Assembly (NCBI GenBank): GCA_044892525.1
Contig: CM097887.1
Coordinates: 107,362,397 to 107,426,396, forward strand
Reading direction: 5' to 3'
DNA length: 64,000 nucleotides
From: Schmidtea polychroa
Lineage: Eukaryota
The notes under the pieces: model-generated
The model's database searches: none
What the model was told of the DNA's origin: nothing
The model's input: the letters and a program-made list of their open reading frames with translations, nothing else
Shown: positions 1 through 64,000 of the stretch, in pieces
How the letters are laid out: the number at the start of each line of letters is the position of its first letter
Position numbering within the stretch: the first letter of the stretch is position 1
Translations under genes and position numbers: made by a program

Positions 1-24
1 ATCTTTATTATTACTTATTTCTAG

Positions 25-1473
25 AAAGCGGCAAGTTTGAAGAATGCTGTAGTATAAGAGTTTGTCTAGATAAAAATGATTGTAAAGATGAAGAAGGCAA
101 AATATATCAACTAAAATTTTGCAAATGCGAAAGTAAATAATTTTTACAAAAATCTTACCAAAGAATTTTTTTTATAATATCGACAACAGAAAAGTAACAC
201 ATTTTTGACCGTTATAATTTAATTTTCAGTTTGCGGCAAATCTGACGAATGCTGTTGTATTAAAGTTTGTTTGGAACGAAAAGACTGTAATGATCAGAAA
301 AATTCTTGCAAATTTATATTTTGCAATCCAGAAAGTATTTAATTTTTGTATTTTGAAATAAAAATAAAATAAAATATAAAATAAAATTTGATTGAGGTTG
401 ATAATAAAATAATCTTAATATAAGGTTTATTAATNNNNNNNNNNNNNNNNNNNNNNNNNNNNNNNNNNNNNNNNNNNNNNNNNNNNNNNNNNNNNNNNNN
501 NNNNNNNNNNNNNNNNNNNNNNNNNNNNNNNNNNNNNNNNNNNNNNNNNNNNNNNNNNNNNNNNNNNNNNNNNNNNNNNNNNNNNNNNNNNNNNNNNNNN
601 NNNNNNNNNNNNNNNNNNNNNNNNNNNNNNNNNNNNNNNNNNNNNNNNNNNNNNNNNAATAAGAATCATGTTTTAACGTATATTTAATATAAATAGTATC
701 ATAAATATTTTTGTTAGAACTAATATTATAAAATATTTTTAAATTAGATTTATCACATGTACAAAGATTTTTATTTTATTTTAATTATTATTAATCTTCA
801 GTATGTGGCAAATTCGAAGAATGCTGTTGTGTAAAAGTTTGTTTAGAGCAAAAAGATAACAAAGATATAAATGAAAAAGCCGAGATAAAATCAAGCAATG
901 CCGAAAGTAAATAATTTTTCAATAAAAAATTAAATATAAAACATATTGCTAAGAAATCATTAGTAGAATATTATCACAGTTATTATTAAATTATTTTATA
1001 TATATAATACCAAGTGATGAAGCTAGAAAAGATGGAGATTCATAAAATATATTTAACTTAATATTTAAATTATAATTTATCAGTAGTCTTTCGGTGAATT
1101 GACAGTTATACATTCTTTTCTAGTAAATATATTCATTTTAGATNNNNNNNNNNNNNNNNNNNNNNNNNNNNNNNNNNNNNNNNNNNNNNNNNNNNNNNNN
1201 NNNNNNNNNNNNNNNNNNNNNNNNNNNNNNNNNNNNNNNNNNNNNNNNNNNNNNNNNNNNNNNNNNNNNNNNNNNNNNNNNNNATTTGTTTGATGTTTTA
1301 AATGAGTATATTTTCAGTTTGCGACACATCTGATGAATGCTGTTGTGTTAAAATTTGCCTTGAAACAGACGACTGCAAAAGTCAAAGTAAATAAATTTTA
1401 TGAAAGTAAATAATTTTTAATTTAATTAATTAATTTAGAAAATGAGTGCTGTGCAAAGAAAACGAGCTGCTAA
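25..1473 (+). CDS. 3' exons of a cysteine-rich repeat protein gene (5' part outside window; more exons may lie under N-runs)
   Basis: AG/GT-bounded phase-1 symmetric exons at 25-132, 230-334, 802-906 and 1318-1386 each encode a CGKxEECCC(V/I)K(V/I)CL(E/D)xxDC-like unit. Terminal exon 1439-1473 encodes NECCAKKTSC*. Confidence 0.75.
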
Positions 1474-2309
1474 TTGAACTGAAATTAAAATTTCCAACAG
1501 ATCAAAATTAATTGTGTTAATTTATAAAAATTATTTCTAAAAATATACTCTTGTTAATTTTTAATAAAAATATTTATCAATATATTTTATTAAAATATTT
1601 TGTTTAGTTATAAATTTTATTAAATTAAAATTTATGTTCATTCTGTAGCATATAGAATGACTTGACGAATTTTTATAATATTCAATTGTTAAGGAATTAA
1701 TCTAATTGACCTTTGTCAGTCATTGTGAGTGATTTTATAATATTTTTTAACTATGTTTATTGGTTTGGATGTAAGTGTTAGGAAAATGAAAGATTCCAGC
1801 GAATTCACCGATAAATATTTGTGGCGGGACAACTGAGATGGTTGTTTGTAAATTGTGTTGAATGTGCGAGTGTAAATAAATTTTCTATTACAATAACAAT
1901 AAACCAACCCGAGTACAAAATGATCTTTAATATAACTAGTTTTAAAATAATAAATTTTCAATTAAATAATTAAATAATAAAATGTTAGTAGATGTTTTGG
2001 TAGATTGTGCCGTTTCACGTTTTTCATAATTGGTCGTGCTTGCTGCTGTGTGTGCATGCTTTTATTTGAATTAGAATATCGAATTCCTTAACTTTGAGTT
2101 TGTTTCAATTCGTAGAATTTCTAATTTGTTTTTTTAATTATTTATTGAATTTATTTGGAATTTGAATTAATAATATCGATTGCGATTGGATATTTAGAGT
2201 TTTTTCTTTGTTAATTGAAAATTAAATTGAATTTTCTGGAATAGACTGGTTGCAGTAAATGGATTATAATGAAAAGAAGAGGATCATTGCTTTGAAAACA
2301 ACGAATGAC

Positions 2310-2652
2310 TCTGAGACGCTTACATTTCAAGCAGAAATCGCCTAACTGTTGAGCATTATTAACGATTCTTTCTATTCCAACAAAGAAATCATTTTGAGTG
2401 ATGACAATTCAAATTCTTTTTTGGATACTGCCAAAAAGTAATGATTAAAATTATTTCCGAAAAAGATGCTGGAACTTTAAATATTATTGACACTGGAATC
2501 GGAATGACAATAGCAGATTTGATCAACAATTTGAGAACAATCGCTAGACCTGAAACTAAGACATTCCTGAGAGCACCATGCTGAAGCTGATATTTCAATG
2601 ATGGGGCAATTCGGAATAGGTTTCTACTCATCTTATTTAGTGGCAGACAGCA
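2310..2652 (+). pseudogene. HSP90: Hsp90 N-terminal ATPase-domain pseudogene fragment
   Basis: Translates to ETLTFQAEIA*LLSIINDSFYSNKEI...[21 protein letters not shown]...[21 protein letters not shown], with a stop, a frameshift and an internal deletion; no introns. Confidence 0.85.
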
Positions 2653-3799
2653 TTCTATTTTATGAAAATCCAATAATCAGAAACACCAGCATTGAATGAT
2701 TGAATAATTGATTGCCGAATTAATTTTATTATTTTTTTAAAAACAAATAAAAAAATAAAGGAAACGTTACATCACTTACAGAGGGAATTGATATATTAAA
2801 AAAAAATTCAAAGAAATATAAATACAATGAAAAGTTGCAAACAAACCAAGAAAAAAGAAAATTCTTTAAAAATTAGGTCAGATATATTGGTCACATCATC
2901 TTGGACCACATTATAATCAAATGTTTCCCACAACCGATAACAGTGACACAACTCCAAAGTTTCTGATAAATAATAAACTTTTATCACATTTTGAATATAA
3001 AAAATTAGCATATCTGTATAAACTTTGATTTGTTATGAAAAGTTGCTATGTTAAAACATTTTAAAATAATTATTGTTTTGTTTTAAAATGGCGAAAACCA
3101 CTAATAAAAAACTAAGTAACAACAAGCGATAAATCAATAAACATATATTAATAAAAGTTGTCTTATTTCAATATTACTATATTATCAACTACAAATGTAG
3201 ATGGTTAGGAGCCTGCTAGATCACATACCCCAAACCCCCCAAAAAATATTTTTTTAAATTATGTAGGTCAACTCAAAAATTTGATTTTTTTACGATTTTC
3301 AATGTTTTTTCTCGAAAATTTTATGATTATTTACGATTTTCAAGATATTTTAGAGTTTTTATGTGGGTCAACTCAAAAATATGTAGGTAAACTTAAATTT
3401 TATAATTTTTTACGATTTTCAAAATTTTTCCTCAAAATATTTTAGAATTTTTATGTAGGTCAACTGAAATACCTAGAAAATTTTTTAAAAATAAGTAGGT
3501 CAAGTTAAACTTATGTAGGTCAAGTCGAAATTATGTAGGTCAGCTCAAGAATTATGCAGGTCAACTCAAAATCTATTTAGGTCACATACATACACGATAT
3601 ATACTTACAATAAATAGTCTAACTTAAAATATATAAAAGAAATATAAAAGAACTGATTTTAATCATGCATGCGTGTAATCGAAAATAAATAAGGGATCAT
3701 TCAACAACTATTAAGAATTGAAAATTGTTATAATATAGTTTCAATAAATAGTCTAACTCAAAGTAGGTCAAATACAAGCATGCTATATATACATTTAAA

Positions 3800-4225
3800 T
3801 TCGTCTCTATATTTTGCCAAGACTTTTTATTGAAGCTGATACTTCCTTAACTTGGATAAATCCAGCACTGATTGACCGATGTAGCTGGGTCTATCTAAGC
3901 AGATAACATTTTTATTTAAATGTGCTGCAATCAAATCCTCATCAATCCTGATCGACTTTTTTGAATTGTGGCTTTGATGCATATGTAATTAACCTTTCAG
4001 CTGAATTACACAGCCTCAAATTCATTCGTTTTTTCAGGTTTTCTACGGATTTCCCGTACAAACTATTATGAAATAATTTATATAGATCACGACATATAAT
4101 TCATATTGTGAGTTAGCTCTCAATTGGGTATTTTTATCTTTGTAATGTTTAAATATTGGTGCCTGTTTAAATTTAATAACTCTGTGCACTTTAATTACAG
4201 GACGCACCAGGTCTTTCATTGGGGG
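3800..4225 (-). pseudogene. Polinton/Maverick-type family B DNA polymerase fragment (copy 1)
   Basis: Minus strand gives KVHRVIKFKQAPIFKHYKDKNTQLRANS...YKLFHNSLYGKSVENLKKRMNLRLCNS...DRPSYIGQSVLDLSKL. This includes the PolB region III motif KLxxNSLYGK, with frameshifts and a stop. Confidence 0.75.
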
Positions 4226-5060
4226 CTGATATGGTGATATGATATCACATTTTCAATATAAAAAATTAGCATATCTGTATAAACTTTGATTTGTTATGAA
4301 AAGTTGCTATGTTAAAACATTTTAAAATAATTATTGTTTTGTTTTAAAATGGCGAAAACCACTAATAAAAAACTAAGTAACAACAAGCGATAAATCAATA
4401 AACATATATTAATAAAAGTTGTCTTATTTCAATATTACTATATTATCAACTACAAATGTAGATGGTTAGGAGCCTGCTAGATCACATACCCCAAACCCCC
4501 CAAAAAATATTTTTTTAAATTATGTAGGTCAACTCAAAAATTTGATTTTTTTACGATTTTCAATGTTTTTTCTCGAAAATTTTATGATTATTTACGATTT
4601 TCAAGATATTTTAGAGTTTTTATGTGGGTCAACTCAAAAATATGTAGGTAAACTTAAATTTTATAATTTTTTACGATTTTCAAAATTTTTCCTCAAAATA
4701 TTTTAGAATTTTTATGTAGGTCAACTGAAATACCTAGAAAATTTTTTAAAAATAAGTAGGTCAAGTTAAACTTATGTAGGTCAAGTCGAAATTATGTAGG
4801 TCAGCTCAAGAATTATGCAGGTCAACTCAAAATCTATTTAGGTCACATACATACACGATATATACTTACAATAAATAGTCTAACTTAAAATATATAAAAG
4901 AAATATAAAAGAACTGATTTTAATCATGCATGCGTGTAATCGAAAATAAATAAGGGATCATTCAACAACTATTAAGAATTGAAAATTGTTATAATATAGT
5001 TTCAATAAATAGTCTAACTCAAAGTAGGTCAAATACAAGCATGCTATATATACATTTAAA

Positions 5061-5486
5061 TTCGTCTCTATATTTTGCCAAGACTTTTTATTGAAGCTGA
5101 TACTTCCTTAACTTGGATAAATCCAGCACTGATTGACCGATGTAGCTGGGTCTATCTAAGCAGATAACATTTTTATTTAAATGTGCTGCAATCAAATCCT
5201 CATCAATCCTGATCGACTTTTTTGAATTGTGGCTTTGATGCATATGTAATTAACCTTTCAGCTGAATTACACAGCCTCAAATTCATTCGTTTTTTCAGGT
5301 TTTCTACGGATTTCCCGTACAAACTATTATGAAATAATTTATATAGATCACGACATATAATTCATATTGTGAGTTAGCTCTCAATTGGGTATTTTTATCT
5401 TTGTAATGTTTAAATATTGGTGCCTGTTTAAATTTAATAACTCTGTGCACTTTAATTACAGGACGCACCAGGTCTTTCATTGGGGG
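5061..5486 (-). pseudogene. Polinton/Maverick-type family B DNA polymerase fragment (copy 2)
   Basis: Same sequence as 3800-4225, offset by 1,261 bp. Confidence 0.75.
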
Positions 5487-5955
5487 CTGATATGGTGATA
5501 TGATATCACATTTTCAATATAAAAAATTAGCATATCTGTATATACTTTGATTTATTATGAAAAGTTGCAATATTAAAACATTTTAAAATAATTATTGTTT
5601 TGTTTTAAAATGGCAAAAACCACTAATAAAAAACTAAGTAACAACAAGCGATAAATCAATAAACATATACAGTACAATCCGCTTAATAGCACATCGTTTT
5701 ATATCACAATACGCTTATTATCACGCCAAGATGTAGAACAAAAACCGTAGATAATACACTCATTATATTTTAAATGCTTAATAGCACATTGCTAATATTC
5801 AACATCGCTTAATATCACCTTTTTTGTATTAAAAACTATGGCTTCATTAAAATAATACCATGATATTGTTATATTACCTATTAATACGCTGTTGGTTTTA
5901 AGATCAATGAACTGATTAAAAAATATTTGTTATCAATTTTAACTACCCCTTAATA

Positions 5956-6050
5956 ATGACAGAAAACAGAAGACGCAACGACATTTCAATAAAGACAAAA
6001 TTGGAGATAATTGCTGAATGTGATAAAGTTCCAAAACAGACATTTTCTAT
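5956..6050 (+). pseudogene. N-terminal 31 codons of the Tigger transposase (HTH_psq-like), cut by the LTR insertion
   Basis: MTENRRRNDISIKTKLEIIAECDKVPKQTFS joins in frame to MIAEKFKIDRSTVSK at 36427 when the element and one CTAT copy are removed. Confidence 0.9.
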
Positions 6051-6584
6051 TGTTGGGGTTACACCTCGGCTGACTACTCTACTATGTTGACAGGTCTAAG
6101 GGTTGATTGTCCATCTCGAATAAAAGGTGCCACCGATTTGTCAACCTGGAGTGAAACCCCACATAACTTTCTTCCAACATAGTGCCCGTGAATCACTTCA
6201 CGTTGGTACTGCACTATGCAGGCGAGACGCCAGCAAGCAGGTGAGCTTCTGCCTTAAAACTACTCCTTGCTGAGGCCTCGACTTCCCATTCACGACTGCC
6301 GATAGAAGGGCTTACGTCCATTTCCTTACACAACCGCTTATCGGGATTCGCTGAATGCAAATTGGGAATTTCTCACTAGATCTTGCGGGTTCTCTACTCG
6401 ACCCACTTAATTAAAGTCTAATTATTCATGAACGAAGACGTGTAAGACAACAAGATTTATTAATTTCAAGGTTATGACACAAGGATTCAGCTGTACACTT
6501 TACTAACGTTTATCGAAAGAAGAGAAAACATCGTAATCAACATAGATCGGATCCTTGTTCCTCATCCTGACCGCCACTGGGGTT

Positions 6585-7337
6585 TTATTGTTTCTCCCAT
6601 TCAGCGTCGGCGAATAATTCGTCGAGGTTAAAAAACTCGGAAGCGTTCTCTTCCCACGTTACGCCAGCGGCTGATATGATTCGCGCTGAGGGTCCCGTTG
6701 TTAGGTCGATGGACACGTGAGAGTTGCCACCGTTGGTTGAGTCCTCTATTGATGGGATGTTTGGCTTGGTAGTGGCGCGTTCGCGCTGTCTCTTCTTGCG
6801 CTCCGCACGAGAGAGTTGTTTGCGCTTGGGTTTGCTTGAAGATGCCACTTGCAGAAGGGTGACTGAGACAGATGGACTAGCAGTGGGGGGCTTACTGGTA
6901 CCCGTGATGACAACATCTGGTCGCTTGGGGGACAATTCGTTTTCGACGCAGTCTCGGCACGGTCTCTTGAACGGTGGAGATGGATTCGAGGAAAGGTTGT
7001 GATGAGGCGGAAAGATGTCACCGGCCTCTCGGATGGGAATCTGCACTATTTTTCGGGTTGTGGCCGCCTGCACGTAAACCTTATGCAGTGCCTCGGATTG
7101 TTCTCTGATTAGACTTCTTTGGGCACGGCTCTCAGATATTAGCGCGTCCCGACAATGCTCGCTACGATCGAGCTTCTTTTGGATCTCCTTCATCCGAGCG
7201 GGACTAAACCATGTCCCTTCCAGCTCGTCGATTTTTCGTTTATATCGACCGATCTGGGCTTGAAGATCTTTAATCACTGCATTTTTATCTGAGCAGGAGA
7301 AGCAGGGACGTAGAGCTGATTTGTTGTTTGATAACAT
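6585..7337 (-). CDS. LTR-encoded 250-aa protein (two CxxC, coiled coil, basic NLS-like stretch, acidic/aromatic C-terminus); 3' LTR copy
   Basis: ATG-initiated ORF in element sense. Acceptor-like ttttcttctttAG lies 9 nt upstream of the ATG. AATAAA overlaps the stop (6584-6589) and a second occurs at 6456-6461. Confidence 0.7.
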   Translation of the reverse strand: MLSNNKSALRPCFSCSDKNAVIKDLQAQIGRYKRKIDELEGTWFSPARMKEIQKKLDRSEHCRDALISESRAQRSLIREQSEALHKVYVQAATTRKIVQIPIREAGDIFPPHHNLSSNPSPPFKRPCRDCVENELSPKRPDVVITGTSKPPTASPSVSVTLLQVASSSKPKRKQLSRAERKKRQRERATTKPNIPSIEDSTNGGNSHVSIDLTTGPSARIISAAGVTWEENASEFFNLDELFADAEWEKQ

Positions 7338-9742
7338 AATGGATGGCTAAAGAAGAAAACTATGGTGACTATATCTAAAAATTTCGGATCAGATATACGG
7401 TTTATTCGCTATTGGATACTTAGTGCTGGAAGAAAACAAGACGAGTCGATGAAACAGGATCCCTCCCTTCACCCTTGATTACTAATATTTTACGTATCCT
7501 TTACAAAAATTATTCCTCAACGCCCTGATTGCTTCCCTGACGAATGCAAATTATTTGTAAAAATTTTTATTTTCGTCTATCGCGTTCAAGTTGGATTTCT
7601 ATCTATCGCACATAAAGGCAATTTACGGATTTATTCCTGCCGGAGCGAATAACCCTATTTCATTACAAATACACTATACTACACTTCGTTTAAATTTCGC
7701 TGATTATTTGTTATTATTCTAATGCAAAATAAGGTTTTTGGACCAAATGCAACTAGTAAAAACTTGCACCCTGACCTCAAGTAGCGGAATAAGTAACAAC
7801 TCGTAATTTCGTATAAACTATACGTCACTATTTTATGATTACCCCTTATCCATACCATACGGTGATATCGTCGTAGAAATATAGCATCGTAAAAATATTG
7901 TAATTACATAATAATTTGTTAACGGATTTAGTTTTCTATTACAATACGTCATTTACAGGGAATATGAGAAATTTAACTACAATGTTACTAGCTATTTTAT
8001 AACCCAAAAATTCCTGTAGATACTTTAGTTAATTTAAATTTGGCTCGAAGGCTACTACTATTATTTGTAACATCTAATTAGAATTACGATAAACCTCTAC
8101 AACACTTAGGTAAAACTTCCTATGGTTTAGTTATAAAGTTTGGTTTGAATTTTCGATTATTAATTAAAATACCCTTTCAACAATTTCGATTTTTATTTAG
8201 CATATTTAATTTAAGCAAAATTATCTTTAATGAGTGCACTTTAGAGAGTCCCTTATCTTAGTAGTCGGTTACTGGTTATTTGGCTTATCTTTTTAGTGGT
8301 ACGAATGGCCTTTATCAGTAGTGAAATTTAAGAGTCAGTCATCTGGAAGTCACATCTCATGTCAGCATTATCTAATAGGACCACTGATTACTACTCACTC
8401 ACTAAGAATCCTAGAGAGGGTGACACATGGTGGCATTCCCTGCGGTGAGAGGCATTCGGAATGATTCTGCTGTTTCTCATGCATATTTCTGACCGGATGA
8501 CGCTACTCATAGTTATGTTAGCAGTATGTCTGTATGTATGGGTGCCTATTCGATGGAAATTTTATCTGTAACTATCAACCGTACTGAGCGAACTGCAAAT
8601 GTTACATCGCGTGTCGATTCCCATCTGAGCTTATGATGTTGGATTTATTTACTACGACTCGTAATTTCCTCAATATTGGATGCTTTTGAACGATGGAAGA
8701 TCTCTACGAACCAGCCAACTAGACTCTATGAAGCATATTTCAGTAGTGGATATTTCGACGCGACAGCATGAAAATTATTCAATGGGTATTACCAGATTTT
8801 GTTAATATATGTGATTGAATACAGTGTTATTGTGGTTTTATGTTTTACTTTTCCTTTATTGTAAATTCCTCATCATATGCTAAGATTTGGATGTCGCATC
8901 TGAAAGAGATGACCTAAATTAGATTTACTTTTTCAAAAATCTACCGAATGCAATTTCAACTTCTCGATATGTTAGAAAAACCAGCGATGGATGTTTAATG
9001 GTATTTTCCCCCACATGGTAAGTTCGGATTTATAGACAGAAGTGGCATGAATGTCTTATAAGACGACTCTGGACAATACAGAGTTAATAGGAGAACTCCC
9101 TCAGTCGCTGTGAAGCACATATCCTATTTTCGAAAATTTCATAAGGTTTCCTTTCGGTCTATATTTCGGTACTCTGACAGATTTTAAGTCCTTCAGCAAT
9201 TGGACCCGTGAAGAAGCCTTCACATTTCGGCCCAATCTAGCTGCGTGATTGAAATACTCCATGTCCACCGGCTGAGCTCCCGAAGGCACCTCGCACCATG
9301 ACATGGAGTATCTCAACGCCACGTTTCTCGTTAATATTAGAAATCATAAAACTATCACTTCAAAATAAATATCCATAAAAATTATGTAAGGGTTCACCTG
9401 TTACCAATAAATACTTTTAAACATTTAAATTATTTACTTTATCAAAATCGTTATTCAGGATCAAATGAAAAGAGAGTCCGGTTAAATTTAAAAGTTTAAT
9501 TGCTCATTAAATATACATATTTACTATTAACCTCGAAAAACAATATCATAAATAAAAATCCCTTACTATGGAATTAGGCTGAATCGGAAAATTAACGTTA
9601 GTCGTTCCAAATTAGTCTGATGATGGTTCGTCGAATGTCGATTGCTGTGACTGATTTCGAATTGCTGTGAAGTTTTTCGAATTAACTGTTGCTCTACTTG
9701 TATTGCTGATCCTGGAAATAAGTCTCCGTGAGTTGTAGATGT

Positions 9743-9819
9743 CTATGAAATGCTCGGGGTTAACAGTAAAAACAGTAAACATTTTTCTTACCTATGAAAT
9801 GCTCGGGGTTAACAGTAAA
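9743..9819. promoter_or_regulatory. 28-bp direct repeat in the U3-side of the LTR (9743-9770, 9792-9819; also 35957-35984, 36006-36033); candidate enhancer
   Basis: ctatgaaatgctcggggttaacagtaaa occurs twice, 49 bp apart. Function is inferred from position only. Confidence 0.45.
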
Positions 9820-10436
9820 TTTAATGTTTTTGGTAGTTGTATATATATCAAATTCTTATTTGTGCGGACCAATCAGAGTTGAGTACCGCTTATTTCTATT
9901 AATTTAATATAATTTTCTTGTTTTTAGGTTGTTTTTTCCTTATTTTCTTTATTTTTAATATGTTTTTCTATTTATTTCCTTAATTTCCTTATTATTTCTT
10001 GAATTCCTCTTTATTTATTTGTCAACTTGTTCTATTTTAATCTTTTCTTAATTTTATTTTTTGTTTTAATTCTTATGTCTTACTTATTATTTTCCTTATA
10101 TCTTATTCTATTTTATTTCTGATTTTATTTATTTTATTATTATTTTTCTTAATGTTCTACTTCCCTACTTTCCTATTTTTCAACGATTAAATTTTCGACT
10201 CAGCCCAACAAATCACTCGGGGACCCATCAAAATTGCGTCCCGCAATTGCATAATTAACTTAATTCATTCATTCAAAAAAAAAATATAACACGAACACGA
10301 AAATTATACAACAATGATAAAATTTTTATTGTAAGATCTAGGTCAAAGCAAGATCAAGCAAGTATCACTTAAGGTGATAGTTTGTACATACAATAAAAGT
10401 TTCCACATATAATAACACAAATGTTTGAGTTAGAGT

Positions 10437-11105
10437 TTATGAACTGTTAACCATTGATGCTTCTGCTGGCGGCTGTTGGTTGGTTTGGGTATTGATGTTG
10501 AGATAGGTCTGACTATTAGATTTCGGCTGGATTGGTTGATTACTCGGGGTTCGAGGTCGGAATGGGGTTGGGTTAAGATTTGTCAGGGGCACTTCTTGAG
10601 GATTTTGGTTCGAGGTTACTCTTATTGATGTCGAGATTCTACATCTATTTCGAACTTCGTAAATTTTCATGAATATTGGTAGACATAGGAGGAGGGTTTC
10701 TGCGATCACCACATATATGAGATAATGGGCGTTATTGATTTCGGGAGGTATTTTTGGCTTTTCTACCAGATTTCCAAAATTCTCTTGTTGCATTTGTTGT
10801 TCCAACTGGTCGAATTGTTGAATTTGTTCGAGGATTTGTTTGTTTATCATTTTACAAATGGGATTCTTTTTACACATTGTTTGGATGTTGTTGATGTGTG
10901 ATCGGGTTGATTGAATGGTTTGGATGATATGGGTTTTTACGGTCATCGGGTATGTGCATTGACTGGATTCTTGTTTAGGTTCTTGATTTTGATTTCGGTA
11001 ATCTCGTACGATTTTCGGTTGGGCGTCTATTTGTTTGCTCTCCTTCAGAATCATCAATACCATCATTGTTATCATCATCTCGCCTCGCATGATACTATTA
11101 TACAT
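10437..11105 (-). CDS. Accessory type I membrane protein (likely start Met6 at 11090)
   Basis: Met-rich signal-like N-terminus (MRGEMMITMMVLMILKESKQIDA-Q), Gln-rich helical ectodomain with two Cys, TM segment YLIYVVIAETLLLCLPIFM, Pro/Asn/Gln-rich tail. Confidence 0.75.
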   Translation of the reverse strand: MYNSIMRGEMMITMMVLMILKESKQIDAQPKIVRDYRNQNQEPKQESSQCTYPMTVKTHIIQTIQSTRSHINNIQTMCKKNPICKMINKQILEQIQQFDQLEQQMQQENFGNLVEKPKIPPEINNAHYLIYVVIAETLLLCLPIFMKIYEVRNRCRISTSIRVTSNQNPQEVPLTNLNPTPFRPRTPSNQPIQPKSNSQTYLNINTQTNQQPPAEASMVNSS

Positions 11106-11145
11106 TCATTATGTTTATTTACAATTGGTTTTAATGACCCTTAAT

Positions 11146-11898
11146 TTAATGGTTCTGATTTGGATTATTTTCGCCGATTCTCATCAAGGTGGACTCTGCT
11201 TTAATTACCCTGTGTCTTAACTCGGGCAGCATTTCCAATTGTCGGTCTTTTTCACGGGCTTCTCTCTTTAGATGTCTAATTTCTTTTTCCAAGCGTCTAA
11301 TTTCTTCCCTTTTCTTTTCAAGGTTTCTTTTTAGCTCGATTTGTAGGAGATCTTGTTCGTTTTCTTGCAGATAATTTTGTTGTTGATGTTTTCTTTCTAT
11401 TTCTCTATATTTGCGGACCCACTTCCTCATTTCTTTACTTTCCCGTTGGTTTTCTTCTAGTTGTCGTTTTAATTTATTTATAGCTGTTTGGCGCTCCTTC
11501 GCCTCAGTTTTCCAGTAGTCTTGGATTACCTCCTTTGCTTTGAAGCTTGCCCTCTCTTTCCATAGTTCTTCCGCTATCTTTTCCCAGTTTTTCCCTCGCT
11601 TCCTTTGTTCGTGTAGCCATTCATTTTCCTCTTCCGTTTCTCTTTTTATTTCCCCCAACGCTTCGCACTCTTTCTTTAACACCTTTATCATTTTCCGGTC
11701 CTCTAGGTATTTGTTTATTAATCTCCCGTTTTCGTATTTCTCTTCCCGTAACTCGGCCTTTAGCGTTTGTGTTTCTGTTGTTTCTGCCTCAATCTCTCCC
11801 TCTTCTACGTCGCTCATAATTTCTATCATTTCCTCGATTTTCATATCTATAATATGTACAGTTAATGGTGCGCTATAGTGCGACTTATACGTATACAT
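11146..11898 (-). CDS. Accessory coiled-coil protein (250 aa; likely start Met19 at 11844)
   Basis: Intact ORF, E/K/R-rich heptad-like composition, same orientation as the element. Confidence 0.75.
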   Translation of the reverse strand: MYTYKSHYSAPLTVHIIDMKIEEMIEIMSDVEEGEIEAETTETQTLKAELREEKYENGRLINKYLEDRKMIKVLKKECEALGEIKRETEEENEWLHEQRKRGKNWEKIAEELWKERASFKAKEVIQDYWKTEAKERQTAINKLKRQLEENQRESKEMRKWVRKYREIERKHQQQNYLQENEQDLLQIELKRNLEKKREEIRRLEKEIRHLKREAREKDRQLEMLPELRHRVIKAESTLMRIGENNPNQNH

Positions 11899-12015
11899 TG
11901 ATATAAAATTTAATAGTTTGGGTTACAGTCCCTTGAATACTTTTACAATACTTTAATTTTTTTTTTGTTTGGGATATACGTCCCGGTTTTTAGTTTTTCA
12001 TCTTTTCATCCACCC

Positions 12016-13125
12016 TTATACGAAGGTTTCCTCCTGGCCTACATAACCTTCATCACTATCGACCGCGGAATGTAACTGTATCGCAATAGGGTCGTATGGT
12101 AGGTAATATTGGGGAATTTGAGCTCTCAATTCATTAATTTCGTCTCTTAGAGCTCGAGTGATGTTCAATTCCTCGTCGAGCAGATAGGTGAGATACCTTG
12201 TCTCTTCGTCTTTCGCCTCTATCTGTTTGTCTAGGGCCTTGATTTTCTCGTCGCCCTTCCATTTTTCAATTTCTATTTCTAAGTTTTTAATATTTTCGGT
12301 GTACATTTTCCTTTCGTTTTCTAATTTTCTGTTTTTTCCCGCTAGGACCATGTTTCTTTGTTCCAGCGATCCTTGTAATCCATTAAGGTCTCTTTTCATC
12401 TCTTCTACCTGATTTACTAATTCCACAACCCGTCCCGCTTGTTGGGTTATCATCTCTTCCATTGCGGCATTCTCGTGCTCTCTTATGTCGCACTTCATTG
12501 CCAAATGTCGCTCAAACTCCATAGCCTTTGTTTGCCAGGTTTGGCTTCGGGCGGCGACCTTTCTCAACCTTTTCAATTCTTCCTTTATTATTAAATTCTC
12601 CTCCCATTTACCTTGTTCGCTTTCATATCCGAGTCTCATGGGCAATTCTTTCATCTCTTTTTTCATTTCTCTGTTTTGTCTTTTCCATTTTCTCGCTTCT
12701 GCCACTAAGTGCATCATTTTCCTGTCTTCTATTTGTTTTTCCGCTTCGCGCTTGGTGTTCTCATCGGTAAGTCTTTTTCTCGCTTCCTGCACTAGCTGCT
12801 TTAAGTAGTGGCTGTGTGCTTCTTGGCGGGTATTTTCTAGTGACGCCCATTTTGATGCTCTTTTGCATGCTTCTGCTTCCGCTCTTAAGTTGTGTATTAA
12901 CCATTGGTATTGACTATTCTCATCTTCTCTAGTTTCTTCGATGTGATTTCGGGTGAGATTAGTTAGTTGGAACATTACTTTGTTCCATTTTTTATTATGT
13001 TCTCGGGGAATTTGTGTCTTGTTGACATTGGTTGGGGCTATCGCAGTTTCGGTTATTTTCTCTTGTGTCATCTCTAAATCATAGACATCGATTAATCTTT
13101 TTATTATGAAAAGGAATTTATTCAT
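12016..13125 (-). CDS. Accessory coiled-coil protein (369 aa; likely start Met19 at 13071)
   Basis: Intact ORF with long E/K/R/Q-rich helical stretches. Confidence 0.78.
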   Translation of the reverse strand: MNKFLFIIKRLIDVYDLEMTQEKITETAIAPTNVNKTQIPREHNKKWNKVMFQLTNLTRNHIEETREDENSQYQWLIHNLRAEAEACKRASKWASLENTRQEAHSHYLKQLVQEARKRLTDENTKREAEKQIEDRKMMHLVAEARKWKRQNREMKKEMKELPMRLGYESEQGKWEENLIIKEELKRLRKVAARSQTWQTKAMEFERHLAMKCDIREHENAAMEEMITQQAGRVVELVNQVEEMKRDLNGLQGSLEQRNMVLAGKNRKLENERKMYTENIKNLEIEIEKWKGDEKIKALDKQIEAKDEETRYLTYLLDEELNITRALRDEINELRAQIPQYYLPYDPIAIQLHSAVDSDEGYVGQEETFV

Positions 13126-13263
13126 TATTTACTGTTTCTTGGGAAATTTTCGCATCATTTTTGGGTTTTCGTATTTAGGGTTTTCATACTATTATTATAT
13201 AATATTTTATTGGTTATATACACCGATATATACAGATTATTATATACAACATTATTCGATTGG

Positions 13264-14652
13264 TTATTCCGTTCTACCCTTCTCCTCTTTCCTCACGGTC
13301 ATCTTGATATATATGGTATCATTTCTCGCCATATCTTCTACTCTTTGTTGTGAGATGAACGTAGGTGCTCCTGTTGCTGATCCTTCTTCGTTGAGGGGCC
13401 TCTGGTAAGCTATTTGATTCCCCGTTGTTTTGAAGCTTTGCTCATGTATACTTTGGTTGTTCATCAGAGTAATATCGATTTTTGCCTGGAACGGCCATTC
13501 TAATATTTCGTCGTATTCTCCTTTACATAACAGAAAGAAAATCGAAAAGTGCGTGTTTAATCCGGTTCCGTCCCCGTTGGGATATATCTTCATTTTCATT
13601 TTGTACCCATTTTTCCAAGAGTGGAATGTAGGACTTGTTATTCTTGTCTCTTCTCCGGTTTTTGCTTTTCGTATTCTTTCTTTTACTCCCGTTATTTTCC
13701 ATATGTAGGGTGCTGTTGGGGTTATCTCATTTAGATTTATTTCCCGTATTTTCTGATGTAGCTCCTTGGCCTGATTATTACTGATTTCTGTTCGGTTTAT
13801 TTGCATCTTTATGTTTGCTCGGGCTTCTTCGAACGCTTTCCTTTCTTCTAGTAGTTCTTTGACTAACACTTTCAACGATGTTATCTCTATCTCCATTTGT
13901 TTTACTTTCTCTTCGCTTTCTTGTAACGCAGTCGACCACATTTCTGCGTGAGTTGAAGCATTTTCTACTAAATGATGTGGTAACTCACCTCGGTGTAGTA
14001 ATTTCTGACAACCCCATCTACCTAGTACACATGTCATTCTTTTCTTTTCGCATTCCCTTAGATGCTGTGCCACCTTCATTATTTCCCCTTGGTTACATCC
14101 GTTTGGGCATTCCCCACTGAACTCCGCACATACTCTCTCCTCTTGGACATTGTGATGTTTGAGGGTGAGATTTATCCACGTATCTATTTCTCCACAGTGT
14201 TCACATCTTTCTAATCTCTCTTCACACTGCTTTTGATGTTCTTTTTCTTCGCTTGCTCGAATGGTTTTATGGCACCTTTCACACTGGCCAATTCTGTACA
14301 TACATTCTCCCATATGTTGTACTACCTTCCATATTACTCCTTTCCATTCGCATGGGGCATTTTTGCATCCCAGGTTGGTGTTTAACATGTCTTTCACTGC
14401 GGCTTTATCCTCGTTAGTGTCTTCTAAACTCGATATTAGTGTCTCTTTACACACCGGGCACCTCTGTGGTCTATTTTTTATTGCTTCACTGATACATTCT
14501 TTACATACTCTGCATCCACATTGCGTTTGGTGAGGTTCCTTTAACAACCCTTCACATATTCCGCACATAACATGTTTGTGTATTCTGATCGTTGTAGATT
14601 TTCGGACTTGCTCGACAATCTCCCTGAACTCTTCTCTTTGTCGTTTATCCAT
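13264..14652 (-). CDS. Full-length intronless TRAF (RING, TRAF zinc fingers, coiled coil, MATH/TRAF-C)
   Basis: RING CGICEGLLKEPHQTQCGCRVCKEC...CPVC; repeated CxxGC/HxxxC fingers; MATH core GYKMKMKIYPNGDGTGLNTHFSIFFLLCKGEYDEILEWPF resembling TRAF2/3/5. Confidence 0.95.
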   Translation of the reverse strand: MDKRQREEFREIVEQVRKSTTIRIHKHVMCGICEGLLKEPHQTQCGCRVCKECISEAIKNRPQRCPVCKETLISSLEDTNEDKAAVKDMLNTNLGCKNAPCEWKGVIWKVVQHMGECMYRIGQCERCHKTIRASEEKEHQKQCEERLERCEHCGEIDTWINLTLKHHNVQEERVCAEFSGECPNGCNQGEIMKVAQHLRECEKKRMTCVLGRWGCQKLLHRGELPHHLVENASTHAEMWSTALQESEEKVKQMEIEITSLKVLVKELLEERKAFEEARANIKMQINRTEISNNQAKELHQKIREINLNEITPTAPYIWKITGVKERIRKAKTGEETRITSPTFHSWKNGYKMKMKIYPNGDGTGLNTHFSIFFLLCKGEYDEILEWPFQAKIDITLMNNQSIHEQSFKTTGNQIAYQRPLNEEGSATGAPTFISQQRVEDMARNDTIYIKMTVRKEEKGRTE

Positions 14653-14737
14653 TCTATAATTATATGTACAAATAGTTCTTATCGATACAGGTTCGATATT
14701 TTATTTACAATTATTTACATTTTAAGCTAGGTTTGGT

Positions 14738-15097
14738 TTAGGGTTCGGAAGAGTCGGCTTCGTGTCCGCTCTCCTCTCTATTCATTAGCCATTCCGACCA
14801 GTCTTCTATTTCTGTCTGTTCTGCTTCCTCCCTCATTCGGTCTATTTCAATTTCCTGTCGACGGCTATATTGGGTTATCCTCTCTATCTCTCTTTGCATT
14901 TGTTCGATTTTTAACCTCTGGTCTTCAATTATCTTCAAATAACTAAATCCTCTGTTCATACTCTCGATCAGGTTTCTGTGCATCGTCAGTCCTTGTTCTT
15001 GCAAATTGGACACTAATTGTGCTAATACGGCACATTGTTGCTTCCATAATTCTTCAGTTACTGTATTGTGGTTCATTTCGTTATTTCCTTGATCCAT
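14738..15097 (-). CDS. Accessory short coiled-coil protein (119 aa from ATG at 15097)
   Basis: The ORF track starts at a TTG (15121); the first ATG is MDQGNNEM. Q/E/R-rich helical sequence with acidic C-terminus. Confidence 0.7.
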   Translation of the reverse strand: MDQGNNEMNHNTVTEELWKQQCAVLAQLVSNLQEQGLTMHRNLIESMNRGFSYLKIIEDQRLKIEQMQREIERITQYSRRQEIEIDRMREEAEQTEIEDWSEWLMNREESGHEADSSEP

Positions 15098-15257
15098 TCC
15101 TAATTTATATACACTTTTCAACTCTTATGTAAATTTAATTTTATTTTATGATTCCCGTTATTGTATAATATTGATACCGCGCTTATATAAAGATATAGTA
15201 CTGTTATATACATAAGATATACTTACTTTTTACAATTATATACAGTCATATTCCTTT

Positions 15258-16260
15258 CTATATACGTGAGTTTGGAGGGCGCTGAGCGTTCCAGGCCTCC
15301 ACCCACTGTTCTTGTTTGATATCACTTGGTCGTTTCACTCGATGTTGGAAATTTCTGATTCGAGTCATCTCTAGTTCTCCGCGATGTCGTTTATCCTTAA
15401 TTATTTTTATTGTTCCCCCCGTTATGATTAGGAATGCCCCTGTTATTATTATCCCACTGATCCACATCATCTGCTTCACGCTTATACTCTCTGGTTTTTC
15501 CTTGTTGGTTAATGTTGATATCGCTTCTGTACTTCTCTCGTTTCCTCTTTTGCCATTTCCTTTCATCATTTCCCGTATTCTTGCTATTTCCTCGTTCATA
15601 CCCTCCTTTGCCATCTTTTGTATTTTTTCCATCTCTTCCTCCGAAACATAGTTGTCCTGAGCTTCCTCACCAGTTTTCTTGTGCTTTCCTCCTTCGTTCT
15701 TTTCGTCGTGGTTTTTTCTTTTCCTTCCTCTTTTCCCCGGGTATCGTCGGCATTCTCTTTTTGATTCATTCCTCCAGATACAAACCGTGTATTCTTTCGG
15801 CGGCTGCTGCTGCGTCACATATTGATGGCATCTCTCACCTGGTCCTAATCTTGAAATACAGACTTTGTGCTCTTTTCTAGGTTGGATCTGCGTTATTACT
15901 ACTTCACCACCTTTTCCTAGGTGTACCTCTTTTCCTTTGACGTTCGTTATTCTCTTCCCGTCTCGATTTCGGTATGCTTCTTGTATTCTTACTTCTGTTA
16001 TTGGTTCTGTGTCCTCATTTATCAGTACTAATTTCTGATACGCTCTAGACATGCATCTTCCTAGTATGCACTTTTCCTTTAAGTCCCATTCTTCCTTTAA
16101 ATCCCACTGCTGCTCTTGTGCTTGCTTTCTCTTTTCTTGTTTTAGTTCGTCCTCTTTGCTATCTTGATTCTCCGCTTCTTTGGTTTCTTTTATCGTTCTC
16201 GTCCCTCCCTGAGCTGTTACTAACTCTATCATGGTAAGCATAATTATCATTAATATCATA
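15258..16260 (-). other. Polyprotein C-terminal type I membrane protein module
   Basis: Signal-like MILMIIMLTMIELVTA-Q (about 16205-16260), Cys-containing beta-rich ectodomain, TM MMWISGIIITGAFLIITGGTIKII (about 15403-15475), basic tail. Confidence 0.65.
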
Positions 16261-19200
16261 TTTGTCTCTATTTCTTTGTTAGTGAAAGGTAGGCATACCC
16301 TCTGTTTTCCGTTATTCGATTTTTCCTCCTCTTTGGTCTTGGTTCTCGGGCTGTTTCCCTCTCTTTTCGTATCCGAATCCTTGTTTTCTGGTTTACCCTC
16401 CTCCGGTTCTCTTTTCTCTTTATCCTCCTTTCGGCCTTTTCCGTTATTGTCATCGTGTTTATCTCCCTCGCTGTCATTTAAAATGTCGTCCTCGACATTT
16501 ATATCGTTCAATAATCTGCGATATGCTGTTAGCACTCTGTTTCTTGCTAATTTTGCTTCGAATTCAAACTCTTTTCTACCCGTTGCAGCATGTCTCTTTC
16601 TATTCCATTCTTTAACTAACTCTCTCAATTGCATACGACGATGTTTCCCAATTCGTTGTTGTTCGTTCTGATTTTGCGTGAATTTTAGGTCTTCTCTATT
16701 TAATACTACTAAAATAATTTTCGGCGTCCCCCCCTTAGTTAGGGTATTCTTTACCATCGCATTTTCTCCGTTTTCGTAGAATTCGTTTACATTTATCGCA
16801 TATTTATTATTTGGTGGTACTCTCCAGGTTAATAATAATTTCATTGCTTCTAGATTTTTCCGTACCGCATTCCATTGAAACTGAGATGTGTTTTTGCACA
16901 TATTTTCGACTTCTTCTTTTGTCGCATTTTTGCAAATAAATCTGATCATTTCTAAGTTTGGCTGTATGGTTGCCCAGTCCAAGGTGGAATTTCCTTCATT
17001 GGACTTTTCGTCTAGTTTCGATCCTGATTGATGTAGGATGTGGAGTGTTTTTGGGTGTATTTTCGTTATAGCTGCATACATCATGGCGGTTTCACCTTGT
17101 TCATTTTTCGTGTTGGTTTCCTCGCCCATCTCTCCAAGGATTCTCACGATCGTTATTGCTCTATTTTCTTTCGCTGCTAGTATTGCTTGTTGTAGGGGTG
17201 TTCTGGAATCCTTCGTTACCATCGTAAATGCTCGAGGCAAGAAGGTTTTGATTTTCCCGATATCTAAACCCGTGGTTTGATCTCTTGCGTATGTGTGTAC
17301 GGCCTTTATTATTTTTGACAATATTATTTCGTCTGGCAGCTCTAGCATTTCCTCAAAGAACACTTCTTTTGCCTTGCGTATTATTGCCTCTTGATCTATA
17401 CTCATTGATTTGGTTTCGATGACGTTGTTTGTGACCGTTTGGTTCGTTGTTGACTTTGATTCCCTGGATTTCTCATACCTTATTTTCGTTTTCTTTCCGT
17501 TTGGATTATTGATTCGTTCCTCTGCTGTAAGTATTTGGATAATATCCAGGTAATTCTCGCGGATGTTATTCATTGTGTCCATCATATATAACACACTTAC
17601 CGTTTCCCAATATTTATTCCGTACTTGGTTAGTAAATTGGAATAGGGATTTTTCGAATGTGTCGATTCGCTTTTTTGCTAACTGTTCGTCTTTATGATTT
17701 GTGAATTTTATCCCTCGTTCTAGTAATTGATTCGGGATTTCGAATAACTGATGTCCTTTCATAGCTTCTCTCATCAGCGTGTTCTCTCCTCTCGTGAACG
17801 CTTCGTTTACGTTGATCATATAATCGTTTCGAATTGGATCTCTCCATGTGATTAATATTCCGGTAATTGTCGTCAGTTTTTCTTTGATCGCCGTTAACAA
17901 TCCATCATACATGTTTCCGACTTCCCGATTGTCCTCATATGATAGTAGTTCCATCAATGACGTGAACGCCTCGGTACTTCTCCCTTCGATAGCATGATGT
18001 AGAGCGTTTTTCCGCTCGTGGTCTTGTGTAGTTATTTTCGATCCGGTATCGAGTAATGCGGTTATAATGTCTTTGGTTTTGCCTCTGTTTGCGGCTATCA
18101 TTAATGGTGTGTAACCTTGGTTGTTTGTTTGTTCTGTTGATCGCTTGCAGTCGTGAAATGCTTCTATTGTTTCTAGTATTTGCTCGTTGTTACCTACTTT
18201 CATGAGTTTGTGTAATGGTGTGTCTCCGTAATGATCTGTTATTGTAAATAATATTGGCCATTGGCTTTTGACTACTCGCAATAATGGGTGTGTCCTTTCT
18301 CTATTTGCATAGTTCTCGATCATCGTCAATAATCCTCCTAATATTTCGAAATCTAATCGATCTTTTGCCCATCCAGGTATTCTAATTTTTACCTCTTTTA
18401 CAATCTTTTCCGCTTCTGATGGTTGGATACCTAATCGTCCAGTGATCGGTTCCGCGAGTTGTTGCATCATGTTCATTCGGTAGGTTTGCGAACGTGTGGT
18501 TAATGTACGGCCTTCTGGTTGACTAGTAGCTGTTTTTGGAATTGATTTGCATCGTGCCACGTTTACGTATATTGGTCTGGTAAAGGGGTTATTTACCAAT
18601 TTCACTCTTACATTAGTTTCGCCTACGAATAAGATCTCATATGGTCCTTTTCCGTTGCGTTGTAACTTTTTTGTGGTTCCTGGAATTAATTCCGGGGTTT
18701 CTATCATTACCCAATCACCTGTTTGGAACGTATGTTGCTTCACGTTTTTCTTTCGATCGTGTAAATCTTTATAACTTTCCTGGTAGAACTTGATATTTAA
18801 TCCCGCAGTTTCCCAAATTTCTTGCATTCTTTCCTTGAATTTCGTAACATAATCATCGATCTCCATATACTGCGATATCGGTGGTTGGTATTCCAGGTCC
18901 ATTGGCATGTTACATTCTCTTCCGTACATTAATTTGAATGGGCTCATTTTCGTTGATGCGTGAATCGACATTCTGTACGCCATAAGACATAGGTTTATAT
19001 ATTCGTCCCAATCTCGTTGGTGACGGTCAACGTAGTTTGATAACATTTGTATAAGTGTTCCATTAAATCTTTCCGTCATCCCATTGGTTTGAGGGTGGTA
19101 TGGAGATGTTCTTAGTTTTGCTATTTTGAAGTAATTTGTTACTTCGCTCATTATCTCACTCATAAAATTAGTTCCCTGATCGGTTAAGATTTGTTTTGGT

Positions 19201-22200
19201 GTTCCATATCGGCAACATATCTCTTCTACCAAAATTTTTGCGATTGTTTTAGCTTTTTGGTCTGGCATCGCGAATGCTTCTGGAAATTTCGTAAGAAAGT
19301 CTGTGATCACCAGAATGTAAACGTTTCCTTTATCTGACTCTGGTAGTGGACCAACTACGTCCATGGATATCATTGTCATTGGTTCTATTGGTACTGGCAT
19401 TGGCGTTAAAGGTGCTTTCCATTTCGATCCAGTATTCTTCCTGGTTGCACAAGTTAGACAATTTTTTACCCATTCGGTTACATCTTCAGTTAACGTAGGC
19501 CAAAAATATTTCTGTTTCATTCTTGCTAACGTCTTTTTCGATGACATATGTCCTCCCAATCTCCCATCGTGATATTGCGTTAGTAACTCTTTTCGTCGGT
19601 TTTCCGGTATACACATTAATCGTTTTTCCCCATCCATTATCAGCAACCAATCTTTCTCTATAATATATCGGTGTCGGTGTTTATCCATATGTTCTTTTAA
19701 TTTTTGGTCTTTCGCATATACCTCTGTCTTTCCGGTTTTTACATAATCGATAATTTGTTTTAATTCCGCGTCCTCTTGTTGGTCCTTTCGTAATTGACAG
19801 AAATCCAAATCTTCCGCTACTATTAAGCATATGCGTTGCATTTCGGAATCCACCAAATCTGGGAAAATAAATCTTGACATACAATCGGCGTTGGCATTTG
19901 CTCTTCCCGCTTTGAATTTTATAAATGGGGAGTATTCTTGCAATTGCATGGCCCATCGCATCAGTCTACTGGACGCTTCTTTATGTTGCCCTAACCACAC
20001 TAATGGTTGATGATCCGTGGTTATGCATATCTCATGTCCCCATAGTAAATATCGGAAGTGTTTGATAGCTTGTATTATAGCCAATGCTTCTCGTTCTGTT
20101 ACCGAATAGTTCTTTTCGTGCTTTTTGAATGTTCGACTGTAATACCCGATTACTCTCTCTTTTCCCTCATCGTCTAATTGTCCCAGAATCGCGCCTGCCG
20201 CGTACCCGCTTGCATCCGTTGCCAATAGAAATGGCTTCTTAAAATCTGGGTGTACGAGGATAGGTGCTTCGATTAGTTTATCTCTCAGCGTTTCGAACGC
20301 CTGTTGTTGTTCTTTTTCCCAAATGAACGAAATATCCTTCTTTACTAATTCCTGGATTGGTTTTGCAATTCCTGCATAATTTTTGATAAATTTGCGATAG
20401 TATCCGCATAATCCTAGAAATTCCTGCACTTGGGTGACCGTTTTCGGTGCGGGACATGTTTTTATTTTCTCAATGTTTCTTGGATCTGGCTCCTTTCCTT
20501 TAGCTGACACTATGTGTCCTAAAAACGTGACTTTTTCCTTTGCCCAATCGCATTTTGATGGTTTGAGTTTGAGTTTCCACTGTCTTAATCTAATAAATAC
20601 GTTTCGGATATCTTCCAGATGTTGTTCAAATGTCGCTGAATAGATTAGTAAATCATCAATATATACCATACATTGTTTGATTCCATGGGTGACAAAGTTC
20701 ATACACCGTTGAAATGATGCTGGTGCGTTGGTCAGTCCAAATGGCATTTTTCTGAATTGATATAGATCTCGTCCCAACGTGAAAGCTGTTTTCTCTTTGT
20801 CCTCATCTTTGACTTTAATCTGCCAGTATCCACTTTTTAGATCTAGAGAAGTAAAATATGCTGCCCCTTGCAACATCAATAACATCTCATTGATGTCCGG
20901 CAATGGATAGGTATCTCTCTTGGTCACTGCGTTTAACTTCCGATAATCGATACAGAATCGTTGGGTGCCATCTTTCTTTTTTACCATGACCACTGGGAAT
21001 TGCCAGGGTGAGCAACTTGGTTCGATTACTTTTGCGTCTAGCATCTTTTGTACTTCTGCTTCGGCTATTTCTTTTTGCATTTCTGCTAGCTTGTATGGTC
21101 TTAATGCAATTGGAGTTTCATCTATGAGGGGTATTGCATGTAGGGTAACATCGCATGTACCCAAGTCTAAGTCTGAGATGGCGAATATATCTTTATATTC
21201 TACCAACAATCGGTGTAATTTTTTCTTTTCATCATTCGTCAACAACATACTATCTATTGTCCATAATTCATCATCTTTGATCATCTCGTTGGTCACTTTC
21301 GGTAATTCTATGTCCATCATTGGGGTCAATCTTCCCAATTTTTCGTTCTCATAAATGATTTTGTCTTCCTCTTCGAAATTCGTGATGTTGAGCGGTATCA
21401 CTCCTTCTTGGTTTATTGTGATTATTTCTCTTGCGAGTGGTAATTCTCGTCGCTTTTCGAATGACTTGCTTGGTTCAAAGATAACTTCTCCTTCCATACC
21501 CGTATCCACTTTTATCTGACAAATCATCTGTGATTTTGCTGGTACTATTATTTTTTCTGGACATCTGATGACTGCATTCATTTTGCATATTCTACCGGTT
21601 TTGTCTTTTAAACACATAGTTGTTAAGTCTATTACGACTTCTTTTAATAATTCTGGCATCAGGTCCGTTCCGATTATGCATGGTACGCTAAGTTTTGGTA
21701 TTACTGCCAAATACGTTTCAATTTCGTTGTCCTGGTATCTCAATGTAGTCCACCATCTTCCGACCACGTCCACTGTTTCTTTACTACATGCTATGATGTG
21801 AATTGTTGTTGATTCGATATCCTTCCAGTGTTTACTGGGGATTTGATTAATCGCTATCGCTGATACATTAGCTCCGGTGTCTATCATAGCATTGGTTTCT
21901 TTACCATTGATTTGAATCATAACTGTTACTGCTGGACCTCCAGGTAAACTCATCGCTGCTATTGTTCTTACGTCATCTGCTTGATCTACACTTTTGGTAC
22001 GTCGTGTTGGCATATAATGCATACCGGGTTGACTCGGTAATTGCGGATACATATTTTGTGTCATGGTCAAAGCTGTTTGTGGTCCCACGATATCCGGTGG
22101 TATATAGCTTCCATTGGCGATCCAGGTGTTTGTCTTTTCCTTTTCCCAATATGGTGCCGTTTCCATTGGTTTTTCGTTTGGGTTTCTGTTTGGATAAAGA

Positions 22201-25200
22201 CATTTATCGTTCCCGTTATCATCGTCGTCACTATCGCTGTTAGATGATTGGCTTCTAAATCGGTCCAAGAATTTTGGCTTATTCTTTTTCAATTGTCGTC
22301 TTGTTGCTTCATCGTACATTACTTTCCGGAATCGTCTGCCTACTTCCTCGTCGGTTCCTTTAATCTTTGTTAATATTTTAATCAATCGCTTTATCCGATG
22401 AATGTCTTTTGAGTGACCATGTAATACCATGGTTTTAGCTAAAAATGGTAAGAAGCCTACTATCATTTTCCAGTTAACTTTCTTTTCCCGCTTGTATATA
22501 TCGAAACAAGCTAACATTTGTGTTAGTATTACTCTGACTATCTGAATTATGAGTATGATCCCTAATATCCCGGCCATCATTTGTCCAAAAACTAAGAATC
22601 TTCCCCACATTGCTTTCATCATGTTTGACGTAGCTTGTTGAAAATGGTCTGGCGATAATAGCAGCTCGTAATTCGGGCCTGATTGATAATTTGTGCCCCC
22701 AGTTATTGTAACCATATTAGACAAAATGGATTCTCGTCTGGCTGGAAAGAGTACGTTAAGTCGTGCTGTTTCTAGATCTTCCGGGGAATACATACCACCG
22801 TTTGACACGTCTATAGGTTTGAAATCCAGCTCTGTGGCGAGTTCTATTAATCCAAATTTCTTGGGCTCCTCGGATATGGTTTTTCCCGGTAACATCATCC
22901 ATTTCCCATCGGGCCTTTCATATAAAGGTCCGTATGCATTAGAACAGTTAAAGAGATTTGGGTAGAAACCCACTGGATTCATAATTCTAGTGACTGGTTG
23001 GACGAATCGATTTTGTCCTTTATAACGGATTTCTAATTCATTTGCACATCTCTTTTCGGGTAGTATGGATTTTTCTGGCATTCGTGCATACGTCTTGGTA
23101 CACTGGTATGTGTACATCACTTCTCCTACCATTCTACCAAAGTGTCCATCTGGTAATGGGAGTGATGGCATCGTGTTATCTGGGTGCGTTATCGCAATAG
23201 CTAGCTTTGTTTTCAATATTTCTTTATTTAATGAACAATCGTTTTGTATTAGATCGTAATATACTTTTTGCAAGGTCGTTTGTCCGCGATGAAATAGAAA
23301 ATCCATTTTATTATTTGCATATAAGTATAGTTTTACGTCCTCCGTTGCTATCTTTCCCACTGCTCTATCGATTATTTGTCTCGACATATAGATACCTGCG
23401 TAATTGGTTTTATATACTATACTGTCACATTTGGTGGTTTCTTTCTCTTTGATAAATCTCATACCTAGATCTGGATCGTCTGTGATTAATGCTGTTGGTG
23501 TCTTCTGCGTTGAAAGTCTCTTTTCTCTGGGAGATGGTGGCATTGGTTTTCCATTTCGCATTCTCACTCTGTCGTTTCCATCCTCGTCGTTCTCGTTCTC
23601 ATATATTTCTCCTTTTACTTCATTGAACAAAGCACTTTTTAACAGTTGGAGTCGGCATTTTTGGGTATTAGCTTCATAGATTATAGTTGATACTCCTGTC
23701 CTGCATACGTTTTCTGTAGCTTTACACGCTGGGTTGGTCTTCATTTGGTAATTATTTGCGTCAAATTGCGCTTCGTATTCTTTTAATTCGACCGTGTAAG
23801 ACTCGATCACTACAACTCCCGATATTACCTCGCCTCGGATCGTATACGTACCTCCGTTACATGACCCATCTGATGATTTTACTTTTCCGGATACGTAAAC
23901 ACTTTCGGTTTTAATCATTCCAGTTTGTCCGTGAATTGTCACTCCGTTATGCATTTTTAGCGCTCCGGTTCTAAATAGCTCTTTACAATCCTCTCGTTGT
24001 ATTGATACGATTTCCTTATCCAGACCGGGTAGTATAAGAGTCGAATACGAATATTGTCCACAGTAATATGCGAGTACCTTTTTTGATACTACGCATTCCC
24101 TTGCTTGCGTTCTGATGAAATCTGATTCTTGATATACATGGTAAGTAACTTTTGTTCTCACGATGTCCAATTTGTTGGGTGAGGCTTGTCTGCATTCTTC
24201 TATGTCTCTCAATGAGTATTTATCTCTCATTATCATATTATCACAATCGTAGATGGTGAAGCCTGTTGCTCCACTTGTGCACAACATCCATATCATCATA
24301 GTCATCATTAACGAATTTATTGATGCTTTTCTGCTTGCGGGATCTTTCATCGGTAGTTCCCATTCTAGTTCATTTAACAGTTTTTTCAATCTAACTTGCA
24401 TCGACCTTTCTTGCTCATTTTTCCGTGGCGCTTGTATTAGTCTTTTCCATCCTCCTGCACGAATAATATGTGGTTCAATAGTATTCTCTATGATTGAAAC
24501 GGTCATTTCCACAGGATTTGCAAACTGTTTATTTGGTATTTTCCTCGCAGCTAGTCCCATCAAATTATACATCAAATACGTGATTACCACTAGGTGATGT
24601 TCGTCATCATTTGCATTTGTCGTGAGCTGCTCAATCACTCTCTTTGTTTCGTCCCAATCCGTTTTGGTGGTTTTCGTTTTCTCTTTGATTAACTTTGGGA
24701 TTATCCCCGAAATGGTGTGCCATAATTGTCTAGCTTCCGTACTGGCTACTTTCCGTTGCCACAAACGTCTAAGTTGTGGGTTTGTTATTATTAACATATC
24801 TTTTAACAATTCTCGTATCCATTTTTCTCCTCTTTCGATCGTTGGTTGGGCTTCCTTTAGATCCCATACTATCTTATCCAATTTTTCTAATCGAACTTGC
24901 CCTTGTTCTTGCTTTAATTGTTCTTTGGTTTTGAACTCAGATTTTTCTCCTTGTTTCTTAGGTCTTCCTTTTGCCCGTTTTTCCATCATCGTTCCGGCTT
25001 CTCTGGTATTTTCGTAATTCGGATTTCTTTCGTTATCCGTTCTGGGTAATGAGCTATCGTTATTTCTTAGCCACTCATTCCATTCGTCTATTATTTTGTC
25101 GGTTTGACTTTCTGGTGTTACTTTCGTTGGTTCTCTTTGCTTCTGGAATTGTTCATCCGTTTCGGTTTCCGTAGTATTGTCGATGATTTCTTTGATGTTC

Positions 25201-28200
25201 AGTTTCGTTGGTTGTTGATAACTCGTTGATGGCTGGTTATTAGTCCACATTTCGGCTCCTGTCGGCCATTTCACTAATAGCGGTGATCTTTCTCCTGGTT
25301 CATCGTCACTATCTTCCAGGATTATCTCTTCAACTTCTTCAGTTTCATTAGATTTACTTGGTGCTTTGTTCGGACTTGGAGTACTCAAACTGCCTTTTGT
25401 TGGTTTAATAATTTTACTTTTCCTTTTTAACGGTTTCCCCAACGTTTCTGCCATCGTTAATACATTTGTCTCTTCCAATCTCATGGGTGTTATCCCGACG
25501 TCTGCATTATCGTCTAGTGATTTTCCGAACAGTTGCAGATGGAATGGAGTTTCATATGCTAATTTCTTTTTTAATTCTCTAATTTTTGTTGTTGGATGCA
25601 CCTCTAGTTCCTCGATGCTCTTGTCCGGATACTTGATTCGGATGTGATACCTCTCCTGGGTGTCTTGTGCCCATTCCTGATTTCTCCATTTTCGAATAAT
25701 TTGTTCTAGCTGTTCTGGATACCATTCATTATATTGCCGGTATTCCTCTATTGCCTTTGCCATTCCTCTCAGATTGTGGATATTCTCTGATGTTTTTAAG
25801 ATGATATTAGCCAACGCTACTACCTGGCGTTTTTGATTTTTCGCTCCCATTGCTAAAATATCGCCTAATTGTTTATATCTTTCTTTCTCTTCTCGTTCTC
25901 TTGCTTCCGCCGCTTCCTCGCCGTCCATATCAGCATATTCCCGTTCCTTTTTCCTCATTGCATGAATATGTCTCGCTTCATTTTCGCTTTCTGATGTGAC
26001 ATCCGTCTCGCTTTCGTCATCTGATGTCTGTCCCCTTGCTTCCTCTTCATATTCTGGGGGTTCCTCTTCTTCTTCCTCCGATTCACTTTCTGTCTCACCG
26101 ATGTCTGTTTCCACGAAGGTTCCTTTCCGGATTTCCCATTCCTTACTTTCTGCATTCCACACTCTTTCCCATGGGGTTCGTCTGCAGGATCTGGTGCTTA
26201 ATTTCGTGATTTTTCCTTGTAGTTCTTTTTCTTTTAACCATTGTTGGTGGATTTCAATTAGTTCTATAGATTTTCGATATAACGTTTTCATCCGGTCTCG
26301 TATTTCTTTTTGATAGGTTACATCTCTTGTTCGAAATTCATCCATTGGTACTATCCTGATTATCTGGTGATTGTCCCACATACCCATTTCGCTTAACGAG
26401 GTGTCGTCCTCCGCTCGTAATATTATCTTATCGTACATCATGACTACATCATCCACCATACCATCACTACTTTCGCTACGTACCTTTTCCGTTATCTCTT
26501 GGTTTATTTTTGATACCAAGTCATCTACTGTACTCTGATTGCTCATTTTTATTCGTCGTTTTTCTTCGTTCGGTAACCATATGGTTATTTCCAACCTCTG
26601 TGGCTGGGTTTCTTTTAACCTTCCATATTTGTGGATCAAATTTATGGTTCTCCAATCACTCATTCGGAGCATTTCTGTATCTCGCAACCGGCTCATTAGT
26701 TCGTACATGGCTGGGGCTCGTCTGGTGATGAGTAAATCCCAGTTGTCTTCTACTTGTTCTTGAATTTGTTTGATCAGCTTATCCAGGTTTCGTCTCAGAG
26801 TACATTGTTTTATTTGTTCTAATTTCAATTTGATATTAAAATCATATTCTGCCTTGGCATCTTTAGCCCAATCGTAAAAATTGGCTGGTTGTTTTTCTTT
26901 ATGCAACTTCAGTATTTGCGTTTCTCCTGGCCATATTAGTGCATCTACTAAGTGCATATCTGGTTTGATCTGTTCTCCTTGGTATTGATACAGATATTCT
27001 TTCTTTCTCGAACTTCCCAAATGTTCTCGTATCCAATCGAAAAGTTCGTCGGTGACTGTATTTTTTATCCACATTCTTTCAAGTCCTCTACTCGTTCCAA
27101 TTTTTATTACATACCGCGTGGTATCGGCCTGCTTCATTTTTTCCATATAATTTTTTATAATTGATTTTTCCTCGTTTGGTATTAGATCTTTCTCGTTTCT
27201 TTCCAATTTCATCACTTTTTGCACGAATCGCCTGAATGGTATTACGTCAATGAACTCTTGGTTCCTCACTACTACTGGGAGTATTTCCGCTACTTGTTTT
27301 ATCGCTTCCTCCTTCCCTTTTCTCAACTTCATTTCGATATCCTCGTCTTCACTTTCGCTGGTTATCTCGCTTTCGCCTTCTTCCTCTTTGATTTCCCCTT
27401 TTGGAGGTTCGCTTATTTCATTCAGCTGTAGTATTTCTCCACCCAAACTACTTACATAGTCTTCTTCCTCGTCTGATGATGCTACATCTTTTGTCCTTTT
27501 CATCATATTGATTTGCAAGTTTCTCATCCTTGGTACTCTCTTTAGTTTCTTTCTTTCGAATCTCGTTGTTTCTTCTGATTCTAATTCCTGTAGCATTTGG
27601 TGGTTTAGTTGACTGGTTTGTTCCTTGCTCTTGTTATTTTCATCTTCTGTCTCGGCTTTCGCTTTATTATGTTCTTTTTCGATTTTATCTTTTATCTTTT
27701 TCCAGAATATTTTCTGAATTCTCTGGTTTCCTTTTAAAATCGTGGTTGAATTCTCTGTTTTCATTTCCGTTGTTATTTCTTTTACCTTTTCTGGTTCAGT
27801 CATGGGTACTACCCTTGGGCTTTTCCCGTAATTGTAGCAATACTGGCTCTTCATGTCTTTTACTAACTTCATCATATTTATTCGCAATGGTTGTTCTTGT
27901 CGTTGTTGGTTGCGTTCTTGTTTTATCCTCTCTTCCTCGGCCTGTAGCCTTTGCCATTCTTGTACATGTTGATGCACTTCATAATTGTTGAGATTTTCGG
28001 TACTCCTCATCATACGTATATTCTGGGTTTGTTGTGGTGCTGATTCTTGTCTTGGTCTCATCATTTGTTGCATCATCTGTTTCATCTGCGAAATTTCCTG
28101 CATAACGTTCATTTGTTTTCCTTCGTTAGGGTTACTTTGTCGTTGCGGATTCGCTATATAATTATTGTTTCGCTGTGGTGGTCGTTGTTGTTGGCCCCTT

Positions 28201-29111
28201 TCTCGGCAATCTCTGGAGATGTGACCTGGCTGACCACAGTTAAAACAGCCTCGCAATTGGCATACATTTTCGGTATGTCCACGCCGTCCGCAACGATTAC
28301 AATTTGAATTTCTATAACAATCTCTGTCCCAGTGTCCTGATTTACCGCATGTTCGGCACTGCTTGTTATCGTTCATATTTCGCCGATTATTGAAATTGTT
28401 CTCATTATTCGGGTTGTTACGATTACCATTATTCCCGTTTGATCGTCCTTGTGGTGGTTTGAAAATTTGGTGCGCTCCTGGTATAAATTGATTCATTTTC
28501 GGTTCTTGATTGTTGTTATCTCCGTTATCTGCTTTCGCTATTGCTGTCGCTATCCTTCCCTCCTCTTGCATAATATTCATTTGAGCTGGAAGGTGGAGCT
28601 CGCATCTTGTAGCCCAATCTATGGCTTCCTCTAATGTTTTGCACATTTGACAACCTACTGAGGCTCTTACTTCTTCTCGGCGTAATCCCTCTATGAAATA
28701 ACCGATCAGATTTTCTTCGGGTAATTTTCCATTCATTGCTTTCTTTGCTAATCTCCGCAATTCACTGGCATATAATGTTATCGATTCGTTTGCTCTTTGT
28801 TTCCTATTTGCTAGTTCGCCCAACGCCTGGTTGATTGGCTTACTGGCTCCGAAGGTTTTCTTCAGGAATGTTTTAATATCTTCCCACTTTTCTAATTTCG
28901 TGTCTCTCTCTTTAGCTTCTAAATATACCTCTAATGCACTATCGCACAAAAACAACGGCATCCTTTTACTAATTGCTTCGGGTGTCCATCCACACACAGT
29001 GATATAAACTTCAAAATTAGTTATGAACGTTGCTAGCTTGTTTGCATTTCCGTTGAACGGTTCTCCTCTGAACTTCTCTTTATACTCGTCGGTTTTTACG
29101 ACATTCGTCAT
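15258..29111 (-). CDS. 4,617-aa Gag-UBL-Bcl2like-Env-Pol-ankyrin-membrane polyprotein
   Basis: Single ORF without stops. Gag capsid, three CCHC knuckles, protease DTG, RT YIDD, RNase H TDAS, integrase HHCC/DDE/GPY are all in frame. Confidence 0.97.
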   Translation of the reverse strand: MTNVVKTDEYKEKFRGEPFNGNANKLATFITNFEVYITVCGWTPEAISKRMPLFLCDSALEVYLEAKERDTKLEKWEDIKTFLKKTFGASKPINQALGELANRKQRANESITLYASELRRLAKKAMNGKLPEENLIGYFIEGLRREEVRASVGCQMCKTLEEAIDWATRCELHLPAQMNIMQEEGRIATAIAKADNGDNNNQEPKMNQFIPGAHQIFKPPQGRSNGNNGNRNNPNNENNFNNRRNMNDNKQCRTCGKSGHWDRDCYRNSNCNRCGRRGHTENVCQLRGCFNCGQPGHISRDCRERGQQQRPPQRNNNYIANPQRQSNPNEGKQMNVMQEISQMKQMMQQMMRPRQESAPQQTQNIRMMRSTENLNNYEVHQHVQEWQRLQAEEERIKQERNQQRQEQPLRINMMKLVKDMKSQYCYNYGKSPRVVPMTEPEKVKEITTEMKTENSTTILKGNQRIQKIFWKKIKDKIEKEHNKAKAETEDENNKSKEQTSQLNHQMLQELESEETTRFERKKLKRVPRMRNLQINMMKRTKDVASSDEEEDYVSSLGGEILQLNEISEPPKGEIKEEEGESEITSESEDEDIEMKLRKGKEEAIKQVAEILPVVVRNQEFIDVIPFRRFVQKVMKLERNEKDLIPNEEKSIIKNYMEKMKQADTTRYVIKIGTSRGLERMWIKNTVTDELFDWIREHLGSSRKKEYLYQYQGEQIKPDMHLVDALIWPGETQILKLHKEKQPANFYDWAKDAKAEYDFNIKLKLEQIKQCTLRRNLDKLIKQIQEQVEDNWDLLITRRAPAMYELMSRLRDTEMLRMSDWRTINLIHKYGRLKETQPQRLEITIWLPNEEKRRIKMSNQSTVDDLVSKINQEITEKVRSESSDGMVDDVVMMYDKIILRAEDDTSLSEMGMWDNHQIIRIVPMDEFRTRDVTYQKEIRDRMKTLYRKSIELIEIHQQWLKEKELQGKITKLSTRSCRRTPWERVWNAESKEWEIRKGTFVETDIGETESESEEEEEEPPEYEEEARGQTSDDESETDVTSESENEARHIHAMRKKEREYADMDGEEAAEAREREEKERYKQLGDILAMGAKNQKRQVVALANIILKTSENIHNLRGMAKAIEEYRQYNEWYPEQLEQIIRKWRNQEWAQDTQERYHIRIKYPDKSIEELEVHPTTKIRELKKKLAYETPFHLQLFGKSLDDNADVGITPMRLEETNVLTMAETLGKPLKRKSKIIKPTKGSLSTPSPNKAPSKSNETEEVEEIILEDSDDEPGERSPLLVKWPTGAEMWTNNQPSTSYQQPTKLNIKEIIDNTTETETDEQFQKQREPTKVTPESQTDKIIDEWNEWLRNNDSSLPRTDNERNPNYENTREAGTMMEKRAKGRPKKQGEKSEFKTKEQLKQEQGQVRLEKLDKIVWDLKEAQPTIERGEKWIRELLKDMLIITNPQLRRLWQRKVASTEARQLWHTISGIIPKLIKEKTKTTKTDWDETKRVIEQLTTNANDDEHHLVVITYLMYNLMGLAARKIPNKQFANPVEMTVSIIENTIEPHIIRAGGWKRLIQAPRKNEQERSMQVRLKKLLNELEWELPMKDPASRKASINSLMMTMMIWMLCTSGATGFTIYDCDNMIMRDKYSLRDIEECRQASPNKLDIVRTKVTYHVYQESDFIRTQARECVVSKKVLAYYCGQYSYSTLILPGLDKEIVSIQREDCKELFRTGALKMHNGVTIHGQTGMIKTESVYVSGKVKSSDGSCNGGTYTIRGEVISGVVVIESYTVELKEYEAQFDANNYQMKTNPACKATENVCRTGVSTIIYEANTQKCRLQLLKSALFNEVKGEIYENENDEDGNDRVRMRNGKPMPPSPREKRLSTQKTPTALITDDPDLGMRFIKEKETTKCDSIVYKTNYAGIYMSRQIIDRAVGKIATEDVKLYLYANNKMDFLFHRGQTTLQKVYYDLIQNDCSLNKEILKTKLAIAITHPDNTMPSLPLPDGHFGRMVGEVMYTYQCTKTYARMPEKSILPEKRCANELEIRYKGQNRFVQPVTRIMNPVGFYPNLFNCSNAYGPLYERPDGKWMMLPGKTISEEPKKFGLIELATELDFKPIDVSNGGMYSPEDLETARLNVLFPARRESILSNMVTITGGTNYQSGPNYELLLSPDHFQQATSNMMKAMWGRFLVFGQMMAGILGIILIIQIVRVILTQMLACFDIYKREKKVNWKMIVGFLPFLAKTMVLHGHSKDIHRIKRLIKILTKIKGTDEEVGRRFRKVMYDEATRRQLKKNKPKFLDRFRSQSSNSDSDDDDNGNDKCLYPNRNPNEKPMETAPYWEKEKTNTWIANGSYIPPDIVGPQTALTMTQNMYPQLPSQPGMHYMPTRRTKSVDQADDVRTIAAMSLPGGPAVTVMIQINGKETNAMIDTGANVSAIAINQIPSKHWKDIESTTIHIIACSKETVDVVGRWWTTLRYQDNEIETYLAVIPKLSVPCIIGTDLMPELLKEVVIDLTTMCLKDKTGRICKMNAVIRCPEKIIVPAKSQMICQIKVDTGMEGEVIFEPSKSFEKRRELPLAREIITINQEGVIPLNITNFEEEDKIIYENEKLGRLTPMMDIELPKVTNEMIKDDELWTIDSMLLTNDEKKKLHRLLVEYKDIFAISDLDLGTCDVTLHAIPLIDETPIALRPYKLAEMQKEIAEAEVQKMLDAKVIEPSCSPWQFPVVMVKKKDGTQRFCIDYRKLNAVTKRDTYPLPDINEMLLMLQGAAYFTSLDLKSGYWQIKVKDEDKEKTAFTLGRDLYQFRKMPFGLTNAPASFQRCMNFVTHGIKQCMVYIDDLLIYSATFEQHLEDIRNVFIRLRQWKLKLKPSKCDWAKEKVTFLGHIVSAKGKEPDPRNIEKIKTCPAPKTVTQVQEFLGLCGYYRKFIKNYAGIAKPIQELVKKDISFIWEKEQQQAFETLRDKLIEAPILVHPDFKKPFLLATDASGYAAGAILGQLDDEGKERVIGYYSRTFKKHEKNYSVTEREALAIIQAIKHFRYLLWGHEICITTDHQPLVWLGQHKEASSRLMRWAMQLQEYSPFIKFKAGRANANADCMSRFIFPDLVDSEMQRICLIVAEDLDFCQLRKDQQEDAELKQIIDYVKTGKTEVYAKDQKLKEHMDKHRHRYIIEKDWLLIMDGEKRLMCIPENRRKELLTQYHDGRLGGHMSSKKTLARMKQKYFWPTLTEDVTEWVKNCLTCATRKNTGSKWKAPLTPMPVPIEPMTMISMDVVGPLPESDKGNVYILVITDFLTKFPEAFAMPDQKAKTIAKILVEEICCRYGTPKQILTDQGTNFMSEIMSEVTNYFKIAKLRTSPYHPQTNGMTERFNGTLIQMLSNYVDRHQRDWDEYINLCLMAYRMSIHASTKMSPFKLMYGRECNMPMDLEYQPPISQYMEIDDYVTKFKERMQEIWETAGLNIKFYQESYKDLHDRKKNVKQHTFQTGDWVMIETPELIPGTTKKLQRNGKGPYEILFVGETNVRVKLVNNPFTRPIYVNVARCKSIPKTATSQPEGRTLTTRSQTYRMNMMQQLAEPITGRLGIQPSEAEKIVKEVKIRIPGWAKDRLDFEILGGLLTMIENYANRERTHPLLRVVKSQWPILFTITDHYGDTPLHKLMKVGNNEQILETIEAFHDCKRSTEQTNNQGYTPLMIAANRGKTKDIITALLDTGSKITTQDHERKNALHHAIEGRSTEAFTSLMELLSYEDNREVGNMYDGLLTAIKEKLTTITGILITWRDPIRNDYMINVNEAFTRGENTLMREAMKGHQLFEIPNQLLERGIKFTNHKDEQLAKKRIDTFEKSLFQFTNQVRNKYWETVSVLYMMDTMNNIRENYLDIIQILTAEERINNPNGKKTKIRYEKSRESKSTTNQTVTNNVIETKSMSIDQEAIIRKAKEVFFEEMLELPDEIILSKIIKAVHTYARDQTTGLDIGKIKTFLPRAFTMVTKDSRTPLQQAILAAKENRAITIVRILGEMGEETNTKNEQGETAMMYAAITKIHPKTLHILHQSGSKLDEKSNEGNSTLDWATIQPNLEMIRFICKNATKEEVENMCKNTSQFQWNAVRKNLEAMKLLLTWRVPPNNKYAINVNEFYENGENAMVKNTLTKGGTPKIILVVLNREDLKFTQNQNEQQRIGKHRRMQLRELVKEWNRKRHAATGRKEFEFEAKLARNRVLTAYRRLLNDINVEDDILNDSEGDKHDDNNGKGRKEDKEKREPEEGKPENKDSDTKREGNSPRTKTKEEEKSNNGKQRVCLPFTNKEIETNMILMIIMLTMIELVTAQGGTRTIKETKEAENQDSKEDELKQEKRKQAQEQQWDLKEEWDLKEKCILGRCMSRAYQKLVLINEDTEPITEVRIQEAYRNRDGKRITNVKGKEVHLGKGGEVVITQIQPRKEHKVCISRLGPGERCHQYVTQQQPPKEYTVCIWRNESKRECRRYPGKRGRKRKNHDEKNEGGKHKKTGEEAQDNYVSEEEMEKIQKMAKEGMNEEIARIREMMKGNGKRGNERSTEAISTLTNKEKPESISVKQMMWISGIIITGAFLIITGGTIKIIKDKRHRGELEMTRIRNFQHRVKRPSDIKQEQWVEAWNAQRPPNSRI
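16670..18240 (-). other. Two tandem ankyrin-repeat modules downstream of integrase
   Basis: GDTPLH, GYTPLMIAA, KNALHHAI (about 17700-18240) and RTPLQQAI, GETAMMYAA, GNSTLDWAT (about 16670-17220). Both modules end in a similar WRxPxxNxYxINVNExxxxGEN block. Confidence 0.88.
18560..19580 (-). other. Integrase domain (HHCC, DDE core, GPY/F)
   Basis: HDGRLGGH...NCLTC; ISMDVVGPLP; ILTDQGTNF; NGMTERFNGTL; GKGPYEI. Confidence 0.97.
19880..21210 (-). other. Reverse transcriptase and RNase H domains
   Basis: RFCIDYRKLN, LDLKSGYWQI, MPFGLTNAPASFQR, YIDD (20652-20663), FLLATDASG, YSVTEREALA, TDHQPL. Confidence 0.97.
21640..21935 (-). other. Aspartic protease domain
   Basis: AMIDTGANVSAI (DTG at 21873-21881) and IIGTDLM. 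Confidence 0.95.
22410..24260 (-). other. Envelope glycoprotein domain, chuvirus-G-like / class III fusion-protein-like
   Basis: Follows a signal-like segment (about 24262-24325) and starts FTIYDC. Cys pattern ECVV..YYCG..DC..GSC..C..C; REKR furin-type site at 23517-23528; GEVMYTYQC...RCANELEIRY...RFVQPVTRI...NCS block; TM MAGILGIILIIQIVRVIL. Confidence 0.8.
24430..24895 (-). other. Candidate Bcl-2-like helical domain
   Basis: IENTIEPHIIRAGGWKRLIQ resembles the BH2 motif (Bcl-xL HLEPWIQENGGWDTFV), preceded at BH1-like spacing by TKRVIEQLTTNANDDEHHLVVITYLMYNL; canonical NWGR is absent. Confidence 0.55.
25450..27120 (-). other. Three ubiquitin-like domains (about 26900-27120, 26350-26600, 25450-25655)
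   Basis: Third: HIRIKYPDKSIEELEVHPTTKIRELKKKL...LFGKSLDD, versus ubiquitin LEVEPSDTIENVKAKI...FAGKQLED. Second: ITIWLPNEEKRRIKMSNQSTVDDLVSKI. First (weaker): YQGEQIKPDMHLVDALIWPGETQIL. Confidence 0.65.
28206..29111 (-). other. Gag capsid-like domain plus three CCHC zinc knuckles (28206-28358)
   Basis: EPFNGNANKLATFITNFE...W...FIEGL; CRTCGKSGHWDRDC, CNRCGRRGHTENVC, CFNCGQPGHISRDC. Confidence 0.93.
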
Positions 29112-30420
29112 GATTGGTGTTCTAGGTTCGTCTGTTTCTTTTAAATTGTCTAACGATGTGACTAAACTTTGGGCTGATAATTCCTCGGTTGACGTTGCTA
29201 AACTATTAGTGATATCGGACAGACTTTCTCTACTTCGAGATCGACTAGGGGTATATCCGAGATTTTCTTGGTCAAATATGGGTACTTGATTGGTTCTTCT
29301 GGATCCTTGTGATATTCCTCTTTGATGTTTAATGGATCGTCCTCTTTTGAGTTGTTGTAATTCGTCTCCTGAAAATAATACGTCTCCTGGCTTACTAGAA
29401 GATCTAAGATTGGGTTTATCCGTGATTCCTTTCTTACGCTTCTTGGTAATTAGCGGCTATTGAATCGGACGCGTTCGGTTCTGATTGTGTTTCCTTCGAT
29501 AAATATTCTGTATGAATCTGCTACTGAGATCCTGAGGAGATTTACTAATTCCTGGCAGATGGCTGCTAATACTTCTTCCGTTCTGGAGTCTTCCGGTTGC
29601 TGTGTCTCTCGGTGCGGGTTCTGAATGGATTTATCCTTGGTTGATTGTCGATTTTCTTCGAATTCCTTTTGTGCAGGTTCTGGATTGTCTTGGTTGGCTG
29701 GATTGGCTTGATATCTAAAATGAAAAAATGATCTCGTGTTGCATTTGCTTACACGACTTCATCATTCTTTCTACAACATTCAAAAACAGACACCTTTTAG
29801 GTTTCTGTTTGTGCTTCCCCTATCTTTTGTGAAATCCTGTCTGCGGTTTATAATATCCCATCAGCCCGTATTTTCCGTCGATTTTAAATTATCTATATGG
29901 GGTAGTAACAATTATCTATAAAGTCGTAATAATTATCTATTCGTTATCAATTATAGTAAAAATAGGTCGTTGTCGGTCTCTGCTTATTACCCCCCTTTCA
30001 TTTTCCTAATCCTTTTGCGCTGTTGTCGCTATTTTACTTTTCATATTCACTATTATTACGCTCGGTTCTACTCTGGAACCAATAAAATGCATTTTCCCGG
30101 TTTAACAAAAAAAATATTCCGTAGAGTTTCTCTACTTCACTGGGATCCCTTTAATTAGTTAGTTACTTTCCTCTTTACTCATTATCATCATTTCATCTAT
30201 TCTTTATTTTCTATTGTCTCTTTAATTCGTTTCCTTCTTCCCTTTCCTTTTTCATTATAATCTTATTTTCTTTTCCACGAGCTCGTTTATTTCCTCTCTA
30301 AACTCGAATTTTCAAAATTACATTCAATTTGTTCTAGCTAGCTTTAATATTCCATATCACTAGTAATTTAAATATTATCTCATTGTAGCTTAACTGCTAT
30401 CTCTCGCTTTTCTAGGCCTT

Positions 30421-30864
30421 TACGACTGGCTGGCACTATTCAACAGCTCAATCTTCTTCCTTCTGATCGGTTGGACTATTCAACAACTCGATCTTACGAC
30501 TGGCTGGCACTATTCAACAGCTCAATCTTCCTCCTTCCTGATCGGTTGGACTTTTCACAACTCGACCTTACGACTGGCTGGCACTATTCAACAGCTCAAT
30601 CTTCCTCCTTCCTGATCGGTTGGACTTTTCACAACCCGACCTTACGACTGGCTGGCACTATTCAACAGCTCAATCTTCCTCCTTCTTGATCGGTTGGACT
30701 TTTCACAACTCGACCTTACGACTGGCTGGCACTATTCAACAGCTCAATCTTCCTCCTTCCTGATCGGTTGGACTTTTCACAACTCGACCTTACGACTGGC
30801 TGGCACTATTCAACAGCTCAGTCTTCCTCCTTGACCGGCTGGATTATTCGACAGCTCGGCTTCA
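30421..30864. repeat. 74-bp tandem repeat, five full units plus one degenerate, in the leader between the RING ORF and gag
   Basis: tacgactggctggcactattcaacagctc starts at 30421, 30495, 30569, 30643, 30717 and 30791. Confidence 0.95.
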
Positions 30865-31436
30865 ATATTCCTCGCTCTGCATGCTTCTATTTCTCTTTTC
30901 TTCTTTTACTCTAGTTTACCATTTTCTCTGTCTACTTTTAATTTGTCGACTTAATCTTACCGCTTGGGAGTGTTTCCCCTTTCCCCCCTTGCTCAAAACG
31001 CACGACGATCGCGATGATCCATTTCTACATTGGCATGGTGATCAGTCATGTCGCAAAAACTTCTCATCATATGCGATGGTACCCCGCCCTACGCTTCTTA
31101 CTTGGGTTGATCAGTTATCCCCTCCCAACGGGTTCTTGCAATAAGACGTACCGCCCGAAGGTGGCTCGGTTTGTACCCCTGCAGTCTATATTGGGACTAA
31201 TTCCACGTTATTCAACCCTCTCTTCATTTGATTCCGAAAAAAAAAATAAAACAAAACAAACACGCAAATATTCATTCGTCATGCAAATTTTATTAGTCCT
31301 ATTCATCAAAACTTTTTAAAGACGAATTTATTTATCATAAACATAAAGATTGAATCATTAACAGTACGTGTTACTTCAACAATTTCATGCATTCTTGTTC
31401 AAACATCGTATACTTGCTGTTACATCGCCGGCCGTT

Positions 31437-31922
31437 TCATTCGCCATAATAGACCATATGGGTCTCTTTTATTTCATATTTGCACATCGTGCATCTTTTT
31501 AGGTCTTTTACACACTCTTCACAGTGACTGAGGTGTCCACACGGCAAGAATAATACGCGAATAGGACGGAGTTTGCAGGCTATACAAGTTCGTAATTGGT
31601 TAACTTTTTCCTGTATTTTTTGTTCGATTGCATCTGGTATTGTATTTAGTGAGTCTTTTAGACGCTGGTAATCTAGATTTAATGTTGGGTGGTTCAATCT
31701 CTCTTGATACCACTGATATACGGTTTCGGGGTTTATTTTTCCATCTGGGCGACTTAGGCCTGTGGCTAATATCATATGATTAGGTACGACTGGTGTTTGT
31801 CCGATTGCTTGCAGTAATATCGCGTTGATTTTTTCTCTTTTATGCGTCAGTGTTGTTAGGGAGTCGTTTTCTATATCGATAAACTTGAGCAGTTGTTGCA
31901 TTTGGTTCGCGAATTCTGTCAT
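31437..31922 (-). CDS. 161-aa protein with C-terminal IAP-type C3HC4 RING finger, no BIR
   Basis: CIACKLRPIRVLFLPCGHLSHCEECVKDLKRCTMCKYEIKETHMVY (RING at 31482-31586) matches the IAP/MYLIP RING pattern; strong acceptor-like ttacttttccaacAG lies 2 nt before the ATG. Confidence 0.88.
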   Translation of the reverse strand: MTEFANQMQQLLKFIDIENDSLTTLTHKREKINAILLQAIGQTPVVPNHMILATGLSRPDGKINPETVYQWYQERLNHPTLNLDYQRLKDSLNTIPDAIEQKIQEKVNQLRTCIACKLRPIRVLFLPCGHLSHCEECVKDLKRCTMCKYEIKETHMVYYGE

Positions 31923-32239
31923 AGCTGTTGGAAAAGTAATGTTTTAATAATATGTAGTAAATTAATAGTTAATTCGTTAATTGGTTTCTTTAACCATTGC
32001 TAATTATTTAATTTGACTACTTTATCTCCTTTATTTATATATATCCTTAATTTTCCTATTATCTACATTTTGATTTTCTCTACTTAGTTCCTAATATAAT
32101 TTAATAATCAATAGTCAATTTGCATTCGTCAAGCAATGGTCGGTTGAAAACAGAAAATCGATGTGATAAATCCCTTTAATTTTGTATGAAAATCCCGGTG
32201 AATTTCGCATTCGTTAATAGAAATTTCGATCGATTGTAG

Positions 32240-32257
32240 ATCCCGGCTGAGCCCCCA
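32240..32257 (-). other. Primer-binding site, tRNA-Pro-like
   Basis: Minus strand TGGGGGCTCAGCCGGGAT, 7 nt inside the 5' LTR end; 16/18 identical to the MLV tRNA-Pro PBS TGGGGGCTCGTCCGGGAT. Confidence 0.85.
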
Positions 32258-32264
32258 AAAATCA

Positions 32265-35200
32265 TGTTGGGGTTACACCTCGGCTGACTACTCTACTATG
32301 TTGACAGGTCTAAGGGTTGATTGTCCATCTCGAATAAAAGGTGCCACCGATTTGTCAACCTGGAGTGAAACCCCACATAACTTTCTTCCAACATAGTGCC
32401 CGTGAATCACTTCACGTTGGTACTGCACTATGCAGGCGAGACGCCAGCAAGCAGGTGAGCTTCTGCCTTAAAACTACTCCTTGCTGAGGCCTCGACTTCC
32501 CATTCACGACTGCCGATAGAAGGGCTTACGTCCATTTCCTTACACAACCGCTTATCGGGATTCGCTGAATGCAAATTGGGAATTTCTCACTAGATCTTGC
32601 GGGTTCTCTACTCGACCCACTTAATTAAAGTCTAATTATTCATGAACGAAGACGTGTAAGACAACAAGATTTATTAATTTCAAGGTTATGACACAAGGAT
32701 TCAGCTGTACACTTTACTAACGTTTATCGAAAGAAGAGAAAACATCGTAATCAACATAGATCGGATCCTTGTTCCTCATCCTGACCGCCACTGGGGTTTT
32801 ATTGTTTCTCCCATTCAGCGTCGGCGAATAATTCGTCGAGGTTAAAAAACTCGGAAGCGTTCTCTTCCCACGTTACGCCAGCGGCTGATATGATTCGCGC
32901 TGAGGGTCCCGTTGTTAGGTCGATGGACACGTGAGAGTTGCCACCGTTGGTTGAGTCCTCTATTGATGGGATGTTTGGCTTGGTAGTGGCGCGTTCGCGC
33001 TGTCTCTTCTTGCGCTCCGCACGAGAGAGTTGTTTGCGCTTGGGTTTGCTTGAAGATGCCACTTGCAGAAGGGTGACTGAGACAGATGGACTAGCAGTGG
33101 GGGGCTTACTGGTACCCGTGATGACAACATCTGGTCGCTTGGGGGACAATTCGTTTTCGACGCAGTCTCGGCACGGTCTCTTGAACGGTGGAGATGGATT
33201 CGAGGAAAGGTTGTGATGAGGCGGAAAGATGTCACCGGCCTCTCGGATGGGAATCTGCACTATTTTTCGGGTTGTGGCCGCCTGCACGTAAACCTTATGC
33301 AGTGCCTCGGATTGTTCTCTGATTAGACTTCTTTGGGCACGGCTCTCAGATATTAGCGCGTCCCGACAATGCTCGCTACGATCGAGCTTCTTTTGGATCT
33401 CCTTCATCCGAGCGGGACTAAACCATGTCCCTTCCAGCTCGTCGATTTTTCGTTTATATCGACCGATCTGGGCTTGAAGATCTTTAATCACTGCATTTTT
33501 ATCTGAGCAGGAGAAGCAGGGACGTAGAGCTGATTTGTTGTTTGATAACATAATGGATGGCTAAAGAAGAAAACTATGGTGACTATATCTAAAAATTTCG
33601 GATCAGATATACGGTTTATTCGCTATTGGATACTTAGTGCTGGAAGAAAACAAGACGAGTCGATGAAACAGGATCCCTCCCTTCACCCTTGATTACTAAT
33701 ATTTTACGTATCCTTTACAAAAATTATTCCTCAACGCCCTGATTGCTTCCCTGACGAATGCAAATTATTTGTAAAAATTTTTATTTTCGTCTATCGCGTT
33801 CAAGTTGGATTTCTATCTATCGCACATAAAGGCAATTTACGGATTTATTCCTGCCGGAGCGAATAACCCTATTTCATTACAAATACACTATACTACACTT
33901 CGTTTAAATTTCGCTGATTATTTGTTATTATTCTAATGCAAAATAAGGTTTTTGGACCAAATGCAACTAGTAAAAACTTGCACCCTGACCTCAAGTAGCG
34001 GAATAAGTAACAACTCGTAATTTCGTATAAACTATACGTCACTATTTTATGATTACCCCTTATCCATACCATACGGTGATATCGTCGTAGAAATATAGCA
34101 TCGTAAAAATATTGTAATTACATAATAATTTGTTAACGGATTTAGTTTTCTATTACAATACGTCATTTACAGGGAATATGAGAAATTTAACTACAATGTT
34201 ACTAGCTATTTTATAACCCAAAAATTCCTGTAGATACTTTAGTTAATTTAAATTTGGCTCGAAGGCTACTACTATTATTTGTAACATCTAATTAGAATTA
34301 CGATAAACCTCTACAACACTTAGGTAAAACTTCCTATGGTTTAGTTATAAAGTTTGGTTTGAATTTTCGATTATTAATTAAAATACCCTTTCAACAATTT
34401 CGATTTTTATTTAGCATATTTAATTTAAGCAAAATTATCTTTAATGAGTGCACTTTAGAGAGTCCCTTATCTTAGTAGTCGGTTACTGGTTATTTGGCTT
34501 ATCTTTTTAGTGGTACGAATGGCCTTTATCAGTAGTGAAATTTAAGAGTCAGTCATCTGGAAGTCACATCTCATGTCAGCATTATCTAATAGGACCACTG
34601 ATTACTACTCACTCACTAAGAATCCTAGAGAGGGTGACACATGGTGGCATTCCCTGCGGTGAGAGGCATTCGGAATGATTCTGCTGTTTCTCATGCATAT
34701 TTCTGACCGGATGACGCTACTCATAGTTATGTTAGCAGTATGTCTGTATGTATGGGTGCCTATTCGATGGAAATTTTATCTGTAACTATCAACCGTACTG
34801 AGCGAACTGCAAATGTTACATCGCGTGTCGATTCCCATCTGAGCTTATGATGTTGGATTTATTTACTACGACTCGTAATTTCCTCAATATTGGATGCTTT
34901 TGAACGATGGAAGATCTCTACGAACCAGCCAACTAGACTCTATGAAGCATATTTCAGTAGTGGATATTTCGACGCGACAGCATGAAAATTATTCAATGGG
35001 TATTACCAGATTTTGTTAATATATGTGATTGAATACAGTGTTATTGTGGTTTTATGTTTTACTTTTCCTTTATTGTAAATTCCTCATCATATGCTAAGAT
35101 TTGGATGTCGCATCTGAAAGAGATGACCTAAATTAGATTTACTTTTTCAAAAATCTACCGAATGCAATTTCAACTTCTCGATATGTTAGAAAAACCAGCG

Positions 35201-36424
35201 ATGGATGTTTAATGGTATTTTCCCCCACATGGTAAGTTCGGATTTATAGACAGAAGGGGCATGAATGTCTTATAAGACGACTCTGGACAATACAGAGTTA
35301 ATAGGAGAACTCCCTCAGTCGCTGTGAAGCACATATCCTATTTTCGAAAATTTCATAAGGTTTCCTTTCGGTCTATATTTCGGTACTCTGACAGATTTTA
35401 AGTCCTTCAGCAATTGGACCCGTGAAGAAGCCTTCACATTTCGGCCCAATCTAGCTGCGTGATTGAAATACTCCATGTCCACCGGCTGAGCTCCCGAAGG
35501 CACCTCGCACCATGACATGGAGTATCTCAACGCCACGTTTCTCGTTAATATTAGAAATCATAAAACTATCACTTCAAAATAAATATCCATAAAAATTATG
35601 TAAGGGTTCACCTGTTACCAATAAATACTTTTAAACATTTAAATTATTTACTTTATCAAAATCGTTATTCAGGATCAAATGAAAAGAGAGTCCGGTTAAA
35701 TTTAAAAGTTTAATTGCTCATTAAATATACATATTTACTATTAACCTCGAAAAACAATATCATAAATAAAAATCCCTTACTATGGAATTAGGCTGAATCG
35801 GAAAATTAACGTTAGTCGTTCCAAATTAGTCTGATGATGGTTCGTCGAATGTCGATTGCTGTGACTGATTTCGAATTGCTGTGAAGTTTTTCGAATTAAC
35901 TGTTGCTCTACTTGTATTGCTGATCCTGGAAATAAGTCTCCGTGAGTTGTAGATGTCTATGAAATGCTCGGGGTTAACAGTAAAAACAGTAAACATTTTT
36001 CTTACCTATGAAATGCTCGGGGTTAACAGTAAATTTAATGTTTTTGGTAGTTGTATATATATCAAATTCTTATTTGTGCGGACCAATCAGAGTTGAGTAC
36101 CGCTTATTTCTATTAATTTAATATAATTTTCTTGTTTTTAGGTTGTTTTTTCCTTATTTTCTTTATTTTTAATATGTTTTTCTATTTATTTCCTTAATTT
36201 CCTTATTATTTCTTGAATTCCTCTTTATTTATTTGTCAACTTGTTCTATTTTAATCTTTTCTTAATTTTATTTTTTGTTTTAATTCTTATGTCTTACTTA
36301 TTATTTTCCTTATATCTTATTCTATTTTATTTCTGATTTTATTTATTTTATTATTATTTTTCTTAATGTTCTACTTCCCTACTTTCCTATTTTTCAACGA
36401 TTAAATTTTCGACTCAGCCCAACA
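32265..36424 (-). repeat. 5' LTR (4,160 bp)
   Basis: Direct repeat of 6051-10210, adjacent to the PBS. Confidence 0.97.
32799..33551 (-). CDS. LTR-encoded 250-aa protein; 5' LTR copy
   Basis: Translation identical to 6585-7337. Confidence 0.7.
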   Translation of the reverse strand: MLSNNKSALRPCFSCSDKNAVIKDLQAQIGRYKRKIDELEGTWFSPARMKEIQKKLDRSEHCRDALISESRAQRSLIREQSEALHKVYVQAATTRKIVQIPIREAGDIFPPHHNLSSNPSPPFKRPCRDCVENELSPKRPDVVITGTSKPPTASPSVSVTLLQVASSSKPKRKQLSRAERKKRQRERATTKPNIPSIEDSTNGGNSHVSIDLTTGPSARIISAAGVTWEENASEFFNLDELFADAEWEKQ

Positions 36425-36426
36425 CT

Positions 36427-37866
36427 ATGATTGCTGAAAAATTCAAGATAGATCGATCGACGGTAAGCAAAACATACAAATCAAAATCGCGTCTACTCCA
36501 AACTATTGGATCTTCTCCTTCAAGTAGGAAAAGGCAGAGACATAGTGCTGCGGAACAAGTGGACCATGCACTTTATAGCTGGTTTGTCTCTGCACTTTCG
36601 ACGAATATTCCAATCAGCGGCGAAGTATTACGAATAAAGGCTGAAAAATTTGCATTGGAATTTTCAATCGATGACTTTAAAGCTACTGATGGCTTTATCG
36701 ACCGATGGAAGAAGAGATATGGAATAATATATAAAAAGTCACATGGAGAAAAACTTGATGCAAATGAAGTGAATGCGACGCAGTGGATAAGCACCGTACT
36801 TCCGGGTGTTCTAAACCGATATAGTTTATCGGATATATTTAATGCGGATGAAACTGGCCTGTACTACCGAGCCCTACCAAGAGGATCACATACATTTAAA
36901 AGTTCTCAATTAGAAGGAGGGAAAATATCAAAGGAGCGATTAACTATATTGGTCTGCGCGAGTATAATGGGAAAGAAATCACCGCTTGTTATGATTGGGA
37001 AATCTAAAAATCCTCGGTGTTTTAAGGGCGTTAAAGAATTGCCAATAGTATACCATAACAATCGTAATGCTTAGATGACTGCAGTTATATTTGAAAAATG
37101 GTTCGTAAAATGGAATAGGGATTTGATGTCGAAGAATAGGCGGATCGCGTTAATACTCGATAATTGCGGGGTGCACCCGAACATTAATCTGGAAAATATA
37201 GAGTTGATTTTTCTCCCTCCCAATGTGACTCCAATGATACAACCACTTGATCAAGGCGTTATTCGAAATCTTAAACAATTTTATCGTCGAATGGTTGTTA
37301 TTAAGCTTCTTACTATGATTGAATCCACGGAAAACGAACTATCCGCCGTTGAATTATCTAGGAAACTAGATCTTTTGTCATCCATACGATTAATCAAAGA
37401 AGCTTGGGAATTAGTCACTCCAAATACCATTATAAATTGCTTCAGTAAAGCAAGATTTGGCACAGAATTGGATAGTAATTTACAAGAAACAGAAATAAAT
37501 GTTAATCTGGACAATGGTGATGATTTTGATTTTGATGAATTTGTACGGGTTGATCAAGAAATCCAGTGCATTGAACCGATCAATGAAAACGAAATAACAT
37601 CAAATATTATCGAAAATATAAGGTATAATGATATCAATGATGCTTCTGATGAAAATAATAATGTGGAAGTCTCAAGTACCCATGAAAATATTACCTCCAA
37701 ACAAGCGCTCGATTCTTTGAATGTACTGCAAAACTTCCTCGTTGTGAACAATGAAATTGATTTTTCCGTTTTTAACAGTATGGAACGACAAGTACAGTTA
37801 ATAATTTTGCGAAATAGGAAAAAATTGAAACAGCGTACCCTGGATGAATGGTTTGATAATAAATAA
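36427..37866 (+). pseudogene. Remainder of the Tigger/pogo transposase (CENP-B HTH + DDE_1) with one in-frame TAG
   Basis: IFNADETGLYY, ILDNCGVH, PPNVTPMIQPLDQGVIRNLK. TAG at 37072-37074 replaces the Trp of the conserved NAWMT motif; frame continues unchanged. Confidence 0.92.
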
Positions 37867-38825
37867 TCGTATTCGTATTTTTTTTCGTATTTTCGTATTT
37901 TTTTCGCTTAATAGCACATTCGGTTTATATCACATTTATATATCGGCCGGACCCCGTGATATTAAGCGGATTCGATTGTATTAATAAAAGTTGTCCTATT
38001 TCAATATTATTTATTTCAATAAACATATATAATCAAAACATAATTTTAATTTGTGATTTTAAAATACATTTTAAACATAAAGTTACTAACATAGTTTATT
38101 TGTGATTATCAATAAAGATTTCTGTTGTCAAGTGTTATTTGTGGATCGGTCAAAGACACGCTTGGAATCAGAGTAACATTTAAATTTATCATCAACTTAA
38201 TAACCTAACAATCGGAACTCTCCATCAATTTTAATTTAAATAAAACTTATTGATTAAAACTTGCTAGAATTCAGTTCAATACAAGTTTTATCGTTTTGTC
38301 TCAAAGACTTAAATTGAATAATTTTTGTGCTGTTTTTGGTATGAAAGAAGGATTATTATAGTCTTGGTTGTGTGTGCGTATTTGGCCAATCACAGTTGGT
38401 CAGACCCTGCATTTGGGGTTCTAGAAAATCAATAATTTCTTTTTTTTCGTGTTTATTTGATGTTTCCTTTCTGAATTTAAATCGACTTCTTGTGGAGCTT
38501 CTTTATGTACCCTAGAGCTCAACCAACTTTCCTAATTTTTTAGGGTTCTAGACCTACACCCAATTAAAAACAATATCAAAATAAATTTTAATTTACAAAA
38601 TGATTATCGACTTCTCATTATTTAATTAAAATACTTTTATGAATTATTATTGGATTTGTAAGGGAAATAACTTTACGAAATAAATTATATCTGCGTTTTA
38701 ATATTCCATAGTAACTGATATAATTTAAAATATTTAAAAATTAAATTTCACTACGTTTATTAAATAATCGAAATAACATTTTCCTGATTTATTTTAATCT
38801 ATTTGTACCAATAAAATAAATTAGC

Positions 38826-41800
38826 ATGGATGGAAGCAATTCTGATGAGCGTAAATTCCGAAAAGAAAAACTATTAGGATATTACAAAACAAATAATTCA
38901 AATTCTTCAACTGTTCCGTCGATTTATGATCTAGATGGTTCTGAATTTGACTATAATGCGTATATTAAAAAAATTATCAAAGAAGAAAGTTTGTCGACAT
39001 TAATGGATAAAGAGAAAGAGATGTTAAATCAGATACGAAGCCTTGACTCAGAAATGCAAACCTTAGTTTATGATAATTATAATAAGTTTATTTACGCTAC
39101 AGACACAATTAAAAATGTAAAATGGCTTATTAAATGAAAACTATAAAAATTACTTTTATTTAATTCAGATGAAAAATGATTTTAAATATGTTGAAGCTGA
39201 AATGAGTTTACTTGGTAAGCAAATGAACGAAGTCAGTACAATTGCTAAAGAATTGAAATCTGAACTTAATCCAAGAAGAGAGGAATTGAATAAATTATCT
39301 GGTACTCATCAATTACTTAAAAGGGTGGGTTTTATCTAGTTAACATTTGTATCAATAATCAAACAATAAAATTTCATAAGGTACTTGAAAACAATATATC
39401 GATAATACATACATGTAAAATTTATAATTAATGCATGTTATTCAAAATTAATAAATGGAATTTGAAAGCTAAAAATTTTTAATGAATGATTCACAGAAAT
39501 TTCTCCAAATTTAACTTAGAAAAATGCCCATTCTTGATATTATAGATAATTGAATGGGTGACAACCCTACCACACTACACCAACTTCATCAACCATTTCA
39601 CTAATAACCAAAACTATAAATTGCAGTAAATACAATCAGTATCTCATTCCAACGCTTCCAACCCCACTCAAAGTAAAAAATATACCATATCACATGGATC
39701 TAGAGATTAAGTTCTTTATAAAAATAATCACTGTACCTGGCTGCGCACTGAGTGCAATTTTCATGTCTATGATACGAATTATTATCAACGGACTATAAAT
39801 TGTATATTGTGAATCGCTTTTATCAATTTCACCTGAGGTGCATAATTAGATCGCGCCGACACAACTTGTCACCATTTTTCAATAAAAACGGTTTAATTAA
39901 AGTTTTGAGAGACTATTATTATCCTTAAAGCTGCCCATTTTACTAAATCATTAAATTAAATTGAAACATGTACTGTAATAATTATTAACCTCTTAAGTGG
40001 CTATGACGAATATATACGTCATCAATATATTGACCTAAATTGACATAAATTGACAAAATATATCATAAATATTACTTTTGTTAACATATTATCTTAATAA
40101 ATATCATCCAATAAGATATTATTATATTTTTTGTAACACTATGCCCAAGACGTATATATACACTAGCGGATAGCAAAACTCGCTGCCGAGGAGCGCATTT
40201 CGTTTGACGAAATAAACCACATAAGAGGTTAATGATGTAATTATTATTTTCGATAATAAAAATAATCCTTATCAATTGATAAAAATAATTTCATTTTATA
40301 CAATATATACTTTGTAGCAAAAGGCTTATATTATCATTTACTTGGTTAACATTTAATTAATACTGCTGCCATGAAATAATCACATTATATTTTGTAATTA
40401 TTATTATTGAGCAATTCGTAGTACACCCAACTCTTTTTTACAAGGTAGATAGGTTCCAAAGAAATCCGTGTAAAAAAGACATGAAGACATAGTAAAATTG
40501 AGGATGTGTTCCGCAGTTTTAAAAAACCGTGTAAGATGAAACAAAAACTTTAGTATGAAAATCGTGAAAAAAAACTTATGAAAACGCACATATAATTATT
40601 CTACACCATATTCGTATATATCTCATTCTCATTTTTATTAAAAAAAGTTAAAAAATAAATTTTAGTCCTAAGTACTTATAAAAAATTTGAATTACAAATC
40701 AAAAGCTTGTTTAATACTTGATAATAACCGGGCACGTGCAATATTGTTTTCATCGCTAGAGTCTAACACATCTAACGAACTTGAATCCATTGAAGGCACT
40801 CGTTCGTTTAAAACGTCCTCTGATGTCGGCTTTCTTTTTGTTAGGAAATCCTTTATAAGAGGTTTGATTTTTGGTTTCTCAAGTTATTTGTAGAGTTCTT
40901 GGTACCCAGCCGTACAAATCTGCAGCTTACGCTAAAACTTTAATGTACATTACACGTCGGTATCATGAGTGAGTAAATGATGTGCCGTAATTGCAAAAAA
41001 ATTAAAACCCTCGCGAATTAAACTACCTGTTAGTTGATGAATTCCACCTTCATCATCACCATCATCGTTTTCATTACTAACATCAACTGTTACAACTTCA
41101 AGCAGGTCCTCCTCATCTAAAGGTTTCTCAATCATTAGTTCAACGATGTCTGCAGTATCCATGTTGTCAAACCCTTCACAACCAATGGCGTGTGATAAAA
41201 TTATTATTTCCGAATACACAATTGATGTGTCTGTTACAGAATTTCCACTTTCGACGCATTTTGGCCAAAGCGTTCTCCAGCAAGCATTTAGGGTAGATTT
41301 CCTAAGTTGTTTTACGGCATAAGAAGCATGTGTAATATAATGCATAATCGTGCAATTTTACCATGCATCCATGAACGTTTCTTTTCTCTATTGAATCTAA
41401 AATATTTTTAAACGTTTGTTTTATATAATACATTTTGGAGGTTGCTATAATTTCTGTAATTACGATTCTGTAATTCTATGAAAACATTTTCGAGCTGATT
41501 TTCAGACATGCCAGCAATCACACCTTATCTTACAAGTCCTCTAAAGATCGCAGTTTGGCTGAATATGTATTAGGTGTGTGCATATCTCACACAAAAAGAA
41601 ATTTAATAAAGTCAAACCTGGTTAACTTGCAGAGCAAAGTAACAAAGAACGCCATGTTGTTGAAATACTTTTTACAGTTTCTTTCTATCGCATATACTTA
41701 TAAAGTAACAACTATTTTAATCGTGGGTGGACTTTATGAACACCCAATATAACATTTTTTATAATAACAGTCAATAAATAATGGCATTGAGTTAAATANN

Positions 41801-44800
41801 NNNNNNNNNNNNNNNNNNNNNNNNNNNNNNNNNNNNNNNNNNNNNNNNNNNNNNNNNNNNNNNNNNNNNNNNNNNNNNNNNNNNNNNNNNNNNNNNNNNN
41901 NNNNNNNNNNNNNNNNNNNNNNNNNNNNNNNNNNNNNNNNNNNNNNNNNNNNNNNNNNNNNNNNNNNNNNNNNNNNNNNNNNTCGTCAGGTAAAATTGAA
42001 GTGAAGTTGGTCTATTTCGGTTCTTGCTTAGATTGTGTTCAGGTCTTGGTTTTGAATATATATGTCATGGGTGCAATGCCGCATACAATGGAATGGCTGC
42101 CCGTCATCTCCGTTCTCAAGTTCTGGATAACTGTCGACTGACGGAATTGATTTATATCAGCCAACACAATTTTGTGTTTAGGTTTACATTTTTGTATTTG
42201 GAATGTTATACTGTTTGCGTAAAGATTTTGAACAAGAAGTTATCTATGCAACGTTGGAAGGTTGTTTCTAATTCCTGTTTTTTTAACTTCGCGTTTATTA
42301 GTGGATTTCAAATCTTATTTAGATGGTGTTCGGATCTTGGTTATGAATATTTATGTCATGGGTGCAATGTCACATACATTGGAATGACTGTCCGTCATCT
42401 TCATTCTCAAGTTCCTGATCACTATCGGCTGAAGAAATTGATTAATATTAGTAAAAACAATTTTGTGAAAATTTTATTGAAATGTTGTTTGATTTCAACT
42501 TTTGTGAATTTTAAAAGTTTTAAAATTTTTATAATTTTTAAAGTTTGAATTGAAAAAACAGAATTTTATGAATATTTAACGAAATTATATTAAAAAAAAT
42601 TAATGAATTAGTTAATTAGTTTGTTTAAAAAAGGGCAATTTAGATTGATTTAGTTTGAATTTCAATTCTACCTGACGATGACAGTGATTCNNNNNNNNNN
42701 NNNNNNNNNNNNNNNNNNNNNNNNNNNNNNNNNNNNNNNNNNNNNNNNNNNNNNNNNNNNNNNNNNNNNNNNNNNNNNNNNNNNNNNNNNNNNNNNNNNN
42801 NNNNNNNNNNNNNNNNNNNNNNNNNCATTTATTATAACTTCGAAATAACTGACACTTACCAGCGAACACGTTATATAAAAAATACAAAATACCAGTACAA
42901 CTCTAATCCTTACTCGAACAAATAATAAATATATTAAAATAAAAATTCTCAATGCAATTTGTTTCTTAATTCTGGGTGCCCTCACTAGATCAAAATCATA
43001 TGAGTATCAAATGATTAAACAATTTTTGAATATTTTGATTCAATATTAGATGAATTATCATTCGGTTTAGTTGGAATACCTATTTGAATTACCTGGAAGA
43101 TTACGGAAAAGCATTGAAAATAAGCAGTATTTGGCTGCAGTAAGAAGCCACACTAAAGCTCAGTCTGTTCTGGATCGTTATCAGGATTTACCATCATTCG
43201 AAGGAATTCGAAAAGACTGTGATTCTATTATAAACGATTTACAGAAATTCCTCTGGACTAAATTCGATGATTTAGATGTAAGAAAATAAAATAAATATCA
43301 TATTGAAATAATAAGTTATCTTTAATTATTCATATACTTGATAAACATTAAAAGCTTAATGCTACAGTATAGGATATTTTGGGGATCTGATGTGGTAAAA
43401 TGGTTCTTCTGAATGTCTGCATTAACTTAAACATAGCTATCATTTAAAGTCATCATTTTGCAGTTTCAGACTTTTAAAGACATTCAGAAGAGACACTTTA
43501 TTGTTGATTAAGATTTTGAATGACTTGAAATTTGGCGAGCTATAAACTACATTTAAAGGACAATCATAATGGATATTATCCCTACGGTAGTTGGTTTCTG
43601 TAGCTAGACTTTGTAGCGTGATGCAAGCTCTTTCTGTGTTGAACTATTTTTCTTTTGGTTCCATCTTTGTTTCTCTTGATTATTGTTAATCGCTCATATA
43701 ACTATCTAAGTTATCTTTACCAATTTCAAATGTTTTGTGATTACTTTATTACCAGGTAGTCTAAATTTAGTTCCAAAATAATCTCAGCCGATGATGATAG
43801 TATTACTACGAACTCATGTCTTGTTTAAGGAGCGATTTAAAATAAACATTAAATTAAATTAATTAACTAATTTAATAAATTATATATTACTTAATTTAGC
43901 ATTTTATTAATATTATATGTAAATATTGATTGTAGATAATCTATTAACTATTTAAAAGTAAATATAATTATAATATAGATATGTAATTAAAAATAATTGA
44001 ATATTTCTAGGAATGAAAGTTTCTAATATTTTCTTATTCATTTTGTTGATGTAAAATAATTCTCGTTTTGAACTTAGAAAAGCTTTTTAAACTAATGGAT
44101 ACAATCATTACGTTGGCCAACCAGTAATATTATGTCTGCAATTATTAGAGTGAGATCGGAGTAAATTTTGAAATATATGAGTTATCTTTCATTTTTTTCT
44201 CCTATGAACGATGACCTTGCAAAAATTGTTAAACAAGGTTAAGTCAAATTGTAATCTCAGGCCACTGATTATAATTTCAGATACGACGTTTCTAAAAATC
44301 CATTCTCTTTCAAATATTTTGACCAAGCAGTGGCAGAACTTCAAAATTTGCCCCCCCCGCGCAGTGTAAAATATTTCCACTTAAATTATTCGGTTAAAGT
44401 TATTCACAGCAGCCGCTATTCAATGATAGTTTTATGTTTGTAGGCAAATATAACTGCGGGAAAAAAGTTTCAGAAAATGATTGTAAATATTTTTTTAGTA
44501 ATAATTTTGGGCCCCCACAACGCAGGGTCCTGCGTCCACTAGTTACGCCACTGTGACAAAGATATCCACTCACAAGGTTGATCTATAAATCATTGTGAAG
44601 ATAAATCCCTTATTATTTACTGGAATCAATGTGAGTGATTTTGAATCGTTCGGTGTATGTAATTTTTCCGAAAGGGACTAAGTATTGACGACTTATCTAT
44701 GGTTATTGACATTTTAGCAAATGACTGTTTAAACATATCTTGATGCGAATAGACTCACCATTCGTTTGTAACTTGAGTATGAGAGATTTTGCAGTAATCA

Positions 44801-47800
44801 TGTGATTTTTTTCAAAGTTTGTATACCACCATTATCATACGATGAGTTTTCATATATTATTAACGAAAATTGCAATAAAAGAATATACTTTTAAAAAAAT
44901 GTCACCCGCCGAACTAATTTTATAAAATTACTTATTATTACGCAATAACCAAAAGAAGATTTGTAATTCTAATGTCATCTTATTGTCTAAATTATTGGTC
45001 TTCAAACTGTTCCGCGGAACCCTAGGGTTCCATGAAATCCCACAAGGGTTCCAAAAATAAATCAATAATTTAAAAGAAATTGATTCATTTCTCACCAAAA
45101 AACATCAATAATAAATTTATCATTTCTCATAAAAAAACTTAAATAAAATCTATATCGTAACGCATCATTTCACATAAGGGGTTCCGCGAGCTTTTGAAGT
45201 TTTAAGACCATTGGTCTAAATCATTACTGTATCTTAAATTTTATTTTTTATTTAAGAAATCTAAAATTTAATTTTTTTTAATAATAATTTATAAATTTAG
45301 TAATTACTTTTTGCTGTTAATCGCTCATATAACTATCTAAGTTATCTTTACCAATTTCAAATGTTTTGTGATTACTTTATTACCAGGTAGTCTAAATGAT
45401 TATTACTAAATCACTAAATTTAAGATTATTTTATCATTTAATATAAATAAAGGTAAAGGGATGTGCAGTCTTTGAAATTCTTGATCTGTTAATATTTTGA
45501 GTTAAACTTATTAGAAATATTTTTGTATTCTGTAAATTCCAAATGATATTTTCATATTCACCTAAAAAACTGTTAATTTTCGAAGCCTTATAAAATAATC
45601 TTGCGCGAATTCTGAAGTTATGACATCAGTGATTTGACGATTTGTACAGTCAACTTTTTAATCATAGTTTGAGAGGAAGTCTGATCCAACAATTGGCCCG
45701 TTTGTTTGATACTGCAAATATCCATCTATACCCATCTATCTCTTTCTACATTATTTTCAATAATAGAGTTCTTAGTACAGACTAGTGTTCGATTTCTAAC
45801 CAAGAAAAGATTCGTTTCAAACATTTGTAACGGTAAGACATGCATTGGCACCCGAATCGACGAGAAAGTCGACAATGCTCTTGGTCTCTGTTATGAGTAT
45901 ATGCTTTGATAACAATTATACAGTAAAATCTTTTTTTAAATAATTAAAAATTTTTTTTGGAATTCATGTTAAATCAAAAATAACGTGTAAAAAAATTTCA
46001 AAATCGTGTAAAAAACACCGTGTAAAAAAGATTTTACTGTATAATATAAAATATGATGGGTACTTCATGTAGGTTTGTTGTGTAAAATATTGATTATTCC
46101 GCGTAGGTAGAATATGTATTAAAAAGGCTGTTGAGCTTAACCGAGTCTCATTTAAGAAATTGTATCGGGAAAGCTGGGGTACGTGTTTTTCTATTGAGTT
46201 AAGTGTATGCTTTTAATACAGATTTATAAAAATAAACAATAATAACAAGTTTCACAAATTTATCGTATAAATATTACTATAGCGAATTGATGTACATAAG
46301 AGTCTAAAAAGGTAATGAATCAGATAATAGTTATGACATTACAGTCACATTTGCTGAAATTCTGAATGCCTGATTTTGTTTCGGATTATAGGCTGAAGTA
46401 ATTTCAAAGGTTCCAGTCACCGAATTCATTGGAATTTGTGGGTTTCCTTGTTTCTAAATTCTTAGTTCCCAAGAACCCAAGAAGGCTGATATTTTTTTGG
46501 TTTCAATCAAAATTTTCTCTAATAATAGCATAGTTGGGTCTGTATTTTTGTAGCTGATTGTTTTATTTTGTGCTAATATCTTGTCTTTGATATAGTTTAT
46601 TTCTCTGGAAAATGTTTCATTTTGATTTGTTTCGGTTAAATTGAGCATCTTGTCTGGTATTCTTGGTAGCTTTTAAAAGCCCCTTTGAGGTTGAAGAATC
46701 AATACTTTCTGAAAATTTTCAGACAGTATTCTTAAAAATACATTCTTTAATAAAACTGAAGATACAGTTCCAATGTCAAATATAAAGATTCCATTACAAT
46801 TTTTGTCTAAATCATCATCACAGAGTATCGAAATTGAATCAATTTTAATATAGTTTTTGAAAAGTTGAAAGCAGTTTCCATTTGTTTGAACCATATTGGC
46901 AAGTGCTGTTATATTGTAGTATTCGGTAGAATATAATGGATTTTCGATTCTTTAAACTTTGACTGAACAATCTGAGTTATTTCTGATAATAATGTTAGAA
47001 TAATTAATTTCCTTATTTAATGACATGCTTTTTAAAAGTTTTATTTTTATNNNNNNNNNNNNNNNNNNNNNNNNNNNNNNNNNNNNNNNNNNNNNNNNNN
47101 NNNNNNNNNNNNNNNNNNNNNNNNNNNNNNNNNNNNNNNNNNNNNNNNNNNNNNNNNNNNNNNNNNNNNNNNNNNNNNNNNNNNNNNNNNNNNTTTTAAG
47201 CTTTTCGATGCAAATAATGTATTTAATGAAAAAATTTTCGACTATAAGATAGTCCTTGTCAATCTCCTCTAGATTGACAAGGACTATCTTATAGTCGAAA
47301 CTTTTTTCATTAAATACATTATTTGCAGCAAAAGGCTTAAATTATCACTTTATTGTCTTAAATAATAAATGCTNNNNNNNNNNNNNNNNNNNNNNNNNNN
47401 NNNNNNNNNNNNNNNNNNNNNNNNNNNNNNNNNNNNNNNNNNNNNNNNNNNNNNNNNNNNNNNNNNNNNNNNNNNNNNNNNNNNNNNNNNNNNNNNNNNN
47501 NNNAATGATTATTTTTATAATCGAAAATTATTTCATTTTATTAAATATACTTCGCGACAAAATCTTATATTATAATTTACTTGTAAAATGGCTGTACCGA
47601 AAATTCGTGAATATCCAAAAAACATCGATATCTTTACTGATTCATATTCAAAAAATTTCTAATAAATCTAGAGGTGAAAATTGAAAAGTTATAATAATAA
47701 TAATATATGCTTTGAATTTTAGATTTTATGTGTAAGATTTCCAATTCAATGTTAAATTTTTTGTCATTACAAAATTTAGATGTTGTATAAATATTTTTGT

Positions 47801-50800
47801 ATAAATACTTAATAATTTTTCATCTTTACATAACCTCTTTTTAGATCGAGATTCAAGAGCTATCTTCAGTGGTGATAATTTTAACACTGCTCAAAGAATC
47901 ACCATTCGAATTAGCCAATAAATTTCTAATACAGTAATTTTTGTCAATTCAATTTTTGAATATCATCAATAATTTTTGAGATAAATGCAACATCTTTGTC
48001 TCCTGATATAGATTTATGAAAATGGTATGACATAAAATGAATCACTTTCTTATAGAATTAATCTTCACAAATGTATAAATAATTAATCAAAAAAGCTATT
48101 TATATGAAGTATTGTCACAACTAGTCTAGAATCTAGATAAAATAAAACTTATTCTAACCTATTATTCAAAATCAGCGTAGTATAGAATGTGTCTAATATT
48201 ATACAGCACGAATTTTGATGATTTTTTACTTACCATGAACTAAAAATATCTAGATTTGGTTTGTACATACTGTATGGTTAATGCCGGATCTAGTGTTTAA
48301 CTTTTCATGTAATGGATGCAATGCCATATACATTGGAGACACTTCCCGTCATTTCCGAACGCGGGTTCAGGAACATAGGCGATTGAAAGGTCAATTATAT
48401 TGAGCATAGAGAAGTGAGTAAATGGGTAACTTACTTAAAAGAATTTAAAATTTTATGTGAGGCATTGGCGATTAAATATGTATTAATAATAACATTCAAT
48501 CAGCAAAAAATTTATTTAGATTATTTAATTACTTCTCTAAATAGCTATTATATATTATTGTTTCAGTATAATTGTTGACATAGATTATAATAGCAGAATG
48601 ATGATGAGGATAATTTCCTTGAAATATATCGTTTGTTTGAAGTTCTAGTATTTTTAATAGATATTTATTTAAATTTTAGATTACATTCAGTATTATACCA
48701 AACCACTAATAAAGATTTTAATTTACTTTACATCTTAGCTTTTACGATAAATGAATCAATTTTATTGACAAATAAATTCTTGGTGTAAAATATTCTTAAA
48801 ATGCAATGGTAATTTTTTAATATAAATTAAAATTAAGTTTTAAAATAAACATGTAAGTTCATAATTAATTAACACTCTTATCCTTGTTTAATGGATCAAT
48901 AATAGTGAGAATGAGTGCCAACCAAAAACAAGAAGAGATGTGATTGAGTGACTGTTTATTCTGCCTCTCTATGCTATACTTGGACTAGTCATTGTTTCAT
49001 TAACTCTTATTATAATGTTTGGGTATTGTAAGTTTATGTGTATAATGGTTTGTACCTTTATTGTTTAAATGTGTGGAGAATTTTGTAGAACCCGAGGGAG
49101 TCACCAATAAAAAGTGTCGGGACTATCGGGATGCTTGTATGAACAATAGTTGAAGAGATACAGGAAAATAATAATGATAATAAAATAACAAAACTAACGA
49201 TCAACTAAAAATTGCAAATTTATTAAATAATAAATAAATAGTACTTTTGAACTGTTAATCTTAGTGTATACTATACTGATGTTTACCCGAACAATTGTCA
49301 GAGAGAAGCAGCATGAACTACAGGTTTATCTATAATCGTAAGGATCTAGGATTAGGATTTAAAATTTCTTATGATCTTGATTCGTTTTATGATAAAAATA
49401 CTTTTCGATTTATATTTAAGATTGGATTTTTCTTAATTAGAATTTAGATTTTCTAATTTATATTAAAATCTGAATCTATTATATTAAAGCTTGGGTCTTC
49501 TAGTTTATATTAAAATCTGAATCTTTTTATCGAAACTTGAATCTTCTAATTTATATTAAATTCTGAATTTTCTGAATTAGGACTTGAATCTTCTTATTTA
49601 AATGCTGATACCTTGGATTCACAAATTTAGGATTTATCTTAATTTTTTTATTAATTTTTTTTCGATTTTTTGTTTTTGTAATTTCTCTATAGTAAATTAT
49701 TACTAATGAGAAATATTCTATATAGTTCGTAAAAGTTATGTTTCGAATAAACATCATAATCACAATTCGTAATTACATTTAAAAAACTACATTCAACAAA
49801 TAAACTCTACACTATAACTCTACATAGTAAACACGATGACAAAATCACTTGAAACAACAATTATTGCGAGAAGCACTATAGTAGCACTACATTCTAAAGA
49901 TATATCTCTTAATGAGCAATCATGCACATCTATTCCAAACATCTTCATAATAGAGTGGCAGATAATTTGCCGCAATGTGGACAAAGCAGAGCCACTACCA
50001 TACTCTAACTGCTAAGGGAATTTCTGCATCTACAAAACGATACAATTTTGCTGAAAGAGCTGAATATCATTAAAGTTAATGATTTCTGCAGTCAATAATC
50101 ATAACCGTCTATACTGGGTTAGATTGTACAGCTATTAGACATCAGAACATTGGAATCAAATTATTTTCTTAGATGATGTCCCTATCTCACACATCCGGAT
50201 ATCTCAACAGCGGTATTAACGTTACCACCCAAGTAAAGAATATTCACTAGACATGACCGGAACAATGATCAAAATATTTAAACGGTTTATTATATGAAAT
50301 CCAAGGCAGTCTCAATATGCATGCCTACATCCAAATGCTGGGGCACAATTTAAATATGGCACACATGCAGGAAAACAACCTAATTTACCAAAAAGACAAT
50401 ACTCCCATTCATAAAGCACGCTACAACGTTAATTGGTTTCAGGAGCACAAAGGAGCACACTTTGGCCGTCACAATCACTAGATTGTAATCCATCGAAAAG
50501 GCTTGGTCGCAATTGAAACATGCACTGGACAAGGAGAGAATGACATCGAAGGCAATGATGCGACAGAGGATTCAACAGTTATGGACAAGTATTGGTGCTG
50601 GGTACTTGGAGTTTTTGGTGGAGTCCATGCTTAGATGTATCAGTGCCTATATTAAAAGTCATTATTTCCACAAAATATTGACTTTGTTTTGGATTTTAGA
50701 ACATTTTTTGTTTGTTGGACTAGCATATAGCACTATATCAAGATTGTACATTGGTTTCTTTGACTTTCTATGAATAGGGCATTAATTATACACAGACCTG

Positions 50801-53800
50801 TATTTAGGCAGCTCAGCTGTTACCACTAGGCACTACAATGTAGCATGGACTGTCCCGAAAAAAAACAACTTTTCTCGAATATCAGCCTTTCTCGATTTAC
50901 AATCGTAAGACGAATTGATGATATTGCAAAAAACATTGAAACAATCTTTCTTCCAAAACTAACTGGAATAACGACAGACGGAGCTCCGGCAATGGTTGGA
51001 ATAAAAAATGGAGTAGTTGGTTTATTGAAGGCGGAGCTTGTTAAAATAAAAGGAAGTGAGCAATTAATTGCATCACATTACATAATCCACCAAGAGAATT
51101 TATGTGTAAAAGAACTAAAGATGGACCATGTGATGACAGTTGTTGTGAAAACCGTGAATTTCATAAGATCACGTGGATTGAATCATCGACAATTCAAAGA
51201 GTTTCTCACTAGCATTGAGACAGAATACTCGGATGTAATTTACTTTAGCGAAGTTCGTTGGCTGAGCAGAGGAAAAGTATTGCATCGCTTTTATTGCCTT
51301 CGTGAAGAAATTAAACTTTTTATGGAGATGAAGTCAAAACCAATTCCGGAGTTATCCGATGCAAATTGGCTACTTGACTTGGCCTTTTTGGTTGACATCA
51401 CAACGCATCTGAATGATCTAAACACGAAGTTACAAGGCCGGGATCAACTGATAAATAATCTTTACGATCATATCAAAGGATTTCAGACAAAGCTGAAACT
51501 ATGGGAGAATCAATTATCAAAGGACATTACGGTGCATTTTCCAAATTTAACTGATTGCAAAAATGATGCAAATTTAGCTAACACGAAGAAATTTAATGAA
51601 CACATAATTGCATTGAAAACACAGTTTTCTTCAAGATTTGCTGATTTTGCCGAACATGAAAATGATTTCAAACTATTTTCTGAACCATTCAGTGTTAATG
51701 TTGAGACAGCACCAGAATCAATGCAAATGGAGCTCATTGAATTGCAGTGTAATGGCGATCTGGAAAGAAAGTTTCGTGACGTCTCTTTGATTCAATTCTA
51801 CAAACTCTACATTTCTCAGAAAGCGTTTCCATCAATCCGATATCATGCGCTGAAAATGGTCTCACTTTTCCCCAGCACTTACATCTGTGAACAATTCTTT
51901 TCTAAAATGAAACAAACAAAGTGCAAAAACAGATGTCGGCTCACTGATGATAAATTGTCAAACGAATTACGAGTAGCAACATCAACTATCAAGGCAAATA
52001 TTTCAGATTTATGTCGTGATAAGAAGTGTCAAATGTCACACAGACCAAAACCAGAACAAGATTGATATTGATATGTTGGGTATATTTGAGTAGTATATGC
52101 AAACTTGAGAAGCATAAAAAATATAAATTCGAACAATCCAGAGTTTGTGCGAGTAAATAAACTATAAATATGGGATTATTAAAGTTAAATTTGGGTATTT
52201 TCATAGTTTGTATATTTTGCCTTCCAATAACAACTAGTATATAGTATATAATATATAATATATGCCTAATCATGTAAATTTAAATGATAAATAAAAAAGA
52301 TATATTATTGGAATATATATTAATAAATTTGTGCTAAATACATCCGGCCCCCGAAACATTTTCAAAGACTGAACTGGCCCCTAACAAAAACAAGTTGCCT
52401 GCACTACATAATTTCAATGCAAACGTTTATACTTATAGGTTTATTAGCAATTACATAACCCAATAAAATTTATTAATCTCAATTAAGTAAATTGAAACAC
52501 TCAAAATACATGCGGTTATTACATTTTGAATGTTAATTTTTGAGTTGAATGATTTTATCTTCAAGGCCTAACAAGTAATATGTTCCCAATAGTTTTTGAA
52601 ACCCTTAGATAACATTTTAAAATTTAAGATCTCTATTTTTAACTTGTTTAATTTTTTGCGGATTGTGGCTGAGCACTATGTTGATTATTCACAATAAACA
52701 TCCCGTTAATTGTAACGTCAGGTTTCAGCATTTTAAAATGGGTGATTTCTTTAATATCACCAAAGGAATATAACTTTTCCCTTTCTGAATATTTAATTCC
52801 GCTATTGATATGGATTGCCACGGGGAAAGCTACTATATTTTAAATTACCATGAACAATGCGATGCAAAAATATTGGTTATACAACATTAAAATAAAGGAA
52901 TTGGATATTGCAAATCTCTTCACTAAGCTCGTCACAAATTTTTGGCTTTAAATTGATCATTAAATATCATCATTACATATTGCACACGATTTATTAATCT
53001 CATTTGTTTAGCTGTTCTAAAGTTCTTGAAAAAGCTTTCAAATCTCTCCAAGATCAATTACAACTTAACGATGACGAAGAAATTAACAATCCATTCATTC
53101 CGGTACTTTATTAAATTGATATTACATTAATTTTCTCATTATACATAAAATATGTGCAGTGATTGCGCGATTGAAATATTAAATAGTTTCATTGTATTAG
53201 TAATGTCTTAAATAGTAAATTAATAAAAGCTTTGTTTGTACATAAATATTAATTAATCAAATTAATTAATTAAGTAGTAATTAATTAAATTGTACATAAA
53301 TTTTACTCATAATTTTTGTATTCATTAATAATTTATGAATACACAAAAACCGACGCTCTAGGTTCATGCAAAAAAAAGAACAATTTTTAGATTCATAATG
53401 ATAATCATAATATATAGTATTATGTATCGTATTATGTTATATTAGTGTTATATATAGACTGTATTATATTTGTGTTGATTAGTGCGTGTGTCTGTTAGGA
53501 AACTTGATGAACCCGACAGAGTCTCCGTTAAAAATTGTGGCGGGACAATCGGGGTGCGTGTGTATCTGTGTGCTTACGAAACACAAATAAAAATGAATAA
53601 TAACCAAACAATACAATTATTGAACGTTTTATTAACTAATAAAATTTATTGGACCTTTAAATTTTCCTCGTTTGTTTGTTGGGGTTTACGAATGGTTTTA
53701 TTGATAGTTGATCTTGGATATCTCTTTATGTTCTTGTTAAGTTCGAATCGGAATAAATGAATACAGTAAGTTAGTTTTGGAGATATCTTTATAGTAATGT

Positions 53801-56800
53801 GGGGATTGAATAGGATTAAATGAATATCGAAAGTTGTTTTTGGATATCTCTTTATATTCTTGTTAAGCTCGGATAGGAATAAAAGAATATCGGAAGTTGA
53901 TTTTGGATATCTCTTTATATTCTTGTAAGGCTCGGATAAGAATAAAAGAATATCGGAAGTTGATTTTGGAGATTTCTTTAAATTGTTTATTAATTTTTTT
54001 TCGATTTTTTTATTTTTGTCGATATTTGTATAGCGATAATTTACCATAGTAAATTATCGCTATATAGTATTTTTTATTCATTTGCCATTGCGGCCTACCC
54101 TCAATAATTTAACAAGGCGTCGCAAAACCTTGTTTAAAAATAAATAAAATGTATAACTGTGCATTACATATATATGTAACACATGTCGGGATTTCTCTAT
54201 TCATTAATAATAATCACAGAAAAATTCGTCCCAAAAACGATATTTTTGAAACTTTTAAATCACACAATTTTGCCTATTCAGAAAAGATGCATAAACATCA
54301 GAATCTGATCATAAATATTAGGAAGCATTTTGAAAATTTTGAGGCTTTAATTTATCAATAATAATATATGAGCTAATCAAATTGAAGATATTATAAACTA
54401 AAAAAAACAATTTTTTTAATTTGAATTTTAAATGATTCCAAAGTTCTAATGCAATAAATAAATCGAGTTTCTGATGATTAAGATTAATATAATAATTTCA
54501 TGGAATGTATGCTCATAGTTATGATGTCCTCAACTTCTAAATTCATAAAATAAATCAATAATAATTCAATAAAATATATTTTTCAAAAACACACTAAAAC
54601 GAATATTTTTCAAACAAAACTTTACATAACTCTCCCCTTCTTTAAGGAACTGCCCATCTCTTAAGCCATTCAATTCGTCTGAGTTTCTTTGTCGTCCCGT
54701 CACTCAATTCCACCTGGTGTTCTGATAAAAACTTTGATATGACAAACGGACCTTCATACTGTAGTCCATCTTTGTCGCGATTTTGTGGTTCTTTCCGAAC
54801 TAATACTTTCTCCCCCACCGTGAAACATCGATTCGTTCTCTTCTCTGTTTCCATCTCTTTCATTCGTTTAGCTGCTTTCTCACTGTTCTCTCTTACCAAT
54901 CTATGTATCTCAACTGTATCCAATGTCGTCTGAGGCAATGTTGAATGAAGGTTAATCTTCCTCCCAAAAACAATTTCAAATGGAGAAAATCCCGTCGCGC
55001 TCTGTTGTGTCACGTTGATACAAAATTCTACTTGAGGAAGTAACTCCGCCCAATTTCTCTCTCCTAGTCCACCTGCTAATGATGTCGCCAGCAAGTCTCT
55101 GACTGTCCGTATTGTTCTCTCAACTAAACCGTTAGATTGATGCTGATATGGTGAACTGAACTGTTGCGTAATACCCAGTCTTCCTAGATTTGTTTTCATA
55201 AAACCACTATCGAAGTTCTTCCCTCTGTCTGACAGACAATTTCGCGGTTTTCCGAAACGGTATATCCACTTCTCCAATATGGCTTTGAAAATCGATCTCT
55301 CGTCTTGTCTCTCCAGTGCGGTCAGACTGACCATTTTGCTAAAACGATCAATGATAACTAGCATATACTTGTACACTCCACCATTCTTCATGTGTGCTAT
55401 ATCAATGACCAACTGTTCTAAAAATTCTGAACTTATTATCGGCAACAATCGTTCCTTTGTTTTCTCCTGCACTATTTTCCTTCTGCAGCATATCTCACAT
55501 ACTCTCAAACAGTTTTGTATAGTTTCTTGCATGTTTGGCCAAAAAAATATGTTGCTCATATAGCTAATTAATTTCTTTACTCCAATGTGACACATTTCAG
55601 TATGTATTCCTTTAACTAACGTATTTGAGTAGTCTATCGGCACCAGGATGACATCTTTACCATTCTTCTCTAATAATAAAAACCCATCTTCTAATTTTAT
55701 GTTGTTATGCAAATTGAAAGGAAATTTCTTTTTATTCAAGTCATCTTTTTTCTCTTCTCCCTGTAACACTCTTGTCATGTGAATGAAATCTACACCATCT
55801 TGTTGCTTTTCTAAGAGTATTGTCATTGACTCAGTCTTCTGTAATGAGCTGATATGTCTTACTCTGGCTTTTTCTTCTTTTGCGTCTTCATGTCTAGTCT
55901 GGCATTGTGCACATAGCATCCCTTTAATCCTTGATATTCCGTCCGCATTTCCATGTTCCTCTCCTTTCCTATATTGAAGATCGAAATCATATCCGGAAAG
56001 GTTGGCTAGCCAGGTTTGAAATTGCGGGCTTATCGGTTTTTTTGTGTATCTCATGAAAACCAACGCCTTGTGATCCGTTCGTACTACAAATGACTTTCCG
56101 TATAGATATTGTTTAAAATACATTACATATTCGTGTATAGCAAGTAACTCCTTCCTAGTCACACAATAACCTTTTTCATGTGCGGTCAAGTGTCTCGACC
56201 CATATGCAATTACTACTTCAGTACCATCTTCTTTAGCTTGACATAAAACTGCTCCGATGGCCCCAAAACTAGCGTCTGTATCCAGAATAAAGTTTCTATC
56301 CATTCTTGGGTAATCTAGAATTGGAGCTTCACACAACTTTGTTTTAAGTAATTCAAAGCTATTGTTGCAATCTTCTGACCAATTAATCTTTTTCTCACAG
56401 CCGGACGTAGCTGCATGTAGAGGTTCCGCAATTTTCGCATAGTCTTTTATAAACTTCCTATAGTAATTGATCATACCTAAAAAGGATCTTAATTGTTTGG
56501 CGCATACTGGTATTTCTGCATCTTGAATCTCTTTAATCTTCTTGTCGTTCGTTTTTATCCCACTTGCACTTACAGTGTGCCCTAGGAATGTCAATTCTTC
56601 TTTATACAGATTACATTTTTCTGGGTTAATTCTCAACCCCGCTAGTTGAATTCTTCTGAATACTTCCTCTAATCGGTTATTGTGTTCCTCTATGTCTTTT
56701 CCATAGACAAGAATGTCGTCGAGGTAGACAACAACACCCTTAAATAATATTCCATCCAACATTAAGTGCATCATTCTTTGAAACGTCGCAGGGGCTGTTG

Positions 56801-59800
56801 CTAGTCCAAAAGGAAGTCGGTTAAAACAAAATTGTCCTTGCCTTGTACTGAAAGCCGTGACCTCTTGAATTTCCTTCGCCATTCCAACTTGATAATATGC
56901 TTGACCTTGATCGATGGATGTGAAATATTTTGAATCTGCCAGACAATCCAGTAGAAATCGTGTATCTGGCATTGGAAAAGATATCTTTTCAGTGATCGCA
57001 TTCAACCCTCTATAGTCGACACACATCCTTATTGATCCATCTTTCTTAGCCACAATCACTAGTGGCGCGTTCCATGCACTTTTGCATTTTCTAATAACTC
57101 TCGCTTCTAATAAGTTTGTGACAAGTTCGTCAAGCTTTTGTTCTAAATGCATTGGTTGTCTTCTTGGCTGTAACATTACAGGCCCACCTACTATATTCAT
57201 TTCATGCTGAACAACTTTCGTAAACCCGAGATCAAAAGTTGAAGCCATAAAAATACCTTTGAACTTCCGTAGCAATATGTCTAACTGTTCATTCTTCCTG
57301 TCTCCAAGCATTAATAATGCTTTCTCTTCTCGTTGTGAGTCCACATATGTCCTCCCTACTTGTGACGCTTCAATATTGTCTACCTCTACCAGTTGAATAC
57401 CAAATCTCTCCATTGTATCTACACCCCCAATGAAATCTGGACGTATATCTTTGACAACTATAACATTAATAATTCTTTTTTTCCCATTCCAATCAGCTTC
57501 TATCGTCATTGCTCCTAACGGTCTTTCCATTCCCGCCGAAAATACTCCACAAAGAGAAATTGTGCTCTGCTTCAACCTCGGTTTCCCGATCTTTGTCCAA
57601 CTTTTTTCACTCATAACTGATACTGACGCTCCAGAGTCCCAAAGCATGTCAATCGCCGTCATGTTTATTACAATCTTACTCCACTTTCTTCTGTCTGTCG
57701 TCTCATACATCTTCTGCATCATGTCTTCATTTCGCTTCTTTCTACTGATTATTGTGTCGACCCCATTGACGAAATGAAAGCAATGGGATCGTCCTTGTTT
57801 TTTGGTTTATCCATTGATTTTTTTATCGTTTCTTCGTAATTACTGTATAAATCTTCTGTTAAATCACCATTATTTCTTTCGTGATCTTCTTCGTAAATAC
57901 ATGCCACTCTCTTCTGATATCCATTTCTATTTTTAAGCAAAAACAATCTCTGAATCCATGACCTTCTTTTCCACAGATTAGACATTTGTCTTTCATTGGA
58001 CATTCAAAACGCCGGTGCCCTTTTTCTCCACAACAAAAACACTGACCTGGTGTCAGTTTCACTGGATGAGGCGAATCTCTTCCTTTGCTGTCATTAAATA
58101 ACCTTCTTGCAATATCTTTAAGCGATACTGTAGGTATTCTTCTCTCTGGTTCTCCTGTCTCATATCGTCCTCTATACCGCTCATTTTCATTCTTGTCTTC
58201 ATTTACAATTGGTACAAACCGACCATTACCAGGTCTATTCCTCTCATGATTAATCTCTCGGTGTTCGTCGCGTTGATGTGCAGTTGTCTTCACAATTGTT
58301 CTTTGGTCTCGTCTACCCTCGAATTTACCATTTTTCATCACTGATGCGTAGGAGTCTCTTCTTATGGCATCAATATTGAATTTATTGTCATTCGTCATCT
58401 CAATCTTCTCCTGAATTTTTGCCATATCCCTGGCATCTTCAAAACTTGTCACTTTCCCTGATAAGAATATTTCTTTTACTCTATCGTCTTTCGCTCTGTT
58501 TGAGATAATGTCTCGAACAATCTGTTCATCAGACATTCCAGAGCTAAATACACTTTTAACTAAACTTCTTACTCGTATTTCGAAGACTTGGAATCTTTCA
58601 TCTCTCTCTTGCTGAATTTGAGCTAGTTCCACAATCTTGTTAGTAATGGTTTTCCTTACTGTAAAAGTTTCTATAAACCACTCTTTTGCCATTTCATCGG
58701 TCATCTTCGCTATTTTCGCCGCTTCCCATGACATCGATGCCGCATCTGTCAACAAAAGATCCAATGCGTCTACTAGACTTTGATCTTCTATTCTCAGCCA
58801 TTCCATAATATCCTTTAGCCAAAGTTCGGCTTCAGATCCAACTTTTCCGTCAAACTTTCTGACATTAAAATTTAGCATCTCACGTGCTTGTTTTGACAAG
58901 GAATCTAACATATTCTTAGTTCCTTTCTTTTTTCCTATCGCATTGATTTCCTTGGCGTGGTCGCCAGTTATGATGTCCTCAACTTCTAAATTCATAAAAT
59001 AAATCAATAATAATTCAATAAAATATATTTTTCAAAAACACACTAAAACGAATATTATTCAAACAAAACTTTACATAACTCTCATTATTCATCAGGTAAT
59101 TTATCGAAAATAAAGGAAAATTAAAATTTTATAATAATTCACTTTTAATTGATAACATTTTTATTTCAATATTATCTGATAGTCGATATGTATTTAATTT
59201 AATCAAGTATTTCTTTTAAAACTTTATACTATGTTAAATATTAACAACTTATTTTAAATAAATTTAACTTATTGATTTATATGTTTGTCAAATAATTTAT
59301 GGAACTTTGGGAAATAATATTAACTGTTTAAATGTCTCAAATGAATGTCTAATTTAACCTCATTTTAAATTGAATTAATTAAATTATTAAACTTCCATAG
59401 GATAAAAGAAAGTCACACTTCACAAAATAATTATTATAATTAAAAATTATTAATAAAAATAATAATAAAAAAATCTATATATAAATAAAATTAAGATTTT
59501 TGTTTGTACAAAAAGAAAAAATTTAAATATCTCAAACTGTAAAAAAGCCAAAATATTTAAATTTAACTAAAAAGTGCTTAGGAATAAGATCATTAGTTCG
59601 ACGAAATTTCGAGGCTTTTACTCAATGGGTTCGAGTACCTCAATCGGGAATGTGATTATTCACCTAGATCAGCGCTATCCAACTTATCATAGCCCGCGGG
59701 CCATATTTTCTTCACCAAACATTTCGGGGGCCAAGAAGGTTGATAAATGAAAAGTCAGTTTATGTTAATTAAAAAATATTTTATTTATACTAAAAAGAAA

Positions 59801-62251
59801 ACTTTAAAATCTTCGTAATATGTTAATGGGAACATTGTGGCCGTAATTGTTTAGCAACAATATCTTTTATGTCCACAGCAATATTTGTTGTGGCAAGTCT
59901 AATTAAATCTTCAAGAGTGGAATCTTTCAAACTTTTTATATATTTTAACTTTATATATTTCATATCGGAGTATGTACGCTCGCAGATATAAGTACTTCCG
60001 AATATTGATACAATTTGAAGTTCAAAATCTCTCAATTTTGGATATTTCTCTTTATCTAAAAAATTGAATATTTCTATTCCAGTTACTCCACGAGATATAA
60101 AAAACGGTCGGCCTGCAGGTCGCATAATTACATTTGATATTTAAGATCAACGGAGTTGATATCAATATTACAAAATATCACAAAATAAATCAATAGACGG
60201 TTTAAGATCATCAAATTGAGAAAATCTTTCATTGAAATCTGTAATTACCATATCCAATTTTGGTAGAAATATTTTAAAATTCCCTTCCATATTACATTCT
60301 TTTATTTCTTCATAGATCTCTTTACAAGATTCAAAATGAAATAAATTATTTTGTTCCAAATTAAACCTTAACAATTTTAATTTGTTTCTAAATCCAGTAA
60401 CATATTTATAAAGGCAACACACATTTTGATCTTGTTCTTGCAAGTATTTATTCAAAATATTTAAATATTTATTCAAAATATTTGTAATGTCCGTTAGGAA
60501 AGCAAGTGAATAAATAAAATTTTTATCAACTAAATTTGCTGTCAAATTTTCATCGACGCCAATTTATGTGAGAAAAAAATGAACTTTTCGAAGTGTAAAG
60601 AATCTACTCAAGCACTTTCCAGCACTTAACCAACAAACGTTACTATGTAAAAGCAGATCTCCATACTCAGTTTCCAATTCATCCAAAAATGTTTTAAATT
60701 TTCGGTGTGTAAGAGAATGATTTCCACCGCGAATTAACTTAGTAATTTTGCAAACCTTGTCCATCACGTCTTTTAGTTGTAGGGGTAAACCACATAATGC
60801 CTCCTGATGGATAATACAGTGTAACATACGACATGTCATTCCGTCTTTTTGCAAAAGTCACGTGAGCCCAATATTTTTGCCCATCATAGCTCTAGCATCG
60901 TCGGTTACAATAGCAGTTCACTTGTTAAATCTGCCATACTGCTCTACTGCACATTTTAATTGTTTGTAAATATCTTCAACTTTTGTTGTTCCGTGTAATG
61001 ATTGTAATTCTAAAAGTTCTTCTTAATAATTATAGTTTTCATTTACAGTTCTTATAAAGCTAGGCATTTGACTTGTATCGGAAATGTCTGGGCTTTCATC
61101 CAATGCTACCGAAAAATAGCAGCAACTATTGATTAGGTTTTCTAATTTATTAGTGACATGGATGCTAATCTCGTTTACACGTCGGCTTACAGTCTGGTGA
61201 GAAAGTAATACGGTTTGAAATTTTAAAATTCCGTTATCGTTAAGTGTTTGCGCCATTTTTATGGCACATTTTTTAATTAATTCTCCTTCCAAAAATGGCT
61301 TCTTTGCCTTTACTGTTTCTAAACAAACTTCAAACGATGCAGCTACAGTTACTTCTTGAAATTTTGGTTCTTGATTAAAATTATTCGTTTGATGATCCAG
61401 CTGATTTTTTATTTTTTTCACAAGTGGTATTTTCATGTCTCTCGTATACGAATGATACTTTTTTTCATGCATGGAAAGATAATGTCACTTCAAGATATAT
61501 TCTTTACACACAGCTATGATTTGTAAACATTCCAAACACTGTGGTTTACCTTTCTTGTTCAGAATGAATAAATAATCTATCTCCCAGCGATCTTGAAATT
61601 CGAGGTCTATTTTTCTTTAATTATTAGCACTCATATTCAATAATTATTTTAAATAATAAATAAATATGAAATTAAGTTAATAATATTATAACACAGTCAC
61701 CTCTCAATAAATTCTAGACAAGACTGCACTTGCACGATTGCACGAATCAATCAAATAGCACAGGGTAGTGTGCGCATGACGTGCACCAACCATAGATAAA
61801 CAACAACCAACCACAAATATAATATGTGACGCCAATGTTGAGCCAAACATCATCAGAAGTTAAACGGATTGCTGTTGTATTCAGCCAGGTTAAGTGAAGT
61901 TACGCAAACTAAATAGTACCTACTTTAAATTCAATTTAGATTTAAATTTTCACATAGTAAAATAATTTTAATATTAATAATAATATAATAACATAAATTT
62001 ATTCATAGTAAAATATACTCGCAGACCGTAAAAATAATTTAATAAACTCAACATATATCCTGAGAATGATTTCTATATACCCGGCCTCTTCATGTATTCC
62101 TGCCATTAATACTTATATCTGATCAAAAAACTAACATTTACAAGAAATAAGACAGCTGAATTATCATAAGATCTTAATTCTTGTTTATTTACTGATTGGT
62201 TGTTGAAATTGGGAGATGGAAAAAGAAAACAAGATCGATCTGCATTGATTG

Positions 62252-62306
<55 letters not shown>

Positions 62307-64000
62307 TTAATTTTAATTTTGGATTCCCGTGCAACGCCGGGTATTTCAGCTAGTAATAAATAACATCATTACCTTGATATGTATGTATGTATGTCTATCG
62401 GAACATATAAGCTCGCGATCTAAAATTTCACTTCAAGCAGATATCGCTAATCGAACAAGCGCATTTTTATCATTATAAGGCATTTAAATTCTTTTTGAAA
62501 TCTATCGAAGATTAACTTTTTATCATTTGTTATGAGTTGCCAGTAATTAATATAAAATATACTACGGACGGATACTCAATTTTATCGATTTCAAAGTGGG
62601 TTTGAATGAATCAATTTTCCTAACCTTCGAAGAAATCAAATTATAAAGGAAAATAACAATAAAGATAAATACAAATTTAGAATCTTTGTTAAACATTTCC
62701 CGACCAGCCTCCTAAATATTATCTACTACTACATTATCATTTGATGAAACCTTAGTCATTCCAAATAAGATTTATTTGATACCGTAAAAATATGACATAC
62801 ATTGATTAGTTCTAAAAAAATTATTTCGAATTTTTTTCAGGATATTCTTCATTTTGCTAATATAACAAGTGAATTAGTGCTTGATAAATTATCCAGTCAT
62901 ATCTCTATTTTCACTGAATTATTTTTACAAGAATTCGACGGTAATGAAATTGATATTAATAACCAGATAAATCCAACCATTCAAAATGAGTAAATTCAGT
63001 TTATATATTAATTTATTCTAATTATTCTAATTATTATTTTTATTATATTTCGTCTTTCTAGACCGGAACTGAATATATTGCTTCTAAAATTTCTGGAAAA
63101 CATCATGCCAACTTTTCTGGAAATTGTAACTAAAAGATTAGATCGTGAGGTAGTTCNNNNNNNNNNNNNNNNNNNNNNNNNNNNNNNNNNNNNNNNNNNN
63201 NNNNNNNNNNNNNNNNNNNNNNNNNNNNNNNNNNNNNNNNNNNNNNNNNNNNNNNNNNNNNNNNNNNNNNNNNNNNNNNNNNNNNNNNNNNNNNNNNNNN
63301 NNNNNNNNNNNNNNNNNNNNNNNNNNNNNNNNNNNNNNNNNNNNNNNNNNNNNNNNNNNNNNNNNNNNNNNNNNNNNNNNNNNNNNNNNNNNNNNNNNNN
63401 NAATCACTTTGTGTTGCAGACTGCTACTGGAGATACAACAATGCTAGCTCGAGCTATGGACCGATTGCATTCCCGATTTCAAGCATTAAATAAATTAGTT
63501 CCTCGAAAAGTTGGGAATAATTCCGTTATTCCCAAGGTAGATTTAGCGGAAATCGGACTAAACCTGGTTTGCAAAATTGCCCAGGACAGATGCCATTTTT
63601 ATTCTGAATTGTTATCTCGGCAAATAAACGAATGTATCACTGATATTCGACAAAGAATGGCAGCTTCTCAAGTCGGTTCTGGAGGAGCATTGGCATCTTT
63701 GACAAGCACGAATGATTCATCAAGTCAAAATGGTCCCGACTGTAAATCCAAATCAAAAAATGCACTTTATCAATTGATGCAATCATTAAGTGATGCACTA
63801 GTTGATCAATTAAAGTCCACTCTGAATGCTCAACAGGTGCAATGTGGCTTAAATTTATATTCTGCTCGTTGTTTTTATTTATTTACAGACATCTTATCCT
63901 TCGATTTGATTTCATCATAAATCATCTTTATTTTAATAACTTTATTTTAGGCTTTCATTGCTACTGATAACACATTCTCGAAAAAGGAACAATTCCAGAC
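38826..64000 (+). CDS. VPS51: Vacuolar protein sorting 51 (GARP/EARP subunit), multi-exon, continues beyond the window
   Basis: GT-AG exons with consistent phases: 38826-39116, 39169-39324, 43071-43277, 47845-47933, 53012-53102, 62841-62989, 63062-63149, 63420-63836, 63951 onward. Motifs [48 protein letters not shown]. Confidence 0.9.
39989..40228. mobile_element. piggyBac-type MITE (240 bp)
   Basis: TTAA at 39985-39988 and 40229-40232; 12-bp TIR cctcttaagtgg / ccacataagagg (11/12). Confidence 0.75.
40424..41530 (-). mobile_element. Degenerate Tigger/pogo transposon relic in Vps51 intron 2
   Basis: ORF 40950-41345 carries AVKQLRKSTLNACWRTLWP (DDE_1 C-terminal part), followed by KPKIKPLIKDFL-type tail; TIR-like ta|cacccaactctttttt at 40424. 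Boundaries approximate. Confidence 0.65.
42024..42460 (+). pseudogene. Two tandem GIY-YIG endonuclease fragments, Penelope-like
   Basis: FEYICHGCNAAYNGMAARHLRSQV and YEYLCHGCNVTYIGMTVRHLHSQVPDH. Confidence 0.7.
44328..44553. mobile_element. hAT-type MITE (226 bp)
   Basis: TIR cagtggcagaact / agttacgccactg (11/13); 8-bp TSD tgaccaag / tgacaaag. Confidence 0.75.
44993..45213. mobile_element. hAT (Charlie-like) MITE (221 bp)
   Basis: Perfect 8-bp TSD gtctaaat (44985-44992, 45214-45221); TIR tattggtcttcaaact / agttttaagaccattg (13/16). Confidence 0.8.
45921..46039. mobile_element. pogo-type MITE (119 bp)
   Basis: TA TSD; perfect 16-bp TIR cagtaaaatctttttt; three internal cgtgtaaaaa motifs that also occur near 40460-40570. 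Confidence 0.85.
47195..47341. repeat. Near-perfect inverted repeat (71-bp arms, 5-nt loop)
   Basis: Arms 47195-47265 and 47271-47341 match at 67/71 positions; both sides abut or approach N-runs. Confidence 0.9.
48281..48403 (+). pseudogene. GIY-YIG endonuclease fragment, Penelope-like
   Basis: LVFNFSCNGCNAIYIGDTSRHFRTRVQEHRR. Confidence 0.75.
49440..49700. repeat. About 47-bp imperfect tandem repeats with a flank related to 53990-54050
   Basis: ttcta(a/g)tttatattaaa(a/t)tctgaat occurs three times, followed by taattttt..ttcgatttttt..ttttgt, as at 53990. Confidence 0.6.
49990..50802 (+). mobile_element. Degenerate Tc1/mariner transposon relic
   Basis: HWNQIIFLDD, QKDNTPIHKAR..VNWFQEH, WPSQSLDCNP with frameshifts; TIR-like ...tatacacagacctgta near 50790-50802. 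Confidence 0.75.
50845..52065 (+). CDS. hAT transposase (SPIN/Buster/GTF2IRD2-like), 5'-truncated with an in-frame internal deletion; element 3' end near 52400
   Basis: LSRFTIVRRI, ITTDGAPAMVG, HYIIHQENLC, EVRWLSRGKVL, FPSTYICEQFFSKMK. The SLALDESTD segment expected between SRFTIVRRI and TTDGAP is missing. Confidence 0.88.
   Translation: MDCPEKKQLFSNISLSRFTIVRRIDDIAKNIETIFLPKLTGITTDGAPAMVGIKNGVVGLLKAELVKIKGSEQLIASHYIIHQENLCVKELKMDHVMTVVVKTVNFIRSRGLNHRQFKEFLTSIETEYSDVIYFSEVRWLSRGKVLHRFYCLREEIKLFMEMKSKPIPELSDANWLLDLAFLVDITTHLNDLNTKLQGRDQLINNLYDHIKGFQTKLKLWENQLSKDITVHFPNLTDCKNDANLANTKKFNEHIIALKTQFSSRFADFAEHENDFKLFSEPFSVNVETAPESMQMELIELQCNGDLERKFRDVSLIQFYKLYISQKAFPSIRYHALKMVSLFPSTYICEQFFSKMKQTKCKNRCRLTDDKLSNELRVATSTIKANISDLCRDKKCQMSHRPKPEQD
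53700..54064. repeat. 63-bp tandem repeats plus a perfect 16-bp hairpin (54029-54064); probable non-autonomous element
   Basis: ttggatatctctttat(a/g)ttcttgttaag recurs near 53715, 53840 and 53903; hairpin tatagcgataatttac-cata-gtaaattatcgctata. Confidence 0.7.
54642..57722 (-). CDS. pol (PR-RT-RH-IN) of the compact gypsy element
   Basis: LWDSGAS, YLDD, TDASFGAIG, HTEMCH...CEIC, IDIAH, SDRGKNF, NGLVERTIR, EGPFVI. The frame is open upstream to the slippery site. Confidence 0.95.
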   Translation of the reverse strand: MMQKMYETTDRRKWSKIVINMTAIDMLWDSGASVSVMSEKSWTKIGKPRLKQSTISLCGVFSAGMERPLGAMTIEADWNGKKRIINVIVVKDIRPDFIGGVDTMERFGIQLVEVDNIEASQVGRTYVDSQREEKALLMLGDRKNEQLDILLRKFKGIFMASTFDLGFTKVVQHEMNIVGGPVMLQPRRQPMHLEQKLDELVTNLLEARVIRKCKSAWNAPLVIVAKKDGSIRMCVDYRGLNAITEKISFPMPDTRFLLDCLADSKYFTSIDQGQAYYQVGMAKEIQEVTAFSTRQGQFCFNRLPFGLATAPATFQRMMHLMLDGILFKGVVVYLDDILVYGKDIEEHNNRLEEVFRRIQLAGLRINPEKCNLYKEELTFLGHTVSASGIKTNDKKIKEIQDAEIPVCAKQLRSFLGMINYYRKFIKDYAKIAEPLHAATSGCEKKINWSEDCNNSFELLKTKLCEAPILDYPRMDRNFILDTDASFGAIGAVLCQAKEDGTEVVIAYGSRHLTAHEKGYCVTRKELLAIHEYVMYFKQYLYGKSFVVRTDHKALVFMRYTKKPISPQFQTWLANLSGYDFDLQYRKGEEHGNADGISRIKGMLCAQCQTRHEDAKEEKARVRHISSLQKTESMTILLEKQQDGVDFIHMTRVLQGEEKKDDLNKKKFPFNLHNNIKLEDGFLLLEKNGKDVILVPIDYSNTLVKGIHTEMCHIGVKKLISYMSNIFFWPNMQETIQNCLRVCEICCRRKIVQEKTKERLLPIISSEFLEQLVIDIAHMKNGGVYKYMLVIIDRFSKMVSLTALERQDERSIFKAILEKWIYRFGKPRNCLSDRGKNFDSGFMKTNLGRLGITQQFSSPYQHQSNGLVERTIRTVRDLLATSLAGGLGERNWAELLPQVEFCINVTQQSATGFSPFEIVFGRKINLHSTLPQTTLDTVEIHRLVRENSEKAAKRMKEMETEKRTNRCFTVGEKVLVRKEPQNRDKDGLQYEGPFVISKFLSEHQVELSDGTTKKLRRIEWLKRWAVP
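57749..58911 (-). CDS. gag of the compact gypsy element, with an apparent 1-nt deletion after the second zinc knuckle
   Basis: First ATG after the PBS is at 58911; CFCCGEKGHRRFEC and CLICGKEGHGFRDC. The frame leading into the slippery site (ORF 57749-58003) is -1 relative to gag, consistent with loss of one base in the A-run at 57939-57943. Confidence 0.8.
57759..57803 (-). other. -1 programmed ribosomal frameshift signal (gag to pol)
   Basis: A-AAA-AAC heptamer (57797-57803) just after the pol-frame TAA, 6-nt spacer, then a 10-bp stem GAUCCCAUUG / CAAUGGGGUC with a 12-nt loop. Confidence 0.8.
59670..62040 (-). mobile_element. Degenerate hAT (SPIN/GTF2IRD2-like) transposon; transposase pseudogene 59823-61634
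   Basis: Fragments FQDRWEIDYLF..KPQCLEC, YFSVALDESPDISDT, HCIIHQEALC, FGSTYICERTYSDMK, with stops and frameshifts; TIR-like cagcgctatccaact at 59670 after acctagat. Far end not found. Confidence 0.85.
62080..62353 (+). mobile_element. Helitron 3'-end relic containing a (TA)n microsatellite (62253-62302)
   Basis: PIF1-helicase-like FTDWLLKLGDGK fragment; GC-rich hairpin cccgtgcaacgccggg (62326-62341) followed by CTAG at 62350-62353 and T. Confidence 0.75.

Follow-up and report, generated by a model that had tools for sequence, protein, structure and literature searches.

Between positions 6051 and 36424 of a window of 64,000 nucleotides of Schmidtea polychroa DNA (assembly GCA_044892525.1, contig CM097887.1), retroviral genes, an envelope and proteins resembling those of host signalling lie together between two long repeats, and the locus raises the question of whether this is one mobile element and, if so, of what kind. 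A preliminary description had proposed an intact, young, retrovirus-like gypsy-type element with very long LTRs and TRAF/RING cargo, an interpretation that our analysis supports. A full-length LTR element is confirmed at this place, with its LTRs, CTAT duplication and primer-binding site, and its strand is corrected to minus. The features that define its ends and insertion site are these:

6051..36424, minus: whole element, 30,374 bp, made up of the 5' LTR, a leader containing the RING ORF, the giant polyprotein ORF, five accessory ORFs on its 3' side and the 3' LTR
32265..36424, minus: 5' LTR, 4,160 bp, TG..CA termini
6051..10210, minus: 3' LTR, 4,160 bp
6047..6050, unstranded: target-site duplication CTAT, left copy
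36425..36428, unstranded: target-site duplication CTAT, right copy
32239..32257, minus: primer-binding site, 19 nt, beginning TGG, of the tRNA-3'-end type, 7 nt past the 5' LTR
30420..30832, unstranded: tandem repeat of the leader, lying between RING ORF and gag, with a 74-bp unit in 5.6 copies (97% matches)
5667..37981, plus: insertion host, a pogo/Tigger-type DNA transposon whose inverted ends of 26 nt are 85% complementary

Ungapped comparison of the LTRs gives exactly the one mismatch noticed earlier, with no indels over 4,160 bp, and identity stops at the outer ends of both. A 7-nt terminal inverted repeat includes the TG..CA termini, and within the 5' LTR an AT-rich upstream part with short tandem repeats is followed by a downstream part of higher G+C. 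The structural features are far beyond chance expectation, and the LTRs, TG..CA termini, primer-binding site and 4-bp duplication show the hallmarks of tRNA-primed reverse transcription and insertion by a DDE integrase. A polypurine tract was looked for next to the 3' LTR and none adjoins it, which corrects the preliminary description and counts against the explanation that we favour. The element boundaries are independently confirmed by pieces of a pogo/Tigger-type transposase in the flanks; to the left, an ORF piece reaches up to the target-site duplication, and to the right there are HTH_Tnp_Tc5 and DDE_1 pieces. Hence, the element was inserted inside the gene of another transposon, and that transposase gene is broken by this one insertion and by one in-frame stop. 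A perfect 1,261-bp tandem duplication lies immediately left of the element.

The internal region contains the 13.85-kb ORF without a stop that had been described, within which the following parts are distinguished:

15258..29111, minus: giant polyprotein ORF, 13,854 nt, 4,617 codons, without stop or frameshift
28122..29111, minus: Gag module, aa 1-330, with Retrotrans_gag at 52-145 and three CCHC knuckles at 252-302
25650..28121, minus: charged, nearly cysteine-free region, aa 331-1154
25428..25649, minus: weak ubiquitin-like signal, aa 1155-1228 (Pfam ubiquitin E 0.078; PDB ubiquitin variants E 0.3)
24312..25427, minus: predicted helical region, aa 1229-1600 (model pLDDT 40, unusable)
22392..24311, minus: Env module, aa 1601-2240, with signal-peptide-like stretch, cysteine-rich ectodomain, anchor and short tail
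21648..21923, minus: aspartic protease, aa 2397-2488, DTG
20508..20984, minus: reverse transcriptase, aa 2710-2868, YIDD
19932..20321, minus: RNase H, aa 2931-3060
19092..19610, minus: integrase, aa 3168-3340, H2C2 zinc domain and core
16938..18188, minus: ankyrin-repeat region, aa 3642-4058, repeats in two clusters
15261..16937, minus: C-terminal 559 aa, with two moderately hydrophobic segments

Pfam matches fall in gypsy order within this single ORF (Retrotrans_gag, zf-CCHC, Monjiviricetes_fusion at E 2e-70, RVP, RVT_1, RT_RNaseH, Integrase_H2C2, rve and Ank), giving the order gag with three CCHC knuckles, env, PR, RT, RNase H, IN and ankyrin repeats. The DTG, YIDD and HHCC zinc motifs are all found, the integrase core is followed by a weak SH3-like C-terminal domain, and the ankyrin repeats are in frame with the integrase. 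No family match was obtained for aa 331-1154, which also have no counterpart in relatives, and neither a family nor a PDB match for the C-terminal 559 aa; aa 1155-1228 have a beta-grasp-like start, but in a poor structure model. Fifty ATGs and a 161-codon ORF precede the gag start. Relatives with Env-PR-RT-RH-IN in one giant ORF are present in ENA and JGI assemblies at a Pol identity of 42-49%, and none was found above 50% identity.

Inside the polyprotein, Env retains its own predicted signal peptide, a Met-rich stretch at aa 1601-1616, and a single, strongly predicted membrane anchor at aa 2178-2196. Of 66 free-standing glycoproteins, 92% have a hydrophobic, signal-like stretch ahead of their first conserved cysteine, and so do all seven embedded Env modules. 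A structure model built from 79 sequences (pLDDT 84.6) finds its best matches among solved structures in herpesvirus gB (E about 1e-14, probability 1.0), and among viral proteins in glycoproteins of chuviruses and chu-like viruses (lowest E 3e-39); from this model, Env can confidently be predicted to be a class III (gB-like) fusogen, with chuvirus-type glycoproteins as its nearest relatives. All 14 conserved cysteine columns are kept, as are 34 of 41 highly conserved columns, at an Env identity of 31-41% to relatives and 22-27% to free-standing glycoproteins.

The preliminary description had counted at least seven accessory ORFs besides the envelope, and seven were found, the one within the LTR being present in both copies:

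31437..31922, minus: upstream RING ORF, 161 aa, with C-terminal IAP-type RING (zf-C3HC4_3)
14738..15121, minus: ORF of 127 aa, acidic, no match found
13264..14652, minus: TRAF-like ORF of 462 aa, with RING, TRAF zinc fingers, coiled coil and MATH/TRAF-C
12016..13125, minus: ORF of 369 aa, coiled-coil hints only
11146..11898, minus: ORF of 250 aa, coiled-coil hints only
10437..11105, minus: ORF of 222 aa, with Met-rich hydrophobic N-terminus and one membrane-spanning segment at 128-146
32799..33551, minus: LTR ORF, 5' LTR copy, 250 aa, GC 51%
6585..7337, minus: LTR ORF, 3' LTR copy, 250 aa

Sense ORFs of at least 100 aa cover 84.5% of the 3' block, while 300 shuffles gave 0.2% on average. A common motif occurs in the spacers between the 3' ORFs. 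Six of the seven accessory ORFs share the in-frame codon usage of the polyprotein (r 0.61-0.88). The LTR ORF differs from the rest of the element in codon usage and is of odd composition; its product is coiled-coil-like in the N-terminal part, contains a basic run resembling an NLS and is acidic towards its C-terminus. Searches found no homologue of it, and in 300 shuffles of the LTR the longest ORF was 207 aa, none reaching 250 aa. Among solved structures, the TRAF-like ORF best matches the TRAF-C of TRAF1/2/3/5 (E about 5e-28) and the RING-ZnF of TRAF6 (E 2e-14), and the RING of the 161-aa ORF, which has no BIR domain, best matches those of cIAP1/2 and XIAP. These matches show that the cargo includes a predicted complete TRAF protein and a predicted IAP-type RING protein, while the 222-aa product is probably a small type I membrane protein.

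We consider it very probable that the element is a structurally intact, very recently integrated, full-length provirus of a Burro-type giant Ty3/gypsy element (Metaviridae), that is, a GAG-ENV-POL endogenous retrovirus-like element in an AT-rich, planarian-like genome. The earlier suggestion of a Burro member or relative is thus probably right, judging by published features of Burro/GYPSM1 (Arkhipova & Yushenova 2019, PMC6431247). Both are gypsy-like LTR elements of >30 kb whose internal regions reach about 25 kb at most, and in both a giant ORF1 opens with Gag and three CCHC knuckles and places env, in frame, between gag and pol. Accessory ORFs and tandem repeats are also shared, as are motifs of the MATH/TRAF (MATH_TRAF_C), RING, ubiquitin-like and ankyrin types. 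Compared by published description (PMC6431247), ORF1 of Burro1 has 4,873 aa against 4,617 aa here, and TRAF is a domain inside it, whereas here a complete TRAF has an ORF of its own downstream of ORF1, and gag is preceded by an IAP-type RING ORF. Of the motifs on record for Burro, Pfam detected no BIR, BCL2-like or dUTPase motif here; in Burro1 the BCL2-like motif is reported at the position of the helical region at aa 1229-1600 (PMC6431247). In the Burro-like element of Dugesia (Girardia) tigrina, Gag, Env and Pol are likewise encoded in a giant ORF1, and TRAF/MATH by an accessory ORF outside it; that ORF1 is 5,140 aa long and includes a midasin-like region as well as two CCHC knuckles, with the TRAF ORF lying upstream (PMC6431247). 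Here, in contrast, there are three knuckles and no midasin match, with TRAF downstream and the RING ORF upstream.

Drosophila gypsy, an errantivirus, is also an LTR element carrying an envelope gene, but its Env is F-type and is a separate 3' ORF expressed from spliced RNA, whereas Env here is gB-type and in frame. Extra regulatory ORFs near the 3' end and in the LTR recall complex retroviruses, although the Pfam profile here is gypsy-type, not orthoretroviral; foamy-like fish ERVs reach up to 17 kb (PMC6431247). GAG-ENV-POL Ty3/gypsy 'errantiviruses' with HSV/gB-type Env, reported in Platyhelminthes, Nematoda and Bryozoa (PMC13524379), share the gene order, the class III gB-like Env and intact LTR-flanked copies, but are three-gene elements, and the main text of that survey mentions neither giant size nor fusion into a single ORF, nor TRAF/RING/ankyrin cargo, nor Burro. 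The glycoproteins of Chuviridae/Jingchuvirales, and those captured by BEL/Pao elements of mosquitoes and gypsy elements of arthropods (PMC7642597, PMC10084718, PMC13524379), belong to the same family as Env (Pfam PF24664); chu-like virus glycoproteins are the best structural matches, yet identity to the free-standing forms is only 22-27%, and the present gene forms part of a gypsy polyprotein, in a genome that is not arthropod-like. Pfam detected no other negative-strand virus genes in the element.

On the Burro-type reading, a master copy would have been functional when the present copy arose. The internal signal peptide would direct the nascent chain to the ER, placing the Env ectodomain in the lumen and leaving Gag, which precedes it, and Pol, which follows the anchor, in the cytosol; signal peptidase and the element's protease would separate the pieces. 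Such a topology would account for env lying in frame between gag and pol. No strict splice-acceptor-like site was found upstream of env or the 3' ORFs, and the latter may be expressed via processed or separate transcripts. The TRAF, RING, ubiquitin-like and ankyrin parts may act on host ubiquitin-dependent TNF/NF-kB-type and cell-death signalling, to the benefit of the element.

It is possible, if rather doubtful, that the element is an intracellular retrotransposon only, spreading purely vertically within the genome with Env and the signalling cargo as passengers without a present role. Relatives at 31-41% Env identity keep the signal peptide, the anchor and 14/14 conserved cysteines, which indicates long-term purifying selection on the fusogen, and the GAG-ENV-POL arrangement is kept in several lineages. 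Nevertheless, the DNA holds no sign of cell-to-cell spread, the ectodomain has just one N-glycosylation sequon, Env is buried in the polyprotein without an upstream splice-acceptor-like site, and in the literature Burro is described as a transposon of high abundance that piRNAs control; furthermore, the copy is so young that its lack of stops tells little of selection on this particular copy and its intact ORFs cannot prove it.

That the structure is an assembly artefact, whether a chimera or a collapsed or duplicated repeat, instead of one real insertion, is highly unlikely. Runs of N occur elsewhere in the window but never within 6051-36424, base composition and codon usage are even across the internal region, and the 13.85-kb ORF is unbroken; the exact 4-bp duplication has pieces of one pogo-type transposase on both sides, and the 1-base difference shows that the LTRs are not copy-pasted from one read. 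These observations outweigh the tandem duplication just to the left and the general difficulty that planarian-type genomes are AT-rich and repeat-rich, with giant elements known to trouble assembly. We give least credence to a domesticated cluster of host TRAF, RING and ankyrin genes merely lying among retroelement remains, an idea for which the strong expansion of MATH/TRAF domains reported in the S. mediterranea transcriptome might be cited. All of the ORFs share a strand and a codon usage and are enclosed by near-identical LTRs, the ankyrin repeats are fused in frame to the integrase, and the LTRs and intact duplication point to a recent insertion, not an old domesticated locus.

The novelty that had been placed in gene content and order survives only in part. 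As the preliminary description had allowed, prior annotation of the same architecture in a known family would remove it, and Burro/GYPSM1 largely does so: env between gag and pol and the TRAF/RING cargo are already on record there (PMC6431247), as is gB-type GAG-ENV-POL elsewhere (PMC13524379). The architecture is not new, and the element is a fine specimen of a published kind, the giant gypsy-like Burro elements of planarians, rather than a discovery; what is specific to the present copy is its cargo layout, not the kind of element.

The giant element occupies 30,374 bp of the window (6051-36424), of which 22,054 bp are internal, and contains no runs of N. Its two long terminal repeats (LTRs), at 6051-10210 and 32265-36424, are 4,160 bp each and differ at one position in an ungapped comparison, identity ending at both outer edges. 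The LTRs terminate in TG..CA, which forms part of a 7-nt terminal inverted repeat, and a 4-bp target-site duplication, CTAT, lies on either side of the element. Since every long ORF reads along the minus strand, the copy at 32265-36424 is the 5' LTR; 7 nt past it is a 19-nt primer-binding site of the tRNA-3'-end type (32239-32257), which begins with TGG. The near-identical repeats, target-site duplication and primer-binding site claimed in the preliminary description were therefore all recovered. No polypurine tract adjoins the 3' LTR, and in the final 60 nt before it no purine run exceeds about 4-5 nt. Scans of the window for tRNA genes and against Rfam found nothing, and a promoter and terminator scan of the LTRs, with bacterial models unsuited to a eukaryote, gave no excess over shuffled sequences.

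The flanking sequence (GC 26-28%) identifies the insertion target. On the left, a piece of an ORF extends as far as the CTAT duplication, and on the right a pogo/Tigger-type transposase is represented by pieces with HTH_Tnp_Tc5 and DDE_1. The features are as follows:

5667-6050 and 36425-37981, plus strand: pogo/Tigger-type DNA transposon, the insertion target, with 26-nt inverted ends, HTH_Tnp_Tc5 and DDE_1
5667-5692 and 37956-37981: the 26-nt inverted ends of this transposon

The transposase gene is broken twice, by the giant element and by one in-frame stop. The GC content of the flanks and the DDE_1 transposon are both compatible with S. mediterranea as host, though no proof of it. A 4-bp duplication is weak evidence when taken alone, and is backed here by the flanking transposon pieces; because these occur on both sides, the giant element is a nested insertion within the gene of another transposon. 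A tandem duplication at about 2982-5660 (unit 1,261 bp, about 2.1 copies, 97-100% identical) stops just short of where the pogo-type transposon begins on the left.

Most of the internal region is taken up by a polyprotein encoded in one ORF of 4,617 codons (15258-29111, minus strand), in agreement with the unbroken giant ORF noticed earlier. Its modules were placed by Pfam, with other methods used for some:

aa 52-145: Retrotrans_gag (Pfam)
aa 252-302: three CCHC knuckles
aa 1601-2240: envelope, Env (Pfam Monjiviricetes_fusion, E 2e-70)
aa 2397-2488: protease (Pfam), DTG present
aa 2710-2868: reverse transcriptase (Pfam), YIDD present
aa 2931-3060: RNase H (Pfam)
aa 3168-3340: integrase (Pfam), HHCC present
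aa 3642-4058: ankyrin repeats

Pfam thus recovers a Retrotrans_gag/CCHC Gag and the Ty3/gypsy domain order of protease, reverse transcriptase, RNase H and integrase, all within one ORF. Between Gag and Env there is a weak ubiquitin-like signal at aa 1155-1228, and the rest of these approximately 1,270 residues have no family match. A single-sequence structure model of aa 1140-1600, made as a test for a BCL2-like fold, was too poor for fold matching (pLDDT 40), and aa 1100-1600 had no match in a metagenome scan. The C-terminal 560 residues or so likewise have no family match, and 558 aa of them matched no solved structure by sequence.

For Env, 1,066 matches were returned from 1.84 billion representative proteins, the nearest of which (33-46% identity) sit inside other giant polyproteins, and ranking lower are many free-standing glycoproteins of about 650 aa (22-27% identity). 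Sequence search against solved structures gave no match, and the placement came from a fold search with a model built from 79 sequences (pLDDT 84.6). Among solved structures, herpesvirus gB was the best match to this model (E about 1e-14, probability 1.0), and among viral proteins the best were glycoproteins of chuviruses and chu-like viruses (E as low as 3e-39). The fold matches to gB, combined with nearest relatives of chuvirus type, indicate that Env is a Jingchuvirales-type fusogen of class III, and by its modelled fold the Env of this copy is accordingly assigned to class III (gB/chuvirus type). Burro, the giant gypsy-like element of planarians, has been described with an Env tied to that of gypsy, and through gypsy Env to the fusion glycoproteins found in baculoviruses, in retroviruses and in paramyxoviruses (PMC6431247); for this copy that affiliation is rejected, both the fold and the nearest relatives being of gB/chuvirus type. 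Nor does the element fit an integrated chuvirus: of negative-strand virus genes, Pfam matched the glycoprotein alone, inside a gypsy polyprotein, and no nucleoprotein or polymerase family.

The class III Env keeps 14 of 14 conserved cysteine columns and has one strong membrane anchor. Immediately ahead of its first conserved cysteine is a hydrophobic, Met-rich stretch resembling a signal peptide; of 66 free-standing relatives 92% have such a stretch, as do all seven embedded Env modules. With this internal signal and the anchor, Gag and the region upstream of Env would be cytosolic, the Env ectodomain luminal, and Pol, following the anchor, cytosolic again, a predicted topology that would account for an env gene in frame with its neighbours.

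The preliminary description had also proposed accessory ORFs and host-signalling cargo, and both are borne out, the cargo comprising a complete TRAF, an IAP-type RING and the ankyrin repeats of the polyprotein. Ahead of gag, the leader carries a 161-aa ORF whose C-terminal RING resembles those of cIAP1/2 and XIAP, without a BIR domain. This RING ORF is separated from the gag start by 2.3 kb that include a 74-bp tandem repeat of 5.6 copies, and 50 ATGs in all occur after the 5' LTR before gag begins. Between the polyprotein and the 3' LTR is a block of five head-to-tail ORFs (127, 462, 369, 250 and 222 aa), here called the 3' block, in which ORF coverage is 84.5% against a shuffle mean of 0.2% and in-frame codon usage matches that of the polyprotein (r 0.61-0.88). 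The 462-aa ORF encodes the complete TRAF, made up of a RING, TRAF zinc fingers, a coiled coil and a MATH domain; among solved structures it best matches TRAF1/2/3/5 (E about 5e-28) and the RING-zinc finger region of TRAF6. In the 222-aa product the N-terminus is hydrophobic and rich in Met, and one segment spans the membrane; the remaining ORFs of the block show coiled-coil hints at most. Finally, each LTR contains an ORF of 250 aa (GC 51%), a length unmatched in 300 LTR shuffles, with a codon-usage correlation of only 0.35. Searches for homologues found none for the LTR ORF and a single match for the TRAF ORF, at 35% identity. Exact-sequence look-ups of the polyprotein, the TRAF ORF, the LTR ORF and ten proteins of the window were empty, and against Pfam at loose thresholds and NCBIfam the unassigned ORFs and regions yielded nothing beyond noise of the coiled-coil or low-complexity sort. 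The accessory ORFs showed no similarity to the proteins or loci of relatives, to the polyprotein or to the flanks, and no internal duplication.

Some hints of how these ORFs might be expressed come from short motifs. The 8-mer ATTGTAAA occurs six times in the sense strand of the 22-kb internal region, and four of these copies fall in the 742 nt of non-coding sequence of the 3' block, which represent 3.4% of the internal sequence. They lie 20-66 nt past the stop codons of four consecutive ORFs, and start as follows:

15236, minus strand: ATTGTAAA
14711, minus strand: ATTGTAAA
11949, minus strand: ATTGTAAA
11125, minus strand: ATTGTAAA

An 8-mer common to at least four of the five spacers was seen in 14 of 2,000 shuffles, and ATTGTAAA may be a gene-junction or RNA-processing signal. 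TATA-like TGTATATA(A) motifs are clustered in two spacers of the block. A strict splice-acceptor pattern was found upstream of neither env nor the 3' block ORFs, although a spliced env RNA may still be produced. The sole strict acceptor-like sites of the element are within the LTRs, 9 and 88 nt upstream of the start of the LTR ORF, with GTRAGT donor-like sites about 1 kb further upstream:

33560-34616 and 7346-8402: region of acceptor- and donor-like sites in the LTRs (strict pattern scan)

Given donor- and acceptor-like sites together, the LTR ORF may be reached through a spliced RNA. As motifs in the sequence, the spacer signals and splice-like sites are hints, and nothing more, of processed or separate transcripts.

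The closest proteins in large collections are all below 50% identity, and a metagenome scan with Pol returned only relatives of 48% identity or less. Related polyproteins came from a single ENA assembly (P0002-P0010 and P0173/P0176) and from a JGI metagenome (P0179, with an identity of 48.6% in Pol and of 40% in Env). Three distantly related loci, L001 and L002 (ENA ERZ25039515) and L003 (JGI 3300033082), encode giant polyproteins of up to 4,844 aa with Env, protease, reverse transcriptase, RNase H and integrase, and Pol identity of 42-49%. Gag, Env and Pol are common to the giant element and these relatives; aa 330-1530 and 3530-4617 of the polyprotein, and all accessory ORFs, were not found in them. 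Some relatives have extras of their own, namely additional protease copies, ankyrin repeats or a C2H2 finger, and giant Env-Pol polyproteins whose cargo varies are thus a trait of the lineage. Bacterial-type ABC/MacB genes stand beside the element at L002, which suggests that this contig is chimeric.

The window holds a second LTR element, a compact, ordinary Ty3/gypsy element of about 4.6 kb (54517-59083, minus strand). Its direct repeats are 118 nt long (99%), and it has a gag-like ORF of 382 aa and one of 1,026 aa for protease, reverse transcriptase, RNase H and integrase; its Pol is only 31% identical to that of the giant element, and so the compact element belongs to an unrelated lineage. 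Adjoining it is an array of 63-bp tandem repeats (53699-54013, copies 69-79% alike). An ORF of 406 aa (50845-52065, plus strand), situated where GC is locally higher, has only a weak coiled-coil-type Pfam match (MAP65_ASE1, E 0.0015).

Burro/GYPSM1 of S. mediterranea exceeds 30 kb, with internal sequence reaching about 25 kb, and its ORF1 of 4,873 aa begins with a three-knuckle Gag followed by MATH_TRAF_C, Ubi/SUMO-like and BCL2-like domains; env lies in frame in the gag-pol interval, and protease, dUTPase-like, reverse transcriptase, RNase H, integrase, BIR and ankyrin domains follow (PMC6431247). Tandem repeats and accessory ORFs are also described for Burro, as is a relative in D. tigrina with TRAF in an accessory ORF (PMC6431247). 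The giant element shares the size above 30 kb, the Gag-first giant ORF1 with CCHC knuckles, the in-frame env between gag and pol, and the MATH/TRAF, RING and ankyrin cargo, and the earlier suggestion that it is a member or relative of Burro is upheld by this agreement in size, ORF1, env and cargo. Compared by description, it differs in an ORF1 of 4,617 aa, in a full TRAF encoded by a separate downstream ORF and in a leader bearing an IAP-type RING ORF, so that TRAF and RING are separate ORFs and not domains of ORF1. BIR, BCL2 and dUTPase have no match here with Pfam, which is less sensitive than the published HHpred profile-profile runs. Its class III Env lies between gag and pol, as does the gB-type Env of GAG-ENV-POL gypsy elements reported from Platyhelminthes, Nematoda and Bryozoa (PMC13524379), and arthropod retroelements are reported to have captured chuvirus-like glycoproteins (PMC7642597). 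BURRO1 itself is treated as abundant and active, with expression in differentiated tissues, and as restrained by a PIWI protein (PMC8532177). The novelty of gene content and order originally claimed is therefore retained for the layout of TRAF and RING and not for the kind of element, which was already known (PMC6431247, PMC13524379). These results do not establish a new kind of element; novelty is confined to one member, which may be one of the families Burro-2 to Burro-4 and has possibly been catalogued already.

Burro-type elements, the largest LTR retroelements known, occupy a large share of planarian genomes. A more ambitious reading, which we consider improbable when all its parts are taken jointly, is that an undescribed Burro sub-lineage constitutes a complex retrovirus of flatworms with an RNA genome above 22 kb, an internally delivered Env and a cassette that rewires host signalling. 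We know of no retrovirus whose RNA genome approaches such a size. A chuvirus-type Env would reach the endoplasmic reticulum from inside Gag-Env-Pol through its internal signal peptide, and the 3' block would be a cassette of several genes that has junction signals of its own (ATTGTAAA about 20-70 nt past stop codons, TATA-like motifs), whose TRAF, with the IAP-type RING encoded upstream of gag, would rewire TNF/NF-kB-type and cell-death signalling in the host. If this complex retrovirus exists, such elements would carry part of the 'TRAF expansion' reported in planarian transcriptomes. For S. mediterranea, a strong expansion of MATH/TRAF and DDE_1 domains in the transcriptome has been reported (PMC6109357); as Burro-type elements carry TRAF and pogo-type elements DDE_1, some of it may reside on elements, and counts of immune-signalling gene families in these animals may include element-borne copies, given a full TRAF and an IAP-type RING in one element. 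The Env class, with a conserved internal signal peptide and anchor, provides a concrete, checkable model of topology and bears on how a fusogen acquired from a negative-strand RNA virus could work within a Gag-Pol polyprotein, and this copy, unbroken and with its ends exactly placed, offers a good reference for annotation of the Burro-type family.

Follow-up and report, generated by a model that had tools for sequence, protein, structure and literature searches.

A young Burro-like element with a five-gene accessory cassette

The window analysed here, a 64,000-nt stretch of Schmidtea polychroa DNA (GenBank GCA_044892525.1, contig CM097887.1), contains a Gypsy element that spans positions 6051-36424 on the minus strand, on which all features described below are read, and that measures 30,374 nt including its LTRs. 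The 5' LTR (32265..36424, 4160 nt) is 99.98% identical to 6051-10210, which on this basis is the 3' LTR (6051..10210). The two LTRs differ at one base, and the element is therefore clearly young; CTAT on either side represents a 4-bp target duplication. The polyprotein of 4617 aa (15258..29111) contains, according to Pfam, gag, an env-like fusion protein, protease, RT, RNase H, integrase and ankyrins, and the domain order (gag at residues 52-145, Monjiviricetes_fusion at 1868-2207, RT at 2710-2868, integrase at 3243-3340) places env in frame between gag and pol. Upstream lie a RING ORF of 161 aa (31437..31926; zf-C3HC4_3 in Pfam) and, inside the LTR, an ORF of 250 aa (32799..33551, with its copy at 6585-7337) that has no Pfam match.

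The host of the five accessory ORFs is thus a young 30.4-kb Burro-like Gypsy element. As in the planarian giants Burro and GYPSM1 (PMC6431247), more than 30 kb including LTRs, one huge polyprotein in which env sits between gag and pol, accessory ORFs, and ankyrin and MATH/TRAF cargo (with RING, all Pfam-supported here) occur together. The likeness is one of architecture, and in contrast to these elements TRAF here has its own ORF downstream, as one of a cassette of five genes. The passages of PMC6431247 consulted contain nothing on accessory-ORF expression, and neither a paper on Burro splicing nor a description of how the extra genes are expressed was found in the literature searched. A homologue search returned mostly unrelated Gypsy proteins and about a dozen env-bearing giants, one of which led to two further loci (L077/L078); one locus (L067) was dropped for want of a match, and no five-gene cassette is present in Family B (3334-aa ORF).

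A preliminary description of the locus had listed five head-to-tail ORFs behind the polyprotein, and these were indeed found, separated by A-rich spacers of 160, 85, 192, 171 and 55 nt with a GC content of 22-30%. Spacer 1 (15098..15257), which contains a GTAAGT at 15226, precedes A1 (14738..15097, 119 aa, function unassigned, dN/dS 0.07-0.11); spacer 2 (14653..14737) precedes a TRAF-like ORF (13264..14652, 462 aa, RING and MATH in Pfam, dN/dS 0.07-0.17); spacer 3 (13072..13263) precedes A3 (12016..13071, 351 aa, dN/dS 0.06 against L046, dS saturated against far sisters); spacer 4 (11845..12015), with an A-tract, precedes A4 (11146..11844, 232 aa, dN/dS 0.09 against L046); and spacer 5 (11091..11145) precedes A5 (10437..11090, 217 aa), which evolves fast (dN/dS 0.27-0.48).

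Acceptor-like AGs in front of the start codons

The preliminary description had also noted an AG just before each accessory ATG, and had itself warned that such motifs arise by chance in AT-rich DNA. The AGs are there, with the G at 15100, 14654, 13074 (and 13072), 11847 and 11095 and a gap of 0-4 nt to the ATG, and they exceed chance: none of 5000 dinucleotide shuffles showed an AG in all five spacers, and from the background rate (a YAG lies 0-4 nt upstream of 101 of the 657 element-strand ATGs) the probability of the pattern is computed as about 5e-4, allowing two ATG choices in three ORFs. Those three internal Met codons, admittedly chosen after the motif had been seen, are backed by sister subfamilies, in which no in-frame ATG precedes the homologous codon, in most far-sister copies for A3 and in several for A4 and A5. 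The RING and LTR ORFs, said to behave alike, do so, with a YAG at 31925 (2 nt before the ATG; YAG-NN-ATG in 9/9 copies) and a tttAG at 7347 (9 nt).

Conservation of the AGs across copies, which had been suggested as a check, is complete: 76/76 distinct spacers have an AG no more than 8 nt from the ATG, even though synonymous sites have diverged from far sisters by a dS of 1.2-3 or to saturation; as the copies are related, the independent units behind such counts are about two subfamily groups and the two distant elements. The preceding base is T or C in 60/60 cases for TRAF, A3, A4 and A5, toggling between the two, an AG-free zone of 11-49 nt lies upstream, and the AG-ATG gap ranges from 0 to 6 nt, mostly 1, 2, 4 or 5 nt. 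In two distant metagenome elements an AG stands 0-3 nt upstream of the first ATG in 5/5 accessory ORFs, in the canonical acceptor forms ttttAG and tacAG. Judged by these features, the AGs before the accessory ATGs behave like splice acceptors. The polyprotein has a candidate acceptor as well (G at 29715), followed by a 603-nt AUG-free leader (29112..29716); in 9/9 copies no AUG occurs for 504-659 nt behind this acceptor, and the same length upstream of it contains 10-16 ATGs.

Could the AGs simply be start-codon context on one unspliced polycistronic RNA that is translated by reinitiation or internal entry? A purine at position -3 of the accessory starts would suit this idea, as would the unspliced contigs described below, but the T/C toggle, the AG-free zone and the ttttAG/tacAG forms are features of splicing, and the distance between AG and ATG varies. 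We therefore consider this explanation highly improbable.

A duplicated leader in the LTR

A predicted promoter in the LTR (36054..36087) consists of an ATTGG (CCAAT box) at 36087 and a TATA at 36061, a pair present in 19/19 LTR starts. It is followed by a predicted first exon (36006..36033), an AUG-free leader of 28 nt that ends at the donor AG/GTAAGA (G at 36005). The complete set of CCAAT, TATA, leader and AG/GTAA occurs in 17/19 LTRs, with a predicted start site, and in these 17 the donor lies 54-57 nt after the TATA without any ATG in the leader. Behind the donor, a 49-nt mini-intron (35957..36005) is predicted, the last 28 nt of which repeat the leader exactly, and then a second AUG-free leader exon (35781..35956) that ends at a donor candidate GTAAGG (35780). 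Outside the mini-intron, the leader exons contain no ATG in 18/18 LTRs, whereas shuffles yield 2.4-4.2.

The second leader copy is present in 16/17 LTRs, and begins a median of 30 nt behind the TATA; its end coincides exactly with the donor AG. Within an element the two copies match exactly over 12-33 nt, and between elements the leaders share a median of 46%. This duplication, which extends from the predicted start to the donor and is homogenised within each element, is likely a fossil of splicing, and because the leader is duplicated the donor appears to be used in vivo. LTR forms without the mini-intron exist at L044, L058 and L107; such intron-less LTRs could also come from deletion between direct repeats.

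A GTAAG in U5 (32529, 9/9) was considered as an alternative donor and rejected; an ATG usually lies 5-16 nt upstream of it and no open frame leads into Gag, which is why the cap-proximal donor is preferred. Potential partners lie closer to the LTR donors (leader copy 2, the LTR ORF and RING), so the conservation of these donors does not prove use over 21-25 kb. A search of the DNA for fossils of leader-accessory junctions found none, its three hits being ordinary LTR variants, and a TRAF deletion in L058 was dismissed as a splicing trace, its borders being without splice-type sequence.

3' ends and presumed RNA contigs

The spacers had been thought to contain polyA signals, with ttgtaAATAAA occurring twice, and thus to form an operon that is resolved by 3' cleavage. 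The count of two is right, but AATAAA and ATTAAA are at chance level (10 observed versus 7.5 ± 2.4 in shuffles, 1041/5000 of which reach 10), and 24% of shuffles place a hexamer in all five spacers. The 50 nt behind A[AT]TAAA, which in short spacers include part of the following ORF, have a median T fraction of 0.26-0.36 across the five spacers, versus 0.56 after A5 and 0.52 after RING. Polyadenylation cleavage in every spacer, the core of the operon reading, is therefore unsupported. Behind A5, an AATAAA at 10330 with a U/GU-rich tract forms a predicted shared cassette polyA site (10270..10330), with a T fraction of 0.50-0.66 behind the hexamer in 16/16 distinct copies; behind the RING ORF, an AATAAA at 31294 is followed by a U-rich tract.

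Four contig sets, of which X1, X6 and X7 are presumed to be RNA, were compared over 10400-15400, the LTR lying outside this range. Among the 15 joints listed, out of 18, none has intron-type ends, and no splicing is seen in the contigs that run across spacer 5 and the A4 acceptor, which the polycistronic reading would expect. Unspliced contigs are equally expected from full-length RNA or from DNA. Leader junctions could surface only at loose contig ends, of which 20 of 247 were listed. An X1 contig that starts 3 nt before the A3 ATG was not accepted as a junction, since a one-base length polymorphism among sister copies explains it equally well, and a T-run at a loose X6 end was not accepted as a polyA site; it lies inside ORF A4, outside the spacers, and was taken as internal priming.

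Could a host spliced leader (SL) be trans-spliced onto the AGs, whether or not the spacers are cleaved, or in a mixture with cis-splicing at the same sites? Much of the layout is compatible with this. In the SL-resolved operons of flatworms and nematodes, co-oriented genes lie less than 300 nt apart and each has an acceptor, and the 55-192 nt spacers fit flatworm operon distances (up to 300 bp, PMC12582326; peak near 100 bp, PMC8629364). In parasitic flatworms many acceptors serve both cis- and trans-splicing (average 66%), the spliced mRNA of the C. elegans Gypsy element Cer1 occurs both with SL1 and without it (PMC3315495), and introns of 25 kb would not be needed. Unlike in such operons, however, the spacing of up to 300 nt and a putative acceptor for each downstream gene are combined here with a cis donor upstream, in the LTR, and the sequence-level test gave no supported cleavage/polyA site between cistrons, the hexamers being at chance and without U-rich tract. 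Reported flatworm SLs end in AUG, and this AUG would be out of frame because the AG-ATG gap is mostly 1, 2, 4 or 5 nt, while behind the polyprotein acceptor the result would be a uORF of 26-106 codons in 9/9 copies. In addition, the element retains its own AUG-free leader and donors, and a clearly young element would see its full-length RNA depleted by five efficient cleavage sites. We thus regard trans-splicing as unlikely.

A stop-anchored octamer in the spacers

The tgta... strings of the preliminary description turned out to be parts of one octamer, TGTA[ACT]ATA. It occurs 11 times in the spacers versus 0.56 expected (maximum of 4 in 5000 shuffles), and all 11 sense-strand UGUA(A/C/U)AUA octamers fall in the 663 nt of spacers: at 15244, 15212 and 15113 in spacer 1, at 14719, 14709 and 14670 in spacer 2, at 13248, 13234 and 13222 in spacer 3, at 11860 in spacer 4 and at 11123 in spacer 5. 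Across copies, an octamer lies 14 to 23 nt behind four of the five internal stops, the exception being A3 (0/18); none was found behind the RING stop (0/9) or within 60 nt after the LTR ORF (0/8). These stop-anchored octamers are 33-177 nt away from the next ATG, and the ATG-proximal ones are 14-18 nt from it. Position 5 is T, A or C in 78, 50 and 10 cases and G in 1/139, and the first T is invariant. Other, compact env-bearing families have UGCAUG (Rbfox-type) at the same place behind the stop, and two distant elements also carry the Pumilio-type UGUAHAUA.

The host Pumilio has eight repeats (SRxxQ, NYxxQ, CRxxQ, NHxxQ, CRxxQ, NYxxQ, SNxxE, NYxxQ), which we take to represent the canonical recognition code. 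The spacer octamers fit the Pumilio consensus in 3' UTRs, UGUA(A/C/U)AUA, and Pumilio usually destabilises or represses its targets (PMC8595405). We infer that Pumilio binds the octamer, which possibly protects or regulates the accessory messages. Octamers of Pumilio type that appear confined to spacers, just behind four of five internal stops, would be new; neither they nor other Pumilio sites behind retroelement stops were found reported in the literature searched.

Other readings of the octamer are less convincing. A forkhead site or a splice donor is disfavoured, given the consensus sequences of both, by a first T that never varies and a fifth position that toggles among T, A and C, and a CFIm/UGUA reading is disfavoured as planarian polyA sites are without UGUA enrichment (PMC5068929). 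A further possibility is an internal promoter for each gene or for the cassette, with TGTATATAA/TGTAAATAA as TATA-like boxes and the AGs used by short local introns or not at all. The octamer is strand-specific and contains TATA-like words, in 15/17 copies the polyprotein stop is followed after about 32 nt by a GTAAGT, and foamy viruses and MMTV use internal promoters (PMC9143442). By eye, compact env-bearing families have ATTGG and TATA-like words before their exonuclease ORF, a reading of 20 loci from which L082, L087, L095 and L096 were left out, their polyprotein stop being unplaced. However, the octamers keep a fixed range of distances to the upstream stop rather than to the next ATG, the ATG-proximal ones are only 14-18 nt from it, the variation at position 5 suits Pumilio better than a TATA box, and, again by eye, the giant family's spacers show no conserved CCAAT. 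Internal promoters are, in our view, very unlikely.

A common-leader model for accessory gene expression

Of the mechanisms that the preliminary description had offered, cis-splicing from one donor fits best with the LTR promoter, the AUG-free leader and the donor, while cleavage at spacer polyA sites is unsupported. The best model, which we regard as fairly probable on the strength of these signals, is therefore cis-splicing of a common leader onto each accessory acceptor, with mRNAs that share one 3' end. The CCAAT-TATA promoter of the LTR would start an RNA with a short AUG-free leader that ends at the donor, and this leader would be spliced onto a chosen acceptor, presumably 21-25 kb away, to give one accessory mRNA each. 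All five messages would end at the one polyA site after the last gene, so that a long 3' UTR would follow each upstream stop; the octamer, 14-23 nt past that stop, would be a host-protein site that controls stability or translation of the message. Against this model speak the putative acceptors of A1 and A5, which are T-poor (T fraction 0.35 versus 0.55-0.60 in three host acceptors), the base before the A1 AG, which is A in 15/16 copies and makes it mostly AAG, the nearer partners of the donors, the lack of any spliced junction among the contig joints listed, and the negative search for leader-accessory fossils in the DNA.

Retroviruses follow a rule of strong donors and weak acceptors, with which the conserved strong donor and the weak acceptors agree, and as in complex retroviruses there would be a cap-proximal donor, a weak acceptor for each accessory gene and long 3' UTRs behind internal stops (PMC9143442). 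Unlike in complex retroviruses, a spliced leader appears to serve the polyprotein too, the leader is multi-exon and duplicated, and polyA-like sites also lie after RING and A5 inside the element, predicting 3'-coterminal groups. Such groups resemble the adenovirus major late unit. Cer1 is similar in being a Gypsy element with a spliced non-Gag/Pol mRNA and host splice signals inside, but has one spliced mRNA, partly SL1 trans-spliced, and no multi-gene cassette (PMC3315495). The octamer finds its closest parallel in the PTBP1-bound RNA stability element of Rous sarcoma virus, which likewise lies right behind a stop that faces a long 3' UTR (PMC4764554, PMC9143442); the motif here is instead UGUA(A/C/U)AUA, or UGCAUG in other families, and CU-rich PTBP1 sites are lacking.

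Burro-type elements, with their ubiquitin and cell-death cargo, are abundant in planarian genomes, and Burro RNA increases on PIWI knockdown (PMC8532177); the model names exact junctions and 3' ends that are testable in existing RNA data. An open question is by what means retroelement mRNAs escape NMD despite long 3' UTRs (PMC9143442), and a post-stop motif that is of Pumilio type or Rbfox type depending on the lineage bears on it. It is possible, if doubtful, that in env-bearing Gypsy elements of this group Pumilio- and Rbfox-type sites, placed a little past the terminating ribosome, mark internal stops as genuine and shield the messages from NMD, and that the leader duplication is a reverse-transcribed record of splicing. 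If this were true, two interchangeable host proteins would do for leader-spliced, nested mRNAs the job that PTBP1 does in Rous sarcoma virus, and the Pumilio-type motif could link expression of the element to a stem-cell regulator.

The giant element and its accessory ORFs

The LTR element spans 30,374 nt on the minus strand (6051-36424), is flanked by the target duplication CTAT, and has LTRs of 4160 nt each that differ from each other at a single base. Its polyprotein of 4617 aa contains gag, a Monjiviricetes-type fusion protein, protease, RT, RNase H, integrase and ankyrins (Pfam). A RING ORF lies upstream of the polyprotein, and the 3' part of the element is a cassette of five accessory ORFs (A1, the TRAF-like ORF, A3, A4 and A5), preceded in this order by spacers 1-5. 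In this make-up, the element matches the Burro/GYPSM1 elements of planarians as outlined in PMC6431247. At least 29 places in the genome, the window included, score 94-100% across the whole cassette, and 91 of the at least 92 TRAF copies found are without stop.

Identity along the cassette is a mosaic when the copies L044-L049 are compared with the window (A3 98% and A5 39% in L045; TRAF 94%, A4 78% and A5 47% in L046), which suggests modular recombination between subfamilies. The copy L058 has lost nearly the whole TRAF ORF in frame and retains the two flanking spacers. Tandem 74-nt units lie between RING and the polyprotein leader (30409-30852), also in sister copies, which likewise keep, 7 nt in from the end of the LTR, a sequence (32240-32264) that looks like a primer-binding site and presumably resembles that for tRNA-Pro. 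Among its neighbours, the window contains a second, ordinary Gypsy-like element of 4.6 kb with 118-nt direct repeats (54517-59083), a transposase-like ORF pair adjoining the giant element, which we take to be Tigger-like, and two ORFs that resemble host-gene exons, presumably VPS51-like (36427-37866, 38826-39137 and 63105-63920 for the pair and the gene-like ORFs jointly).

Acceptors before the accessory ATGs

The preliminary description had proposed polycistronic units that are resolved by polyA cleavage plus SL trans-splicing, or else alternative cis-splicing from one donor, and the five ORFs, their spacers and the positions of the AGs on which it relied were confirmed in the window. All five spacers have an AG no more than 4 nt before the ATG, which 0/5000 shuffles reproduce. 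The AGs are also conserved: in a comparison of the window with 6 near and 12 far-sister copies (95 possible spacers, 88 delimited, 76 distinct), 76/76 distinct spacers have an AG at most 8 nt before the ATG. Far sisters are 63-72% identical in A1, TRAF and A3 and about 25-39% over aligned parts of A5, and synonymous sites between the compared copy groups are saturated or nearly so. The base before the AG is T or C in 60/60 cases (TRAF, A3, A4, A5) and A in 15/16 (A1), and the nearest further AG on the 5' side is 11-49 nt off. The RING ORF, for which an acceptor-like start had also been described, begins with YAG-NN-ATG in 9/9 copies, and in two distant metagenome elements AG stands 0-3 nt before 5/5 accessory first ATGs (ttttAG, tttAG, aatAG, tacAG). 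Over the 20 nt that precede the AG, T makes up 0.48-0.52 in TRAF, A3 and A4; the acceptors of A1 and A5 are weak, as they reach 0.35 versus 0.55-0.60 in three host acceptors. Judged by these sequence patterns, the acceptors are real.

A predicted common leader and donor in the LTR

Of 19 LTR starts, 17 carry ATTGG, a TATA box and, 54-57 nt further on, AG|GTAA; the exceptions are L053, which is interrupted, and L058, which has no donor. Host donors include GTAAGT and GTAAAA. The predicted first exon, or leader, is repeated 44-54 nt downstream in 16/17 LTRs. The exact match is 12-33 nt long; it starts at a median of 30 nt past TATA, the expected place of a transcription start, and stops at the donor AG. 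Between different elements, leaders have a median identity of only 46%. If the predicted mini-intron were spliced from the 5' end of genomic RNA, strong-stop DNA would end in the leader, could anneal to copy 2 of the leader within the 3' repeat and would thereby homogenise both copies, and because of this homogenisation we infer that the duplication is a record of cis-splicing at the LTR donor. Intron-less forms (L044, L058, L107) are ambiguous, as plain repeat deletion yields the same result. SL trans-splicing at the accessory acceptors, for which Cer1 offers a precedent (PMC3315495) and which would agree with the reported sharing of acceptors by cis- and trans-splicing in flatworms (PMC12582326), appears unlikely to us.

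The stretch between the predicted start and a second donor candidate is free of ATG in 15/18 LTRs; in each of the remaining 3, a single ATG falls within the mini-intron (2.4-4.2 ATGs in shuffles). In 9/9 copies, no ATG follows the polyprotein acceptor (29715) until the Gag start, which lies 504-659 nt further on; the same length upstream holds 10-16 ATGs. In one probable RNA run, contigs span 29/30 bins, for the most part with 85-95% identity, and read through spacer 5 and the A4 acceptor without a splice, just as full-length RNA or DNA would.

Other donor-like words occur. In U5 of the 5' LTR, GTAAG (32529), about 140 nt 3' of the LTR AATAAA, is followed by a conserved stretch in 9/9 copies, though LTRs elsewhere scarcely align; it is possibly a U1 site or the beginning of a structured U5 RNA. 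GTAAGT at 15226, about 32 nt 3' of the polyprotein stop, is found in 15/17 other copies (GTAAAT in 2) and in the metagenome element L078. A donor less than 50 nt from a stop does not trigger junction-dependent decay, and this one could shorten the 3' UTR without doing so. In the loci L079-L098, which belong to compact exonuclease-bearing Gypsy families, the spacer after the polyprotein has a donor-like GT(A/G)AGA overlapping the stop and TGCATG at +15/+17 (16/16 delimited loci), and ATTGG and TATA-like words, possibly an internal promoter, precede the exonuclease ORF. In family B (L030, L033, L036; 3334-aa ORF), two TGCATG follow the polyprotein stop, and a small ORF starts with tttcAG-aga-ATG.

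Probable shared 3' ends and stop-anchored motifs

AATAAA/ATTAAA, previously taken as spacer polyA signals, are not enriched there (10 observed vs 7.5 +/- 2.4 in shuffles). Planarian cleavage sites are described as having U-rich flanks (PMC5068929). Over 50 nt downstream of the best A[AT]TAAA, the median T fraction is 0.26-0.36 across spacers 1-5, a value lowered in short spacers, where these 50 nt overlap the A-rich next ORF and there is therefore no space for a downstream element; it is 0.56 after A5 (0.50-0.66, 16/16), 0.52 after RING (hexamer in 7/9) and 0.48 after the LTR ORF (hexamer in 3/8). Spacers 1-5 do not look like polyA sites, and we infer a single site after A5 that would be common to the cassette messages.

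The spacers contain instances of an octamer that the preliminary description had overlooked, TGTA[ACT]ATA, with 11 occurrences on the sense strand of the element, all inside the 663 nt of spacers (shuffles 0.56, maximum 4 in 5000). The first octamer lies at +14 from the polyprotein stop (18/18), +18-21 from A1 (17/17), +16 from TRAF (18/18) and +16-23 from A4 (17/18). It is variable at A5 (7/16) and was found near neither the A3 stop (0/18; an A-run of 6-33 is there instead) nor the RING stop (0/9), and behind the LTR ORF in 1/8, distant at +199. The window has 101 long-frame stops, and the octamer stands at +10 to +23 behind just four of them, those of the polyprotein, A1, TRAF and A4; in the two distant elements it is at +17 to +19 behind 3/5 internal stops. 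The rule is not general, because compact exonuclease-bearing families have no octamer behind the polyprotein stop; they have TGCATG, which we take to be the Rbfox motif, at +17 (15/16) or +15 (1/16), as does family B at +10 (3/3).

A host Pumilio gene was found, and its eight repeats have the canonical recognition code; two additional copies of one Pumilio exon (L104, L105; 88.41 and 88.55 Mb) lie away from it. The octamer's fifth base (T 78, A 50, C 10, G 1) matches the Pumilio motif UGUA(A/C/U)AUA given in PMC8595405. A protein site that directly follows a stop facing a long 3' UTR is reminiscent of the Rous sarcoma virus stability element as described (PMC4764554; PMC9143442), but since Pumilio is reported mostly to repress (PMC8595405), protection and plain repression are equally likely.

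Selection on all five accessory ORFs is purifying wherever dS can be estimated (dN/dS 0.06-0.17 for A1-A4, 0.27-0.48 for A5), and they therefore need an expression route, for which cis-splicing from a common leader with shared 3' ends is the best model and a probable one.

Follow-up and report, generated by a model that had tools for sequence, protein, structure and literature searches.

A complete TRAF gene as family cargo of giant Burro-type LTR elements in a planarian genome

Giant gypsy-like LTR elements in the genome of Schmidtea polychroa carry a complete TRAF gene, and the copy described here is a real and fuller form of a cargo already described in the Burro elements of planarians. The window, that is, the whole stretch of 64,000 nucleotides analysed, holds one such element, and related genes are found in three lineages of elements, which makes the TRAF a family cargo and not a single capture event in one copy. 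As a whole, our best reading is that of a selected, flatworm-derived 3′ accessory gene, which would encode a survival-promoting adaptor or ubiquitin ligase, a reading that we consider evenly poised between right and wrong.

The carrier element and its TRAF gene

The carrier is a Burro-type gypsy element, whose features are listed below together with those of the TRAF gene.

6051..36424 (-): LTR element, 30,374 bp
6047..6050 and 36425..36428 (+): left and right copies of the 4-bp target-site duplication CTAT
32265..36424 (-): 5′ LTR, 4,160 bp, TG...CA, containing a 250-aa ORF at 32799-33551
32240..32257 (-): primer-binding-site-like 18-mer, 7 nt inside the LTR end, with an identical 18-mer in lineage B
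31437..31922 (-): upstream accessory ORF, 161 aa, with a C-terminal RING (PF13920)
30409..30852 (no strand): 74-bp tandem repeat array upstream of gag
15258..29111 (-): 4,617-aa polyprotein with Gag, CCHC, mononegavirus-type fusion (env), protease, RT, RNase H, integrase and ankyrin
14738..15097 (-): 119-aa accessory ORF immediately preceding the TRAF; elements of lineages A′ and B have a homologue at the equivalent position
14654..14656 (-): TAG shortly before the TRAF start codon, a putative splice acceptor conserved in A, A′ and B
13264..14652 (-): full-length TRAF ORF, 462 aa, in a single frame from ATG to stop
14449..14565 (-): RING domain (residues 30-68) with eight Cys ligands, one of them in place of the usual His
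13948..14367 (-): TRAF-type zinc-finger region, residues 96-235, with 20 putative Cys/His ligands chosen from the alignment
13732..13947 (-): predicted coiled-coil helix (TRAF-N), residues about 236-307 (AlphaFold helix 232-307)
13294..13707 (-): MATH / TRAF-C domain, residues 316-453, from Pfam, PDB and Foldseek
12016..13125 (-): 369-aa accessory ORF after the TRAF, no family above cut-off, homologue in A′ and B
11146..11898 (-): 250-aa accessory ORF, no family above cut-off
10437..11105 (-): 222-aa accessory ORF, no Pfam match
6051..10210 (-): 3′ LTR, 4,160 bp, differing from the 5′ LTR at one position, with the ORF copy at 6585-7337

The element is very young, its LTRs differing at one base of 4,160. 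Pfam domains follow the order PF03732, PF24664, PF00077, PF00078, PF17917, PF00665 and PF12796 along the polyprotein, where env separates gag from pol and ankyrin follows the integrase, all in the single giant ORF of the window. A ubiquitin-like stretch (E 0.0088) and a Bcl-2-like one (E 0.081), both below the Pfam cut-offs, lie at the expected place; the latter has no PDB sequence match, and Pfam finds no MATH domain in the window polyprotein. The TRAF gene lies 3′ of pol and on the same strand as the gag-env-pol frame, which bears out the first-pass annotation of a complete TRAF between the LTRs of a retroelement and in its orientation.

Several other observations concern the element and its surroundings. 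The 250-aa ORFs of the LTRs (32799-33551 and 6585-7337) are both intact and contain a basic stretch without a Pfam match. TGATT abuts each LTR at its inner end. The primer-like site, offset by 7 nt, presumably resembles a tRNA-Pro site; no tRNA gene for comparison with it was found within the window. A purine tract before the 3′ LTR is absent (10211-10250 and 32225-32264 inspected). The insertion split a Tigger/pogo-type transposase frame, whose left flank (about 5960-6050) continues in frame into 36425-37866 (+), and a near-exact tandem duplication with a 1,261-bp period lies just outside the element (2982-5669). A second, small gypsy element at 54517-59083 (-) is bounded by 118-bp terminal repeats of 99% identity and contains frames of 390 aa and, for pol, 1,054 aa; Pfam finds no TRAF-like gene in it.

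Burro/GYPSM1 (Jurka 2007; Grohme et al. 2018) are giant gypsy-like LTR elements of planarians, as described in PMC6431247, and the window element is like them in exceeding 30 kb, in its multi-kb LTRs, in its huge single polyprotein with env between gag and pol, in the order of PR-RT-RH-IN and ankyrin, and in its accessory ORFs. Their known cargo includes MATH_TRAF_C, BIR, BCL2-like, ubiquitin-like and ankyrin domains, MATH_TRAF_C being located inside ORF1 in Burro1 and in an upstream accessory ORF in D. tigrina (PMC6431247). The first-pass annotation, which knew of no LTR element encoding a TRAF, had named prior annotation in a described family as an outcome that would count against it, and in part this is what the description of MATH_TRAF_C in Burro/GYPSM1 amounts to (PMC6431247). 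That text, however, reports the MATH_TRAF_C domain only, whereas the gene found here is complete, from RING and fingers through the coil to MATH, and follows pol; in the literature texts searched, we found no account of a full-length element TRAF or of selection on it, PMC6431247 being the nearest. Unlike Burro1, the window element has neither an ORF1 MATH nor a BIR domain, and it belongs to a sister lineage and not to the Burro1 type.

The TRAF ORF is intact and carries RING, zinc fingers, coiled coil and MATH. The RING (PF00097 at residues 30-68, 23.1 bits against a cut-off of 21) includes the motif CGCRVC at residues 45-50, and its eight Cys are unchanged across 34 TRAF copies. In PDB sequence searches, residues 28-154 match the RING-zinc-finger chain of TRAF6 (E 1.8e-14), residues 22-141 match TRAF5 (E 5.5e-14), and the coil-MATH part matches TRAF3, TRAF1 and TRAF2. 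The zinc-finger ligands align with those of known TRAFs, and the Pfam zf-TRAF profile matched the lineage B protein only, with no match on the window TRAF. The MATH domain is recognised by PF21355 (E 2e-27, 96.4 bits against a cut-off of 27.4) and also by PF22486 at residues 316-453. An AlphaFold model (mean pLDDT 86.1, pTM 0.40) places a 76-residue helix, 232-307, before the MATH domain, and with this model Foldseek returned the TRAF domains of TRAF3/2/1 as best matches.

Domain order, fold and zinc-ligand spacing are those of vertebrate TRAF2/3/5/6, but the element protein differs from them by the RING Cys for His, by a shorter coiled coil, and by the replacement of a serine run and a Cys on the MATH surface. 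Compared with both human and host TRAFs, it reads NQIAY for NSSSF and ATGAP for ASGCP at positions which we take to be partner-contacting, so that its partners may differ.

Copies, lineages and selection

In a genome search with the window TRAF, all 40 matches scored were 99-100% identical at full length. Lineages were then counted by diagnostic 22-mers with at most one mismatch, for which reversed-pattern controls gave 0. Free-standing element TRAFs are marked by 527 pattern matches, with lineage A at 135 places by a MATH-region 22-mer (control 0), lineage A′ at 116 and lineage B at 276, and the lineage B polyprotein MATH has 278 places, all these counts being sequence-verified in sampled loci only and possibly including haplotype duplicates on small contigs.

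Lineage B came from a Pfam MATH profile search of the genome (1,551 candidates, of which 150 were scored). It is a Burro1-type element, with a MATH inside a 4,791-aa frame, a free full-length TRAF after pol and a BIR+RING IAP directly after this TRAF, a set that fits the published description of Burro1. Its free TRAF is 29% identical to that of the window, and part of its RT region is 84% identical. Lineage A′ was found through a match to the primer site, from which ten elements were sampled as two 10-kb pieces each: four of them are A′, all with an intact TRAF, and no element TRAF was seen in the pieces of the other six. The pieces from these ten elements contain no match to the LTR. The slot order of pol, 119-aa ORF and TRAF is common to A, A′ (TRAF identity 68-69%) and B (29%).

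Some loci depart from this scheme. The 19-mer that spans the LTR end and primer site of the window has 626 genome places, and six of ten non-A loci with it (within L127-L130 and L133-L140) lack Burro pol and TRAF in the pieces examined; a Gag-like frame lies 8-9 kb in at three and a piece like the 119-aa ORF at five, and these loci are possibly a shorter non-autonomous family. At L072:1-3132 (+), an internally deleted lineage B copy has env-region sequence fused in one frame with the TRAF ORF, which is a natural case of cargo shifting between free ORF and polyprotein. Two frames suggest, by their sequences, Polinton-like elements in this genome: one of 465 aa with integrase and phospholipase A2-like domains (L137:3257-4651), and one of 872 aa for a type-B DNA polymerase (L041:4986-7601).

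For lineage A, 40 copies were drawn at a fixed interval from the first 100 exact 22-mer matches listed, and every sampled copy thus has by definition an intact 22-mer. The TRAF is intact in 35 of them, 34 by a strict test plus L104, whose open 462-aa frame ends at a different stop; two of the rest are 5′-truncated, two have frameshifting gaps and one has an internal stop. All 40 adjoin at least one element ORF, and RT/RNase H lies within the 10 kb read in 34.

After dropping six gapped or partial A copies, dN/dS against the window copy is 0.09-0.25 in 33 of the 34 ungapped ones, values that share the window copy as reference and are not independent. The nearest copy, L102, gives 1.02 from one synonymous and four replacement changes. 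Bootstrapping yields 0.157 for L084 (95% 0.114-0.224) and 0.092 for L104 (0.062-0.139), and the intervals exclude 1 in every TRAF pair tested. The A′ value is about 0.07, with dS near saturation, and five B pairs give 0.17-0.24; for comparison, RT/RNase H ranges over 0.00-0.07. Among the 28 putative zinc ligands, a single cell of 952 is changed, against 238 of 6,086 at other RING and finger positions. These ratios indicate that the TRAF gene is constrained by purifying selection, less tightly than RT, and it is almost certainly a selected element gene. Confinement to one copy or decay in the others, which the first-pass annotation had set out as grounds for abandoning its proposal, was not what we found, with 35 of 40 copies intact, dN/dS about 0.1-0.2 and hundreds of places.

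The same data bear on the notion that the gene is a mere passenger, acquired recently through a spliced host mRNA and still intact because the copies are young. The gene is indeed single-frame, and the window LTRs differ at only 1 of 4,160 bases. Against this, dN/dS stays at 0.07-0.24 across lineages with dS up to saturation, the syntenic A and B genes have retained their layout at 29% identity, the composition is element-like, no close host donor exists, and host TRAFs are single-frame too. The passenger reading, refuted by copy-wise dN/dS, bootstrap dN/dS and zinc-ligand conservation, is hardly credible.

Origin and relation to the host TRAFs

Among proteins, HMMER found 6,267 relatives, with none above 42% identity among the best 150 of the 6,267, and another protein homology search gave no match among 3,252 candidates. 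The best relatives that match in one unbroken stretch include D. lacteum TRAF-2/-4/-5 and D. japonica TRAF-2A (28-32% identity). The genome itself offers no close donor, the best host gene reaching about 31%, and seven full-length host TRAFs are single-frame and lie in DNA of 25-32% GC without the Burro gene set. The triclad host TRAFs (the D. lacteum and D. japonica proteins above together with L011-L014, L016 and L061 of this genome) share with the element TRAF a layout of 450-490 aa, the Cys-for-His RING, the tree group and, for the host genes of this genome, the single reading frame. They differ from it at 27-32% identity, in their location in 25-32% GC DNA without Burro genes, and in lacking its altered MATH surface and its A-rich, T-poor composition. 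The element ORF has 18% T, against 28-34% in host TRAFs, as expected after long residence in the element.

These comparisons change two points of the first-pass annotation. It had taken the absence of introns as consistent with capture of a spliced host mRNA; this mark is ruled out, since the nearest full-length host TRAFs are single-frame as well, and neither a close parent with introns nor their loss in the copy, as expected of a retrocopy, was found. The Cys in place of the RING His is present as described, but it is not special to the element: it is common to host TRAFs (the host RINGs examined read CGC), D. lacteum TRAFs and two crinoid TRAFs, and in the 86 of 151 database matches with a readable RING motif it occurs in 15, against 71 with His (65 unreadable). 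Neither intron absence nor the Cys ligand, therefore, marks a capture.

The phylogeny with host TRAFs that the annotation had called for comprises 39 rows, three long or partial host rows and many outgroup rows being excluded. The five element TRAFs fall into one clade (97/93), itself nested in a 24-row group (96/89) of host, named triclad and unnamed TRAFs. A grouping of the element TRAFs with the 11 rows of other-animal type is rejected (p-AU 0.013, for a group picked after the tree was seen). In a MATH tree of 63 rows, the polyprotein MATH groups with the free element TRAFs (90/91, below the starred level). The element rows are long-branched and compositionally odd in these trees, which counts against our best reading. 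The topology indicates that the element TRAFs share one origin, and a flatworm origin is very probable from the sequences.

The opposite direction of transfer, with the element lineage as sister to, and source of, the short single-frame TRAFs of the host, draws on the seven single-frame host genes and on a tree that holds all 19 non-element rows of the group together and is not rejected (p-AU 0.107). The best tree, however, nests the element clade among host rows, albeit weakly (90/77 and 80/70), the host genes have Dendrocoelum and Dugesia relatives and no Burro gene set around them, and a cellular origin is the simpler prior, all of which makes such a transfer very unlikely. Equally improbable is its boldest form, where triclads would have domesticated their short single-frame TRAFs, among them the line of the survival gene TRAF-2A/B, from a Burro TRAF, and the elements would still run a spliced TRAF/IAP/BCL2-like survival cassette from more than 500 loci. 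An LTR fragment (L060:32-457), 76-78% identical to the window LTR, is found about 4 kb away from L013, a single-frame host TRAF, and runs in the opposite direction; this proximity is probably due to chance.

The host also has clustered TRAFs (C2 about 110-124 Mb and 1-5 Mb; L017, L019, L021 and L023-L040), a distinct clade in which the RING part and the MATH part are in separate frames. In the MATH tree, 16 host cluster exons and one further host row form a separate clade (100/99), by which a derivation of the host cluster TRAFs from Burro copies is ruled out. The suggestion that element-borne copies account for part of the expanded planarian TRAF repertoire thus holds for numbers, with hundreds of MATH loci added, but not for the clustered host radiation: Burro inflates copy number and not host diversity.

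Proposed expression, role and implications

Our preferred reading begins with a TRAF that would have been taken long ago from a flatworm TRAF and then kept as a 3′ accessory gene of Burro-type elements. It may be expressed from a spliced subgenomic RNA through the AG before its ATG, in the style of complex retroviruses, with SL trans-splicing as another conceivable route. A YAG stands 1-2 nt before the TRAF ATG in all 38 A copies with a full 5′ end, in 4/4 A′ copies and in the 8/8 B copies located (of nine loci, one being unmatched), against a background of 59 among 544 element ATGs (11%). It also precedes the 119-aa ORF, the 161-aa ORF and the lineage B IAP, and is absent before three of the six internal accessory ORFs of the window element. 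Contigs from presumed RNA runs cover relatives, mostly at less than 95% likeness. Loose poly-T ends at 11446, 11957 and 13677 were not counted as transcript ends, since the one checked (11957) falls on a genomic A-run.

TRAF proteins form trimers, bind partners through the MATH domain, and act as ubiquitin ligases or recruit them. By analogy with the family, the element protein would do the same, and might thereby tilt host stress and cell-death signalling toward the survival of cells where the element is active. This direction is drawn from the companion cargo (the lineage B IAP, the weak Bcl-2-like and ubiquitin-like stretches and the ankyrin repeats) and from host TRAF RNAi phenotypes in favour of a survival role (PMC7586133, PMC8807557); host TRAF-like genes are required for cell survival (PMC7586133). 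A and A′ keep the TRAF without a BIR-IAP, so that a TRAF-IAP module is not required. Counting against the preferred reading, smedwi-2(RNAi) animals are not rescued by BURRO1 RNAi (PMC8532177). Pro-survival signalling may or may not be the selected role of the TRAF, with about equal weight on either side.

An unlikely account, though the strongest of the others, would have the TRAF serve counter-defence and have no particular connection to cell survival: as a decoy or ligase, it would sequester host TRAFs or mark host restriction factors for destruction. The near-invariant RING and finger ligands argue that the ligase end is selected, the MATH surface is unlike that of host TRAFs, an env-like domain is present in the element, which may be a provirus (PMC6431247), and TRAFs function in planarian immune responses (PMC7586133). 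Selection on the gene is nevertheless purifying, with no dN/dS above 1 in well-sampled pairs (pairwise and not site-level values). Moreover, we know of no target of the element TRAF.

Rather improbable is a role in the element's own cycle, where ubiquitination would assist polyprotein processing, particle assembly or budding. The lineage B MATH is fused inside the Gag-side polyprotein and falls in the same clade as the free TRAFs, and ubiquitin-like and RING cargo occur together in the element; yet A and A′ have no polyprotein MATH, the free gene retains an entire signalling-adaptor layout, and a gene of this kind is absent from ordinary gypsy elements, for example the small one of the window.

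An expansion of planarian TRAFs, with 121 MATH domains, is reported in PMC6109357 and is still left unresolved in PMC8807557, and 'traf' and ankyrin transcripts figure among piRNA targets in PMC6824462. The words 'transpos' and 'intron' are absent from the text of PMC7586133, as is 'traf' from the texts of PMC8532177, PMC13238120 and PMC11410931. With 527 pattern matches for free TRAFs and 278 for the polyprotein MATH, MATH counts, RNAi targets and piRNA-target lists (PMC6824462) need to be checked for element origin, and the clustered TRAF diversity of the host has a history separate from the element TRAFs. That Burro interferes with host apoptosis and ubiquitination had already been proposed (PMC6431247); this proposal now attaches to a definite gene under selection that lends itself to assay on its own, and which likely helps the element, in cells where it is active, to steer their stress or cell-death signalling.

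Follow-up and report, generated by a model that had tools for sequence, protein, structure and literature searches.

The 64,000-nucleotide stretch of Schmidtea polychroa contig CM097887.1 analyzed here (the window) contains a young, intact, Burro-type envelope-bearing gypsy LTR retroelement. It carries TRAF, RING, ankyrin, ubiquitin-like (UBL) and Bcl-2-fold modules, most of them under measurable purifying selection, and across five related families this cargo is layered rather than inherited as one package. We consider it reasonably likely, judging from the sequences, that the conserved cargo serves replication of the element: its modules, which would have been acquired separately, would help a host cell that expresses them to survive and to tolerate the element.

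Structure and classification of the element

The element occupies positions 6051-36424 of the window (30,374 bp), with all cargo modules on the minus strand inside its LTR pair. A single element carrying every module had been proposed in a first-pass annotation of this DNA, and the TRAF, RING and ankyrin arrays were all confirmed within it. The LTRs differ by 1 mismatch in 4,160 bases, a 4-bp target duplication flanks the element, and many near-identical copies are present in the genome, where 59 of 150 scored copies carry the 4,732-aa open frame (hand count). LTR identity, target-site duplication and open copies were together taken as evidence that the element is young and intact. The features are listed below in the order of the element, 5′ to 3′.

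36425..36428 (partner 6047-6050), no strand: target-site duplication CTAT
32265..36424, minus: 5′ LTR, 4,160 bp, TG...CA ends, 1 mismatch relative to the other LTR
32799..33551 (second copy 6585-7337), minus: 250-aa ORF within the LTR, without a Pfam family, with diverged homologues in related families
31437..31922, minus: 161-aa ORF with a helical N-terminal part and a cIAP-like C3HC4 RING, without BIR (Pfam, PDB)
30420..30832, no strand: tandem array of a 74-bp unit (5.6 copies) within the leader that precedes gag
15258..29111, minus: polyprotein from the first Met (4,732-aa open frame, 15258-29456)
28167..29111, minus: Gag (Retrotrans_gag, CCHC knuckles)
26901..27113, minus: UBL1, likely ubiquitin-like, without diglycine
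26346..26594, minus: UBL2, probable ubiquitin-like/UBX-like, weak support
25434..25658, minus: UBL3, predicted beta-grasp ubiquitin-like fold, without diglycine
24954..24980, minus: AT-hook-like basic motif ahead of the Bcl-2-like domain, common to families B and C (PF02178 E 0.046 in family C)
24414..24845, minus: predicted Bcl-2-fold domain, BH2-like GGW retained, BH1 NWGR missing
24261..24311, minus: hydrophobic stretch, putative Env signal peptide that may also serve the Bcl-2-like piece as a tail anchor (from sequence; under the 1.6 cut-off of a hydropathy scan)
22422..24260, minus: Env, viral fusion glycoprotein between gag and pol (PF24664 E 2.5e-70)
18537..21923, minus: Pol (protease, RT, RNase H, integrase)
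17637..18389, minus: ankyrin array 1 (Ank_2 E 4.8e-17)
16557..17459, minus: ankyrin array 2 (Ank_2 E 1e-9), 22-25% identical to array 1
14738..15097, minus: 119-aa ORF without a Pfam family, also in family B
13264..14652, minus: TRAF, full-length, intronless, 462 aa (Pfam, PDB)
12016..13125, minus: 369-aa coiled-coil-like ORF directly after TRAF, where family B has its BIR-RING
11146..11898, minus: 250-aa coiled-coil-like ORF
10437..11105, minus: 222-aa ORF with two hydrophobic stretches
6051..10210, minus: 3′ LTR, 4,160 bp

The polyprotein thus reads gag, UBL1, UBL2, UBL3, Bcl-2-like, env, protease, RT, RNase H, integrase, two ankyrin arrays and a tail. A dUTPase-like region between protease and RT had no Pfam match. 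Contigs from presumed RNA runs covered 30, 18, 3 and 2 of the 30 element bins and were indistinguishable from high-copy element DNA.

Giant planarian retroelements with apoptosis and ubiquitin cargo were already published in 2019. The Burro/GYPSM1 elements (Jurka 2007, Grohme 2018) are described in PMC6431247 with TRAF, BIR, ankyrin, BCL2-like and ubiquitin-like cargo, together with the hypothesis that they meddle with apoptosis and ubiquitination. According to that description they resemble the window element in length (~30 kb), multi-kb LTRs, an ORF1 of about 4,700-4,900 aa, and in carrying gag, Ubi/SUMO-like and BCL2-like domains, env between gag and pol, ankyrins and TRAF. The window element likewise has the length and long LTRs, a single ORF1, UBL and BCL2-like domains before env, ankyrins and TRAF/MATH. 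It differs in having no BIR, a separate downstream TRAF ORF and two ankyrin arrays, and both features of Burro1 proper, a BIR-RING (B-IAP) ORF and a MATH domain inside ORF1, are absent. The Burro-type assignment rests on comparison with the published description of the layout, and the BIR-less family may already be described in Lee 2026, Grohme 2018 or their supplements. Platyhelminth GAG-ENV-POL errantiviruses with a gB-type Env (PMC13524379) also place Env between gag and pol and have multiple intact copies, but the searched passages on them make no mention of apoptosis, ubiquitin, Bcl or TRAF cargo.

Ubiquitin-like and Bcl-2-like domains

Three UBLs and a Bcl-2-like domain had been called from sequence, and these fared unequally. 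UBL3 is modeled as a ubiquitin-like beta-grasp (AlphaFold2 structure comparison, Z 11.3, rmsd 1.5 Å). UBL1 is likely a ubiquitin-like domain, its profile matching ubiquitin variants (E 0.011). UBL2 is the weakest of the calls, probable and unproven: its profile found no ubiquitin among PDB matches, and its other signals are sub-threshold beta-grasp Pfam hints and a score of 9 bits with a profile drawn from the other families' UBLs. A pooled UBL profile matched single ubiquitin-like domains (E about 1e-7), and a single-sequence PDB search with the UBL regions gave one irrelevant match. No GG occurs in residues 770-1350, so the domains do not qualify as conjugatable modifiers. Overall, six of the seven module calls were solid or likely.

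The Bcl-2-like region alone reached a Pfam E of 0.064, and a single-sequence PDB search returned no matches. A profile built from 6 element-only orthologues placed Bcl-xL among the first 51 of 119 PDB matches (best E 1.1e-3). For an AlphaFold2 model built from nine element-only sequences, Bcl-2 family chains took ranks 1-8 of 48,161, with Z 11.5-13.3, rmsd 2.7-3.2 Å and 126-142 residues aligned, at a pLDDT of about 70; for helical folds, Z values below roughly 13 may be unspecific. The single-sequence model was unusable (pLDDT 41). The domain is thus modeled with a Bcl-2 helical fold, and the original call survived the structural check. Searches of a representative library with the UBL-Bcl-2 region (no matches) and of the ESM Atlas (no usable match) came back blank, which does not count as a sign of novelty.

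The BH1 motif NWGR is replaced in nine of nine element rows from all five families, which makes canonical BH3 binding doubtful, whereas the host Bcl-2 copies L096 and L098 retain it. In all five families, with RT identities as low as 48-50%, the UBL and Bcl-2-like domains stand just ahead of Env. Poxviral Bcl-2-fold proteins are immune-signaling decoys, and some viral Bcl-2 proteins with a diverged BH1 still block apoptosis. BH1 loss, the fixed position before Env and the internal UBLs without diglycine would fit a rather unlikely alternative, in which the Bcl-2 fold and UBLs were repurposed as immune decoys or for processing, trafficking or turnover of Gag and Env, while TRAF, RING and ankyrins counter antiviral or silencing pathways. 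Planarian TRAFs are reported as TBK1-regulated immune genes (PMC13563047), which also favors repurposing. The known capacity of diverged-BH1 viral proteins argues against it, as do the best structural matches, which are apoptosis regulators, several of them BH3-bound.

TRAF, RING and ankyrin modules

All parts typical of the TRAF family are present in the element TRAF: RING, Cys/His-rich zinc-finger region, coiled coil and MATH (PF21355 E 2e-27, Pfam). As to subtype, TRAF3, TRAF1 and TRAF2 tied in the PDB (E 4-5e-28), and a homologue search scored none of 3,252 candidates, which is no sign of novelty. TRAF genes are numerous in the host; the element TRAFs share 26-42% identity with host MATH domains and are nevertheless intact. 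In a MATH tree, 6 element rows separated from 30 host rows (90/75, unstarred), but long branches meet at this split, and the tree neither shows nor rejects a single capture from the host.

The upstream RING ORF ends in an IAP-type RING (PF13920 E 3e-11), with the cIAP2 and cIAP1 RINGs as top PDB matches (E 2e-10 and 5e-10). IAP proteins also carry at least one BIR, and Pfam and sequence scans found none in the window element, so that the annotated IAP-type RING stood as a cIAP-like RING and not as a full IAP. Nor was a BIR-RING seen at the TRAF junction in any of 15 other family-A copies, a count that leaves out 3 of 16 newly fetched stretches without matches and four family-A stretches ending short of the junction. 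The element encodes a full TRAF together with a cIAP-like RING, as found in the cellular cIAP1/2-TRAF2 E3 complex (PMC8869227), but cIAPs are described there as binding TRAF2 through BIR1 and recruiting substrates through their BIRs. Because BIR1 (for TRAF2) and BIR2/3 (for substrates) are missing here, the cIAP-TRAF2 link is unsupported. The ankyrin arrays scored with generic ankyrin families alone (Pfam), and neither IkB-likeness nor a poxviral-type C-terminal F-box/PRANC domain gained support from the features tested.

Among the related families, TRAF, RING and ankyrin occur in two, the window family (A) and family B, and they co-occur in the A+B clade (support 100/100); they were undetected in families C, D and E, though these are abundant. 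Family B, whose RT is 85-90% identical to that of the window family, has the Burro1-type layout with MATH in ORF1, one ankyrin array rather than two, and an upstream BIR-less RING 27-28% identical to the window RING. It alone has the BIR-RING, a 392-aa ORF adjoining TRAF in 3/3 copies. Both loss of this ORF in A and its gain in B fit the comparison, since C, D and E show neither. The co-occurrence test suggested in the first-pass annotation gives a layered pattern and not a single package.

The BIR-RING of the sister lineage, Burro1 (B-IAP), was reportedly tested in 2026, being anti-apoptotic and protecting stem cells (Lee et al., Dev Cell 2026, as cited in PMC13465017). The window family lacks that ORF, its IAP-like part being the BIR-less upstream RING only.

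The first-pass annotation had read the cargo as one coordinated TNF receptor-style survival kit, with TRAF, an IAP ligase, IkB-like ankyrins and Bcl-2 supporting persistence in stem or germ cells. In its favor, a single element does hold all the modules, and they are under selection; the A+B clade has TRAF, the upstream RING and ankyrin together, and TRAF sits beside the BIR-RING in B. We nonetheless find this reading improbable: BIR is absent here and from all 15 junctions seen, cIAP-TRAF2 binding runs through BIR1 (PMC8869227), BH1 is gone, no IkB feature was positive, the gain of modules was layered, and the NF-kB homologues of planarians are described as highly divergent (PMC13563047). What stands of the original interpretation is the retroelement cargo with its Bcl-2 and UBL3 folds, which is kept under purifying selection, and what falls is the TNF receptor-type coordination.

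Copies and selection

Relative to a diverged copy, dN/dS was 0.02-0.06 for the UBLs, 0.03-0.06 for the ankyrins and 0.15 for MATH; the Bcl-2-like domain had a dN of 0.037 with dS saturated, and the RING gave 0.08-0.20 among 20 chosen copies. Strong purifying selection was found in 13 of 18 tested modules, those with measurable dS (range 0.01-0.15; the other five saturated). With dS close to saturation (pS 0.49-0.82), these ratios are rough. Among 150 RING copies, 71-100% identical, only 6 had stops. Purifying selection argues that the cargo is not passenger DNA; captured host DNA carried without function is very improbable and largely refuted by this test, and the few RING stops and the TRAFs so diverged from host MATH yet intact also argue against it, despite the large host TRAF family available for capture and a RING ORF that diverges faster than pol. 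Such selection shows that the modules matter to the element, and action on cell death is a separate claim.

A model for the cargo

We return to the favored reading, survival and tolerance of the expressing cell. Anatomy, folds, selection and layered distribution were observed; the mechanistic steps are those we infer. The element protease would cut the polyprotein at a recurring motif, freeing UBL1-UBL2, UBL3-Bcl-2-like and ankyrin pieces. This motif occurs at module borders 11 times compared with 4.6 in shuffles, at the same places in A and B, for a pattern designed post hoc. The Bcl-2-fold piece, ending at the putative Env signal peptide, would be membrane-tethered, made 1:1 with the fusion protein, and could damp death or stress signals. 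Among the many host TRAFs, the element TRAF may be a decoy or an adaptor that rewires signaling, and the BIR-less RING may act as an E3 ligase that chooses targets through its own N-terminal part rather than as a caspase inhibitor. Increased cell death after host TRAF knockdown in planarians (PMC7586133) and protection by the sister BIR-RING (PMC13465017) were counted for the survival reading, and the abundance of families C, D and E without TRAF, RING and ankyrin was counted against it.

More speculatively, and rather improbably, the envelope-bearing retroelements of planarians may be survival kits arranged in a natural series, in which an ancient UBL-Bcl-2-Env unit would couple a tethered, BH1-less Bcl-2 fold to fusogen synthesis in five families. 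A recently spreading lineage that thrives without the BIR gene to which the mutualism of Burro1 is credited would imply a second, caspase-independent survival route, and BIR gain or loss could be a switch between parasite and mutualist. In any case, the window family can serve as a control: it is a sister lineage that has inserted recently and has TRAF, RING, ankyrin, UBL and Bcl-2-fold modules and no BIR. Family-specific knockdown would separate the BIR effect from that of the remaining cargo and probe any role of the Bcl-2-like and TRAF modules in cell death.

An apparent Burro-type element holds all of the modules in question. Every module discussed here lies inside one giant LTR retroelement of the family that we call A, which appears to be of Burro type, judging from its layout and not from comparison with a reference sequence.

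6051-36424, minus strand: giant LTR retroelement, 30,374 bp
Both ends of it: LTRs of 4,160 bp each, 1 base difference, TG...CA ends, CTAT duplication on both sides
Start, 5' to 3': LTR with a 250-aa ORF; 161-aa RING ORF; 74-bp tandem array
Next: open frame of 4,732 aa, in order gag, three candidate ubiquitin-like domains (UBL1-3), Bcl-2-like, fusion glycoprotein, PR, RT, RNase H, IN, two ankyrin arrays, tail
End: 119-aa ORF, TRAF, three more ORFs
5950-6050 and 36425-37866: Tc5/pogo-type DDE transposase gene, its 5' end being the insertion site
54517-59083: small gypsy element with 118-bp direct repeats (gag 57859-59031, pol 54642-57806)

The frame of the interrupted transposase gene runs on through the target duplication, and there is a stop in the gene at 37072-37074. 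The small gypsy element is unrelated to the clade of the giant one. A 1,261-bp tandem duplication (2982-5669, 99.6% identical) lies to the left of the giant element, and a 411-aa plus-strand ORF (50830-52065) has a weak MAP65_ASE1 match alone (E 0.0017).

Family A is young and has many copies. Of 361 candidates for the TRAF DNA, the 40 that were scored were each at least 99% identical to it, and of the 150 scored copies of the Bcl-2 region, 59 lie in a frame whose length is exactly 4,732 aa (hand count). In one copy (L004) the 119-aa ORF directly follows ankyrin array 1, array 2 and the tail being deleted.

Bcl-2-like and ubiquitin-like folds are predicted before Env. The first-pass annotation had read the cargo as a coordinated anti-apoptotic or immune kit. 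Its TRAF and ankyrin calls held: the TRAF is full length, with TRAF3, 1 and 2 tied as closest, and both ankyrin arrays are clear. The supposed IAP-type RING is nearest to cIAP2 and cIAP1, but Pfam, a pattern search and tblastn with a related element's BIR found no BIR in the whole element. Five host-located TRAFs (L128-L131, L133) are single, apparently intronless open frames of 454-473 aa, from which most host TRAFs differ; they did not group with element TRAFs.

Nothing was detected with the Bcl-2-like region as a lone sequence. Profiles and a model were built from related-element orthologues only, so host Bcl-2 could not steer the result. The profiles ranked Bcl-xL first, orthologues matched Pfam Bcl-2 (E 2e-6, 1e-5 and 3e-3), and the predicted model bore out the call structurally, with Bcl-2 family structures at ranks 1-8. 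Among the three proposed UBLs, UBL3 has a ubiquitin fold in the same predicted model; UBL1 has profile support, yet fell outside the top 14 of 232 windows with a profile from families C-E only, and UBL2 is weakly supported and unproven. No diglycine occurs in UBL1, UBL2 or UBL3. The BH1 NWGR motif is missing from 9/9 element rows of the Bcl-2-like domain and is retained in host Bcl-2 copies. Repurposing of such folds for non-apoptotic ends is conceivable, though we consider it rather unlikely.

Modules are layered across related families. Searches of the genome (G000) with BIR, Bcl-2 and fusion protein queries yielded four further families, B-E; the RT tree joined A with B, and A-E together, each at 100/100. 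At least one UBL and a Bcl-2-like domain directly precede Env in all five. Only A and B yielded TRAF, the upstream BIR-less RING and ankyrin, with C, D and E examined in two copies apiece, LTRs unmapped; one short RING match lay 4.7 kb beyond one family-D copy. MATH within ORF1 and a BIR-RING ORF after TRAF occur only in family B (3/3 copies), and in 15/15 other family-A copies with the junction seen TRAF adjoins a coiled-coil ORF. In this co-occurrence check, which the first-pass annotation had proposed, modules are neither sporadic nor a single package across families, but layers, and the coordinated TNFR-type kit seems improbable.

Family B, with the Burro1 layout and a BIR-RING ORF of 392-393 aa, is represented at L063:5399-8137, L067:4852-7607, L084, L086 and L199-L200; judged by ORF length, almost every one of the 150 BIR matches listed belongs to it. 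Families C, D and E (L072-L073, L076, L189, L192, L195) are shorter and env-bearing, keeping UBL and Bcl-2-like domains before Env; in family C there is another ORF, about 700 aa long, that matches no Pfam family. Elsewhere, a multi-copy Bcl-2 ORF sits, along with a TBP-like ORF, on an element that is Polinton/Maverick-like (pPolB E 4e-31, integrase; L087:5777-6232 and 6893-7360; L089:1964-6508). Another multi-copy Bcl-2-like sequence, near a Pox_A32-like ATPase (L090), has an in-frame stop, probably an intron.

The cargo is under purifying selection. Against a diverged family-A copy, dN/dS was 0.01-0.15 in the 13 of 18 modules with measurable dS, ratios that are approximate because dS is near saturation; dS was saturated in the other five, including the Bcl-2-like domain (dN 0.037). 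For the RING, dN/dS was 0.08-0.20 in 20 copies of 71-88% identity picked from stop-free rows, and stops occurred in 6 of 150 RING copies among the matches listed. These patterns indicate that the cargo matters to the element; that it consists of passengers is very hard to credit.

Separate modules may serve cell survival. We favor, with some reserve, putative cell-survival or tolerance functions exerted by separate modules, through steps that we infer. At module borders, the one between RNase H and integrase among them, a motif recurs which suggests that the element's protease cuts there, the motif's pattern having been written only after the sequence was seen. The putative Env signal peptide would mark the end of the Bcl-2-like piece, which would hence be membrane-tethered. 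TRAF may be a decoy or a rewiring adaptor, the host having a TRAF family that is expanded and survival-relevant (PMC6109357, PMC7586133). As for the RING, it would work as an E3 ligase that lacks IAP-type targeting, since BIRs are what cIAPs use to bind TRAF2 and substrates (PMC8869227).

The anti-apoptotic or immune interpretation is thus supported in part, its coordination excepted, and is already published in outline. Planarian Burro/GYPSM1 elements are described with MATH_TRAF_C, BIR, ankyrin, BCL2-like and Ubi/SUMO-like domains, which either lie within ORF1 or form accessory ORFs, together with an in-frame env, and are proposed to meddle with apoptosis and ubiquitination (PMC6431247). GAG-ENV-POL elements occur in Platyhelminthes (PMC13524379). 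BURRO1 is reported to be under PIWI control, smedwi-2 knockdown raising it in differentiated cells (PMC8532177), and its BIR-RING to shield stem cells from apoptosis mediated by caspases (Lee et al. 2026, as cited in PMC13465017). Family B fits Burro1 by layout, whereas family A is a sister lineage differing in two features, the lack of BIR-RING and of MATH in ORF1. We found no account of a BIR-less lineage in the literature searched, though one may exist in the primary papers or their supplements. What is added here is that predicted structures back the calls of Bcl-2 and UBL3, and the BIR-less family A has its value as a natural control.

What the first reader, a model, noticed from the sequence alone, without database searches (positions are those of the whole stretch)
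24430..24895. Bcl-2-like domain immediately before the Env signal peptide
A helical region of about 150 aa ends in EPHIIRAGGW (24447-24476), matching BH2, with a degenerate BH1 lacking NWGR. About 40 residues later comes the hydrophobic segment that doubles as the Env signal. After signal peptidase cleavage the domain would keep a C-terminal membrane anchor, as cellular and viral Bcl-2 proteins do.
Basis: partly seen in the sequence, partly recalled or inferred. Interest (0 to 1): 0.72.

Follow-up and report, generated by a model that had tools for sequence, protein, structure and literature searches.

The report
Bcl-2-like domain in giant planarian retroelement
A giant virus-like retrotransposon carries a real but much-diverged copy of the cell-death regulator Bcl-2 just in front of its envelope protein, where it likely helps keep the host cell alive; the domain and its position are already in print for these 'Burro' elements.

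Summary
Real, but already known. The window holds a 30.4-kb env-bearing Ty3/gypsy element (4.16-kb LTRs; one 4,732-aa ORF, Gag-Ub-Bcl2-Env-Pol-ankyrin) of the planarian Burro type. Its BCL2-like motif and the env between BCL2 and protease are published (PMC6431247). This scan noted it three times before on other DNA of this genome. The domain (24845-24423) scores only E=0.09-0.11 on Pfam alone. However, nine more lineages in the genome keep it (GGW in 26 of 26 aligned rows), an element-only profile hits Bcl-xL/Bcl-2 (E=1e-5), and the model (pLDDT 79) matches only Bcl-2 proteins over its full length (Z about 8, tied with partial helical bundles). It is under purifying selection, like the whole ORF. 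The BH1 W-G-R residues are lost in all rows and the first BH2 Trp in this lineage, so canonical BH3 binding is doubtful. The hydrophobic segment 40 residues later looks like Env's internal signal peptide. It could tether the domain to the ER, but it is weakly hydrophobic, also occurs in a relative lacking Bcl-2, and is cut off by a stop in one outside relative. Function and anchoring are untested.

The parts
32265..36424 (-). 5' LTR (4,160 bp, TG...CA)
   Evidence: one mismatch to the other LTR
6051..10210 (-). 3' LTR; element flanked by a 4-bp target duplication CTAT
15258..29456 (-). Single polyprotein ORF, 4,732 aa stop to stop, first Met at 29111: Gag-CCHCx3-Ub-like-Bcl2-signal-Env-TM-PR-RT-RH-IN-ankyrin
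28677..28958 (-). Retrotrans_gag domain
   Evidence: PF03732 E=3.2e-9
25422..25655 (-). Ubiquitin-like stretch upstream of the Bcl-2 domain
   Evidence: PF00240 E=0.0038, below cut-off; a Ub/SUMO-like motif is reported at this place in Burro
24423..24845 (-). Bcl-2-like domain (aa 1538-1678)
24576..24638 (-). Degenerate BH1 (helix 4 to helix 5); positions of Bcl-2 W144/G145/R146 read D/E/H
   Evidence: column mapping
24447..24476 (-). BH2-like motif EPHIIRAGGW; first BH2 Trp replaced by His, GGW kept
24327..24422 (-). 32-aa linker, predicted helix, 97% identical in two diverged copies of the family
24261..24326 (-). Internal signal-peptide-like segment (after basic RK; ends A-T-G before FTIYDC), likely Env signal and possible leftover anchor
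   Evidence: cleavage site inferred by eye, no signal-peptide predictor was available
22608..24260 (-). Env ectodomain (Monjiviricetes-type fusion glycoprotein)
   Evidence: PF24664 E=2.5e-70
22494..22607 (-). Env transmembrane segment
   Evidence: KD 2.53
19092..21923 (-). Protease, RT, RNase H, integrase
   Evidence: coordinates
13264..14700 (-). Accessory TRAF-like ORF (RING, MATH)
   Evidence: PF21355 E=2e-27
31437..31943 (-). Accessory RING-finger ORF upstream of gag
   Evidence: PF13920 E=3.7e-11

Best explanation
The stretch is a diverged Bcl-2-family domain inside the polyprotein of a Burro-type env-carrying LTR retroelement, and it likely acts as a host-cell survival factor that would be held at the ER membrane, at least for a time, by the leftover Env signal peptide. 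Shown: Bcl-2 homology, conservation in ten lineages of this genome and one outside relative, purifying selection, and its position between a Ub-like stretch and a signal-like segment. Inferred: one capture of a Bcl-2 gene by an ancestor of these elements; signal peptidase cuts before F1733 and frees Env into the ER lumen; the cytosolic Gag-Ub-Bcl2 piece stays tethered; the element's own protease releases Bcl2-linker-signal; the domain dampens Bak/Bax-type or ER-stress death through a remodelled groove or another surface, since the canonical BH1 contacts are gone.
For: Element-only profile against PDB sequences: 100 hits at E<=0.01, the 60 shown all Bcl-xL/Bcl-2, best 1.1e-5. 23 of 26 element rows match PF00452 at E<=1, best 3.4e-7. 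Model pLDDT 78.8, pTM 0.69, built from element rows only; all 40 Foldseek rows listed are Bcl-2-family (best E=0.031); VIA Z 8.5, rmsd 3.0 over 113 residues to Trichoplax Bcl-2L2; in the wide search the 6 of 50 rows that span residues 1-141 are all Bcl-2-family. GGW in 26 of 26 rows; lineages B, B2, C, D, D2 and F were found without asking for GGW. dN/dS 0.019 and 0.058 against two diverged copies. Small residue at -1 in 26 of 26 rows and A/S/T at -3 in 24 of 26. Element domains fall on one side of a branch, 91/91. Planarians have Bak/Bcl-2-based mitochondrial apoptosis (review passages). Internal signals that stay as anchors are standard in flavivirid polyproteins (review passages).
Against: No functional data. 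The column of Bcl-2 G145 is D or E in 26 of 26 rows, W144 is never W, R146 never R, and W188 is H or P in the 5 rows of this lineage; W144A, G145A/E, R146A and W188A are each listed as abolishing Bax binding in Bcl-2. No Foldseek E-value reaches 0.001, and Z about 8 ties with unrelated three-helix bundles. Selection is no stronger than on Gag, Env or the acidic linker, and dS is near saturation. The signal is weakly hydrophobic here, occurs without Bcl-2 in L173, and lies behind a stop in L172. RNAi of BURRO1 did not improve the smedwi-2 phenotype (passage), which is only indirectly relevant. The one-clade support is below the tool's 95/80 bar, with long branches.
Confidence: 0.5

Rival explanations
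1. A Bcl-2 fold reused as a signalling decoy rather than an apoptosis inhibitor: like the poxviral Bcl-2-fold NF-kB/TLR antagonists (recalled, from no call), it would bind innate-immune or ubiquitin-pathway proteins, together with the element's TRAF-like, RING, Ub-like and ankyrin modules.
For: Loss of the BH1 W-G-R residues in all 26 rows; TRAF-MATH, RING and ankyrin domains in the same element; a review ties loss of the BH1 Gly to a non-functional groove or another function.
Against: BH2 is well kept. Host-type Bcl-2 loci in this genome also often lack the Gly: 2 of 8 distinct loci have NWGR and one has E there. Viral proteins without recognisable BH motifs (DPV022; F1L, abstract start) still bind Bak, Bax and Bim.
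Confidence: 0.22
2. The hydrophobic segment is only Env's signal. Any tethering serves assembly, holding Gag at the membrane where Env matures as in flavivirid capsid precursors, and the remnant is then removed by signal peptide peptidase or the element's protease; the Bcl-2 domain works unanchored or as an assembly spacer.
For: Same Gag-signal-Env order without Bcl-2 in L173; GAG-ENV-POL elements are known from nematodes, bryozoans and flatworms; stop between domain and signal in L172; weak hydrophobic core with N, S and C residues; SPP trims such remnants in pesti- and hepaciviruses; GGW-to-YDC spacing varies from 45 to 73 aa between lineages.
Against: L172 is one contig and its stop may be simple decay. 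In the ten lineages of this genome the aligned copies have domain and signal in one open frame (rows were chosen for open frames). The linker is 97% identical within the family.
Confidence: 0.25
3. A generic helical spacer whose GGW resembles BH2 by chance.
For: Single-sequence scores are not significant (Pfam E about 0.1; no Bcl-2 hit by phmmer against PDB; Atlas best 0.77, unnamed clusters); structure Z-scores are middling.
Against: Profile, leave-one-lineage-out and full-length structure matches all point to Bcl-2; 9 of 12 other Bcl-2-type exons from this genome score 10.8-31.6 bits on the element profile, against a best of 9.4 among 650 shuffles.
Confidence: 0.03

Closest known systems
Burro/GYPSM1 giant gypsy-like LTR retroelements of planarians (Jurka 2007 and Grohme et al. 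2018 as described in PMC6431247, section 7 read in full; the two originals were not seen)
   Same: About 30 kb with multi-kb LTRs; one ORF near 4,800 aa; Gag with three CCHC knuckles; Ub-like motif, then BCL2-like motif, then env, then PR-RT-RH-IN; ankyrin repeats; MATH/TRAF; hundreds of copies.
   Different: Here MATH is in a separate downstream ORF; no BIR or dUTPase Pfam match; ORF is 4,732 aa against 4,873 for Burro1/GYPSM1. Which named Burro this is could not be tested, as no reference sequence was at hand. The section read does not discuss BH motifs or the signal as an anchor.
Cellular multi-motif Bcl-2 proteins (Bcl-xL, Bcl-2, Trichoplax Bcl-2L2; PF00452)
   Same: Helical bundle with BH2 GGW; profile E=1e-5; rmsd about 3 A over about 113 residues; hydrophobic segment downstream.
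   Different: 7-10% structural identity in the best VIA rows; BH1 W-G-R lost; part of a polyprotein; the downstream segment has signal-peptide rather than tail-anchor anatomy.
Viral Bcl-2 homologues of dsDNA viruses (ASFV A179L, herpesviral vBcl-2, poxviral F1L/M11L/DPV022, lancelet adintovirus Bcl2)
   Same: A host death-regulator fold carried by a mobile element; top viral fold rows include such proteins (best E=0.35, not significant); some lack BH motifs yet bind Bak/Bim.
   Different: Those are stand-alone genes of DNA viruses; this one is in frame between Gag and Env in a reverse-transcribing element.
GAG-ENV-POL errantiviruses with HSV/gB-type Env of Nematoda, Bryozoa and Platyhelminthes (PMC13524379, passages)
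   Same: Gene order and an Env flanked by a signal or a second hydrophobic segment.
   Different: That paper's main text has no occurrence of 'Burro' or 'Bcl'.

Membership tests
Burro-type giant gypsy elements | About 30 kb with long LTRs, high copy number | tested here: met
   30,374 bp, 4,160-bp LTRs; 150 of 150 scored candidates (of 932) match at 94-100% identity
Burro-type giant gypsy elements | One ORF near 5,000 aa with Gag, Ub-like, BCL2-like, env, PR-RT-RH-IN, ankyrin in that order | tested here: met
Burro-type giant gypsy elements | MATH/TRAF module in ORF1 or an accessory ORF | tested here: met
   accessory ORF 14700-13264, PF21355 E=2e-27
Burro-type giant gypsy elements | BIR and dUTPase-like motifs | tested here: inconclusive
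   no Pfam match at E<=1 in the 9 proteins scanned; the published dUTPase call was by HHpred
Burro-type giant gypsy elements | Sequence identity to a named Burro-1 to -4 | not testable with these tools
   no reference sequence held; Grohme 2018 not held
Bcl-2 family (PF00452) | Sequence homology to the family | tested here: met
   by profile; 23 of 26 rows match PF00452, best E=3.4e-7. The window's own copy is below the Pfam cut-off (13.8 against 31.4 bits)
Bcl-2 family (PF00452) | Bcl-2 helical-bundle fold | tested here: inconclusive
   model pLDDT 79; only Bcl-2 proteins align over its full length, but Z 8.3-8.5 ties with generic bundles and the best Foldseek E is 0.031
Bcl-2 family (PF00452) | BH2 motif W-x(4)-GGW | tested here: inconclusive
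   GGW in 26 of 26 rows; first W in 21 of 26 but H in the window's copy
Canonical pro-survival Bcl-2 proteins | BH1 NWGR | tested here: not met
   W 0 of 26, G 0 of 26 (D or E), R 0 of 26
Canonical pro-survival Bcl-2 proteins | C-terminal tail anchor as the last element of the protein | tested here: inconclusive
   22 uncharged residues, KD19 1.27, signal-peptide anatomy, terminal only after cleavage
Canonical pro-survival Bcl-2 proteins | Binds BH3 motifs and blocks apoptosis | not testable with these tools

The most novel reading that the evidence does not exclude
A reverse-transcribing virus-like element gives one hydrophobic segment two jobs: it opens Env into the ER and then stays behind as the anchor of a vBcl-2 that has rebuilt its groove without W-G-R. 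That would be a functional retroelement-encoded death inhibitor, kept across at least ten lineages and shaping cell turnover in a regenerating animal.
Probability: 0.25. Interest if true: 0.65.

Novelty: already known. Interest (0 to 1): 0.3.

Why it matters
The existence and position of the domain are published, so the finding is not new. What this work adds is modest: structural support, conservation and selection across ten lineages plus one outside relative, a shared acidic residue at the BH1 Gly position, and a testable anchor idea. If the domain does block cell death, hundreds of near-intact copies of a PIWI-controlled element could alter apoptosis in planarian tissues, and a retroelement would be using a trick known from large DNA viruses.

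Tried and rejected
Single-sequence searches were blank or uninformative: phmmer against PDB (1 hit, MRPL17, E=1.2), three protein-collection searches (0 of 300, 0 of 3,384 and 0 of 7,992 candidates; limited by length classes, so weak evidence), ESM Atlas (best 0.77). The Ribosomal_L17 match (E about 0.05) rests on a short stretch, is seen in 4 of 26 rows and is rejected. The first fold, with linker and signal included, was poor (pLDDT 57; best Foldseek row Bcl-xL, E=0.12). The viral-contig scan with the Env alignment gave 0 of 124 candidates. Pattern scans for further lineages matched fewer places than their reversed-pattern controls and served only as leads; none of the 9 matches gave an element. 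No RNA holder was listed among public runs; contigs of 4 runs cover the region but cannot show expression or splicing. The tree could not name a donor: L042 scores best on the element profile (31.6 bits), but the element clade has no resolved sister. Grohme 2018 and Bender 2012 were not held; their figures or supplements may already discuss the BH motifs or the signal. Searches for a functional study of this domain (listings only) showed none.

Full report
Setting. The finding lies in a 4,732-aa minus-strand ORF (29456-15258) between two 4,160-bp LTRs (6051-10210, 32265-36424) that differ at one base, with a CTAT target duplication. Pfam gives Gag, CCHC knuckles, a Monjiviricetes-type fusion glycoprotein (E=2.5e-70), protease, RT, RNase H, integrase and ankyrins in one frame, plus separate TRAF-like and RING ORFs. 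The genome has 781 Mb, mostly in four large contigs; 150 of 150 scored candidates (of 932) match the region at 94-100% identity, and 19 of the first 30 rows have the full 4,732-aa frame. This anatomy matches the Burro elements of planarians, so the host is inferred to be a planarian. Section 7 of PMC6431247 (read in full) already lists a BCL2-like motif, a Ub/SUMO-like motif before it and env between BCL2 and protease. Three earlier notes of this scan on other DNA of the genome say the same (none near this place); they were read after my own reading was fixed.

Observation. EPHIIRAGGW is at 24476-24447. An uncharged 22-residue segment begins 40 residues after GGW and ends A-T-G before FTIYDC. 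Alone, the domain is not significant: PF00452 E=0.089-0.11, no Bcl-2 hit in PDB.

Relatives. Searches of the genome with PF00452, with the Env family and with one relative's domain gave six more lineages (B, B2, C, D, D2, F), chosen without asking for GGW. Pattern scans that did ask for GGW added G, H and B3. All have the domain, then a linker, then a hydrophobic segment and xxxYDC (GGW-to-YDC 45-73 aa). I aligned 26 copies with open frames over the region, from ten lineages, 14-21% identical to the window outside its own lineage; broken or redundant copies were left out. GGW is present in 26 of 26. 23 of 26 match PF00452 at E<=1. The element-only profile hits 100 PDB sequences at E<=0.01, the 60 shown all Bcl-xL or Bcl-2. 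A profile without the window's lineage finds aa 1565-1675 of the polyprotein and nothing else significant. Outside this genome, 3 of 220 metagenome candidates were Env relatives. L172 has Gag-Ub-Bcl2 (48 bits; hhalign 96.8%) and then a stop before the signal. L173 has Gag-signal-Env-Pol with no Bcl-2 match. L174 holds only Env pieces.

Structure. The trimmed domain, folded with element rows only, gave pLDDT 78.8 and seven helices. Foldseek lists only Bcl-2-family chains, best E=0.031, none at E<=0.001. VIA gives Z 8.5, rmsd 3.0 over 113 residues to Trichoplax Bcl-2L2. Against 48,161 representatives the top Z values (9.1, 8.4) are unrelated bundles that cover only about 75 residues; the 6 of 50 rows covering residues 1-141 are all Bcl-2-family. 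Structure alone is middling; with the profile evidence the assignment is secure.

Selection and origin. Against two diverged natural copies the domain has dN/dS 0.019 and 0.058; Env has 0.041 and 0.057, the acidic linker 0.035 and 0.055; dS is near saturation, so the ratios are rough. Between sister lineages 0.12-0.28 in 7 pairs, 0.51 in one distant pair, 2 pairs saturated. The domain is maintained, but no more than its neighbours. In a tree of 21 rows the 12 element domains fall on one side of a 91/91 branch, below the tool's bar and with long branches (the row named host_L031 was taken from the near-identical L034). One capture is allowed, not shown, and no donor is resolved.

Groove. Mapped through, the columns of Bcl-2 W144, G145 and R146 hold W in 0, G in 0 (D or E in all) and R in 0 of 26 rows; W188 is kept in 21 of 26 but is H in the window's copy. 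Each of these Bcl-2 mutants is tabulated as losing Bax binding (PMC6825947, passages), and a review reads loss of the Gly as a sign of a non-functional groove (PMC8998228, passages). Against over-reading this: only 2 of 8 distinct host-type Bcl-2 loci here have NWGR and one has E at that place, and DPV022 binds Bak, Bax and Bim without recognisable BH motifs (PMC11209288, passages).

Anchor. Taking the cut three residues before YDC (my assumption; no predictor was available), -1 is G/A/S/C in 26 of 26 rows and -3 is A/S/T in 24 of 26, after basic residues and a hydrophobic core: signal-peptide anatomy as described in PMC8310223 (passages). That review also says such internal signals remain as anchors, and that one step in pesti- and hepaciviruses is trimmed by signal peptide peptidase. 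The window's segment is the weakest of the ten lineages (KD19 1.15-1.29, others 1.59-2.50; Env TM 2.53). GAG-ENV-POL elements are known in several phyla (PMC13524379, passages). So the segment is Env's first. A leftover anchor would be at the ER and would hold the whole Gag-Ub-Bcl2 precursor until the element's protease cuts (inference).

Expression. BURRO1 RNA rises in differentiated tissues after smedwi-2 RNAi, and BURRO1 RNAi did not rescue the phenotype (PMC8532177, passages); whether the window's element is BURRO1 is not known.

Verdict. The feature is already in print: novelty 'already known', interest 0.3.

Noticed in passing
window 16265-15396 (-); L173 C-terminus: After the ankyrins the polyprotein has a second signal-like segment (aa 4398-4417), about 245 residues with 6 Cys, and a TM (aa 4662-4687): a likely second membrane protein. 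The distant element L173 ends the same way by eye; no clear Pfam match.
   Followed up: partly
L046-L060, L166-L168 (G000): Multi-copy stand-alone Bcl-2-like genes sit beside TBP-like ORFs, and in L168 also a Pox_A32 ATPase and a chromo ORF, suggesting Polinton/adintovirus-like elements (label recalled) that carry Bcl-2 too.
   Followed up: partly
L172:61-4266: A metagenome contig encodes Gag-Ub-Bcl2(GGW), then an in-frame TGA, then signal and Env; a single contig, so decay and programmed readthrough cannot be told apart.
   Followed up: partly
window 6047-6050 and 36425-37866: The element is inserted into the 5' part of a Tigger/pogo-like transposase ORF (label recalled), with a CTAT target duplication.
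   Followed up: yes
window 10437-15124 (-): Five accessory ORFs follow the polyprotein: a TRAF-like RING-MATH protein and four without a Pfam match over the cut-off, several rich in charged residues.
   Followed up: partly
window 6585-7346 and 32799-33560 (-): Each LTR holds an identical 253-aa ORF of unknown kind.
   Followed up: no
window 30409-30852: A 74-nt tandem array in the leader between the 5' LTR and gag.
   Followed up: no
window 54517-59083 (-): A second, small Ty3/gypsy-like element with 118-nt repeats and separate gag and pol ORFs.
   Followed up: no
G000:C4:89.9-90.8 Mb (L031-L037): Seven near-identical copies of an NWGR-containing Bcl-2 exon are clustered there.
   Followed up: no
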